64,000 nt of DNA from the NCBI GenBank assembly GCA_036172245.1, contig JAYWIR010000001.1:6572001-6636000 (forward strand), given 5' to 3'. Positions 1 to 64,000 of this stretch are shown here, piece by piece. The position numbers and the translations under genes were made by a program. The notes under the pieces were generated by a model. That model made no database searches. It saw nothing but the letters and a program-made list of their open reading frames with translations, and was not told where the DNA came from. How positions within the stretch are numbered: position 1 is the stretch's first letter; every line of letters begins with the position of its first letter. The stretch comes from Raillietiella orientalis (lineage: Eukaryota).

Positions 1-329
1 AGCTTTCCGGAACTTACGAAAAAGAAAAAAGAGCGAAAGTCCCACCACTTCATGGAACCACTGATGTAAGCGACCTCTGAAGAGCTTTCCTCGGAAAAGG
101 AATACACGCTCTACGTGCGAGCAAGTTTCTTGTCAGGAATTGCTCCCGGCGGTTGCCTCTCTCTAGAGGATGCTCCTGGAGATTCCCCAACGTGTCACAA
201 GTTTCTTGATATACCCATATCAGGACACTCCCTAGAGGGATACAGGATTAACTAATGGTGACGTCATCCATGCACGTATTATGGGCGAATGTCTAACTCC
301 CAATTATAGCTGAATCGTAACTACATGCT

Positions 330-1330
330 GGCATGGAATTCGTGTTTTATGGACAAATGTAGAAAAAGAAAGCACCCGAGCTTTCGATAGAGTTGAGAAA
401 CCTTTTCAGAAAGCTTCTCAAGATGCTGAAGCTTTTCGAGCAGAACATTTCGGGAGGTTTGTGGATAAATATTCTGCACAAATTCTCGGGAGCAAGAAGC
501 GGCTGGAAGTGGCAGGGTGAAGAAAAGGGACAGAATGCATCTTTTGTGGCTGATGAATCCAACCACACCAGCTAAACTCCACGCCTTCTAAGAAAGGGGA
601 CTCTGGAAACCATTTCAATCAAATCGGCAGGCCCGCGGATTCCATCTCACAGTACACACGAAACAGGGACCTCTCAGGGGTCAAACCGCACAAGAGCAAG
701 CTGCATTCTCACCATCCCAAATTTCGTAGGACGGCAAGTTTGCACGGCGGCTGCATTGTGTGTTTTCCCGAGAAGTCTTGAGCGCTCTGGGAAGCACGTT
801 GCATCCAGAGTCCCACACGTGTGGATGCACTGCACTGAAATCAGCATCCCGACGTGTGAAAGCAGGAGTAAGCGCAAAGGAAACAATAAACTGAATTGCT
901 GTAGCAACAGGAAAAAAAGGAACAAGAATCGCTTCAAAAATCACGAGAGGCTCAACTGTTTGCCTTCCGTCCTTCCAGATATCAGGCAAAACATGCACGT
1001 GGGCGGAGCAGAACCCTGGAAGAGCACTGAAGCTCATGTAAAATCTGACAGATTCCTCACTGGCTCCAGGAACCGTGGAAAAATTCCAACCCTACGCAAG
1101 AGCGTAAACGCCAAATAATCTGGTGGCAATGCTGCAAGAAAGTTGAGGAGATGGAAAAAAAAAAAAAAAAACAATTCGTTGAGGCTATCGCGCGAACTAG
1201 CCCGGTCATCTTGAGAACAGAACCCAAGAGACGAAAGCAATTGGGTTCTTCCGCAGTGATGATTCCACACGAAGTGTTGCTCAGGCGAGAGATGTAAGTG
1301 CTCTTGACTGCGTGCAGAGTGCAAAACGGG
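330..1330 (-). pseudogene. Unidentified dispersed gene-like unit, copy A (coding strand assumed, limits approximate)
   Basis: Shares colinear blocks with the other copies: GIITAEEPNCFRL, DIWKDG..LVIFEAILVPFFPVATA, KFGMVRMQLALVRFDP..DGIRGPADLI. Confidence 0.6.
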
Positions 1331-1399
1331 CCGCTCCCCGGGAATCTCGGACGGTTGCCCGTCTCGCTCTCTCCATTCAGTCAAACGTGCTTCCATCCA

Positions 1400-2400
1400 T
1401 GTTCTGGGCGGCGCAGCGGGTGAAATCTTCACTGCAGCGCAACCCCAGTGCTTTCGTCTTTGTGATTTCGCTGTGGTAGTCACCGTTTCTCTATACGGAT
1501 ACATCCGAATATTCCGGATGCATCCGCATGTATGGCGCGGAAATTACTCCATGGTTCCAGGCGCCGGCAAACCATGTGCACCAAAGTTGACATGAGCTTC
1601 AGCGGCTGCGTGGTGTCCTCCTTGCCAAGCTGCCAAGCTCCAACCTGAACGCGAAAGGGGCACCCAGTTGAGCCTCCCGAGACTTTTGAAGCAGTTTTTC
1701 TTGTTTCTCCTTTTCCTGCCGCCACAGGCGTTCAGTTATTTTTTTTCCCTTCGAGCTTCTTTCTGAACACCTTAGAATGCTGATTACAGTTCCGTGCATC
1801 CGAGAACATGTGGACCTTTGAACGACAGCTGCTTTGTGGTAAATTCCAGAATCCTCAACAAGGCCGCGAATGGCGATACCGAGGAAACTTGCTTTCCTCG
1901 AAACTCGAAAATGGCAGGAGCACCGCCAACTCTGGTGCAGTTCGACCGTGGAAAGATCGGAGTTCCACGTGAACTGGACGATGGAATGAGTCGGCCTGCC
2001 AACCTGATTTCATCCGCTCAGTGAGTTTCGAGTTTCGATTTGCGAAACTGGGAGCCTCTATTGCAAAGGATTTCACTTTACCTGGGAATGAGGATTGCCA
2101 CCTTCGTGGAAATCGGTATTCTGTACGTTGGCGTCCACGTTGCTCCCCGCTGGAAGTTGTTCGCGACATGGCACACGTCCCTCTTTGCATCCCTCACATA
2201 CTATAGCAAATGCCTCAGAAGTTTTCTTCTGCAAAACGAGCTCGGCTGAGGAACACGAAAAGCATACCTCGTGGCTCCAGAGGATCTTGGGCTCCAAAAC
2301 AAACGATCTCCACCCCAGCTTTGTCGCGATTCGACGCTCTCAAAACTGGGAACCGTCTCCCTCAGCATTGCGAAATGCTTCCTGAGAAAATTAAACTATT
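1400..2400 (+). pseudogene. Unidentified dispersed unit, copy B, head-to-head with copy A
   Basis: GEIFTAAQPQCFRL, FEAVFLVSPFPAATG, KMAGAPPTLVQFDRG..DDGMSRPANLI. Confidence 0.6.
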
Positions 2401-5400
2401 CCCTTGTAAGCTGCAGCGCTCTTCGCCTGCAAAGAAACCTTGCTCTGATGCAGTTCAATTGCAGGAAGCAGGAAATCTTGAAACGCGTGGAAGCTTTGCA
2501 AGATCGACAGGCTGCTGTAACGACTTGCTGTTGTCTCCACAGATCGGGTGCGTCTGAAACGTCCCGTGAACAGCACATGGATGCAATCGTGACAGCTGCA
2601 TGTGGCTTGGTTGATCAATTTCGTCAACGGCTACTGAGCTCTACGATTTCATAGGTCTTTCTCTGCAACCCAGCTAAGCATCCACTGTGTGCAGCAACCA
2701 GCCCTTCCGGGATTCAGGAAATGGAAGAAAAGCACAACGATGGCGATCGTGATCCAAGGATGTAGTTTCCTTGAGGACACTTGTTGCTGCGAATGACTGT
2801 TTGATTCGAGCTCGTAGCCTCTGAAGCGGCGGTTTGGCAGTCCTGCTTTATTGGCGCCAACATACCTTCGTGCTGAGGTCTGCTGGTCATTTGAATCGGC
2901 ATTCGAAAGGAGGCTTCCACCGTTCTGGCTGGAACACTTAAGACTACTTCGGATAGTTGAAAAGGATCCGAAGTCAGCTCAATCGCTCATCGGTGGAGGA
3001 ACCCTGGAAATTCCGAGGTGCGCCAAATGGTGGAAGCGTCCGTCCTGAATTTGTCTTGAATACGACACTGCGCACTCTAAATACCTTTGGTGTCGGCTTT
3101 GCGTCGGTGTACAGTGCTTGGTGTTTTCACGCTTGATAAAGTGGTGCAACAGTTCGAGATTCCAGAACTGACCCGAACTTCTAAACACCATGGAACGCAA
3201 TGTTGTTTCCTGGCATCCCTCCATGGTTTCAGTGGTCTTCAATGATCTCCCGCTGTATGTCGCGTCGGCTCACAGAATCCTGGCTTGATGGAAGTGGCAG
3301 CTTTTGCGGATAGTGGTGTCAAGAAAGGAGTACGCACGGTGAACCTCTTTGGGGCGTATTTCGTGCCCTCAGAATAACGGCCACCGTTTCCGCTGACTGC
3401 GGATTCGAAATTTGAAATTCTGCACATGGAAGATGGCTGGAGGAATGTTGGAACGATTCGCAAGTGACGAGCTAGCGAATGGTTCCACATTGCATCTCCA
3501 GAACAAGATTTACGAGACCCATGAAGACTTTTCAAAACTGACTGGGTAGAAAGCTACTCTTCGTGCGCTGGTCTGCACAAAAAAAGAAGAGCTTTGGTGC
3601 TTGTTTGCAGGAGACTAGCATTTTCTTGGGAATCTGAAAATCTAACGTGTTCTTCCATGAATGTCGGGATTAGATCGTGGCCGACATCCTACTGTTCAGG
3701 AGTGGCCACTGTGCCACTTCCGTTCTTTTCATTGGAGGTCTAACAGTTTTACATCCTGAAAATATGCGTTCATCGATGAATGCACGAGGAAGTTCAATCG
3801 GGGAAGGAAAATCCGCTCCGTACAGCAGGTTTCCAGGCGGAAATTTTGTTCCTGAAAAAGAGGTTTTAGAAACGAATTCCCTACGCTGCAAACAGCAGCT
3901 CAGGGAATTCGTTGCTGAGGTGCACGACTTTTGGTCCGCGTGCTCTCTCCTGGGAAGGCAGACGAAGCACACGACGGGACCAGAAGGCGATTCGGCGAGG
4001 ATGGACACAGCAGGTTATCCGAGGAACCGGAGCAAGATAGTAGCCAGGGTCCAGCACGAAGTCGATACTGATGTCGAGTTACAGAGAACTCGGACTGCAT
4101 CGGCCCTCCGCGTGCCTCGGCGCAGAGGCACGTGAAACACCTCTGGGTGCGGAGTGAAATGGTTCTGTGCGCTCTGAGCTGGCCTGCAAGAGTCCCACGC
4201 ACTGGAGGAGATCTGGGAGCACCTGACCGATGCAAGTCAATGAATTGCGTCTGCAAGGGCTGCGCCCACCTACGCCCCGATGAGACCACTCGTCGCCTTA
4301 CGAGCTGAGGATCCAGTATTCCTCTGATAGGCTGCCGCAGCCTTTGGTTCAAGGTAAAGCCTGGGTGTGCGGAAGTGCGGACTCGCCTTTAAGCGCCCTC
4401 CGGGGGCATCGAACGTCTACGTGTATGGAGGCGAAGCAATTGCCAATTTCCATGCAATTTCTTGCCCTTGATGGTCCACGCAACCTTCACTTTCCTCAAG
4501 AATACAAAAACTCGAAAGCAATCCTTTTGCGCAGTATTCCCAGAATTGTGATCGTATTGACATGTGAAGGCACTTGAAGCCACTATACCTGATGAACTGG
4601 ACGACGAATGATACGTTCACTTCCAAATGCATGGATGCCTACTCCCAGGTTACGCCAGAATTACGAGTGCAGAGTTAAATGCAATCTAAGGGAAATGTAC
4701 CAATAGATGAAGAAAATGTGCTGAAACTTTTCCAATTTCATGGTAAGTATCCCTGGAGCTCTGTAGAAATTATACTTTGCTCAATCAGTCCGTTCTATCG
4801 ACATTCAGTTTTTTCTGCTGTTACTTCCTTTTTCACTGAGAACAGTTGTCGTTCGTCAAAGGGGCGTCAAAGGGGCAGTGAACGGCCCTCGGCAAAACTC
4901 TCCAATTGCAACTCGACGGACTAAGTGCATCCCTGCCCAGGGGTTACTTGGAAACGCTTCATGCAGAGAAACGGGTAGAAAGGAACACTTTTCTGCAAGT
5001 CGTATCTTGTTGTATCTTGTTGACTGGAGCTTTCGCCCTTGCATCACCAAGACTGAGGAAAGTGCAGTCTTCGTTCCAGCACTCCTTCCGTGTTTTTTCT
5101 CAGCTTCGTGCATTCTTCCTGCTTTTACCGTGCTGTTGTTTCCCGTGCACTTCTTTGTAATTCCTTTCAAGCAGCTCCCAATTTCCGTGTAAGAGTTCCG
5201 CCCGTGATTCGTTCGGAAATGAACCCTAAACGGCGATGTGGCTTCTCATGAGGCCTCCAAGTTCATTAGCAATTCTTCCACATCTTTTCAAGAGACTCTT
5301 TTCAAAGGAATCCTTGCACCACTTCCACTAATTGTCCTCTTCGCTTTTCCCACCACTGCATTGGTTTTCGTTTATCTTAAAATTCGTTCGGTTTCCCCTT

Positions 5401-5779
5401 TGGCAACTGACGTTATCCGGAGCTGAATGCTCAAGTTTTTCCACCAGGATGGGGTTTGAAATGTTCTTTACAGAGTACGAGGGGCTCAGTTTCGAAACCT
5501 TAGGTAGCAATGAATCGGTACATGGAACAACTGCTTGGGTTTGCACGGAAACTCCCTGTTTCTCCGTCTGCTCGCAATGCCCTGCATAGCCTTCGCCCTG
5601 TCCAGCGGAGACAGACTACGTTCCTCTTCGTATTATTTTGATGTGAAGGGACGACGGCCTCGTGACATCTCATGGTTGTCCGTTCCATCCCATGCAGTAT
5701 CCTTCTCTCGCTCCATACATGCTCCCCTGCGCTCCCACTGTGAGTTCTCGCTCGGATTTTCACAAGGTCACAGTGCTGA

Positions 5780-6570
5780 GAAGAGACCGATGGAAAAACG
5801 GAACAAAAATGTGCGAAGGGGAAGAGGGTGTGCGAATTTGTCGAAGAAGGGAGAGAAAAGAGGAAGAAAATAATGACGCCGAAATTGGGGGAGGAAACGT
5901 GGGGAAAGAGAAGGGAGCCGAGACGGAAGTGAGAAGGCATCATAAGTGGAGAGGATCAACGAGATGATGAAAGGGAGAGTAGAAGACGAAAGAAGTGGAA
6001 AAAAAATAGGAAAAAGCCAAGAAAGCAGTTCCTCAATTTGCCTTGATGAGTAAGAGGAGAGGGAAGCAAGGGTAATGGAAAAGGAATAAGAGGTGGCAGG
6101 AAAGCAGTAGCAGGAATCGAAATGAGAGATAGATGAAGCAAGGAAGGATGTTCGTTTGAAAAAAGTCGCAGAAGAAGAATGGAGCAACCATAACGAGTGA
6201 AGAGGAAATTAAGGCACAAAAAGTGTTCTCACGAAGAGAGGAAACAGAGTTAGAGGTAACTGAGGAGACTAGAAAATGGAAGAGGAAGAAAAGGGAAGGA
6301 GCTGCTAGAGGAACACACACAAAAAAATAAATGTGGAGAGATAGAGAGTAATGAATTTGAAAAGGGAAGAGAAAGCCAATGACGGTTTAATGAAGCGAAG
6401 AGAGAGAAAAAGGGAACAATGGAGTCGATAGGTGGAAGAACATGGGTCACAAAGGAAGGAAGAAGAGACAAGAAGAAGATGCATCGAGGGAACGAAATGA
6501 TCAGGTGGATAACAGGCAAAAGAGTTGAAGAGAACAGAAGGAAGACGCTGGGAAAACAGAAGGGTGAAGG
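5780..6570 (+). other. Purine (GA)-rich low-complexity tract, possibly a decayed Glu/Lys-rich coding sequence
   Basis: Strong A/G bias, with E/K/R-rich translations interrupted by stops on the + strand. Confidence 0.55.
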
Positions 6571-7164
6571 AACGCATCCTGCATGGTCCCACTGAGGATC
6601 GGTCACCGGTTTTGGGGACTGGTTGTGCGTTCGTTTGCAGAGGTGTCTTGCAGAAAGAGGCACCGAAGGCGAGCTGACTCGGTGCTATCTTCCTCCTTGA
6701 AGTCAGTACGCTCAGGACGGAATGCACTTTGAAAGTCGCAAACGAAATATTTCAGGAGCGAAAATGAGAAAGGTGAAAGTAGAGTGATCGCAGAAATGAG
6801 TGAGGAAGGTTCCCGAAAGAGAATGTCAGATAGAGGAGCAATCGAAGGGGAAAGGCAAATTGGGAAATCAGAAAGCAAACAATCGCAAAGCAAACACGTG
6901 TGTTTACATTGCGTCACTTCTAGTCACTTCTTGTGAGAACGAAAAGCCATTCTGCAATTAAGGGGCCCAATACAAAATCCCTTTTTATTAGTGGGGTATC
7001 GTTTCCACTGTGCGGATGAAATCCTGGTATCTGTACTGCTTGAGAGAGTACAGAGTAAAGCTGAGGGAGAAAAAAATGGAAGGCAGTACACAGACCAATC
7101 CCATGTATCCAATTTATACTTTCACAAGGAAAACATTTCTGCAAACTGGGGGAAAGAAAAGGGA

Positions 7165-7245
7165 TAGCTGTGGCCCCTGTGGCGTCCACAGCTTCAGTCG
7201 CAGCATGCCGTGTGAGGTGTTGCCATGCGGCCACTCATGGTGATC
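7165..7245 (+). pseudogene. Possible RING-finger (C3HC4) N-terminal half remnant
   Basis: CGPCGVHSFSRSMPCEVLPCGHSW*: CX2C...LPCGH followed by TGA where the next Cys is expected. Confidence 0.35.
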
Positions 7246-8304
7246 CATGACAAGCAGACCACTATCAGGATGGCGCTTCTGGCCTTCTTGCACCCACCGT
7301 GACCTTCGCCTCTCGAAGCCGCGTAAGCCGCGCCGGAAGCGGACAGATCTCTGCAGGAATCTTCAGGAGAGGAACAACGCTCTCGTCCACGATCTCAGCA
7401 CTTCATTGAGGAACAGACGGATCTGAAAGCAGCTCACGCTGCTCACCACCATTTTAAAGAAGTGGAAGAATCGTGACCAATCTGGCAGTGCGCCAGTTTT
7501 TCGGAGGGCCATCTTCATCAGCAACGTATGACTCAGCCTTCTAGTGCACCGTCTCGCGTGCCCAAAGTTCCTCAATCGCAACGTCTACTCGCAGAAATAC
7601 GTAGAGGATGACAGAAGGACGGCACTTCCCACGTCCAAGCTTATTCAGGAGGTCACGCGGAAGTGTTTCTTGTGAAGAATATCGATTTTCATTTGGAATT
7701 CGTTCCGATGCTCCGTAATGGCAGCGTGGAACCACTACTTCCGCATCCTCCGGTGGAGTTCACTGCTCGGAATCAGCCGCAATAAGATTTGAGCGCTGGA
7801 AAATTGGCGAGAAAGAAATTGCAAAACCAAAACCAAGAAATATTGAACAGAAAGAACTGAAGTGCCAGAGGGTAGGAAATGAATGGCGTTTCGTCTGAGT
7901 AGCGTTTGGTAGCTTCTGGCTCTATTCAAGAACGCCAGGATCTTCTGACTGGTAGCGTCTCTATTTAGACTATGCCACTGGAATCCTCAAGAATGCGATG
8001 ACGAAGAAATGAATTTTCCATTTCTTTCTTCTCCATTTCTCCTTCCGACTTGCGTATGGTGCTCGCAGCGGCCGCGACTCCTTGGATGCAGCGGGAAACT
8101 TCGTTCGTCGAGTTCTTTCACCATTTCAGTCTTGTACATTCCAGCATGTGAGACTGTATGAGATATCCAATACGTGGCGGAAGTGGACTGTCACCGAACG
8201 GGCGCAGAATTCAAATGCCGATGAAACGTCTTCTGCCATAACATCAAGCGAAGAGCGAGAGCGATTCCCTGCGGGAAGCTGCAGCGCCCCTTCTGAGTTT
8301 CGGA

Positions 8305-8510
8305 AGCGTCCCTTCGGGGTTCTCTTCAGAGGAGTGAACAAGGAGCGGTTCCCTTGAGGGTTCCCTCCGGAGAAGAAATTCCTACAAGCGGATCCTTTCC
8401 GGGTTCCCTTCGGAGAGAATGAGGAAGGAGATTCCCTCCGGGGTTCCCCTTCGGAGACAACCAGGGTGGGAGGTGCGATCCCCCCCCCTTCCGGGGGGAT
8501 CCCTCCCCAA
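8305..8510. repeat. Degenerate ~41-bp minisatellite, 4-5 units, core CCCTnCGGGGTTCCCTTCGGAGA
   Basis: GGGTT cores at 8317, 8358, 8401 and 8441 (spacing 41, 43, 40). Confidence 0.7.
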
Positions 8511-11500
8511 GCGTGAGAGGAACGGACTCCGAGCCCTTCCTGGATTCATAGGGCGGACCCCATCCCGGGGTGCCCCCTATCCTGAAGAATTACACTGAAG
8601 AATTGCGAGTTGCCGCGCGCGGAGGGGCGCGGAAAGAAAACAGTGTGTTTGATGTTTAAAACGAGCCACGCGCGCCGCGAGGCACGCGACCGGCTCTGAG
8701 GTACTTAGCGAACCAAAAAAAAGAATAAACTCTTAAAAAAAAAAGTGTTAACAGCGAAGACAGAAGAAAAAGAAGAACTCAAGGATTTCCATCGTTCACA
8801 GTAGGCTGCGTTCAGAGAACGCAGCCTACTTTGTCGCCTTTGGAACCTCGAGTGACCAGAGTTCCCGTGTCGCCGTGAAATGAAATTCGTACACATGCCG
8901 ATTCGAGTCCTTCCTTTCGAACACTTTTATTCGAGCTGCAGTGGATGGAAATTCCCGGCCAGTAGGCTGTTCATCTTGATTCTATCAGCTGTACATTTTT
9001 TCGGGTCTTTCTAGGAAATTGTGGCATGCAAAGTTTGGACTTTTCTCTATGACTGGGAACAGTCGCGATATCAAAAGGCATATGACCAAAGATAGCAGAG
9101 ACATAGTAGAAACAGCATAGCTCTGTCAAGGCAGGAACGTCTTTTTCATTTGTTCAACCGACCACAATCGATGTCCAACTGGGATACCTTGGCGTTCGAA
9201 TACAGAATGAGGAACATGAGAACGCAAGAGACGAAAGCACTAAAAGAAGAACTGCAACTGATCAGGGGAGAAGCAAGCCGCACATCTTTCTCCTTTTTGG
9301 AAACCGCAGTTGCTGTACAGGATGACGCTGGATGTGTGGGAGCTTGCGTGTGAATTTTCCACAGGAAGAAGGAATGACTGACCATCGGCCAACGGCACGC
9401 TGGAGTTTTGCGACTACACTTCTGAGTGATTACCCTTTCTGTGAACATAAGCGGAAATTTCGATGCCCATCATCATTCCGCTATCTGAATGCATGGAGTT
9501 CAGACCAGAATGTAGTCAGAAGAACAGCCGAAATCCAGTGCCCTTCAGCCTGTTGTCTGATGCGGTGCCATCATGGCCTGTCTGTCGCACCACTCTGACG
9601 TCTCGCCCGGTGAGGAAGGTTACCTCAGCGACTTGCTTTGTTTTTCGCCCTGAAGCAAGCGAACGCGAGAAGTTCGGCGAGCTGAGTCACCTTAATGGTC
9701 TCAGGGATAAGGTCAAGAGGGAAAGGACGAAATCTGAAAGCTTTGCCCCGGGTGTTTGTAATTCCCATGTGAAATTCTCCCACGTACGTCGTAGTACGTG
9801 CAGGCAGGTTTTCAAAAAGAAAAGGTTTTTTCTCATCGGCTTCTCTCATTTGCTCCCGCTGATCCTTTTGTTGGTTGAGTTTCCTTTCCTTTCCTTTCCT
9901 CGGCTGTTCGGTATGAGGAGCGCAGTCGGCCCGTGTCCCCAATCATCTTCATCAACACTTTTACTTGGTCACTGATTCAATGGAGAGGGTGGCTGACGGT
10001 CTCTTCTTTGGTTAGCAGTCCCCGACGGTTTGTGGTGGTCTTCTTTTTCGGGAAACCCCACTTTAGGTTCACTTTTGCGTGTGTCAGATGCGGAATCTAC
10101 CACGAAAAGCACTTGACCACTGTCTCTGGTGCAATGCAGTAGCTATTGTTTCGGTGGTGACGAGGCCTTCCAACTCTTTCAAGAACAAGAAGAATGACAT
10201 CCCCTAACGTGTTTGCCTGGAACACTGAATGCCAATGTCAGTTTTCTGACCACGAGGGTGGGGTAGGCGCTGTATCGCTTGATGGGCTAAAGGAGTGTTG
10301 CTCTAGAGAACGGTACGTGTGCAGGGCAAGGCTGTGACTCTCTCTGCATTTGGGTACGTGGCAGCCATTGTCCAGGGAGCAAATTCCACCAGAGTAAAGC
10401 GGGGCTGCGCACCGAGGAATAAAAAGGGTGCAGTCTGAGCCCTGCTTTTAAGGGAGTGAGCAGAGAACGAGCGGCTTCACCGAATCGAGTCGAGGGCTGT
10501 GGCTCATCGGTGTGAGTATGAGATGCTTCGATTTGCGAATGGCCTTGCAACGAGTTCAACGAAGATGATCTGCAAAAAAAAAAAGAGCCTGTGCTCAACG
10601 TTTCTTCCGAATCTCGCCATCCTCACCTTCATGGTGGGAATTCCTTCCCACGGAAATCAAAGTGTGACCGTTCACCATAACAGCGTCTTCTGGACCTGCA
10701 AACGATGCTATTCCTGAAATAAAGCCGTGTATCAGGTGGCACCTATCTTTGAGAGATTCGCCAGCGTACTCACTGCAGTTTGCTAATACCGCATGCAGCG
10801 ATGCAGTCGAGCAGTCACCCGACAAGGATGGGTGCTCACCCATGCCCTTTACTTCTCACGTAAACCAAGAGGCTGCACTGCAACACATAATCGCCAGAGG
10901 GCACGCTACTTCACCGCGTGTTGTTTGCAAATCCGGGATTTCTGCTGCAGTGAGTAGCCGAATGCAATGCGCTCCGAAGTGAAGCAGCGCCTCCGATCCG
11001 TGCGAGGAAGAGAATTGCTGTAGCCGTTTTGAGGAGCGTCGCGACCTCGGCGGACGGGCAGTGCGCGATCATTACGCGCTCGCGAAAAGAGCAGTCCGTG
11101 CGATTGCGGATATGCAAAGACGGCAGAGGACATGGACGGGGGCGAGTCGACGGCCAAGCACCGCAGCAACCTCTCGAGGTTGGCCATGGGCTGAAGTGCC
11201 GCTTGTAGCGTGCGTCAGCCGCTCTCACGGGCAGCCTGTGCTCCAGCGGGCCGAAGGCGACAGCAGAGAAATCCCTATATCTGTTGCAAGAAGGAGGATG
11301 CTGCCACGCAACTGCAAGGCCACCAAGAAGCCATCATGGGGTATATACAATTCCGTGGTCTCGAGGGGGCACGTGCCAGGGGCGGACCCTTCAGGCGAAT
11401 CCCTGAGCTTTTCGGACAGGATCCCTCACGCGGTCGTGGACAATTTTCACTGAGGAGGACTCGGAAGCCTTTAGGCGGTTAGCATGAATTGTGGGACGCA

Positions 11501-12117
11501 CGGTCCCATTCCGAGCTTTTGCAAGTGAATGGTCGGTCAGCCGTATTTCTCCTTGTATGCAGTGCACTTAAAAATCAGGAGGGTCCATGTTGTGATCGTT
11601 AGTCGACCGTGTTGACTGATGACTTGCTTACCAGCGATACTCCGATCGGACGTCGATGCTGTGCTCCGTGGAAGAGCTCAGTCTTGTATATCTATCTCCG
11701 GCGATCGACACATGGATCTTAGCACTGCAACTGTTCTTGTGAATAGAGAACCAATTCCAGCAGTAGAAATCAGCATGAGGTGAGGAAATAGTTTCAGCTA
11801 TTTCGCCCATTGTGTGTAAGGTCGTGAGCAACCAGAACACTGCCTGGACTTCTGCCTGGATCTTCTTTCCTGACATGCTGCTGCTGCGCACGTCATCTGA
11901 AAAAAATGCATGCAACGAATCCGGAGGTTATAGGACTGATCGATCCAGAAGAAGTTGTATTCAACTGTCAGGAATAACGAGAGGGTTGTGAGCAGATGAA
12001 GAAATTACATGGCACCTGTAGAGACATTGCTCTTGTCATCCGTGACAATCACAATCCGTGTCCATCACAATAGTGAAAAGAAATCCGTGAGTCATGGGGC
12101 GAAGCACGATCAGACCA

Positions 12118-12351
12118 CTAGTGCAGAAGAGGTAAAAGTATGAAGAGAGAGGAGATGGAAATGGGAAGAAAAAATGGTCTAGGGCGAGTTTGTGGTTTGT
12201 TTATTGGAATGGTAGTGGAGGATGGGAGTGTAATATTGATATATATGTTCTGGTAGATTAGAAGGGAGATTGAAGAAGAGATGATTAGGGTGGTTGCTAG
12301 TGGGGTAGGAATTAGTTCTAAGGTTATTCATTTTGGAAGGAAACCTGGTAG
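12118..12351 (-). pseudogene. nad2: NUMT: 3' part of mitochondrial NADH dehydrogenase subunit 2
   Basis: With TGA=Trp and ATA=Met it reads LPGFLPKWMTLELIPTPLATTLIISSSISLLIYQNM...LLPLLH* without interruption. GFLPKW is the hallmark ND2 motif. Strong mitochondrial-type strand skew (G-poor, C-rich coding strand). Confidence 0.8.
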
Positions 12352-15300
12352 GCACCTGCAGAGAGTGAGTGGCCTTGCAACGAGTTCAACGAAGATGACC
12401 TTGCCTGGAACACTGAATGGCAATGGAGAAAGCGGTCCTCTCTCACCGTTTCCGAAGCTGCGGTCACAAACCTGGGGTGCGCCAAATTCCCTCATTTGGT
12501 TTCCTCACTGAAAGAAAGCAGTGGTTGCACTGAGGGAGCCAAAAGAAGATACCTTCTTCACTATCCTGTGACATCCAAAGATGCAATACCTTGAATTCGG
12601 ATGGCCCCAACAGGAGTCATGTCGACAACATAGTGACTTGTGGACTTTTCGTGACCTGTCTTTAAGCATGCGTTGTCGGCACGTCGAACGCGCTGCACTT
12701 TCTTTCAGCAAGGCAAAAGGTTTTCGGCACAGTCTGTCTCCATCAACAGACCTTGGTAAACGTCACACAGCACACGTTTCTCGATCTTTGGCTGAGATGG
12801 AAGGGTAAAATTTTTTTTGCAAGGAATGTATTTTGCAGACTGGACAATTGGTTGAAGTAAGTTCTGAAAGTCGGCAGTCCCTTCTGGCAAGGGCACTCAT
12901 CTTTTTGGCTTCTCTTTTCCTACGCAGCGTGCTTTGTTCGGTTGTAGAGAATTCCTCACGTCTTTCTACATAATGCAATCGGCGAAAAGCATGGAGCTCC
13001 AGAAGGAAGCGATCATGGTCACTCCGCTCATCCTTGTAACCTCTCGTTTCGAGTGCGACGTTCCTGAATGCAGTTTGATGATGCGCTCATCTACGGCTCA
13101 TTAGGAGTTTGAAGAAATGAGGATGCACGCATGGTCATGTCATAGAGGTAATAGTTCGACACTTTGCTCCGCAGAGGCGCTCAAAGAGATAAGAAAGAAG
13201 AAACTGATCGCAAATTCCCCGAAAACTCTGGAAGGTTGGGTCTCGCCTTATTGTGTAGTCCTTGAACTATTCTAATAAAAACAAGAAAACACACAAATGA
13301 TGCGATTCTCCAACTACACTGACCAAAGTTCGCAAGTGGAAAACCAGCATCAGCAGCTCATGAGAACAGAAAAGTCGTGTTGAGAGACTTCCAGAGGGCT
13401 TAAATCCGCGTAATGTGGTGAATTCGTAGGATTCGTTGAATGAAACCACCGAGACTTCCTTCGATGACTGCCCAAATCGATCCTTTGAAGAAGACTGATA
13501 TTCGTCGACTTGTCCGGACGATCTTGACCGTTTTCGGGTCCGGAGGATGTTTGTTGTACCGAAATCGATCGATCGAACGCTTCCAAAGCCTCAAAGCTGC
13601 ACTGTTTCGCGGAGGTTGCCTAGTTATCACCACACTGACAGGTGGACCATACGAGGGATTTCCTTGTGCAGCGGGTGATCAAACGAGGCTGCTTTTTAAC
13701 TTCCCTACTTTTTTAAATACTCACTGAGTGTTTTCTGCACAACCTGGAGAAAAGTTTCTGGAAAGACATCCCTCATCCACATGCCGATTACTGGGTCATC
13801 ATTGAATGATCTAAGGATCAACTGAGGAAAGGGTTATTGCACTCCGAAGTCGATGGAGATGAACAGGTCGTTCCATGAACTTGCCCAATGCATTTTTTGG
13901 GGACCGTGTGACCAGGTTTTCTAAAGTTTGAAGTCCCAAGACCTCATGCACGCAAAATGAGGGAAGGAATGGTAGACGTGTGCATTCCGATGGAGTCCAA
14001 ACAGCTGATGTCAATGATTGGGATGTACTCGATGCAACGCACGTGATCCCTAGGAATACTGGGTTTCCGAGAAAACAGAGAGTAAGGAAGGAGGATTCGG
14101 TGTGCATAGGATGGAGATCGTTTCTGTGAGACAGCCGCAAAGAATTATTTATATAAGTGGGGAATGAGAAATATTTTGCAGTTCTATTATGCTGTTAATT
14201 CGCGTTATGCATGAAATTGAACTTTCTTGAGTATTTCGTTCCCCTTTGTTTAAGTATATAGATCTCCTAAAGCCGATTTTACAGCTTCACAGAAGAATAT
14301 TCGTTTGTACTTTCAGTACATCCTTAACTTCAAGGAAGCGATTATAAATTAGAAAAGGCTTGCCTCGTCAGATTCGTAGGACCACTTGAATGGTAGTTGC
14401 GAAGTTGTCAAAGCTCGTAGTCTTCCGAAAACATTATGCATGCATGCGAAACGCAATTTGGTTTCCCTCATGCTGTACACCACAGAGGTACCGTACTTGC
14501 GGGTCGAGGAACACCGCTTATGTGGGAATTCGCGGAAGGAAGTCTGCGATGTCGATCACACGAAGAAACACCACGAGAAGCTTTTCTATGTCTCCCATCA
14601 TGATCGCTCAAGTGACAACACAAATCTGCGGCTCACAGTTACTCCAAGCTGGCTTGCTGAAGAGGAAATGACGAAATGTCATTTAAGGTGTGAGATTCGC
14701 GTGAATAATAAAAACCGGATTTTCTCCAATTTCTTGTGCACACTACAGGAAGGCAATGGCGCTAGAATCTTCGTTTCTTCACAGGTCATCAATATGCCAT
14801 ATGGAGGTGGTTTTCGAAAAGCGCCTTCACGCGGCTCCATGCCTGAAGGCAATTGGAATTGGGAGGTGGGAAGCTTCTATAATGCCACCTTCAAGTGAGC
14901 AGAGACCACGCATTCTCTGCAACCTCATGTCATCAGTATCAGGGTTGCACTAGATATTGGGGACTAACAGATGAACGTACTGAGGAATTGGAGAGCGCAG
15001 TTCCACATTGGTATCCATGTTGGAAGAATGCTGTTCCACCTGGGATGAACTGAAGCGGAATTCGGTCGCGTAGACTGTGCTCATCCCTGTTGTTTTCATA
15101 ACAAGATCCTCACAGTTGCGATGGGCGGGAGTTTCATTGCAGCAATCAGAGAGTCCAGAAACTTCTCGATGGCTGCAAAACAGGCAAGTCGGTGAACGTC
15201 GCAACTTCTCGTTTACGGGCAAAGGAGTCTATCAGTGGAGTTATTCCTCGTTGCACGCTCCGAAGAGATCGAGGTCCTCCCCTGCGTTCACCAACACTTC

Positions 15301-15679
15301 AGTGTTCTTATGAAGACGGAAACGAGACTTTCCGTTTTTCTGCACTTCGGATCTCAGCGCAGTGAGTGCACAAAGCTCGTTTTCAGAGGAAACGCTTTGC
15401 CGAACTGTTGTTTAAGGTGCGGGGCTATCGAATCGTTCCCGCTCTTCCTGTTGCACCGCAGTGCCCACTTGGGCATGTGGCGGCGCTTCGTTTGGGCAGT
15501 GCGTCACCTGAAGCGCCCCGATTTTCGACTTGCCGCGGCGTTTCTTCACGCGAGACGAGCTGACTTCAAGCCCTCTGATCGCAGAGAAGTGTTGCAATCG
15601 TGCTATCGACGCTGCAGCCCTCTCCGTCATGGAGACCCATTAGCAGCAAAGGAAGGTCTCTAGCATGGCAGCTGCCTTG

Positions 15680-16550
15680 ATGACAGTGATGACAGCTGCC
15701 TACCGGCGAGGTACGCAGTTGCCTGCACCATCGCAGGAACAACCCGACTCATGGGCGGCTGGAGGACTAGCGAACTGGCAGACGCCGCCACGCCCCGCAA
15801 CATCCCGAAGGGACTCCTTCGGTGGAGTGAACTCTTGAGTGTGCCCCCCGAAGAACTTGTGGTCCCTCCCTCGTGCGTGGACACTTCTGTGTTCCCCCTT
15901 TCTTGGAAACAGGACATCATCATGCTGGTGCATTGGGGCTTCCATTGCAACCAGCGCACGAACCTTGTTTCCGGATGAGTTGCCTCCCCGAACTGTAAAA
16001 GGTGCGGAGCAGGAGAAACTCTCCTGTATCTGCTTTTCGACTGCCGTGTCCTCCAAGGACTGTGGCGGAGGCTGGCCTCGGCTCTCCTGCTCCAGGGGAA
16101 CACCGCAAGGATTTTGATGCGCCACCACGCCAGGCGGCCTGTCCTTAGGTGCGGTCGTCGCAACGGTCTGTTGCAACCGCGCTATCGACAAGGCCCAACG
16201 AGAGCTGGAGAAGTAGACGATTCGTCGACAGGCCAGCGGAATAGTCGACGAGAACATGACATCGGTTGCCGTGTGGTCTCATCTTCCGGAAGACGTCAGG
16301 AAGGATATCTCTGGCATCGAATGCCGGTTCTGAAAAAAAGGAACGGCCGAAGCCAAAGACCCCTGTCCCCCCCATGTCTTTTTTTTATATTTTTTTATAT
16401 ATTTATTGGTGGTCCCCTCCCTTCCGTTCCGGACTTTCAGTCTACCAACCTGAGTGTCGGGGAGCCCTCCCTTCGTTTTTCTGTGTTCTTTGTCCGGGAA
16501 CTCTGTTCCTGGATAGTTTAGAAATAAACGCCCCGAAACACCCGGGTGGG
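15680..16550 (+). mobile_element. 5'-truncated family B LINE: ORF2 C-terminus plus 3' UTR
   Basis: WRTSELADAATPRNIPKGLL (cf. WTYRELADAAAPSFPPKGLF at ~38360), LVHWGFHC..NCKRCGAGETLLYLLFDCRVLQGLW (zf-RVT-like), a T-rich UTR and AATAAA at 16523. Confidence 0.75.
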
Positions 16551-16849
16551 AAGCAGCTTCCTTGATGATTGAACATCGAATTCGATGAGCACTGCAGTCT
16601 ACGTTGTCCGACTACTTCCGGCTTGTGCTCGAATTCCATCCTCGCGATAGAGGTCCACCCTCTCAAGAGTGATGCTCCCAGGGAACTGGTCAAACCACGC
16701 ATCTCCGCAAACTCCTGCGAGCATTTGATCTGCAGACGCTCGAAAACTTCGACAACTCAAAATGCTGAGTCTGGGAGTTCCGCGACCAGTTCCTGTGGAC
16801 CCACTTCCCCCAGGTTTCAACGAGGGATTAAGAATCGAAAAGGAGTATC

Positions 16850-17181
16850 TCCATTCCCGTTTCTCCTGTCGGAATCCCGACACTCGACGTCTGGAGGAAT
16901 ACAAAGCTGGTCCTGAGAGGCAGATCGGGCAATCAGGGTCGGCCAGCGCACTGGACGACCAGAGTCAAGAAAACTCGGACCAAGCTCAGGTGAGCCACAT
17001 CCTGCAGGATTTCTACTTCTCCGCTTACGCGAAATCAAAATCAGAGCGCGATTTGGAGCAGAGTTTGCTGCCAGGAGGCGAACCCGCTTTAGGAGAGGAT
17101 CAAAAAAGCCTCGATGATCCTTTTACGATGGCGGAGATTATCTTCGTCATCAGAAAGCTCAGGAAGAACAAGGCACTAGGA
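16850..17181 (+). mobile_element. LINE ORF2 fragment, linker just upstream of RT
   Basis: ILQDFYFSAY...LDDPFTMAEIIFVIRKLRKNKALG resembles the FY..LY / L..PIT..EI..AI..L..NKAPG region of L1/Tx1 ORF2. Confidence 0.7.
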
Positions 17182-17189
17182 GTTTTTCA

Positions 17190-17935
17190 CTCGGATAAGC
17201 CGGGGCTTTTATTGTTAAAATTTTACATAATTTGTGATATTGAAATTTTGTCTTTTGGCCCTTGCTTCTTCCAGAACACATGGTTCTGGCAGTGTTTTTT
17301 CACTTGTCCTTACCGACCCGCTGGCCAGTGTGGTACTCTCCACGAGCGAAAGGGATGGGAAAACCAAAACAAAAAAAGAAAAACAAAAAACAAAAACGCC
17401 AGGGGGACAAAGTTTTATGAGGTGGGGAAGGATGGGATGCGATCACTGGTCGTCAGGAGGAGTCCTCTGCATCCGGTTTCGGATGCGGGCAAGTGCCGGT
17501 TGAATTGCCCACCGGCGCCATCGGCATGCCTTCTCCATGGAGAGGGCTGTCCAACGAATGGCGCTCCGGTTTCTATGGCCTCTCCTAGACGCAGTCCACT
17601 TCTCTAGCATTTCGCGTATGCAGCAGAGAACTGCAACACTCGCGGCTGCTGGCAGGGCGTCCCGCATCAAGAGGAGACGGAAAATGACCTTTGGGTCACC
17701 CACCGGAATGTTCACAATCGATGAGAGTCGATCCCGCATGGGCCGGAGGGCGACACACTCGATGAGTAGGTGGAGGAAGGTTTTCCTTTCCTCACACTCT
17801 GTACAATCGGCATCCACACTCCCTGATGTCCAGTGGAAGAGGCGTGCTCTGCAAAGGAGTCCCCAATGGAGTACTAGCAGCGCCATTTCTTGCCACTTTA
17901 GGGGGAGGGTGCCAGGAGTAGGTGGCCTGTCCGCG
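17190..17935 (-). mobile_element. Family B LINE ORF2 C-terminus plus 3' UTR
   Basis: ORF 17443..17886-: LHWGLLCRARLFHWTSGSVDADCTECEERKTFLHLLIEC (CX2C..HX4C), followed by a T-rich UTR and AATAAA at 17213-17208. Confidence 0.8.
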
Positions 17936-17949
17936 TAGTTTTACCAATT

Positions 17950-18660
17950 AATCCCGGCAGAGCTTGCTCCCCTGATGCACCGCTTATGCACGGTGATCCG
18001 TGAACGAAGCGAGATAACGGCTCGTTTTGGTGAAAAAGAGTACGTCTCATCCTTCGCAACATCGGCAACATGCGTCCCGTCACAGAGGTGAATGAGATCG
18101 CGAATTCGCTTGCCAAACTGTGGGTCCAAAACTTGCCAACCAGACGCGTGGCGGAATCCGTGATCACTCCGAAGCAGACTTACGCTGCTCCCGGACGAGC
18201 AACGGAAGCCAACCTGTTTTTCCCAAGCGCCTGGTGCCAGCTGCTACAGTGCATTACACCATCGGGGCAAATGGATCCTGAATTCCCCTTTGACCAGGGA
18301 AGGGAAGGTCAACTAGGAACGGGTGTGTTGGGAGCCTCTGCGGTCACGGTCGTTTTGCGTAAAGCGTTCGACTGCGTCCACCAATATCTCTGGGCTCCTA
18401 GAACGCGTGGGTTTCCCTTCTGTGCTTCTGGTTTATCTGCGCTCTCGCTGGCGCTACGGGATTTCAAATAATTCTTTCAGCTGCTGGCATAAGGCAAGGT
18501 GACAATCTGAGTCATTTGGTCTTCGGCATGCACTTTGAGCTGGCTGTGAGAGCACAAAGACAGACTCTAACAACTCGGCCGAGCTCGTGTCCGGGAATAC
18601 CTGCCATTTCCACTTATGCGGACGACCTTCTACAGCTCTTTTTTATACCCGCCCCGCCGT
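17950..18660 (+). mobile_element. Degenerate LINE reverse transcriptase core
   Basis: NMRPVTEVNEIANSLAKLW, ITPKQTYAAPGR, LRKAFDCVHQYLW and, in another frame, ISTYADDLL (~18610). Confidence 0.8.
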
Positions 18661-18674
18661 CAGCAGTCGATTCT

Positions 18675-19240
18675 CACTCCAGTAGTACGCCAGGGTGTTT
18701 ATTCATAGTGTAAGAAAAAAAAAAAATCTGCAGTTGGATTAGTGGTCCAGCCCCGTCCTTTTTGAGCTAACCTGCCGCGTCACTGGTTTGCGGACCGTTG
18801 AGTTCCACCAAGGCATCACAGGGGATGGGCAAACGAAAAAAGAAAAAGAAACAAAATTACAAATAAATGAACAAACATGGGAGGATGCGGGAGGGATCAC
18901 GTTCTATTGAGGGCGACCCTCTGCATTTTTTCGAGGATGCTGGCATGCTCTTGCCGGATGGCGTTTTCCAGGTGGGCCCATCTTGCCATCCCCATGAAGC
19001 GGATGGCAAAGCGAAGGAACCGTCCTTTTCTTGCGTCTCACGATGCAGCTAGGATCCTGAGTAGGAAGCAGAGAGCCGCAAGCGAGGCTGCTGATCGAAG
19101 ACCGTCGCTCAGAAGGAGGGATTGTAAAGCGTCCCTGGAGAAGAGCCTGAGGGCAACATAATCCACAAGCAAGTGGGAGAGGGATTCGCATTCCCCGCAA
19201 CTGAAACCATTTCGGTGCACACATCTCCGTGTCCAGTGAT
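18675..19240 (-). mobile_element. Short family B LINE 3' end
   Basis: SCGECESLSHLLVDYVALR..AASLAALCFLLRIL is homologous to the 17443 copy. T-rich UTR and AATAAA at 18703-18698. Confidence 0.7.
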
Positions 19241-19383
19241 GCCGGTGGGTGTTTTGATAGAATAAAAAGAAAGTGTATTTTATAAAAAGGTGTGTGGATA
19301 TTTAACATGGATTTGGAAAAGTTCTACTGTGTGCCCTTTATATATTGGTATATTTGAGATGTAGCTGATATATTTCATCGCAC

Positions 19384-19420
19384 TCGGATGTCCTGCTCGG
19401 GAAGCGAGCAGGACATCCGA
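19384..19420. repeat. Perfect 16-bp stem, 5-nt loop hairpin
   Basis: tcggatgtcctgctcg-ggaag-cgagcaggacatccga. Confidence 0.92.
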
Positions 19421-21399
19421 AGTCACTCACTTTGTGACCGATCCATGGAGAAAACATTTCCAGGACGGTGCGCGCGATCTCATTCTTCACGAGCACCGCC
19501 ACCACCTTCGTCTTATTGGCACCAACGCTCGCGAACAGCTGAGTTTCCAGTCATCGTTTGAGCCCGAGACAGATGTGGTGGTCCGTCTCGTGGGTCCCCC
19601 CGCAGGCACACGATGTAGTTACTTTGGATGTTCCGCGTGATCTGCCTGCGCTTCTCCAGGTTAGCATTTCGTTCACGTACCTGGAAGCGACCTTGAACTG
19701 GTAGTCGACAGGAGGAAGGATATCGCAAATCATCGGACAGATTTGGTTTTCTTCTTTTTCTGCTTAAGAGAAGTCCATTGCTTGTTGCATTGACAACGTC
19801 TCTTTCGAACTCAGAGAAATCGGTGCTTTCATCGATGGTACTCTCCATTTCTTTAGGTAGACAAGCAGACTGTTTTTTTTCTTCCAGGGGCCAAGGACTG
19901 TTTTCGATGAATTTAGTACTTCCTTCATTTACGACGTCCTACGTCTGTAGTCCAAATTGATCATGCACCATCGTGTTTAGTATATTGTCTTTGAGGGAGG
20001 AGATTCAGAACCGGGTCTCTTTTCCCTCTTCCGTGTTTTTGGGACGGATTGCAGCCCCTAGCTTCGCTGTATGTTTTTCTAGCTCCTTTGCCTATTATTC
20101 CTCTTCCTTGATCTCGCTGCTCTCCGTTAGTGCTACTGAGAGAGAAGAAAGCTCTTTCGCCTTCAACTTCTGTTCCGTTTTTTTTTTTTTTCCTCCAGGG
20201 ATTCGATATGGTACAGTTCAATTCCTTTGGTCGTGGACCCTTGCTGTTGTTGCAGTACCTATTCTTGCACTGCAAACAGCAAGGATAGTTCTTTTGTGAA
20301 TTGCCACGCCGAGAATTTTCTGCATTCTGTTTCGGTGCGTCCTCATTCTTTCCATCATTCCATTTCTGTAACTCAAGACGACAAACAGCGAGTGACCATC
20401 AAGAACGGCTGCACTGTTAGCAAGCAAGTTGGCAGGGAACAACCGTGCGTCTAAAAGTGTTGAGGAGCTGAATTCAGTCCCAGTATTTCGAGCTGCTACA
20501 CGATTTTCTCCAGTGTCAAGAGACTAAGAATCCCACACCGATGAGGAGCCACCAGGTCCTTAAAGTGGACTCAAGACATGCACTTCCACCGTTAGGTGAT
20601 CCTTAACAATTCCACCATTTTTCAGGATGCTCAGTAATCATTACCACGGAGCCACATACTTGAATCGGAACCTCCGACTGACGTTGGAATATTCCAAAGA
20701 AGTATTTTCGATAAACCGAAGTCAGCTCACATGATCCTCAGAGAACGATGGAAGCCATCTTTTGAATACAGAGTTCATTCACTAGCAGACCGAAGCTCGA
20801 AAGAGTGTTGGCAGTGATGGAGTGTTGGCAGCGGAGCTGCTAACCCATCGCTCCAGAGGCCACAAGCTGAAATCAAACACACATTCGCAAGAACGTGACA
20901 TGCTCAGAATTGCATTTTTGGGTGACGTGAGCAGTCATCATCATCCTCTTGCATGTCCTGTATCCACAACCGACTCCTTCGTATTCACAGCAGAGGCTGA
21001 GCCTGGTAGCCTCGCAAACTTTATAGACTGCAATGCAACGAAGAACGAAATCGTTTCATTTTCTTAGGTAGCTGTTGTTAATGCGGAGGGAAATATTCGG
21101 CATTCCTTGCTAGATGCTCTCTGCAGTGCCAGTCGGCAGTTACCAAGGGCATCTTCAAAGCTCAATTCATCTGGAGTTTGGCTGAAAACTATTGAGTTGG
21201 ATAAAAACATACTATCTAAGAATATAAACGCTGGTACCAGCAGACCTGAAAACAGACGTAAAATCACGGGCTTTTAATTTAAGGTATGAGTCTTCTGTTT
21301 TGAGCAAAAAGCACTACAAAGGCAAAGCAAAACAAACGAAGCAGAGCAACGTGCACCTCTTGACGTCCTGACCTGCTCCCATTCCAATCATCGCTGCGG

Positions 21400-23760
21400 G
21401 TACACGGGCATCTTGCTCAAGGAGCATCCATGTTAAAGCAAAGAGATAAGTTCTGAAGGAAATTAAAAAAGGTGGGTTCTTACTTAGTAAAAAGATTTTA
21501 AACAAATGACACATAATGTGGCTGAAGGCATCCATAGCGTTCGTTTGATAGAAGACTGTTCAGGGAGCAAAGGTTTATTCTATTTTCTACCAGACAGCTA
21601 TGTAAAGGATCTCTGTGCTCTATGCCGCAGCCAGTTTCATACGGATACCCAAAAAGTAGGACCGCGAATGCATTCAGTAGGCAGAGTTTTCATGGCAAAA
21701 TAAAGGCATCTGCCGTACGATACATTCATCTGTAGCCCTCTAGCTATTGCTGTTCCAGTAAGAAATTTCGGGTGCGCACCAAGCAGGGGATTCGGCAACT
21801 CGCTTCATCCGGGAGAAAGCTGTCGATGACTGTGCCTTTCTCCACGAACACAGTCAAGAGTTGGGCTTTCACCATTCCCAACGCCGGTCCATGACTCACA
21901 TGAACGAAAGAAACTCACCAATACTAGAGATATTTTCAGGCAAACATGCGTCGTACCCAAAGCACAAAAAATCTGCATTTCCTTTGCCTTTAGCAGACGT
22001 ACTTTCGGTTATGCCCCTGATTTGTATTTTCAAAATTCGAGTTTTCCAATGTATCCATTTAGTTCTCCACTAAAGTCCGTTGAACGCATTAGAAAACCAT
22101 TGCAACCCCAAACAGCTGAGGATGCTTCCCCGATTTCTCTTATGTGATTTTGACCTTAATGACGCGGTCTTCCTTCGTTTTAGTGAAAAAGAGAGAACTA
22201 CATATTCTGTCAAGTCAAACTTCTCTTCAAAATTCAGGAAATAACTTACATCGAATAGCAGCGTGCATACAAAAGAAGAGACTACAAATATTGCGGATGA
22301 TAATCCAACGCTTGATCTAAATTGAAAGTTTCTGTGTTGAAGGCCGAGACTTCGCTGGCCGAGACTAATGACTCTACAATTCATTTAAATGAAGTTGGCA
22401 GCCCGTCGAATCCCATCCCCCAGTACTGAAGAACCGCCGATTACTCCAGGGTCAAACTGCTCCAGAGTTGGCTGCATTCCTGCCTTTCTAAACTTGGAAG
22501 GGCAGGAAACGTTCGCCGGCATCTCTATTCTGTGTCATCCTGAGATGTCTGGACCGCTTCAGAGGGTTGGTGTCGAAGAGAGCTCTGCATGCGGGAATGC
22601 ACTAAACGAAAATCACCATTTCGGCGTAGTAAAAGCAGAAGTAGACGCAAAGGAAAAAACTAAAACGAACAGCGGTAGCTGTGTAAAAAAAAGAAGAAAC
22701 AAGAATGGCTCCAAAAATCACCCAGAGCAGACCTGGATACCCTCCGTCCATTCAGATACCTGGACCAACAAGCACTCAAGCTCTCTGAATAGACGAAAAG
22801 CAATTTTGTGAGGGTATCGCGCAATTCAGCTCAGGAAATGGACATCATCAGAACAAAAGCATAAAGACGAAAGCGTTCGGGTTCTGCTGCAGTGATGACT
22901 CCATCCACTGCGTCACCCGAATGAAGATGTCAAGTGCCTTCGACTGCACGGAGAGAGCTAAACGAGCAACTCCGAACTTCGCATTTCCTTCGTGTTGTTG
23001 AGGAGCAGAACTCGAGGTTCACGAAGAGCATTTTGAAACACCTTCCCCGAGATCCCCAAAAAGGAGAGACAGCAGATGGTACCACGGTTCATACATCTGA
23101 AGGATTGGAAAGCACCACCAAGAAATGTTTACGCTAAAAACGATCATGAAATACCTTCATTTCGCGAAGATGGTACTCCTTCGCAGCTGCGAAGAAATCT
23201 GTATCAAATTCTCTACGAGTACATCCTTCGGATCCAAGTTACTCAGCTCGGACTCGGTTACTCACTCTTGCATAGAGAACGCATACGATGTTTCCAACGA
23301 TAACATAGGTAAGCAACTTTTGAAAATGTCTTCAAGACAGGCGGAAGAATCAGGTCGCTTATGCCACTTCCAACGATATACAACGTGACACCTATCACTG
23401 TCGTTTTAGCTGTATGAAGAAAGCGCAAAAGAGCGTAAACTTTTGGCGGTGTTTCATTTCCAACAGCACATTTTGACAGTGTCCTCCCACAAACTGTGAT
23501 CTCAACTTGCGAGCGATAAGATGAGCGACTGCCAAATTGTGCCCTCGAATGAGCACATCCTGTTCTTGCCGGCCTGCATAATCACACTCGACAGTCGCTG
23601 AAGAGAGCTCCTTTCTCCTGCAAAAAGAACACCAGATACATCTCATTTCCGGAAACCTTTGCTCTCGCCATGAAGGGCTGAGACCTTGGCAACCATTGAC
23701 TACCACTTTCCTCAAGTCACGATTGCTGGAGACTTCCAGCTGCAGCCAAAGAGACTGCTG
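21400..23760 (-). pseudogene. Unidentified dispersed unit, copy C
   Basis: GHCQNVLLEMKH, GVITAAEPERFRL, MDGGYPGLLWVIFGAILV, KFRKAGMQPTLEQFDPG..GDGIRRAANFI, DRVIKVKI, TADAFIL. Many stops and frameshifts. Confidence 0.65.
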
Positions 23761-26700
23761 CAACGGTGATTCACATTAGAAATCATTCTTGGATTCACCG
23801 GGTGAAGAGGAAAGGACGAAAAAGGCTTCTCGTGTTATGAGCGGAAGTCATGTTCGCTGCTTTGCTCAGAATAGCAAACTGTTGAGCAGACTGGAAAGGA
23901 CTCCTCTCCTTGTCCCAACTTCATGACTCCGTTCTTCATGCATTGAGCCATTCAGCCCTGGAACTGTCGTTTCATGTCTAACGTTTCCATAGCCTGAGAA
24001 GAACTGCAGTATGGCCCCCTGTTTCGGATGAATGCCAGTCTGCCCGCGGCCATCACTGCGACCGGCACACGCCAAAAGACTTTCTTTGCTTTGCTTTTCC
24101 TCTGCCCTTTGCTGGAAACAGTTGACTTCCCCCTCGTACTAAAAGACCGTCATGACGTCTCCTTTCCGGTTCTGCTGGTGTTAGCGGTGCTCTTCACAAA
24201 TATCACGTTTAGACCCAATTCAGGATTGCACTGTCAAACCTCAACAGACTTTAGCTTCGAGGAGGACCTTTCTGCTGCATGCCGAGTGGTGCTGCCTAGA
24301 AGGGAAACCGGAGAATGTGAAGAAGGGTGGGGGACCTCAGATCGCATCCGCATCGGAAAGCGTGGATTGTGCAGCTTTTGTCACGGTATGATCTGAAATG
24401 GAAGAAAATAAGTTCTATTTTCCATCAAGACGTTTTCCGAGATTCCTCGTAATACAACCATCATCTCCATGCCAACGCAGCACTGTATACGTGACATCCA
24501 AGAAGGAAATACGAGGTAAGCAAAGTATTCAGCATTCCAGCATGAATTTGTCCTGCATACAAAAGACACTCCGTTGACTTATCGTCTCGGAAGGCCTCTA
24601 TGATATTGAGAACCATTGATGTCGCTTTTGCTTCTTCATCTCATCAACGAACGATTCCGTTGACTGAAGTGAAGATCGATGGAAGTCTTTTCCGCACGTT
24701 GTGGAATGGAAATGTCCCGAACATTCCCACTTTTGTTTCGTCAGCCTCAAAACCAACACATTTATAATACTCATCAATAGACGGTGAGTGTTTACGACCA
24801 CCAATTCGGTAAGAAATTTCGGCGTATCCTTCAAATGCTTTCTGATGAAATAGGAAGGCGCGAATAATCGAAAACCTTTGCCACCGTAAATTGTTGAATG
24901 AAATCAAATAACAAATCATGCCTGTCCGAGACGGTGGCTAATGTGTGTCCACATGAAGCAACATTTTGTGGAAAACTCTGCCATGTCCTAAGAGCAAGTC
25001 TTTGAGGAAGGAAAAAGCCTCTGGACAAATTCAACTATCAACTCCGTTCACTCTCATGTGTACATTCTTCCAAGATCCCTGATGTTGGATGTCACTCTTC
25101 CCAACATAGCCAACGAACCGCTGACTGCCCTACTACGAAGAGTGGATCAAATAAACTGGAATGTGGTGTGGACTTGTTTGCTTCAAAAAATTGGGTCAGC
25201 GGAAAGAACAGCACCCCAGCGCTAACTGTACGCGTGGGCGTTCCATATCGCAAAGATGTGTGATCCCCATAGAAACTGCAAGTCAACTATGCATTTTCAA
25301 AAATGATCAGCAATGTGTAAAAATAGGGAAGGCAACTTTTTGTGGCGCAAGAGTAGGCGAAAGTGCATTTTGGGGGACTTGCAAGCCACTTCAGAGGCAA
25401 TCCGGGCAATCATGAGCTGCCCGAACCGTGAGATGAGAACCTCTGGAACGGATTTCTGTTCGGAAGCATCTCAGGTGCAACAGCATTCCTCTCCCAGGGA
25501 TCCGATTTGGATTTCGGCGCACCACACTTTCTCAGTTCGTTCACCGGGTGGTCGCTTTTACCTGCTGGAAGCCTGAAGCTGATGACACAGGATTGCGAAA
25601 GATGCGTGCTTCCTTTCCATCCGACGCCGACACCTCGGAAACGCTTTTCCATTTCCAAATTCCGATTGCCTTGCGTCAAGATGACGTACGAAGGCGCTGT
25701 TCATAAAATCACCTGCTTACGGGCATCATGATCGAGTGTGTTGGGATGATGATCGAGCCATCAACAGTAACCTGAAAACAAAACAAGAGAGAATCCAATT
25801 TCTACTTGTCACATGCATCTTGGACCGGGAAGGACACTTCGTCGTTTCTGCAGCAACCAACGAACTTGGGGCGTGACGATGCGCAGCAGAGTCGTGTTGT
25901 CACTGAAAAAGACATGATGGCAGGAACAGGAACAGAAATGCACGTCTCCATGGGGAACCATCGCACGTTGCGCACGCGTGCGGTGATGTTATCCGCCAAC
26001 TGCAAACCTCTGGAACTTTCCAAACATTTCTCGTGGTTCTCCGAGTCTGATGAGGCACGCATTTCCCAATCTGGAATTGCTTGTTCGCAGTTGAGCACGC
26101 ACGGAAAGCAAGGAGGGGGACTTTTCGCAGAAATCCATCAAACGGTTCCGTGCAATTCCATATTCTTAAGAAAAGGCAAAAAGACAGTCGAGCTGGTTTA
26201 CTGCGCTGCGAAGCATTAACAACACGACAAGGGAACAGGGCGACATCTTCGTAATTTTGAATTCAATCCTGGAGGTTGTCTTGCAGAGGTACTCTTCATC
26301 ACACCGAATCGTTCTGATGGTCCGCTTTGGGCTTGCGTAGGAAACCTACTTTCCCGGGGATGGCGTACGTTGTCTCGAGTGCGTCTCTGTGGTTGACTTC
26401 ACTTGACCTGACTGCATTGCTCGCACAAGTGTAGCATCCCTCTCTTCATTTTGTGTGCAAGGAATACAAACTTTAGAAAACCCAGTCACATGGTCATCAA
26501 GAGACTTACCTTGCAAAGCTCCTGGAACTTATTAGCGCATGTAATGGATGCGTTGCCAGTTCTCGGCTGTTCCACAGGCGGCGGACCGGCTTTACTTAGC
26601 TGGCTGACCTCGGAGATGGATTCTTGGGTGCTCACCTTTTGCCAACCACTGTCGTTCCGATTTGGAGTGGCAGCATCATTAACGGTTGTGGCGTGGGCTT

Positions 26701-26789
26701 GTGGCAACTGTCTTGCGATCTCCTGGTGCAATCGCAAGTCCGTTTTATTAGGAAATGTTATCTTTCAGCAGTTCAGGAGGCAGAAAAGC

Positions 26790-27060
26790 CTCGTGGTCTT
26801 CGGCCGGGGGAATATTGAAGCTTTACGGGTACACTTGTGTAGGCAGATAGACTGCGGGATTTGCAGACCGGATGAACGGCAGATGGGGCAGTGTCTTCTT
26901 ATAGCAGCCCGGCGTGCCTGCAACAAGTGTCGCTTTAGAGAATGCAAGGATCGGCTCGAGTACGAGGAGTTGGCCTCCCTGTTGCAGTCACTAGACGTCT
27001 TTTCCGTGTGGTTGGGCATCGGGACGACGGACCGAAGCTCGCCAGCCTCCCCGTTGTACC
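26790..27060 (-). mobile_element. Possible N-terminal zinc-finger remnant of an R2/NeSL-type retrotransposon (mirror 60905-61175)
   Basis: VVPMP..DC..SYSSRSLHSLKRHLLQA(R)..HCPICR..ICLHKC resembles the C2H2/CCHC tandem pattern of such elements. No linked RT recognised. Confidence 0.3.
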
Positions 27061-27565
27061 TGACATCGGGAAAGACCGGGTTTCGTCCAGGGTGGGAGTG
27101 GAGATGAACAGTTGCTCGTTATCTACTTCCGAAGTGGACTTGGGACAAGCAGGAGGGAACTAGACTACCTCATAAGCCTTACCACAAGCCACACTCTCTC
27201 TACAGTGTTGACCGTCAAAGAGGCCGTGCCAACGCCTGACCTTCCTTATGTGCGTCGCGAAGATGATCGTTGTGTCTGTGTGTGGTTGATGGATGATTTC
27301 CTCGAGGAACTTCAGAAAGAGAATCCTGTTTGCAGGGAGCTCGCAACTCTGCACTGAGTGAGCATCCATCGAATAAAGGAGAAAGTGAATTTGTTGGGGA
27401 TGGGTTCTGCAAAGGAGGAAGGAAATTTCCATGTATGATGTACCAAGTCATCAGGGAATGGCTGAAGGGTATTCCCATGGGTGGATGCTCCTTGGCTGCT
27501 CAAGCCAGTTCCACCATGTCTGTATGGGATGGGGATGCGAGTGTCAAGACAGGTGTTCCCGAGGA

Positions 27566-27766
27566 GAGCATGAGGGAGCAATCGAATTATCAAAAGACTT
27601 TGATGAAGATGTGGACGCCGTTGCGGTGTGATGGGGAGAGAATGACGCCGCAGCAAAATCTGCAACGGCGACTCCTTGCTAGGAGAGTATTTTCTCCGCA
27701 TCACACCGCAACGGCGTCGACATCTTCATCGAAGTCTTTTGATAATTCGATTGCTCCCTCATGCTC
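27566..27766. repeat. Local inverted repeat: 78-bp arms, 4 mismatches, 45-nt loop (mirror 60199-60399)
   Basis: 27566-27643 (gagcatgagggagcaatcgaattatcaaaagac...) pairs with 27689-27766. Confidence 0.93.
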
Positions 27767-29199
27767 CCTCATGTCATCGTCGGTGTAGTCCAGGCATCGT
27801 ACTTCTTGTGCTCGTGAACGACTCCAGCATGCCGTTGCGGAAGCGCCTTCCTAAGGGAAGAGTTTGAGCACAGGGAGCCATCAAGTGGGAGGCGGTTGAT
27901 AAGCGGTGGCATCGCACTAGGGACAGCGCAGGAGTGTTTTTCCTCAGGACGAGACATGATAGAAGACAGACATTCTTTGCAGCAGATCTGCATATTCGAC
28001 ACCATTACTCAGTGTGTGGTCTCCATGTGCCTCCCGATACGTCTGATTCTGTGGCTATCCCGGACGGCAAGAGATTGGACGAGGGAGTGGATTCGGAGCC
28101 TCTGGAACGCGCAATAACTGTAGGTGGCCATCGAGGATACACGGCAAGAGAGAGTGGGACAATGCTTGTCAATGAGCCACCTCTAGTAAGCAATATATGT
28201 AGCTGTTCACGTTAGTGACAGATATAGTGGGAAGAGCGCGTCAAGTAAGCGAAGGAGAGGAGAGATGGACTTAGCCACACACATAGTTTCGGCCATGAGC
28301 GGCGATAGGGACACATGCTTAACTACGAGTCAGTACACGGCGCCAAGGAGGATAGCCGCGCAAGCAAGTACAAGTCGACAGGCAAAAATACTGAGCACCA
28401 CAACCGGGCGTCTGCTGCGCACGCGTCTTGGATCGCCCAACCCATGAGCGTCACCAGTAACAGCGCCAAGTCACCGGCTCCCGTCTTGCCGATCAAACAC
28501 GCCCTTGGGGAGCCCAGTGCTGCCGACCACAATTTGTGTGTCAGATGGCGTGGCTCCTGCTGGAGTTCCAGAAAGAGCCGTGTCCAGCTCGTATGCGCAG
28601 TAACCATAGCTTCTCTTTTCGACAGACACGCACATTTGAGCTGGGACTGGGCGGGGTGACACGAGAGGGTACTTTTGCAACGGAATCTCAGGAACCCTTG
28701 GGAGTTTTGCCATGAGATCGACATCCCCGAAAAGTACTCAAGCGCAGTTTATCGTCAGCCTGGAATTTTGAAATGTCTCCTATAGGGAATGCCGCAGCGA
28801 GAAGTTCCGAAATAAACATTTCGACCTACGAGCTATCGCCAGCGTGGCAAGTGGAATTGCCTTTCCACAAGGATCTTAGCCAATTCTCTGGAAGGAGATG
28901 TCCATGTGATAGTAATAAATGGGTCGTATGAAATATTACGGGATACACTTCTGTTGGAGTCAAGTGACCATGTTAAGAAAAATTAAACAAAATTACACCA
29001 AATCGTTCGAGAAACGTTTGACAGACGAACCCAAACGTGGGCAACACACTGATAGAATGAAAGAGGAACAGAACCTTGACCTGAACAAGGTCAGAGACCA
29101 TACATGAGATCGACAGCTCGAACTGTCAGTCGAGGGGTCAAAAACAGAAGGAGACCAGAAAGTCCAGCAACGCACCCAGTCCCACGCTTTTCCAGGCGC

Positions 29200-31300
29200 A
29201 AGCCTTCCAGAGGCATCACGTGGACAACTTCTGACGAAGACATCTGCGCCCGACTGATCCAGGAATTTTCATGCGACACCTGGAAAGACGAACGAGTGAA
29301 AACCATCGGAAGATGCTTGAAGAGGAAACCTCCGAAGAAGAATTGAAAGCTGCATTTGTGGAACTTTGCAAGGATGTGGCGGCGGGCCCTGAAAGTGTCC
29401 CCAGCTCTCGCTATCACCAGTACCTGCATGCTTACCGCCGTTTGTTCCAGCAGCTCACGCTCTGCATCCGGCAAGGAGGACGACTCCCTGCATCCCTTCA
29501 CGAGAGCAGGATGAGATTGTTGCCGAAACAAGCTGAACTGACTAAGGTTTCTCAATGGAGGCCAATCCCAATCCTGAAAAGCGATGCCAAGTGGTTAGCA
29601 ATGATCTGGGCTTACCGTTAGGCAATGTCGTGCCGAAGCTCATCTCTCCCGTCCAAACATGCGCGGTGCCCGGACGCCACATGTCGGATAATGTCAAGTG
29701 TGTTCAGGCTAGCACTGGTCTCAGCCGATATGTAGTCGAAAACTTGGTACTGGGTTTCACTGACATGGAGAAAGCTTTCGATACGGTGCAACGTAGGATG
29801 CTGCTGGAGATTCTAGGAACACTGGGCCTCCCGGTACGATTCAGCAGCTACGTGAAGATGAAACTTCAAGAGCAACGCCTTCGGATAAAGATAAACGGAG
29901 AAGAAGAGACAGCAGCCATCCGGATGGAACGAGGATTCAAGGCTCTCATTCGAATGCTGTATGTCATATACATGAAGGCCTTCTCATGATTCATGGAGAG
30001 AAGCGGGCGACTCCGCCGAATCACTGTCGACAATTAGAGGCTTACCCATCTGGCTTACGCGGATGATCTTCTCTTCTTCCTCACAGGGGAGAGAATGGAG
30101 CGTACGATTCTGGATGTGCTGGAGCTTATGGAAGAAGGATAGGGCTTAGAAATCAATGCCCAGAAGAGCCAACTTTTGCCCGTCGGGATCTCTCCATACT
30201 CATGGAGAAATGATTCCGAACGGTGGACAATGCCAAGCACCTGGGTGTCCACATTGCGACAGTTCATCGTCTCAACCATTGTGGAAGGAAATCTCAGGGA
30301 AAACAGTGCAAGAAGGAACGAATTTTCCCCCTTTGGACTTTGGCATGAAGCGGAGGACCAACCTTTGCAACGGAGTACTCCTTCCAAAGATACCCTTCGT
30401 CGCGGCCTTCTGCAGAATGCATAAAAACACCAAAGGAGAGGTAGGAAAGCTACAAAGGAGAACCCTCTGAGGAGGTTATCGACCGAGAGTCCGCCTCAAA
30501 CCACTGTGCCGTCCTAAAGAGGAAGGCGGAACCGGTATGAACTCGCATGCACGCGATGTGGACACCATGGACGTGCGACAACTGCTGGACATGCCGGAGA
30601 ACTGGGAAGACTGGCCGCATACAGCGCACTCCTTGTTGATAAATAACACAAGAGGACTTATGATTGCGCAGCTCAGCCGAGTGGGTGAACGGGGGACCAT
30701 CGACCGAACCTGGAGACGGAAGCAACAGTTGCTAAACAGGCAGCTGAAGATCATACCAAGGAACCAGGAACCCTGGCAGCAGGCATCCATCCTGCTAATT
30801 CCGTGGATGCTCCCGAAATCTCCGGATACGAGGACATGGATCTACCAGCGGTAAAGGGTTACCTTGCAAGCAGCTGAAGCATGAAAACGAGTAGAGTACC
30901 TTCACCATCCCCGAGTACTCCCATACATTCGCAGGATAGCTGCAAGATTCACCCACAGGACCCGCAAAGTGCGGAAAAAACCACAACAACTTCTTGTGGT
31001 CGAGGGTAAAAAAGAGAAACCTATGCCGACTAATAGTCGAAGAGGAAAAAGACACCAGTGCCCTCCGAGAAGCCACGGATCGCCACGGTAGTGCTGGGAT
31101 AAACCTGTTGACGATGGGAACGACGCTCTGGAAGAGAGACTTGTCACCGGATACACAGGATAACCTCCCGATTTTTTATCATGGTGGAATCCTGTGCGGG
31201 ACAGCCATGAAGCCTTTCGCGGGAAGAAGAGTAGATGAGGACAGCAAAGCATGTGCAGACAAGGATACAAGACTTCACGACGTCACCTGTCCCTTTAAGA
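29200..31300 (+). mobile_element. Degenerate L1/Tx1-clade non-LTR retrotransposon ORF2 (RT, thumb, C-terminal Zn-finger remnant), family A
   Basis: Colinear motifs across frameshifts and stops: EEELKAAF..AAGPE, LLPKQ..WRPIPILKSDAKWLA, ISPVQTCAVPGR, DMEKAFDTV, HLAYADDLL (~30050), GLEINAQKS, LCRPKEEGGTG (~30505), HGGILCG..ACADKDTRLHDVTC (~31180-31290). Confidence 0.92.
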
Positions 31301-31747
31301 GAGGCACACCCTCAAAAGGGCAAACGGGATGCCCACCACATCGAAAATGAGAATTTTAGCAGGCATCTTCCGAGGAAATGGGAACGTTCCCTGCTACAAT
31401 CCCGTGGTAAGGATGACCATCGCCCTCTTCATCACCGCCATCCATGTACGGAGGTGAAAGATGAAGACCACCGACACCGCAGTATCTCCAATGGAAATCC
31501 TAAAAGGGATCATCCAGAAGCACATCGGAATAAGAAACTGTGGAAGAGTACAGGGCTGGAACGACCGGCACATCCTGAGAAGGATTAAGTCCAATGTCTA
31601 AGCAGAAACGACGCCCAGTTCCCCAAGTGTAGTGAATGATCCCAGGACACATAAGTGAAATAATTGAGCAAACGAATGCACGAATACCTAGAGTGAATAT
31701 CAAATAAGATAAATTCACCTACTTCTTGTGGGACTTGGGAAAACACG

Positions 31748-31903
31748 TAATATGATTATTGCCATAGTATTGGATATGATAGAGGGGAAGGAGTTGAAAA
31801 TAATGGAAATTATTAGGAATATTGAGGATGAAACTGCTTGGATTAGGAAGTATTTTATTGTGGAATGTGTTGATGAGGCAGTGGTGGGGGTTGCGATAAT
31901 GGG
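31748..31903 (-). pseudogene. nad2: NUMT: N-terminal part of mitochondrial nad2
   Basis: PIIATPTTASSTHST(I/M)KYFLIQAVSSS(I/M)FL matches the ND2 KYFLxQAxxS motif. Same G-poor strand skew. Confidence 0.75.
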
Positions 31904-32169
31904 ACATATGAACGAATCCAGTAAACACACCAAAGATGATGACCTGGATAGCAGAAACGATGGAATTAAACCCAAAAAACTAACACAAATGGAAACTCTC
32001 GATATACATGAGACTGGAATGCACAGGAAGTGGATCAAAGCCAGCTGGAGTCGTCCTCAACATCATTTGGAGGATTACAACGATTTCTGAGAGAAATACT
32101 TTTTGAAGCTACATTAGATGGGGCGATTTCGATCACCTTGGCAAGAAATATGGGGCAACGTGGGTGAGT

Positions 32170-32650
32170 CACCAGGGAGCCGTTCTCCTCTGGCGTTGCC
32201 TGTGGCTGCCGTATTCTCTCGTGGACGCCGAGGAGACGCACAAGATGCGCTGGTGGGGATGCGTGTCATTGAATTGGGCTTTGATTGTGACCGTGAGGTT
32301 GACCCATGCGATCGTGGGTGCATAACGTTCCCACAGTTGTTGCAGGGAAGCACAGTCCACAAGCGGTTGCAGGAAGGGTTCACGTTCCCCGCATACGACT
32401 CAGTTTAGATCCACACATTCCCAGATCCAGTGTTGTCCTCAGGCGATGCATGAAAGTCCCCACATGACATCAAAAACTCCTATTCCCACCACACGTAAGA
32501 AAGCGTGCAGTTGCCCAGGAACAACGAATAGTATTCGATATCTTGACGGGAAATTCAGATGAGTGCACCCCAACCAAGAATGCTTCTTGATGGGGGATTG
32601 GGGGATTCGGCGCCAGAGCTGCTCTGTGGTCTGTTGTCCTATACCTGGAG
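32170..32650 (-). mobile_element. Family B-like LINE C-terminal fragment (mirror at 55315-55795, +)
   Basis: QHWIWECVDLN*VVCGEREPFLQPLVDCASLQQLW aligns with FHWTSGSVDADCTECEERKTFLHLLIECVALR. Confidence 0.6.
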
Positions 32651-35600
32651 GTGATTTCGCCGATTACTTACTATTTTTCTGAAAAGCTCCCACCAATAAC
32701 CTCCTTCAGGTTTGCTCGCGGTGACGCCCATTCCTCATTAAGGTGTCTAAAGGAAGTACACAACAAGGGTTCACGGACACGTCCGACGTCACGGACACGA
32801 TTTCCTGAACGTCCAGAGCGGAACGAGAAGCATAGAAAACAAACAAATCAATAAGAGGCAGAGTAAGGATGTCTGACTTTAGCCATTTGTTTACGTAACA
32901 CCGATAAAAGTCTAGAACGGTTCAGAGATTGAGGTGAACGATTGTATGAAAAGGAAGGAGGACCAAGGGTCACCGGCAACGTTCTTTTCTTTCCTTCCAA
33001 AGCGGTGCAATATATCGACAATCTTCTCCTGAACTTTCACGTCCACGTGAGGCGATCTGGCATCCGCTTTCACGTGGACAACTGCGGTGCTGCTTGGGGC
33101 CTCCGTTCTCTTCGCCCGAGACTCCAGCAAAAAGGAAACAAAGCCGAAACGAAGGCACGGATGCGAAAGGTCGTCGCCTTCACGGAGTTTGTCGTCGCTG
33201 CATTTCTCGCAAAGAATCGCCGCAGCATGTTGGGCGCAGTGTATCTGATATACGGTCGGACAGAGTTAAGACAACGCCAAAGTTAGTGGAAGGCACTGCA
33301 GTACAACAAGAGCTGCAAAAACGTCTGAATCGCCGCGCACTCCAAAAAGTTGGAGGACACGACGCCCTTGGAAATCCGATTCCCACGCTGGTTGCAACGG
33401 AAAACTTCATGCAGGAGGACTTGCTTCTACTTCAGCGGGAACACGGAAGTGTCCATACACAGAGCAGGGAGAACAACTTCGTCGTCGGCCACCCTGAGCA
33501 ATTCGCTGCATGATGCTGCTGTTTGGAAGCTCCCTGTGAGGTGCAGTGGCAGAGTCTGCCAGTTCACTGTCTGTCTATCAGGCCGCCCAGGAGTTTTCTT
33601 TTTTTCTGCAATGATGCGGGACAACAACCTGGTTCCTGAGGATGCGCAAGGGGGAACGCGTTCTATAGTCCAGGAAGGCGTGAAACGCGTACCATTCAAC
33701 AAAAACCTCCGTAGGCAACACGCGCTGCACGTGCTTTGCACTTGTGAAAGCTGGCATGGAAAAAATCGACCTGGCTGTCCTGAAATGAATATGCGCGTAT
33801 TCGTGCCTGCACGAATGTGTGGACTTTGGAGACCAGCGGACCCCTCTGTAAAATGCACATGCATCTCAGATTCCTTCTAACCGGGCTGCAGCGTGTTGTT
33901 TACTGCAAACAAATAAGGTACGAAGGCTGTGGTAGGACTGTCGCTCTACCACTTCCACTGGTTGTGGATAAGGAACTCAAAGGAAACCGGTGCGCTGGCT
34001 GGCTGTCGAGGCAGCAGTAGGCAGGTAGCAAACAAAACGAAAAATAGAATATGGAAAATGAGATAACAAGAAATAGAAAGACATTCTAGGCCGCCTAGGA
34101 ATGGGGCACTCCATGCATAGGGACGTCCTTTACGTGCTTCTAAAGATGCCTGCCAGCTCAAGCAGCATAATTTCCAGGTGCGTCCATCTCCATGCTATCC
34201 TGAACAAAGTGACTGCAAAAGGGATCGCATAATTGTCGTTGTCTCGTCTCACGTCTGTGCTCAGGAAAGCCACAGTCTCTCGTAGGCAAGAGAGGGCTGC
34301 TAGGAACTGGGCTGGAAATAGGGAATCTCGTAAGAACAGGGCTTTCGTGACGAAACGATTCCGGCATAAACGTGAAGACTCCAAAGTGTCCTAGCAAAAC
34401 TCCCCCAGAGGAGCCGGACGGCACGAATTCACAAGTACTTGCGGAAAAGATTTCCATCGTCGACCCATGCCACACTTTGAGCTCACAAAACTATTCGGGA
34501 TCAGTGATGTTTGCGATCGTTGCTTGGAATGCTCCAGCGCAGCCGCAGAAGCGTCGGTTCCTGCCAATTGCAATTTACCTACCGAGGGTGTGAGTGTTCG
34601 AGCAGATCATCCGAGCTCATAATTTTTGTAGTTGGAGCACTTGAGGTGACAGCATCAGTCAGTCAGCTTACCCGTGGTGCAGCCACCTAACGCTTTCCTT
34701 GTGGATTAGTCCGCAAGCGACCTCGCATATCGTTTGAAAGCTGCTGCCATTCTTATGCATCAGAAAGGCAGCGCAGCTGCAACGGAGATTTACTCTGCCT
34801 ACGCTCTCCTGCTGTGTCGGTTCACGATTTCTTCGAGAAAGCAGCCGCTGTGGGATGAGCAGTGCAAGCGCTACGATCCCATTGAAATGGGTTTTGAAAT
34901 CCCCGCGCACGTGAGAACGGTTTCCTGCAACCAGGCACCGCCTGCAGCGTCGATGCGGCAGCAGAGAATGGAACTGTAGTTTTTAGTCAGTGCAGGAAGT
35001 TGGCGTAAGATCAGCGCAAAGTTCCTGACAAGTCGTCGGCGTCTTCCAACGTTGCAGGAGAGTCCCTCACGGAAGGCCGCTCTTTTGAGGAGGATGCGTG
35101 AGGTGCACGCCAACGGGTGATGCAGTTTTTCGCCAATGGGGACAATGTTCCTCACTCGAGCGGTGGCTCCAACTTCGGACTACGAGCACTCATATTGCGG
35201 TACGTGCGAATGCTGCTCTCCATTCGTAGCGCCAGGGAACAAGCCCATGACCTGAAGACGGGAAGCAGCAAAGGAAGTGGAGCAGCAACCGAGCACGTAT
35301 ACGGAATGCCGCGACTCACCCGAGGAAGAAGGCTGCTGGGAGTACCATTTCCTAATGAAAAGGCGTAACAAAAGGACTTCGATGGACGATCTGTGGACAC
35401 TCTCCGTGATGATGTACCATGCGACTGAGACTCTCAATCGCGGTTTCTTCCGGAAAATTCATTTGTATAAAAACCGCAGTACTTTAAACGAGGAACGAAC
35501 CGAAACTTGCTGAGAGGTCTGCTGTGTTTCGAGGGCCCCGAAAATACAAAAGTCCAGAAGAGCAATGGGTAAGCGCACGGAGACTCCAGCATCTTTTGTG

Positions 35601-37360
35601 AAGCTACCTTAAAGGCACAAGACATCTCTACTGGGATTTCTTCCGAGATGTTTGCACATGCGGGCTCTTTCCGAAGTGAGATAGCAATGCCACTATCCCT
35701 TCTTCGCTGCTTTTCAGGATCGATCGACCCTTTCATGGTCCTCGATACACGTAACCAACGTCTTCTACCTACAGATAAGGACCGACTCATTGCGTGCAAC
35801 ACCGCTTTCTTTTCCAGGAAATCCTGCTTTCGTAAACTCTTCCTCACATGGTAGGAACATCATGCATCTGAACATGCGTACATCTTAATCAACATACGAT
35901 CATTCGAAGTAGAAAAGTCATCCTTTTCGGTCCAAGCAGAAATCTGAAACAAGAATCGCAGATTTATACCGATCCGAGACATCTCCGTGGATCACCGCGT
36001 CTCAGTTTCCATGATTCAGAATTCACAGATCAGTAAGAGAATACCAATAACTCCTCCAGTAATTATAACTACAACCGATTCGTGAATGAAGCAACGAAAT
36101 TCTACAATGAGTAACCGAACATTGACTATCTTCTCCTACTTCACCATTCATTACAATCACTATGATATCGTAGGAGCACATACCACCATCATCCACCTCG
36201 ACCTACACTCATTCGACGAGAATGCAACCACAATAAGCAATTATTCTTTTTCCTCCCATTCCATCACTCTACCTCTACGCTTCCTATTTCACATTTGTAC
36301 ACCCATCGCCATTGTACTGTCATACGAAAAGAGTGGTCCTTTTCTATTCTACACCATTCTTGCTATCAGCTTGCAAACATCACAATCTTTAGATACAAAC
36401 TGTCGCCTGGATAAGATGTACAAAACCCTATGAGCGACGCACTCCGTGAACACCTCCATCATCACTGCTTAGGTGTTCGCTTTCCTACCCTAAGCTCTGC
36501 CAATATGGGTCTCTACGCTACAGTTTTTCCCCATTTATCGTAGCCCATCACAGCGCCTTTCTCGTCTTCCTGAACACAAAGGCCCAATATCCGCATACCA
36601 TTGCATAGCCGCCCTCGAGACCATGAGATTCCTGAATCAAGCAACGTCCCTTTCCCGGCCACTTGAGGGCAGCGTCGCCGGCGAGCAAACTCACGTTATT
36701 GCATTTTCAAATTGTGTCCTCCCCTTCCTGCTCTCCATCCCCCTTTTCATTTCCGAACTCTCCACAGCCCTTATTCGAGCTCACTCCCTCGTTAGGACAA
36801 TACAAATGGGCAGTTGCAGTCCACCAGCCATTTTATCGGCACTCTTTCGCACGAGCGTTCCCCATTTGTCTTTCACATCCGTAACTCCTTGCATTGGTTG
36901 CCATTTGAGCAGAAAGAGACTCCTCTCATACCCTTCTTCGATTAAATAGGGGGCGCGAGTCTCAAAAGAATTCGGTGCAGGGCAGGTACGAACAGGGAAA
37001 GCGTTTCCGCTGGCGTCCACTCAACGAACACAATACCGACGTAGAAATTGCCTCCAATCGTGCTCATCCTCGCAGAAATCTTTGCGTTCGTCTTCTCCTG
37101 AGCCTTGCTCCCCGCACTACCAAAGGTTGGTATTGAAATCCAGACTTTGATCACCTGCTTTTAGCGATCTTCACCATTTGCTGGAAAAGTTCTTTCTGGA
37201 ATACTGCGCTTTCTTTAAGATCAGGAAATTCGCTTACATGAACACATCTTGGAAAAAACACAAAAACTTCCCCTGCAACAATTATCCTATTTTCCAAAGA
37301 TAGGTCAGGTACCTACCGAACCTCACCTAACTTCCCCACCTATCGTAAGCAGCACAGGCC

Positions 37361-38725
37361 GTGTCGGCCTCTGCAGACGATCTTCTGCTGCTGTTTCCCC
37401 TGCCCCCCACGGCTTCTGGTCTCGAGGACTCCTTCGAGTCGCTTAGCCGCGGGACGGGCGCGGAGGTTCACAGGTCGAAGTCGTCCATACTGAAATTCCA
37501 ACTACGTGGGCTAGACGGCCGGACTGGATCCGCCTGGGGAACCCCACGTGCGGCTACTTTGAGTACCTTTGCTATCCGTTGGGGGAATTCTGCGCAGCAA
37601 AATCCTAATCCGACCGTGTCCTAAAGGTGGAGTTGGCGATCGGTCCGTCCCGTGACGGCAAGTTTAACCTGCAGGAACAGGCGGCGGTGTGCAGCGAATT
37701 CGCGGCCCCCCCTTCTTCGCCCCCTACTTTTTTTCTGCCCCGCCCCACTCCCTATCAAAAACAAGAGGACTAAAAGCCCTTTTAGAAAAGTGCTGTGGGG
37801 CATTGGGTGGTCCCGCTTCCGTCTTAAAGACATGCACGCTCCACGCAGAGCTGTGGACTCGGATTCCTGACGACTGCGCGAATGGAGCGCCATCTCCAAT
37901 TACGGAAGCTCGCCCTTGTGGCGACATACTGGACAGCTCCATGGTGCACCCCAACACGCCTCTTCGCCAATAAAGCAACCGGCTGCAACGGATAGACGTC
38001 GATCCTCGTGGGTAACGACCGTAGCATGAACCACTGTGGTTTTCTGCTGCGTGACTTGGTTGCCCTGGTGAGAGAAAATCCGTGGATCTCCTGCGCCCCC
38101 CCGAACTGGCTTCCGGAGTCAGTTTGCGCGTGGGCAAAGATCAACGGCACCAGCGATGAGGACTACTCCTGCCTCCGTCGAGGCAGGTACGCTGTCCAGC
38201 CCCTGCGAGAGATCGTTTCCAGCCCACGGAAACCTCCGTGGGTTCCATTCACTCCTCTGGCTCCCGTGCTTCCCTCCCTGGAAAACGCTAGAGAAGCCAA
38301 CAGGAGGCACCGTGGGAAGTGTCCTGTTTCATCAGAGGCAGCAAAAGCCTGTTGAAGGAGTGGACATATCGGGAATTAGCGGACGCTGCAGCCCCGAGTT
38401 TCCCGCCTAAAGGACTTTTTACGCGGCGGCGAGCTACTCGGCATACCTCCGGAGGAGGTGAAGTGCCCCTCAACTCATTGGGACAATGGCACCCTCCTCC
38501 CCTTGGATTGAAAGGGGTCGGAGCTGCATTGGGTATTCCTTCGCAGTGCACGCCTTTCTCACTGGACCTGTGGGAGTGAAGAAGTCGATTGTGCAGTGTG
38601 CGGGGAACGGGAAGCCTTCCATCGAGTGTGTCGCACTGCGTCCCACGTGGAATCGACTGTCGTCGATTCTGGACTCTCCGGTGGGCGACTTAAACGTCAT
38701 TTTCGGCTGGCAGTCGGACCGTTGA
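37361..38725 (+). mobile_element. Degenerate L1/Tx1-type ORF2 3' half (YADD-like motif to Zn-finger), family B
   Basis: VSASADDLLLLF, GTGAEVHRSKSSIL, YFEYLCYPLG, then LHWVFLRSARLSHWTCGSEEVDCAVCGERE and IECVALRPTWNRLSSILDSPVGD, which closely matches the copy at 17443-17886. Confidence 0.8.
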
Positions 38726-38759
38726 AGCAATCGCTGCTTGATGAAAGAGAGCAATCAAC

Positions 38760-41200
38760 GTTCACAGCCTTGGAAGTGCCCCACCGCTGCATGGCGGGAG
38801 CAAACATTTTCGAAACATGGATGCCTCTGGAGGTCTTCTGCTGGTGAAAAGAGCCTTCTTTCACGGCAGCTAAGTGCGTCCGCACTCAGCGGAATCCGCA
38901 ACTGCACATTCCATCAACTGCAGATTGGACAGTTGGCTCATCCGATGCCTCGCCAGTCGAGATCTCGGTTCGTCAGGGTATTCTTCGAGGAAAGTGGCAA
39001 AATGCGCTTTTGGAAATGAAATACCACGAACAAGTTGCGCACATTCTATGGTAATGGGCAGTGGAACGTGGCAGGAAGCATTCCCGTTATAAGAGGCACG
39101 AGCGGCAGGATTGACTTCCTCATGCTCAACGGACGCTGAAATGTTTCTTACCTTTCTCAGAGTTGGAAACATCGTATTCCTACGCTTTCTGCAGCCTGGA
39201 CATACGTGTCCTCGAAATGTGTTGTGCATGCAGGAAGGAAGCTCAGTGCCTGTGATCCAACGGACGCGAGCACAGGCGCTTTCCTACAGATGGCAGCATT
39301 TCACGCAGCTGCGAAAGAGTAGCAGAAAGTTCGCTCTCCCAAACTCAAGATATCGCAACTGTTGGCAAAAACATTTATGGGCGGAGCTTTCGAATTTCTG
39401 AAATGTGACAGCATGTGCTCTCCCGGCATCGCGAGAATCTCTTGTGGAATGTCTTGCAAAATGTTCATCGCGGACCTCCGATTCCATTTCTGAAAAACAC
39501 GAAAGCAATGGGCATCTCGGAGTGTTGCCCGTTTTGCACTGTTTATTCAGTCGCGCGACCGTACGTCTTCATCCCGCCGGACGCCGCCCGAGGAATCATC
39601 ACAGCAGCAGAAACCCTTGGCGGTCGCCTTTTTGCTTCCAGATGCTTTCCCGTGGTGGACTGCGCTTTGGTCTCACAAAACGGATTCTCTTCTTCATCGC
39701 CTCTTCCTTGTAGCATTGCTGTTCGCACTGCTAGGCGTGTGCGCTCTTCCATACAGTTGAAACTCTTCCACGGTTCTTGGCAGCAGCGAAAAGTCTTCGG
39801 AAGTCTGCATGACCTTCGGTGGTCCTCCAGTGTTCTGCCTCAACATGCTCCATTCTTATCCACGTATCCGAATGGACGGGGGTCAACTACTTCAGCTGTG
39901 GGTAATTTTCGGAGCCATCTCGTTTCTTTTTTCCCTGTGGACACAGTTTTTGCGTTTATGTTTGCGCTCACCGCAGGTAATGCACGTCCAAATGGGGATT
40001 GTCGTCCACCGCATTCCCACATGCGCAGCTTTCTGCAGAATCGCCTTCCCAAAGCGTTCTCGGCATCTCAGAGAAAGCATGGAAATGCCTTTCCTTCAAA
40101 GATCAGAAAGAGGGGAATGCCACACTCAACCCTGCTGCAGTCTGACCACGGAGTACTCCGCGTTTCACGTGTGCCGGGAAAGGGGGATCGAGCGGCTGCT
40201 AATGGGATTCAAAGGAATTGGAGAGTCATTAGTCTAGGACAGATAAATTGGAAGTCTCCACCACAAAGACTTTCAGTTAAGCTGGGCTCAGGGTGATCGT
40301 CTTGACGATTGGTAATGTCTTCTTTTGTGTTCCTAGCGGAACTTCCAGGCGGACTATGCAAAAGCATCACGAGATGCGAGAAATTTCAGTCTTCCGGGAT
40401 ACGGCCAGGCACGATCGTGTCATCAAAATCGAAATCGGTCCAGAGGATCGGTGGAAGCAGCCGCAGGCTTTTCGAATCTCACGAATTCGGTCTGCGGAAT
40501 TTAGTGGACGCCTTAGTGGATACATAGGCATTCGAAACGTAAGCTTCAACTCCTGAAAACGCAAATTGGAACCTCCGGAAAGCACGTCTGGAAAAAGGAA
40601 TACATACGTTCCTTCCTGCTTTGGAAGCAACGTATGTCCGCGATGAAATATCTCTGCGTTTCGTCATTTCCTATAGCGCAGGTGAGCCGTCGTTCGTCAT
40701 CAGCAAAGGCAAAATGGCATCGTACAAAGTGTGAGCACTTTGTACGTGGCGTACAGTGCGGTTGCCTACAGCTCTTCTCCGTGCGAAGCGAAAAGCGGAA
40801 TTCCTCGCTCGGTGAACGGACGGAATTTCCTTCCGGGATGGCGCTACCGGGAGAGCCTCACCTGAGTGCGTCTTACAGCAGATGCAATCATCGTGCTCTG
40901 AAAACCTAGCCTGCTCAACATTTGGAAGGTGCGTATGCAGCCACGGGTATGTACTGTACCGGGATACGACGTGCAACACGGAAACCTGACACACGGCTAG
41001 GTAGCCGTGTGTTGGTGTTCTTTTGGTGGATGTCGGTCTTTCATCGAACCAATACTGCGGATGCGTTGTTCCGAATCAGTGTATCTTTCCTCTTCGGTCA
41101 CTTTCGTTAACAACAAACGGCACCCTTTTCTTTCAATCAGATATTTTCCCTTTGCTTCTCCATGGATGAATCTCGACACAAAATCAACCTCTCACATTTT
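38760..41200 (+). pseudogene. Unidentified dispersed unit, copy D (crosses the arm/spacer boundary; truncated mirror at 47465-49205)
   Basis: GKWQNALLEMKY, GIITAAE, MDGGQLLQLWVIFGAI, KIRKRGMPHSTLLQSDHG, DRVIKIEI, TADAIIV, in the same order as copy C. Confidence 0.65.
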
Positions 41201-44200
41201 CTCCTCCTCGTTGCATCGCCGATATGAGTTTTCAGGGATATAAACATCCTACGCATGGCTGGAAACGGCGACTCCCTGAAGAATTGAAACCTTCCTTAAC
41301 TTCCTGGTTTCCTAGTTGACCGCGCAGCATCTTTGAACCACTCGCGGTTGACTGCAGAAGAAACGTCGGTGTTGTCTCCCACACGGCTCAAGGAAGGCTA
41401 TCGCGAGAGGAGCGCGGAGTGATTTTCTCCTCTCGCGCATTCTCGCCCAATACAATAGATTTTCCCTCCTGCAGCTCGTGCTCTCGTTGATGACCGAAAG
41501 AAGCAAAACTCGTGGTCCCCGCCGTTCTCGGATACCAGAGTCAAAGATCTCTCTTCCCAGTCGTTGCATGCGATATCGGCAATCGTGGCCACTGTGTGCC
41601 TAAGCATTATCAACCGCTGCGAGGAAAGGAAAAAGGATTACGTTGCACGCGGCAGAACTATCGTTTGAGTCGCAGTCCCTTCTCCGAAGCAGTTCAATGG
41701 AAGGAAACAGGAATACTTGAGCAAAATGGATGCTTCGACAGATGGACGGTGCCGAGAAGAGCTTGTTGTTGTACCCAAATATCGACTCCATCTGGAGCGT
41801 TTCGTGGTCACCGCGTGGTTGCCATCGCAACATCCCCATGTGGCTAGCATCAGCGATTCCGACGAAGCTCTGGCTTAGCTCGACGAGTCTGCCGATCTCA
41901 ATATGCAACCCGTCTCAGCCCCCTCGATGTGTAGAAACGAGGCTCTCGTTGATTGAGAAAGTGCAAGAAGATGAAACCGATGGCGAACGTGATCCAGCAA
42001 TGCAGTTTTCTATGTGATACGTCACATGGAAAACAGCGCGTGTCCAACGAAGCGACGGCCTAGCAGTGGCATCTCCGCCACGGCCAACACACTTTCGATG
42101 TTTCCACTGCTGGTGATGCTACTCTGCATTGGACGGGATGCTTCCATTGCTCTGCAAGGAACAGTTGGGCTACCTTGGGACCATGGAATTGGGTCCTTGG
42201 TCTATTCCTACGTATCCTCATTCTAATAGGTGATAATGGAGGCTGATGATCCTGAGGAACCCTGAAATACCTGTGAGACACTTGACAGTGAGAGTGTATG
42301 TCTTCCTTCCGACTTCAGGACATGGTGTCCGCGGCAACATTTACGAAAATCGCTCCCACAGGTTCGATCGCTTCCTGTTACGTATGTCTGCTCCGCCTGC
42401 AGCGCCTCTGGACAACCGAGGAAGGATACAGGAAGGCCCGGATGGCCGGCGAGCGTTTTCCCTCTTGTCGATTCCCGCGTTCTTTCCAGGAGCTCTACCG
42501 GCGGTGTGAGGAATGAAGGTAGGAGCAGTGGGAAGAGCTAGCGACCGCCAGGCAGCTGCTGATCCCCTCTTCCGAGCACCAGGAGAACAGGGATCTCGTG
42601 TGGTAGCCACGCAGTTCATTGTGGGGATGCAGGTAGCTGGAAGATCGGCCCATGGGCTGGCTGTCTGCAGGCGGAGAAAAAGGATTGGCGAACTTCGCAC
42701 TCGTCTGTCATCGATTGCCTTGTTCCGCTATCTCCAACGTGCATGACTTACCCCATTGCGCAGAAAAGAACACGGATGCCGAGCCCTGTCTTCCGGAAGA
42801 TTGCCGGGAGCTAGGATGCTCCTCTCCTCACATCACCAACAACAAGGTCGTGGGTATTCGTGAATGCAAGCGTTCTTCCGTAAGGCAGGAGGCGCTCAGG
42901 CGGCTATCTCATCAAGAAGGTCGCAACGAAGGAAGTGCAGAGATTGACCACCACTTGCGCCCTAGGGAGCAAAAGGATGACAGCCAACATCACCGGAAAC
43001 CAAAACTCGTTCTTCTTCGCTTACCGGAGGGATCCGCCTGCTTCGCGAACTTAGTGGTGATAAACTTCAGACCCCGAGTTACGCAGTACGTTTCCTCGTA
43101 TCGGAAGCCCTGGGAACGCAAAGAGTAGGAGGACAAGGAAGAAGAAGATGCCTCGTACACTGCTTTTGAATTTTTCTTCATATGGGAATCCTATGGCGCA
43201 ACTTTTAATGCTTTCTGCCAGAGCAGTTGGAATGGCACCTTTTTCAGGTAGCTCGACTGTAGCAGTAAAAATAAAAATAAAAACTCGTAATGAGTGACCA
43301 CAGCAAATATATGTGAATTGAAAGTATTGTGATCTGTATAAACTGCTTTTTTCCCAAGTTGTCTTCTGCTTCCGTAGGTCTTCTTTTCTCTTTGCTCCAG
43401 CTGACCTTGCATCTGTCTTTCCTTTATTTTTCTCCCCGTTTCCTCGTCTTTCTACTATTTCTTTTATTCCTCCCATTTTTCTCATCCCTTTATCCAATCC
43501 CTTTCTATGAGATTCCTCCTGCTGATCTGCCTTTTCCGTGACTTCTCTTTTCTTCCCATTCTCTTCCCATTTCTTCTCGAAAGACACTGGTGCGCAGTTC
43601 GCACTTGTGTAGGAATCGCCCCGCCCCGCAGACAGCCCATACACGTCTTTTCCAAGGGATTTGCTACCGCAAGCTGTTTCGGGTGCGAAAGGATGCAATC
43701 GTGCCTGCATCTCATGCTAGGTCGCAATACCCTGGAGGTCGTGCTCCGCAATCTGCGGTGCGCCAACTTGCATATGAAGCGATGAGCGGATGATGGGAAC
43801 GCACGTCATGCGCTTCGTGGGAAACCACCTTAGGGACTGGTGGTCAACATGCTCTCATCCGAGATCAGAGGTGCGGTGACCGGATAGTTAAAGTGCTTGT
43901 CTGCTTCCTCCTTATTCGGATAGCGATTCTGAGAACCACGAGAAGATGGCCTTAGTATGCGAGAATAGCTTTCTCATCTTGGTGACTGGCACAGTGCTGC
44001 TTATCCCTGCCATCCCATTGCTGCTTACCGACTGTAGGGAAAGATACCTATTATCGCTGACTGCTTTTCGATAACGCTTCCGATTGCATTTGCTCTATAA
44101 TGAGGCAATGAATAATCACATCGTGCTTGCTTTGCGGCTTTCTTCACCTGAATGAGCGGAATCTGCAGATGAACATCCTGCTCACCTAAGGCACGACATG

Positions 44201-47200
44201 CATCCTGTATCGAAGTTTCAGAGTCAACACGATTGGACTTGAGCAAATGGCTACCACAATTCTGAAAACTAAGATCTCGTACAGAAGCGATCCATCGAAT
44301 GCACGGAACATTTGTGTGGATCCACCATCGGAAGAGGTGGCTTCTTTATTCAACTGATCGAGCGTTCAGACACTTCGAAAAGATTCTACGGATCAGAGGA
44401 GGCAGACCAGACAGATCATGCCATTAGGCCGCCACCTTTCAGTGTCCCAGCCACTTCTGTGCACATGTGTGTAAGAATGCGGCCGCCATTATCAAATAAA
44501 AAATACTTTTGCAAATAATCGAAGACTGTGCGAAGAGCAGCTTCGTGCGATCCACTGTCATAATCACAACGAATCCTCTTCTTCCCTGCGTTTGAAGCCA
44601 TTCGAATCACTTGTTTGGCGACATCGTTGTCTTATTGAGAGCTTTCTAACATCTACACTGCAGCTATGATTTCCTTCCCCATTTTCGAGCCAGATCGTGG
44701 ATTTTGTGGCCAGGTTAGCCACCTATTTTTGAGCTTGCGTCATTAGAGAAGAAACGCCGTCACCTTGTTTCAGTGCGAAAGGGACTTCAGAGTGGGAGCG
44801 CTGAGATGTCATTAGGTCGTCGTGTCTCCATGTGAAAGTAGATGGAAGAGAAATGTAGCTGCGCCATCCGGAGGGAATTACTAGCAGATTCAGGAAGAAG
44901 GACTTTCTACCTACTCGCTGGTTCCACACATTGGTTAGATGCTGCCGGCAGGAACGAGCTGAATCCTAGACCATAGAGCCCTCTGCAAAATCCACTTGCA
45001 AATTCATGCGCACGGATGTTTGATAGCGTGGGTTTCCGATGGGAATGCGATACATGCAGGAAAACTGAAAGAGTCCTAAGAGAAACAAAAAAAAGTGCCG
45101 CAGTAAGAAAGGCACAGAAGACAAGGGTCAGAAGTGCCGTAGTGGTTCTTCTCAAGAGGGATGTTCGTCAAGATATGGAAAGAGTTGGTTGTCAACGTGG
45201 ATACGTTATCAGAAGCCACGTTATCGTTAATGATTCTTTTCTGCAGAAGTCACGGACACAACTCATCAACGAAACTGTCTGAATGGAAGCGTGTACATAT
45301 GAATGGCAAGATTGAAAGGGGGGGGGAAACATAGAGGGAGCAGAATGAGAGCAAGACAAGAAGAAAAAGAAAGGATCTCGGAACTAGTCTCCATTTTTTT
45401 GCCGCATAGTGAAACGGAGACAAACGAATAGATCAGGTCCATACTGCCAGATACGATTTGCTGGGAATAGGCTTGCCTTTCGACTTCAAATGGAGCGTAT
45501 CCTAGGAAACCTCGTACGTCGGGATTTTCTTCGTCTGCCGAGTGACACTTGCGAATTTTTCAGAGGACGGCTGATGCTTAGCAACGCCTCGGTTGAATGA
45601 ACCCTATTAATAAAGGAAATTAGCAAAGAATGCAAAAAAGGATGTGACCACCCAACACTCGAAATGAAGGAAAGTCACTTTCTTCGCGTTCCTCTTCCTA
45701 GTCCTCCTCTGTCGAGATCAAACGCGAAGATAATTTGTTGAGCATGGGATGAGGCCATCTAGAAGTCGATCGGCAGAATACGTGTTCAATGTTGAAGCCA
45801 CTGAACCGCATTCTGTATGACGTGACATGCAAAAGCTTGCAAATAATGTCGGGAATAAACGAAGCTGAAAGGAAGCATATTTTGTGTAAAGCTCCATAAA
45901 TCACTGACATGGAGTTGATAAAGTATCAGTTTTTCAATCACATATTGGTATATTGGTATTGTGCATCGATACTTAAAGTGTACTGTGGAGAAAAATACAT
46001 TCGCACATACGTGAACCTATGTATTAAATGACGTTTACTTTATTAAATATCTTGCATGGAAGTGTTATTATGTGAGAAACGAAAGACGACTTTCGCACAT
46101 GGAATGTCTCCCGATTTTGAATTTTCTGCGCAGGGTACCGTTCCTTGAGACGCTAATGGCAGGAAACTGCTAAGGACCAAAGCATGTACGGAATCCGTGC
46201 AGACGCTGGCTGCTGCTGCACAAAGCTTGTAAGGTAACCTACTCGCTTGCAACCTCTTAACCACAGGTTGCGCCAGCCGAGTCTACGAATATTGGATCCG
46301 CAGCTGTTGAGGCAACGACTGGAAAACCTTTGGGGATGCTGTCGACCTGCGCACAGCATTCGGCCTCATAGGTCAGGTGATTCCAAAGATCTTCCGGGGC
46401 AGCACAGGCTACTGACGGGCTGACTCAGGGGGCTCGAATGCATTCCACACTGTACTCAGCAGTTGTTAGACGTGGCACTGCAGGGGTACACGGCGGGCAG
46501 ACAGTCCGAGTTCTCCTTTCATCAGTATCAGTGTCCATTTCGTGCACAACACACGTACGTACACTTTGCCTTCCTCGTCGAGAACGTTCCGCAACTTGCT
46601 CGCAGCGTCTTTCCACGCCGACTCACTTGCCCATCTTCTGCTTTGCTTCTCCCTTCCTGAAGCAATCGCACGTATATACGCGAAAGAGAGCCAAAAGCAG
46701 TACAGTTCAAAAGCGAATCCTATACGGAGCTGTTTGCGGGAAGGAAATCTCCGAACGGGAATCAGGAGTGCGGAGAAAATTTTCCTTTCCAAAATGCTTT
46801 TCCAAGGATTCGTGAATCAACTCAAATTGCCAAGATTTTTCCAGAATGACAAACTTTCAAACCTCTAGTGGAAGAACCTTTTGGGGCACACTTGAGATCC
46901 CCAGAAAGTAAGATCCCAGCCTCGATCCACTCCCGACAATTTTGGAACAAAACAGCTGATTTCCCATTTCCAAGACATGCAAATATCCTGCAACAAGCAC
47001 CGGAGCTCTTCGCTGTACAGACTGGTGCTCGAAGCGTACCATGCTACCCAGTCAGATTCCAAAAGTCCTTGTCACTCTCGCCTATCAGCGCTAAAGATGC
47101 ATTCTGTTACTACGCTGACAATGACGAATCCAAGCAACATTTTTATAGCATTCTATAGCTCAATCAGTGGAAATCGAGAGTACTGGGCTGAGGGCAGCAA

Positions 47201-47464
47201 ATACGCTGAAAAAAAGTTGACCTTGTTTACTACTCCCTAGAAACAACCGGCCTCAAGAGTTTTCCAGATCCATCAGGAAAAATCTCTGTGACTCCAGACG
47301 ACAAAGAACATTCGAATATTGAAGACGACGGCTCTGTGAGCAGCGATAAGTAACACGAAACACCAAATCGTCCATCGATGTTTTCGAGCTAGGGGGAGAC
47401 CTGGGATTCTAGGCTGTTACTTTATTCCACCCAGAGTCTGGGCCTCCAGACTGGGCCTCCAGAC
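40501..47464. other. Unique spacer (6964 bp) of the giant palindrome
   Basis: ORFs here have no mirrored partners. The paired ORFs 40293..40556 and 47409..47672 diverge exactly at the boundary (RSAE-FSGR vs RSAE-CLEA). Confidence 0.95.
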
Positions 47465-49239
47465 ATTCCGCAGACCGAATTCGTGAGATTCGAAAAGCCT
47501 GCGGCTGCTTCCACCGATCCTCTGGACCGATTTCGATTTTGATGACACGATCGTGCCTGGCCGTATCCCGGAAGACTGAAATTTCTCGCATCTCGTGATG
47601 CTTTTGCATAGTCCGCCTGGAAGTTCCGCTAGGAACACAAAAGAAGACATTACCAATCGTCAAGACGATCACCCTGAGCCCAGCTTAACTGAAAGTCTTT
47701 GTGGTGGAGACTTCCAATTTATCTGTCCTAGACTAATGACTCTCCAATTCCTTTGAATCCCATTAGCAGCCGCTCGATCCCCCTTTCCCGGCACACGTGA
47801 AACGCGGAGTACTCCGTGGTCAGACTGCAGCAGGGTTGAGTGTGGCATTCCCCTCTTTCTGATCTTTGAAGGAAAGGCATTTCCATGCTTTCTCTGAGAT
47901 GCCGAGAACGCTTTGGGAAGGCGATTCTGCAGAAAGCTGCGCATGTGGGAATGCGGTGGACGACAATCCCCATTTGGACGTGCATTACCTGCGGTGAGCG
48001 CAAACATAAACGCAAAAACTGTGTCCACAGGGAAAAAAGAAACGAGATGGCTCCGAAAATTACCCACAGCTGAAGTAGTTGACCCCCGTCCATTCGGATA
48101 CGTGGATAAGAATGGAGCATGTTGAGGCAGAACACTGGAGGACCACCGAAGGTCATGCAGACTTCCGAAGACTTTTCGCTGCTGCCAAGAACCGTGGAAG
48201 AGTTTCAACTGTATGGAAGAGCGCACACGCCTAGCAGTGCGAACAGCAATGCTACAAGGAAGAGGCGATGAAGAAGAGAATCCGTTTTGTGAGACCAAAG
48301 CGCAGTCCACCACGGGAAAGCATCTGGAAGCAAAAAGGCGACCGCCAAGGGTTTCTGCTGCTGTGATGATTCCTCGGGCGGCGTCCGGCGGGATGAAGAC
48401 GTACGGTCGCGCGACTGAATAAACAGTGCAAAACGGGCAACACTCCGAGATGCCCATTGCTTTCGTGTTTTTCAGAAATGGAATCGGAGGTCCGCGATGA
48501 ACATTTTGCAAGACATTCCACAAGAGATTCTCGCGATGCCGGGAGAGCACATGCTGTCACATTTCAGAAATTCGAAAGCTCCGCCCATAAATGTTTTTGC
48601 CAACAGTTGCGATATCTTGAGTTTGGGAGAGCGAACTTTCTGCTACTCTTTCGCAGCTGCGTGAAATGCTGCCATCTGTAGGAAAGCGCCTGTGCTCGCG
48701 TCCGTTGGATCACAGGCACTGAGCTTCCTTCCTGCATGCACAACACATTTCGAGGACACGTATGTCCAGGCTGCAGAAAGCGTAGGAATACGATGTTTCC
48801 AACTCTGAGAAAGGTAAGAAACATTTCAGCGTCCGTTGAGCATGAGGAAGTCAATCCTGCCGCTCGTGCCTCTTATAACGGGAATGCTTCCTGCCACGTT
48901 CCACTGCCCATTACCATAGAATGTGCGCAACTTGTTCGTGGTATTTCATTTCCAAAAGCGCATTTTGCCACTTTCCTCGAAGAATACCCTGACGAACCGA
49001 GATCTCGACTGGCGAGGCATCGGATGAGCCAACTGTCCAATCTGCAGTTGATGGAATGTGCAGTTGCGGATTCCGCTGAGTGCGGACGCACTTAGCTGCC
49101 GTGAAAGAAGGCTCTTTTCACCAGCAGAAGACCTCCAGAGGCATCCATGTTTCGAAAATGTTTGCTCCCGCCATGCAGCGGTGGGGCACTTCCAAGGCTG
49201 TGAACGTTGATTGCTCTCTTTCATCAAGCAGCGATTGCT

Positions 49240-50604
49240 TCAACGGTCCGACTGCCAGCCGAAAATGACGTTTAAGTCGCCCACCGGAGAGTCCAGAATC
49301 GACGACAGTCGATTCCACGTGGGACGCAGTGCGACACACTCGATGGAAGGCTTCCCGTTCCCCGCACACTGCACAATCGACTTCTTCACTCCCACAGGTC
49401 CAGTGAGAAAGGCGTGCACTGCGAAGGAATACCCAATGCAGCTCCGACCCCTTTCAATCCAAGGGGAGGAGGGTGCCATTGTCCCAATGAGTTGAGGGGC
49501 ACTTCACCTCCTCCGGAGGTATGCCGAGTAGCTCGCCGCCGCGTAAAAAGTCCTTTAGGCGGGAAACTCGGGGCTGCAGCGTCCGCTAATTCCCGATATG
49601 TCCACTCCTTCAACAGGCTTTTGCTGCCTCTGATGAAACAGGACACTTCCCACGGTGCCTCCTGTTGGCTTCTCTAGCGTTTTCCAGGGAGGGAAGCACG
49701 GGAGCCAGAGGAGTGAATGGAACCCACGGAGGTTTCCGTGGGCTGGAAACGATCTCTCGCAGGGGCTGGACAGCGTACCTGCCTCGACGGAGGCAGGAGT
49801 AGTCCTCATCGCTGGTGCCGTTGATCTTTGCCCACGCGCAAACTGACTCCGGAAGCCAGTTCGGGGGGGCGCAGGAGATCCACGGATTTTCTCTCACCAG
49901 GGCAACCAAGTCACGCAGCAGAAAACCACAGTGGTTCATGCTACGGTCGTTACCCACGAGGATCGACGTCTATCCGTTGCAGCCGGTTGCTTTATTGGCG
50001 AAGAGGCGTGTTGGGGTGCACCATGGAGCTGTCCAGTATGTCGCCACAAGGGCGAGCTTCCGTAATTGGAGATGGCGCTCCATTCGCGCAGTCGTCAGGA
50101 ATCCGAGTCCACAGCTCTGCGTGGAGCGTGCATGTCTTTAAGACGGAAGCGGGACCACCCAATGCCCCACAGCACTTTTCTAAAAGGGCTTTTAGTCCTC
50201 TTGTTTTTGATAGGGAGTGGGGCGGGGCAGAAAAAAAGTAGGGGGCGAAGAAGGGGGGGCCGCGAATTCGCTGCACACCGCCGCCTGTTCCTGCAGGTTA
50301 AACTTGCCGTCACGGGACGGACCGATCGCCAACTCCACCTTTAGGACACGGTCGGATTAGGATTTTGCTGCGCAGAATTCCCCCAACGGATAGCAAAGGT
50401 ACTCAAAGTAGCCGCACGTGGGGTTCCCCAGGCGGATCCAGTCCGGCCGTCTAGCCCACGTAGTTGGAATTTCAGTATGGACGACTTCGACCTGTGAACC
50501 TCCGCGCCCGTCCCGCGGCTAAGCGACTCGAAGGAGTCCTCGAGACCAGAAGCCGTGGGGGGCAGGGGAAACAGCAGCAGAAGATCGTCTGCAGAGGCCG
50601 ACAC
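49240..50604 (-). mobile_element. Mirror copy of the family B LINE remnant
   Basis: Reverse complement of 37361-38725 within the inverted repeat. Confidence 0.8.
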
Positions 50605-53600
50605 GGCCTGTGCTGCTTACGATAGGTGGGGAAGTTAGGTGAGGTTCGGTAGGTACCTGACCTATCTTTGGAAAATAGGATAATTGTTGCAGGGGAAGTT
50701 TTTGTGTTTTTTCCAAGATGTGTTCATGTAAGCGAATTTCCTGATCTTAAAGAAAGCGCAGTATTCCAGAAAGAACTTTTCCAGCAAATGGTGAAGATCG
50801 CTAAAAGCAGGTGATCAAAGTCTGGATTTCAATACCAACCTTTGGTAGTGCGGGGAGCAAGGCTCAGGAGAAGACGAACGCAAAGATTTCTGCGAGGATG
50901 AGCACGATTGGAGGCAATTTCTACGTCGGTATTGTGTTCGTTGAGTGGACGCCAGCGGAAACGCTTTCCCTGTTCGTACCTGCCCTGCACCGAATTCTTT
51001 TGAGACTCGCGCCCCCTATTTAATCGAAGAAGGGTATGAGAGGAGTCTCTTTCTGCTCAAATGGCAACCAATGCAAGGAGTTACGGATGTGAAAGACAAA
51101 TGGGGAACGCTCGTGCGAAAGAGTGCCGATAAAATGGCTGGTGGACTGCAACTGCCCATTTGTATTGTCCTAACGAGGGAGTGAGCTCGAATAAGGGCTG
51201 TGGAGAGTTCGGAAATGAAAAGGGGGATGGAGAGCAGGAAGGGGAGGACACAATTTGAAAATGCAATAACGTGAGTTTGCTCGCCGGCGACGCTGCCCTC
51301 AAGTGGCCGGGAAAGGGACGTTGCTTGATTCAGGAATCTCATGGTCTCGAGGGCGGCTATGCAATGGTATGCGGATATTGGGCCTTTGTGTTCAGGAAGA
51401 CGAGAAAGGCGCTGTGATGGGCTACGATAAATGGGGAAAAACTGTAGCGTAGAGACCCATATTGGCAGAGCTTAGGGTAGGAAAGCGAACACCTAAGCAG
51501 TGATGATGGAGGTGTTCACGGAGTGCGTCGCTCATAGGGTTTTGTACATCTTATCCAGGCGACAGTTTGTATCTAAAGATTGTGATGTTTGCAAGCTGAT
51601 AGCAAGAATGGTGTAGAATAGAAAAGGACCACTCTTTTCGTATGACAGTACAATGGCGATGGGTGTACAAATGTGAAATAGGAAGCGTAGAGGTAGAGTG
51701 ATGGAATGGGAGGAAAAAGAATAATTGCTTATTGTGGTTGCATTCTCGTCGAATGAGTGTAGGTCGAGGTGGATGATGGTGGTATGTGCTCCTACGATAT
51801 CATAGTGATTGTAATGAATGGTGAAGTAGGAGAAGATAGTCAATGTTCGGTTACTCATTGTAGAATTTCGTTGCTTCATTCACGAATCGGTTGTAGTTAT
51901 AATTACTGGAGGAGTTATTGGTATTCTCTTACTGATCTGTGAATTCTGAATCATGGAAACTGAGACGCGGTGATCCACGGAGATGTCTCGGATCGGTATA
52001 AATCTGCGATTCTTGTTTCAGATTTCTGCTTGGACCGAAAAGGATGACTTTTCTACTTCGAATGATCGTATGTTGATTAAGATGTACGCATGTTCAGATG
52101 CATGATGTTCCTACCATGTGAGGAAGAGTTTACGAAAGCAGGATTTCCTGGAAAAGAAAGCGGTGTTGCACGCAATGAGTCGGTCCTTATCTGTAGGTAG
52201 AAGACGTTGGTTACGTGTATCGAGGACCATGAAAGGGTCGATCGATCCTGAAAAGCAGCGAAGAAGGGATAGTGGCATTGCTATCTCACTTCGGAAAGAG
52301 CCCGCATGTGCAAACATCTCGGAAGAAATCCCAGTAGAGATGTCTTGTGCCTTTAAGGTAGCTTCACAAAAGATGCTGGAGTCTCCGTGCGCTTACCCAT
52401 TGCTCTTCTGGACTTTTGTATTTTCGGGGCCCTCGAAACACAGCAGACCTCTCAGCAAGTTTCGGTTCGTTCCTCGTTTAAAGTACTGCGGTTTTTATAC
52501 AAATGAATTTTCCGGAAGAAACCGCGATTGAGAGTCTCAGTCGCATGGTACATCATCACGGAGAGTGTCCACAGATCGTCCATCGAAGTCCTTTTGTTAC
52601 GCCTTTTCATTAGGAAATGGTACTCCCAGCAGCCTTCTTCCTCGGGTGAGTCGCGGCATTCCGTATACGTGCTCGGTTGCTGCTCCACTTCCTTTGCTGC
52701 TTCCCGTCTTCAGGTCATGGGCTTGTTCCCTGGCGCTACGAATGGAGAGCAGCATTCGCACGTACCGCAATATGAGTGCTCGTAGTCCGAAGTTGGAGCC
52801 ACCGCTCGAGTGAGGAACATTGTCCCCATTGGCGAAAAACTGCATCACCCGTTGGCGTGCACCTCACGCATCCTCCTCAAAAGAGCGGCCTTCCGTGAGG
52901 GACTCTCCTGCAACGTTGGAAGACGCCGACGACTTGTCAGGAACTTTGCGCTGATCTTACGCCAACTTCCTGCACTGACTAAAAACTACAGTTCCATTCT
53001 CTGCTGCCGCATCGACGCTGCAGGCGGTGCCTGGTTGCAGGAAACCGTTCTCACGTGCGCGGGGATTTCAAAACCCATTTCAATGGGATCGTAGCGCTTG
53101 CACTGCTCATCCCACAGCGGCTGCTTTCTCGAAGAAATCGTGAACCGACACAGCAGGAGAGCGTAGGCAGAGTAAATCTCCGTTGCAGCTGCGCTGCCTT
53201 TCTGATGCATAAGAATGGCAGCAGCTTTCAAACGATATGCGAGGTCGCTTGCGGACTAATCCACAAGGAAAGCGTTAGGTGGCTGCACCACGGGTAAGCT
53301 GACTGACTGATGCTGTCACCTCAAGTGCTCCAACTACAAAAATTATGAGCTCGGATGATCTGCTCGAACACTCACACCCTCGGTAGGTAAATTGCAATTG
53401 GCAGGAACCGACGCTTCTGCGGCTGCGCTGGAGCATTCCAAGCAACGATCGCAAACATCACTGATCCCGAATAGTTTTGTGAGCTCAAAGTGTGGCATGG
53501 GTCGACGATGGAAATCTTTTCCGCAAGTACTTGTGAATTCGTGCCGTCCGGCTCCTCTGGGGGAGTTTTGCTAGGACACTTTGGAGTCTTCACGTTTATG

Positions 53601-56061
53601 CCGGAATCGTTTCGTCACGAAAGCCCTGTTCTTACGAGATTCCCTATTTCCAGCCCAGTTCCTAGCAGCCCTCTCTTGCCTACGAGAGACTGTGGCTTTC
53701 CTGAGCACAGACGTGAGACGAGACAACGACAATTATGCGATCCCTTTTGCAGTCACTTTGTTCAGGATAGCATGGAGATGGACGCACCTGGAAATTATGC
53801 TGCTTGAGCTGGCAGGCATCTTTAGAAGCACGTAAAGGACGTCCCTATGCATGGAGTGCCCCATTCCTAGGCGGCCTAGAATGTCTTTCTATTTCTTGTT
53901 ATCTCATTTTCCATATTCTATTTTTCGTTTTGTTTGCTACCTGCCTACTGCTGCCTCGACAGCCAGCCAGCGCACCGGTTTCCTTTGAGTTCCTTATCCA
54001 CAACCAGTGGAAGTGGTAGAGCGACAGTCCTACCACAGCCTTCGTACCTTATTTGTTTGCAGTAAACAACACGCTGCAGCCCGGTTAGAAGGAATCTGAG
54101 ATGCATGTGCATTTTACAGAGGGGTCCGCTGGTCTCCAAAGTCCACACATTCGTGCAGGCACGAATACGCGCATATTCATTTCAGGACAGCCAGGTCGAT
54201 TTTTTCCATGCCAGCTTTCACAAGTGCAAAGCACGTGCAGCGCGTGTTGCCTACGGAGGTTTTTGTTGAATGGTACGCGTTTCACGCCTTCCTGGACTAT
54301 AGAACGCGTTCCCCCTTGCGCATCCTCAGGAACCAGGTTGTTGTCCCGCATCATTGCAGAAAAAAAGAAAACTCCTGGGCGGCCTGATAGACAGACAGTG
54401 AACTGGCAGACTCTGCCACTGCACCTCACAGGGAGCTTCCAAACAGCAGCATCATGCAGCGAATTGCTCAGGGTGGCCGACGACGAAGTTGTTCTCCCTG
54501 CTCTGTGTATGGACACTTCCGTGTTCCCGCTGAAGTAGAAGCAAGTCCTCCTGCATGAAGTTTTCCGTTGCAACCAGCGTGGGAATCGGATTTCCAAGGG
54601 CGTCGTGTCCTCCAACTTTTTGGAGTGCGCGGCGATTCAGACGTTTTTGCAGCTCTTGTTGTACTGCAGTGCCTTCCACTAACTTTGGCGTTGTCTTAAC
54701 TCTGTCCGACCGTATATCAGATACACTGCGCCCAACATGCTGCGGCGATTCTTTGCGAGAAATGCAGCGACGACAAACTCCGTGAAGGCGACGACCTTTC
54801 GCATCCGTGCCTTCGTTTCGGCTTTGTTTCCTTTTTGCTGGAGTCTCGGGCGAAGAGAACGGAGGCCCCAAGCAGCACCGCAGTTGTCCACGTGAAAGCG
54901 GATGCCAGATCGCCTCACGTGGACGTGAAAGTTCAGGAGAAGATTGTCGATATATTGCACCGCTTTGGAAGGAAAGAAAAGAACGTTGCCGGTGACCCTT
55001 GGTCCTCCTTCCTTTTCATACAATCGTTCACCTCAATCTCTGAACCGTTCTAGACTTTTATCGGTGTTACGTAAACAAATGGCTAAAGTCAGACATCCTT
55101 ACTCTGCCTCTTATTGATTTGTTTGTTTTCTATGCTTCTCGTTCCGCTCTGGACGTTCAGGAAATCGTGTCCGTGACGTCGGACGTGTCCGTGAACCCTT
55201 GTTGTGTACTTCCTTTAGACACCTTAATGAGGAATGGGCGTCACCGCGAGCAAACCTGAAGGAGGTTATTGGTGGGAGCTTTTCAGAAAAATAGTAAGTA
55301 ATCGGCGAAATCACCTCCAGGTATAGGACAACAGACCACAGAGCAGCTCTGGCGCCGAATCCCCCAATCCCCCATCAAGAAGCATTCTTGGTTGGGGTGC
55401 ACTCATCTGAATTTCCCGTCAAGATATCGAATACTATTCGTTGTTCCTGGGCAACTGCACGCTTTCTTACGTGTGGTGGGAATAGGAGTTTTTGATGTCA
55501 TGTGGGGACTTTCATGCATCGCCTGAGGACAACACTGGATCTGGGAATGTGTGGATCTAAACTGAGTCGTATGCGGGGAACGTGAACCCTTCCTGCAACC
55601 GCTTGTGGACTGTGCTTCCCTGCAACAACTGTGGGAACGTTATGCACCCACGATCGCATGGGTCAACCTCACGGTCACAATCAAAGCCCAATTCAATGAC
55701 ACGCATCCCCACCAGCGCATCTTGTGCGTCTCCTCGGCGTCCACGAGAGAATACGGCAGCCACAGGCAACGCCAGAGGAGAACGGCTCCCTGGTGACTCA
55801 CCCACGTTGCCCCATATTTCTTGCCAAGGTGATCGAAATCGCCCCATCTAATGTAGCTTCAAAAAGTATTTCTCTCAGAAATCGTTGTAATCCTCCAAAT
55901 GATGTTGAGGACGACTCCAGCTGGCTTTGATCCACTTCCTGTGCATTCCAGTCTCATGTATATCGAGAGTTTCCATTTGTGTTAGTTTTTTGGGTTTAAT
56001 TCCATCGTTTCTGCTATCCAGGTCATCATCTTTGGTGTGTTTACTGGATTCGTTCATATGT

Positions 56062-56217
56062 CCCATTATCGCAACCCCCACCACTGCCTCATCAACACAT
56101 TCCACAATAAAATACTTCCTAATCCAAGCAGTTTCATCCTCAATATTCCTAATAATTTCCATTATTTTCAACTCCTTCCCCTCTATCATATCCAATACTA
56201 TGGCAATAATCATATTA
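56062..56217 (+). pseudogene. nad2: Mirror copy of the nad2 N-terminal NUMT
   Basis: Reverse complement of 31748-31903 (ORF 55927..56250+ contains KYFLIQAVSSS). Confidence 0.75.
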
Positions 56218-56664
56218 CGTGTTTTCCCAAGTCCCACAAGAAGTAGGTGAATTTATCTTATTTGATATTCACTCTAGGTATTCGTGCATTCGTTTGCTCA
56301 ATTATTTCACTTATGTGTCCTGGGATCATTCACTACACTTGGGGAACTGGGCGTCGTTTCTGCTTAGACATTGGACTTAATCCTTCTCAGGATGTGCCGG
56401 TCGTTCCAGCCCTGTACTCTTCCACAGTTTCTTATTCCGATGTGCTTCTGGATGATCCCTTTTAGGATTTCCATTGGAGATACTGCGGTGTCGGTGGTCT
56501 TCATCTTTCACCTCCGTACATGGATGGCGGTGATGAAGAGGGCGATGGTCATCCTTACCACGGGATTGTAGCAGGGAACGTTCCCATTTCCTCGGAAGAT
56601 GCCTGCTAAAATTCTCATTTTCGATGTGGTGGGCATCCCGTTTGCCCTTTTGAGGGTGTGCCTC

Positions 56665-58765
56665 TCTTAAAGGGACAGGTGACGTCGTGAAGTCTTGTAT
56701 CCTTGTCTGCACATGCTTTGCTGTCCTCATCTACTCTTCTTCCCGCGAAAGGCTTCATGGCTGTCCCGCACAGGATTCCACCATGATAAAAAATCGGGAG
56801 GTTATCCTGTGTATCCGGTGACAAGTCTCTCTTCCAGAGCGTCGTTCCCATCGTCAACAGGTTTATCCCAGCACTACCGTGGCGATCCGTGGCTTCTCGG
56901 AGGGCACTGGTGTCTTTTTCCTCTTCGACTATTAGTCGGCATAGGTTTCTCTTTTTTACCCTCGACCACAAGAAGTTGTTGTGGTTTTTTCCGCACTTTG
57001 CGGGTCCTGTGGGTGAATCTTGCAGCTATCCTGCGAATGTATGGGAGTACTCGGGGATGGTGAAGGTACTCTACTCGTTTTCATGCTTCAGCTGCTTGCA
57101 AGGTAACCCTTTACCGCTGGTAGATCCATGTCCTCGTATCCGGAGATTTCGGGAGCATCCACGGAATTAGCAGGATGGATGCCTGCTGCCAGGGTTCCTG
57201 GTTCCTTGGTATGATCTTCAGCTGCCTGTTTAGCAACTGTTGCTTCCGTCTCCAGGTTCGGTCGATGGTCCCCCGTTCACCCACTCGGCTGAGCTGCGCA
57301 ATCATAAGTCCTCTTGTGTTATTTATCAACAAGGAGTGCGCTGTATGCGGCCAGTCTTCCCAGTTCTCCGGCATGTCCAGCAGTTGTCGCACGTCCATGG
57401 TGTCCACATCGCGTGCATGCGAGTTCATACCGGTTCCGCCTTCCTCTTTAGGACGGCACAGTGGTTTGAGGCGGACTCTCGGTCGATAACCTCCTCAGAG
57501 GGTTCTCCTTTGTAGCTTTCCTACCTCTCCTTTGGTGTTTTTATGCATTCTGCAGAAGGCCGCGACGAAGGGTATCTTTGGAAGGAGTACTCCGTTGCAA
57601 AGGTTGGTCCTCCGCTTCATGCCAAAGTCCAAAGGGGGAAAATTCGTTCCTTCTTGCACTGTTTTCCCTGAGATTTCCTTCCACAATGGTTGAGACGATG
57701 AACTGTCGCAATGTGGACACCCAGGTGCTTGGCATTGTCCACCGTTCGGAATCATTTCTCCATGAGTATGGAGAGATCCCGACGGGCAAAAGTTGGCTCT
57801 TCTGGGCATTGATTTCTAAGCCCTATCCTTCTTCCATAAGCTCCAGCACATCCAGAATCGTACGCTCCATTCTCTCCCCTGTGAGGAAGAAGAGAAGATC
57901 ATCCGCGTAAGCCAGATGGGTAAGCCTCTAATTGTCGACAGTGATTCGGCGGAGTCGCCCGCTTCTCTCCATGAATCATGAGAAGGCCTTCATGTATATG
58001 ACATACAGCATTCGAATGAGAGCCTTGAATCCTCGTTCCATCCGGATGGCTGCTGTCTCTTCTTCTCCGTTTATCTTTATCCGAAGGCGTTGCTCTTGAA
58101 GTTTCATCTTCACGTAGCTGCTGAATCGTACCGGGAGGCCCAGTGTTCCTAGAATCTCCAGCAGCATCCTACGTTGCACCGTATCGAAAGCTTTCTCCAT
58201 GTCAGTGAAACCCAGTACCAAGTTTTCGACTACATATCGGCTGAGACCAGTGCTAGCCTGAACACACTTGACATTATCCGACATGTGGCGTCCGGGCACC
58301 GCGCATGTTTGGACGGGAGAGATGAGCTTCGGCACGACATTGCCTAACGGTAAGCCCAGATCATTGCTAACCACTTGGCATCGCTTTTCAGGATTGGGAT
58401 TGGCCTCCATTGAGAAACCTTAGTCAGTTCAGCTTGTTTCGGCAACAATCTCATCCTGCTCTCGTGAAGGGATGCAGGGAGTCGTCCTCCTTGCCGGATG
58501 CAGAGCGTGAGCTGCTGGAACAAACGGCGGTAAGCATGCAGGTACTGGTGATAGCGAGAGCTGGGGACACTTTCAGGGCCCGCCGCCACATCCTTGCAAA
58601 GTTCCACAAATGCAGCTTTCAATTCTTCTTCGGAGGTTTCCTCTTCAAGCATCTTCCGATGGTTTTCACTCGTTCGTCTTTCCAGGTGTCGCATGAAAAT
58701 TCCTGGATCAGTCGGGCGCAGATGTCTTCGTCAGAAGTTGTCCACGTGATGCCTCTGGAAGGCTT
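56665..58765 (-). mobile_element. Mirror copy of the family A LINE pseudogene in the right arm
   Basis: ORFs 57976..58410- and 58344..58694- are identical to 29555..29989+ and 29271..29621+. Confidence 0.92.
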
Positions 58766-61700
58766 GCGCCTGGAAAAGCGTGGGACTGGGTGCGTTGCTG
58801 GACTTTCTGGTCTCCTTCTGTTTTTGACCCCTCGACTGACAGTTCGAGCTGTCGATCTCATGTATGGTCTCTGACCTTGTTCAGGTCAAGGTTCTGTTCC
58901 TCTTTCATTCTATCAGTGTGTTGCCCACGTTTGGGTTCGTCTGTCAAACGTTTCTCGAACGATTTGGTGTAATTTTGTTTAATTTTTCTTAACATGGTCA
59001 CTTGACTCCAACAGAAGTGTATCCCGTAATATTTCATACGACCCATTTATTACTATCACATGGACATCTCCTTCCAGAGAATTGGCTAAGATCCTTGTGG
59101 AAAGGCAATTCCACTTGCCACGCTGGCGATAGCTCGTAGGTCGAAATGTTTATTTCGGAACTTCTCGCTGCGGCATTCCCTATAGGAGACATTTCAAAAT
59201 TCCAGGCTGACGATAAACTGCGCTTGAGTACTTTTCGGGGATGTCGATCTCATGGCAAAACTCCCAAGGGTTCCTGAGATTCCGTTGCAAAAGTACCCTC
59301 TCGTGTCACCCCGCCCAGTCCCAGCTCAAATGTGCGTGTCTGTCGAAAAGAGAAGCTATGGTTACTGCGCATACGAGCTGGACACGGCTCTTTCTGGAAC
59401 TCCAGCAGGAGCCACGCCATCTGACACACAAATTGTGGTCGGCAGCACTGGGCTCCCCAAGGGCGTGTTTGATCGGCAAGACGGGAGCCGGTGACTTGGC
59501 GCTGTTACTGGTGACGCTCATGGGTTGGGCGATCCAAGACGCGTGCGCAGCAGACGCCCGGTTGTGGTGCTCAGTATTTTTGCCTGTCGACTTGTACTTG
59601 CTTGCGCGGCTATCCTCCTTGGCGCCGTGTACTGACTCGTAGTTAAGCATGTGTCCCTATCGCCGCTCATGGCCGAAACTATGTGTGTGGCTAAGTCCAT
59701 CTCTCCTCTCCTTCGCTTACTTGACGCGCTCTTCCCACTATATCTGTCACTAACGTGAACAGCTACATATATTGCTTACTAGAGGTGGCTCATTGACAAG
59801 CATTGTCCCACTCTCTCTTGCCGTGTATCCTCGATGGCCACCTACAGTTATTGCGCGTTCCAGAGGCTCCGAATCCACTCCCTCGTCCAATCTCTTGCCG
59901 TCCGGGATAGCCACAGAATCAGACGTATCGGGAGGCACATGGAGACCACACACTGAGTAATGGTGTCGAATATGCAGATCTGCTGCAAAGAATGTCTGTC
60001 TTCTATCATGTCTCGTCCTGAGGAAAAACACTCCTGCGCTGTCCCTAGTGCGATGCCACCGCTTATCAACCGCCTCCCACTTGATGGCTCCCTGTGCTCA
60101 AACTCTTCCCTTAGGAAGGCGCTTCCGCAACGGCATGCTGGAGTCGTTCACGAGCACAAGAAGTACGATGCCTGGACTACACCGACGATGACATGAGGGA
60201 GCATGAGGGAGCAATCGAATTATCAAAAGACTTCGATGAAGATGTCGACGCCGTTGCGGTGTGATGCGGAGAAAATACTCTCCTAGCAAGGAGTCGCCGT
60301 TGCAGATTTTGCTGCGGCGTCATTCTCTCCCCATCACACCGCAACGGCGTCCACATCTTCATCAAAGTCTTTTGATAATTCGATTGCTCCCTCATGCTCT
60401 CCTCGGGAACACCTGTCTTGACACTCGCATCCCCATCCCATACAGACATGGTGGAACTGGCTTGAGCAGCCAAGGAGCATCCACCCATGGGAATACCCTT
60501 CAGCCATTCCCTGATGACTTGGTACATCATACATGGAAATTTCCTTCCTCCTTTGCAGAACCCATCCCCAACAAATTCACTTTCTCCTTTATTCGATGGA
60601 TGCTCACTCAGTGCAGAGTTGCGAGCTCCCTGCAAACAGGATTCTCTTTCTGAAGTTCCTCGAGGAAATCATCCATCAACCACACACAGACACAACGATC
60701 ATCTTCGCGACGCACATAAGGAAGGTCAGGCGTTGGCACGGCCTCTTTGACGGTCAACACTGTAGAGAGAGTGTGGCTTGTGGTAAGGCTTATGAGGTAG
60801 TCTAGTTCCCTCCTGCTTGTCCCAAGTCCACTTCGGAAGTAGATAACGAGCAACTGTTCATCTCCACTCCCACCCTGGACGAAACCCGGTCTTTCCCGAT
60901 GTCAGGTACAACGGGGAGGCTGGCGAGCTTCGGTCCGTCGTCCCGATGCCCAACCACACGGAAAAGACGTCTAGTGACTGCAACAGGGAGGCCAACTCCT
61001 CGTACTCGAGCCGATCCTTGCATTCTCTAAAGCGACACTTGTTGCAGGCACGCCGGGCTGCTATAAGAAGACACTGCCCCATCTGCCGTTCATCCGGTCT
61101 GCAAATCCCGCAGTCTATCTGCCTACACAAGTGTACCCGTAAAGCTTCAATATTCCCCCGGCCGAAGACCACGAGGCTTTTCTGCCTCCTGAACTGCTGA
61201 AAGATAACATTTCCTAATAAAACGGACTTGCGATTGCACCAGGAGATCGCAAGACAGTTGCCACAAGCCCACGCCACAACCGTTAATGATGCTGCCACTC
61301 CAAATCGGAACGACAGTGGTTGGCAAAAGGTGAGCACCCAAGAATCCATCTCCGAGGTCAGCCAGCTAAGTAAAGCCGGTCCGCCGCCTGTGGAACAGCC
61401 GAGAACTGGCAACGCATCCATTACATGCGCTAATAAGTTCCAGGAGCTTTGCAAGGTAAGTCTCTTGATGACCATGTGACTGGGTTTTCTAAAGTTTGTA
61501 TTCCTTGCACACAAAATGAAGAGAGGGATGCTACACTTGTGCGAGCAATGCAGTCAGGTCAAGTGAAGTCAACCACAGAGACGCACTCGAGACAACGTAC
61601 GCCATCCCCGGGAAAGTAGGTTTCCTACGCAAGCCCAAAGCGGACCATCAGAACGATTCGGTGTGATGAAGAGTACCTCTGCAAGACAACCTCCAGGATT

Positions 61701-64000
61701 GAATTCAAAATTACGAAGATGTCGCCCTGTTCCCTTGTCGTGTTGTTAATGCTTCGCAGCGCAGTAAACCAGCTCGACTGTCTTTTTGCCTTTTCTTAAG
61801 AATATGGAATTGCACGGAACCGTTTGATGGATTTCTGCGAAAAGTCCCCCTCCTTGCTTTCCGTGCGTGCTCAACTGCGAACAAGCAATTCCAGATTGGG
61901 AAATGCGTGCCTCATCAGACTCGGAGAACCACGAGAAATGTTTGGAAAGTTCCAGAGGTTTGCAGTTGGCGGATAACATCACCGCACGCGTGCGCAACGT
62001 GCGATGGTTCCCCATGGAGACGTGCATTTCTGTTCCTGTTCCTGCCATCATGTCTTTTTCAGTGACAACACGACTCTGCTGCGCATCGTCACGCCCCAAG
62101 TTCGTTGGTTGCTGCAGAAACGACGAAGTGTCCTTCCCGGTCCAAGATGCATGTGACAAGTAGAAATTGGATTCTCTCTTGTTTTGTTTTCAGGTTACTG
62201 TTGATGGCTCGATCATCATCCCAACACACTCGATCATGATGCCCGTAAGCAGGTGATTTTATGAACAGCGCCTTCGTACGTCATCTTGACGCAAGGCAAT
62301 CGGAATTTGGAAATGGAAAAGCGTTTCCGAGGTGTCGGCGTCGGATGGAAAGGAAGCACGCATCTTTCGCAATCCTGTGTCATCAGCTTCAGGCTTCCAG
62401 CAGGTAAAAGCGACCACCCGGTGAACGAACTGAGAAAGTGTGGTGCGCCGAAATCCAAATCGGATCCCTGGGAGAGGAATGCTGTTGCACCTGAGATGCT
62501 TCCGAACAGAAATCCGTTCCAGAGGTTCTCATCTCACGGTTCGGGCAGCTCATGATTGCCCGGATTGCCTCTGAAGTGGCTTGCAAGTCCCCCAAAATGC
62601 ACTTTCGCCTACTCTTGCGCCACAAAAAGTTGCCTTCCCTATTTTTACACATTGCTGATCATTTTTGAAAATGCATAGTTGACTTGCAGTTTCTATGGGG
62701 ATCACACATCTTTGCGATATGGAACGCCCACGCGTACAGTTAGCGCTGGGGTGCTGTTCTTTCCGCTGACCCAATTTTTTGAAGCAAACAAGTCCACACC
62801 ACATTCCAGTTTATTTGATCCACTCTTCGTAGTAGGGCAGTCAGCGGTTCGTTGGCTATGTTGGGAAGAGTGACATCCAACATCAGGGATCTTGGAAGAA
62901 TGTACACATGAGAGTGAACGGAGTTGATAGTTGAATTTGTCCAGAGGCTTTTTCCTTCCTCAAAGACTTGCTCTTAGGACATGGCAGAGTTTTCCACAAA
63001 ATGTTGCTTCATGTGGACACACATTAGCCACCGTCTCGGACAGGCATGATTTGTTATTTGATTTCATTCAACAATTTACGGTGGCAAAGGTTTTCGATTA
63101 TTCGCGCCTTCCTATTTCATCAGAAAGCATTTGAAGGATACGCCGAAATTTCTTACCGAATTGGTGGTCGTAAACACTCACCGTCTATTGATGAGTATTA
63201 TAAATGTGTTGGTTTTGAGGCTGACGAAACAAAAGTGGGAATGTTCGGGACATTTCCATTCCACAACGTGCGGAAAAGACTTCCATCGATCTTCACTTCA
63301 GTCAACGGAATCGTTCGTTGATGAGATGAAGAAGCAAAAGCGACATCAATGGTTCTCAATATCATAGAGGCCTTCCGAGACGATAAGTCAACGGAGTGTC
63401 TTTTGTATGCAGGACAAATTCATGCTGGAATGCTGAATACTTTGCTTACCTCGTATTTCCTTCTTGGATGTCACGTATACAGTGCTGCGTTGGCATGGAG
63501 ATGATGGTTGTATTACGAGGAATCTCGGAAAACGTCTTGATGGAAAATAGAACTTATTTTCTTCCATTTCAGATCATACCGTGACAAAAGCTGCACAATC
63601 CACGCTTTCCGATGCGGATGCGATCTGAGGTCCCCCACCCTTCTTCACATTCTCCGGTTTCCCTTCTAGGCAGCACCACTCGGCATGCAGCAGAAAGGTC
63701 CTCCTCGAAGCTAAAGTCTGTTGAGGTTTGACAGTGCAATCCTGAATTGGGTCTAAACGTGATATTTGTGAAGAGCACCGCTAACACCAGCAGAACCGGA
63801 AAGGAGACGTCATGACGGTCTTTTAGTACGAGGGGGAAGTCAACTGTTTCCAGCAAAGGGCAGAGGAAAAGCAAAGCAAAGAAAGTCTTTTGGCGTGTGC
63901 CGGTCGCAGTGATGGCCGCGGGCAGACTGGCATTCATCCGAAACAGGGGGCCATACTGCAGTTCTTCTCAGGCTATGGAAACGTTAGACATGAAACGACA

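Follow-up and report, generated by a model that had tools for sequence, protein, structure and literature searches.

Large palindromes of X and Y chromosomes have arms of more than 8-10 kb that are more than 99% identical and flank a short spacer. Those of the Y chromosome are maintained by gene conversion (Rozen et al. 2003, as cited in PMC7953838 and PMC5490193). Palindromes are also described in parthenogenetic animals, with 11-16 in Folsomia candida and 17-19 in Adineta vaga (PMC5490193, PMC7953838). In DUP-TRP/INV-DUP rearrangements, as presented in PMC11293582, homology at an inverted repeat is used first and NHEJ or MMBIR follows, a logic of two junctions. Staggered-break inversions of Drosophila (Ranz et al. 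2007, PMC1885836) and fold-back inverted duplications (Hermetz et al. 2014, PMC3907307) are further described structures with inverted copies.

The palindrome described here is found in Raillietiella orientalis, and most of it lies within the window, the whole stretch of 64,000 nucleotides that was analysed. The animal is an arthropod-like invertebrate, placed only loosely by a TTC27 search in which insects matched best, at 46-49%. The arm ends were mapped with the help of flanking sequence free of N, 50 kb on the left side and 70 kb on the right.

22318..40500, plus strand: left arm A, 18,183 bp, the reverse complement of the right arm
40501..47464, no strand: spacer, 6,964 bp, single-copy
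47465..64000 in the window and on to 65647 (contig position 6637647), minus strand: right arm A'

The original prediction, a palindrome with arms of at least 16.5 kb around a spacer of about 7 kb, is borne out. Its constant mirror offset of 87965 holds at 16,536 of 16,536 mirrored positions within the window (only about 25-27% are equal at 20 neighbouring offsets), and its inner ends, 40500 and 47465, are exact. Extension past 64000 locates the outer ends at 22318 and 65647, the latter 1.6 kb beyond the window. The arms had been called near-perfect; the palindromy stands, but the alignment of 22318-40500 with 47465-65647 contains no mismatch and no gap, and the arms are thus perfect. With 0 of 18,183 sites different, the 95% upper bound is 1.6e-4 per site, and the copying is very recent, as predicted. 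Probing the genome with arm sequence gives just these two near-identical copies, and with spacer sequence one. No near-identical copy of the flanks, of the spacer or of an unrearranged version was found on any other contig, and the contig itself runs more than 5 Mb further on either side of the structure.

Copies of U, an old local repeat that is non-coding, lie around the arms, and parts of it lie in the arms. Codon periodicity is absent from U in 17 of 17 pairs, whereas a LINE control was positive, which speaks against a pseudogene family.

599..1343, minus strand: U copy a', an older copy
1344..6751, plus strand: U copy a, an older copy that forms an ancient inverted pair with a'
19266..22317, minus strand: outer part of U copy b, with diverged mirror homology to 65648-68681; junction J3, the outer boundary
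38782..40500, plus strand: first part of U copy c, the inner end of the arm

Copy b matches 65648-68681 with 61-69% identity in three blocks that reach 3 kb outward (13-725/12-724, 1315-1956/1277-1883 and 2964-3052/2946-3034 bp from the arm ends). The alignment is unbroken through the outer boundary, with a 1-bp gap, and the diverged flank is in register with the perfect arm. The boundary therefore sits inside two inverted U copies that are about 65% identical, and identity falls from 100% to about 65% at a single base. The start of copy c likewise matches the outer end of the arm (22318-24965) in inverted orientation, with about 65% identity. The inverted U pairs, which are 30-40% diverged, show that this locus had undergone real inverted duplication earlier. 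Among old local repeats (below 80% identity and less than 30 kb apart), 12 inverted and 15 direct HSPs were counted, which speaks against a long-standing inverted bias, although the pairs are mostly transposons.

The spacer is composed of two parts, the second of which is inverted.

40501..42324, plus strand: spacer part S1, an uninterrupted run of U copy c from the left arm, stopping at U position d67340
42324..42331, no strand: junction J1, where cut U copy c is joined to a cut copy of the low-copy repeat X
42325..47464, minus strand: inverted segment T, 5.14 kb
45414..47464, at the right end of T: U copy c2, the rest of U, resuming at d67355
47438..47464, plus strand: a 13-bp unit perfectly duplicated in tandem (27 bp), with its last base exactly at junction J2 (47464/47465)

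Copy c runs straight across the junction between arm and spacer at 40500/40501, which is ancestral. U was broken at one point, p: copy c stops at d67340, c2 begins at d67355 exactly at window position 47464, the two sides now lie at 42324 (J1) and 47464 (J2), and about 14 bp are lost. One break of the T inversion is thus the inner junction of an arm. The X copy occupies 42324-43148 and is cut at 42324-42331 relative to all four outside copies fetched; those on contigs C8 and C13 extend about 1.1 kb beyond the J1 cut, and no continuation of X occurs within the surrounding 514 kb. J1 is not a natural transposon end, because outside X copies run past it. Perfect tandem duplications of period at least 13 occur twice in the 514 kb, once at J2. 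No homology was detected on the visible side of J2, and the mirror pairing ends with the arms, not including a single base of the spacer. The two identical arms of 18,183 bp, the diverged boundary in register and the inverted T are all present in the assembly.

The structure is probably real, whatever its route of origin. Our leading, still tentative, explanation is a single repair event of recent date. Two breaks would have inverted 5.1 kb, and one junction would have been healed by 18 kb of copying that was primed at the diverged inverted repeat and closed by end joining. Breaks at p and at a point q inside X would have freed T, which would have rejoined in reverse, its q end being end-joined to the S1 side of p to give J1. 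The other free chromosome end may have been resected back to a U copy and have invaded an inverted U copy about 65% alike, and 18.2 kb would then have been copied by aborted SDSA or BIR ("one-sided invasion"). Release of the copying 1.8 kb short of p, followed by joining of the copied end to the p end of T with a templated 13-bp duplication, would give J2, and the DNA from U to q would have been lost. The resulting structure would be neutral, with no function beyond that of a repair scar, and could be inverted between its arms.

Copy d is the probable donor, because the outer end of the arm resembles it. A likelihood comparison favours descent of the arm from d by 5.4 lnL units (RELL 93%) over about 920 hand-delimited columns of 60-68% identity. 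In simulations under an arm derived from b, 1 of 60 reached 5.4, and under an arm derived from d, the mean was 5.4. The identity of arm and c is 0.62-0.68 by segment, and one of three quartets that include b supports d+b over d+c. With d as donor, an extra step is needed: the spacer would have been flipped afterward, by exchange between the arms or as an arbitrary choice of the assembly. Strand invasion at about 65% identity is also demanding, and the sequence that was overwritten, now beyond inspection, may have held a local patch of high identity. That J1 and J2 formed simultaneously is an argument from parsimony only. None of five other pairs examined has a diverged outer flank in register, so this priming route is not the rule in the genome.

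Of the three options originally offered, the best fit is a recent inverted duplication, though a complex one: it involves three junctions, is coupled to an inversion of 5.1 kb and has its outer end determined by old inverted homology. The proposed event belongs to a known kind of rearrangement. As in the DUP-TRP/INV-DUP cases of PMC11293582, one junction appears to use homology at inverted repeats with copying in the reverse direction, and the second is non-homologous, with microhomology or a templated insertion. Here, the first lies in register within inverted repeats only about 61-69% alike, and the second, J2, has its 13-bp duplication and no homology on the visible side. The differences are that no triplication is seen, the copy number being 2-1-2 alongside a local inversion and a deletion (two copies of arm probes, one of the spacer), that there are three junctions, and that the priming repeats are about 65% alike, as opposed to more than 99% for the junction 1 pairs described in that source. 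The locus works like the inverted-repeat-primed class and is no member of DUP-TRP/INV-DUP.

Inversion and inverted duplication arise together in the Drosophila staggered-break inversions as well, although the duplications reported in PMC1885836 are at most about 1.9 kb and unlinked to repeats. Here, by contrast, 18.2 kb were copied and only 5.1 kb inverted; the copy does not reach the break, from which 1.8 kb separate it, and its outer end lies in register within an old repeat. Only one arm copy adjoins T, at 47464/5, whereas the 1.82 kb of single-copy S1 lie between T and the other copy. The fold-back type of Hermetz et al. (PMC3907307) shares inverted copies that flank a spacer of normal copy number, but the short inverted repeat at the spacer boundary that characterises the cases described there was not detected here. 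Among exact words of at least 13 bp, the spacer holds no internal inverted repeat, and, with more than 5 Mb of contig on both sides, a terminal deletion or translocation is not in view.

Primate X/Y palindromes as described in PMC8327919 resemble the locus in having arms of more than 10 kb and more than 99% identity, a kilobase-scale spacer and an unstable centre. The locus lies within the size and identity range of such palindromes, with 18,183 bp, 100% and a 6,964-bp spacer. Unlike those described in PMC8327919, it has no protein-coding gene family that could be found in arms or spacer. Age, conservation and sex linkage are without support here, and the locus is not a gene-preserving palindrome of the Y type. 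Three features of the arms are recognisable.

29235..30180, plus strand: broken LINE reverse transcriptase (RVT_1, E 7.9e-10 in one of nine read-through frames), with a mirror copy in the right arm
31748..31910, minus strand: nad2 NUMT, 163 bp, with a mirror copy at 56055-56217
38029..38757, plus strand: young repeat of 730 bp, in both arms; another copy, 13 kb beyond the left end of the window, is 98.6% identical

The LINE agrees with what had been predicted for the arms. The NUMT does too, but it had been called decayed and is instead small and fresh. Pfam missed it (0 of 3 frames), and in a PDB sequence search all three matches were ND2, at a weak E of 0.028; its identity is settled by an intact nad2 frame on contig C320, with which it shares 162 of 163 bases, with one mismatch. 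The "pseudogenes" also predicted do not hold up: besides RVT_1, no Pfam family reached the cut-off among 149 + 148 ORFs of at least 55 aa from 21000-47240 (one set being 148 of 153 ORFs, with the 142 ORFs of 1-21000 left out), and RVT_1 itself was below threshold in this ORF scan. Subthreshold matches to zf-LSD1 and TauE were dismissed as chance. Rfam gave no matches in 1-48000, and a C-rich stretch at 36000-37300 matched neither Pfam (three plus-strand frames) nor 5 kb of C320. No gene is detectable in arms or spacer, and short-exon orphan genes could escape these tests.

An artefact of assembly or amplification is unlikely, although several observations suit it. In that case the chromosome would really carry a single arm, and the contig would include fold-back chimeras, such as phi29 amplification might produce when the animal is small. 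A copy made from one molecule would show zero differences, MDA chimeras are described as mostly inverted, with join points usually less than 10 kb apart (PMC9984789; the spacer is 7 kb), MDA reads with standard assemblers are reported to produce many misassemblies and false duplications (bioRxiv 10.64898/2026.06.11.730069), and all six long near-identical duplications in 1.03 Mb are inverted, the same bias as that of MDA chimeras. However, at least two chimeric junctions on one path would be needed. One would have to coincide, to within about 14 bp, with a break that U already had, and the other would have to jump at least 25 kb and arrive in register inside a diverged repeat. No overlap is present at J2 on its visible side, whereas most MDA chimeras in PMC9984789 show 5-8 nt (what lay on the other side is gone), and no other contig carries the sequence that such junctions ought to have displaced. 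The diverged inverted U pairs also point to real inverted duplication here before. Other pairs in the assembly keep mutation-like differences, such as the 26 transitions, 8 transversions and 2.6-kb insert in one arm of pair P3, so the pipeline does not flatten all arms.

Two steps would yield the same three junctions: an inverted-repeat-primed duplication with 20.0-kb arms (A plus S1) around T, and later loss of the innermost 1.82 kb of one arm at the base of the stem. We regard this as improbable. It accommodates a d-like outer end without a spacer flip, and spacer and inner-arm deletions are described as common in primate X palindromes (PMC8327919). Against it, the deletion would have had to spare all of T and yet begin no more than about 14 bp from the arm-spacer boundary, a cut specific to the stem base would be needed, and the second copy of S1 has left no remnant of at least 13 bp.

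An old palindrome with outer ends b and d, about 35% diverged, might instead have been kept or re-homogenised by arm-to-arm gene conversion in the style of mammalian Y/X palindromes. The diverged mirror homology that reaches 3 kb past the perfect tract would be expected, and the neighbouring pairs P3b, P4b and P5 have edge-weighted divergence that suggests conversion. However, intermediate strata are absent at the one-base drop in identity, the outer flanks are not mutual closest relatives among U copies (d is somewhat nearer to c than to b, with 749 of 1104 for d and c against 669 of 1104 for b and c, and the tree joins c with d on a short branch), and there is no gene found to preserve. The two halves of U in the spacer would have to be independent truncations meeting within 14 bp by chance, and the young insertions (the NUMT and the 730-bp repeat) must have crossed whole. 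Conversion of the Y type, another of the options offered, thus fits less well and is quite improbable.

Local transposition of a giant mobile element bounded by terminal inverted repeats, suggested by an arm that begins and ends in inverted U copies (22269-22764 versus 40328-39859, 65%), is largely refuted and very improbable, because U homology passes the arm ends into the flanks and so marks no termini, neither copy has a visible target-site duplication, no transposase or integrase was matched and the genome holds only two copies.

The locus by itself, read as the scar of a single repair event, would be neutral and is unusually legible, because the old local repeat U acts as a ruler for the ancestral order. 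It would document the copying of 18 kb after apparent priming at about 65% identity. The density of palindromes across the genome is the interesting lead. In 1.03 Mb, six duplications of at least 1.5 kb and at least 95% identity were found, with spacers of 1-25.5 kb; three of the six had been pre-selected, and when these are excluded, 3 in 0.88 Mb correspond to about 700 per genome (Poisson 95% range about 150-2,100). A blind sample of 450 kb from three other contigs contains one pair only (range about 12-2,600), and no pair of at least 1.5 kb is found in 160 kb of contig C2 and 140 kb of contig C10. The invertebrate palindromes of Folsomia and Adineta are likewise intrachromosomal inverted duplications that raise the worry of misassembly, but the counts given in PMC5490193 and PMC7953838 are of multi-gene collinear blocks with a wide range of Ks and are not comparable with the Raillietiella pairs, which have short spacers and identities of 99-100% and which, if a rough extrapolation holds, greatly outnumber them. 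A partial literature search turned up no report of near-identical palindromes by the hundreds in an invertebrate.

It is possible, though rather doubtful, that short-spaced inverted duplication, primable at inverted repeats about 65% alike, is the main local duplication mode of this animal, with several hundred palindromes of 99-100% identity on many contigs. If so, a few percent of the DNA would lie in palindromes, a Y-like architecture would extend genome-wide, and this locus would be a just-formed example. If the pairs are false, the assembly has a systematic false-duplication problem that distorts gene counts throughout. If they are real, an invertebrate with hundreds of young palindromes would allow their birth, homogenisation and loss to be tested off the sex chromosomes.

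The palindrome lies on a 12.2-Mb contig (C1) of a 210-Mb, 491-contig assembly (G000), in which the window is C1:6572001-6636000. A palindrome with mirror offset 87965 had been predicted, and all 16,536 of the 16,536 in-window positions are complementary at this offset, as against ~25-27% at 20 neighbouring offsets. Complementarity stops at 40500/47465. Extending the alignment into the flanks and counting mismatches, as had been proposed, gives a perfect tract at 22318-40500 / 47465-65647. The arms are 18,183 bp each, with 0 mismatches and 0 gaps, and the spacer between them is single-copy and 6,964 bp long. The "very recent" origin in the original prediction is upheld by this lack of differences, which bounds arm divergence at 1.6e-4 per site (95%) and age at ~27,000 generations, if the rate is 3e-9, a typical mutation rate assumed here. 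The palindrome is probably very young, and no gene was detected in it: Pfam at cut-off yields RVT_1 alone, and Rfam gives 0 matches. By whichever route it arose, it is probably real.

Both ends of each arm fall within copies of U, an old repeat of ~8 kb whose copies are 60-68% alike. The main body of U is detected at the palindrome locus only (contig searches of the assembly, in which counts are lower bounds). U has no codon periodicity, whereas a LINE control was positive. An ancient inverted duplication of U without spacer occupies 599-2009, is centred near 1344 and is 63-68% alike.

Copies of repeat U, in window coordinates
-6261..-3037, plus strand, copy z
599-1343, minus strand, copy a'
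1344-6751, plus strand, copy a
19266-24965, minus strand, copy b
38782-42324, plus strand, copy c
45414-47464, minus strand, copy c2
63000-71700, plus strand, copy d

The left arm passes into the spacer with U uninterrupted across 40500/40501, so this boundary is ancestral. Copy c ends at U position d67340 (window 42324), and the remainder of U lies on the opposite strand: it begins at d67355, corresponding to window 47464, which is the exact inner end of the right arm. At 42324-42331 (junction J1), copy c abuts a cut copy of the low-copy repeat X, which is uncut in four outside copies that run past the J1 point; the continuation of X is missing from 514 kb around the palindrome. The split of U and the cut X at J1 indicate that segment T (42325-47464) is inverted, with ~14 bp lost at the break. 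One side of the U break is the palindrome's inner junction (J2, 47464/47465). A perfect 13-bp tandem duplication terminates at J2, and only two of period at least 13 occur in 514 kb. Contig C8 (L053-L055) carries three copies of X (91-97%), two of which are separated by 25 kb and show internal inversions.

Past the outer boundary (J3, 22318/65647), the mirror alignment goes on at ~65% identity with a 1-bp gap, and more mirror blocks lie close to the diagonal up to 3 kb outside, so the copy terminated in register within two diverged inverted U repeats. Termination would then be homology-directed. No gradient from 100% to 65% identity occurs at J3, and a diverged outer flank of this sort was found in 0 of 5 other pairs examined. 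With U segments delimited by hand, lineage d is preferred over b for the arm's outer U segment (delta lnL 5.4, RELL 93%), a value reached in 1/60 simulations under b; this sequence comparison gives moderate support to membership in d. Under such an assignment the left side would carry the new outer junction, but the new inner junction is the right one. The two would agree if the spacer had flipped between the identical arms, either biologically or by choice of the assembler.

The young insertions below are common to both arms, and the last copying was therefore later than these.

Features in both arms
broken LINE reverse transcriptase, RVT_1 above the Pfam cut-off
repeat of 730 bp that shares 98.6% identity with a nearby copy
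163-bp nad2 fragment, 1 mismatch versus the intact nad2 frame of a small AT-rich contig, C320

The mitochondrial piece translates in the invertebrate code. Also in the arms are a C-rich stretch without Pfam match (36000-37300, GC skew -0.22) and an imperfect self-complementary hairpin of 210 bp (27561-27770, mirror 60195-60404; 85%); 37358-38000 is a high-copy repeat. A second, older mitochondrial insertion (12128-12352) is 74% identical to C320. Because C320 (L102, 5.9 kb) is AT-rich and has frames open in the invertebrate code, one nad2-like (335 aa) and one of 328 aa that we take to be nad1-like, it is either a mitochondrial piece or a fresh NUMT. A copy of it, 94% identical and no shorter than 2.3 kb, lies at C50:53901-56400 (L103). 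The TTC27 gene, with long exons, lies 36-37 kb left of the window (L011:2470-3738, minus strand); the best matches of one exon are insect proteins (46-49% identical, 18 hits). Together with the invertebrate code of the mitochondrial piece, this makes the host an invertebrate, loosely resembling arthropods. A 663-codon frame at window-relative 109777-111765 (minus strand, L005-L006), presumably LINE reverse-transcriptase-like, is far less decayed than the arm LINE.

A single repair episode after two breaks is the most economical account. In it, T would have been cut out and rejoined reversed, one end being closed by end joining to give J1. The other chromosome end would have invaded an inverted U copy, copied 18.2 kb and let go; end joining of this released end to T, with templated duplication, would give J2, and the DNA in between would be lost. 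Polymerase-theta end joining leaves short templated duplications as its mark. The junctions lie at the positions described; a single repair event, like its timing and enzymes, is a tentative reading of them. The palindrome looks like the product of inverted-repeat-primed copying that was closed by end joining and accompanied by a small inversion. A published model for inverted triplications has homology at junction 1, then NHEJ or MMBIR at junction 2 (PMC11293582), and long-tract conversion and FoSTeS/MMBIR have been reviewed (PMC4888836). The palindrome differs from gene-preserving Y/X palindromes in gene content, as no gene was detected here, and from DUP-TRP/INV-DUP in copy number. Its junction anatomy departs from the Hermetz fold-back type as outlined in PMC3907307 and the Drosophila staggered-break type as outlined in PMC1885836.

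It is rather unlikely that the palindrome is an artefact. Perfect identity, a spacer <10 kb and inverted bias are traits of MDA chimeras (PMC9984789), and chimeras do get built into assemblies (bioRxiv 10.64898/2026.06.11.730069). However, chimeric junctions would have to strike a pre-existing break within ~14 bp and land in register at least 25 kb away, the displaced sequence is not found on any other contig, and the arms of neighbouring pairs are distinguished by transitions and a 2.6-kb insertion. Part of the differences in two other inverted pairs (P1 and P4), namely clustered 1-3-bp indels, could be consensus errors. Duplication in a first step and deletion of the inner arm in a later one is unlikely; PMC8327919 provides a comparison case for such a deletion. 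An old palindrome subject to conversion is improbable, and that the arm is a giant transposon is scarcely credible.

Other inverted pairs occur in the assembly. One further palindrome has arms of 10,659 bp with 2 substitutions, and another has arms made up of two parts, 6.5 + 0.5 kb, at 99.7% and 97.4%. The pair at C1:6459089-6477320 (L046-L048; arms 5.4 kb, 99.6%, spacer 7.4 kb) has its differences in three clustered patches. In that at C1:6684257-6720980 (L005-L014; arms 4.3 kb, 99.0-99.5%, spacer 25.5 kb), one arm carries a 2.6-kb insert, transitions outnumber transversions by 26 to 8, and the edges are the most diverged. From a blind sample, C3:2087237-2103702 (L081-L083; arms 7.7 kb, 99.9%, spacer 1.0 kb) has inverted copies of a 97-98% repeat at the start and end of each arm, and 7/8 arm differences lie within the outer 170 bp.

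Duplications of at least 1.5 kb and at least 95% identity are inverted in 6/6 cases (spacers 1.0-25.5 kb; 1,034 kb, five regions), three of which were pre-selected as palindromes. Of the remaining three, two lie on C1 within the 514-kb stretch around the palindrome, and 450 kb sampled blind from C2, C3 and C10 yielded one, with no case from C2 or C10. Three blind cases are too few to establish an orientation bias, and tandem copies are more prone to collapse in assemblies. Old local repeats have no bias (12 inverted versus 15 direct). For parthenogenetic animals, published counts obtained with another method put gene-block palindromes at 0-19 per genome (PMC7953838, PMC5490193). Extrapolation gives ~700 such duplications per genome, with a wide range, and the palindrome load across the whole genome is the lead worth pursuing.
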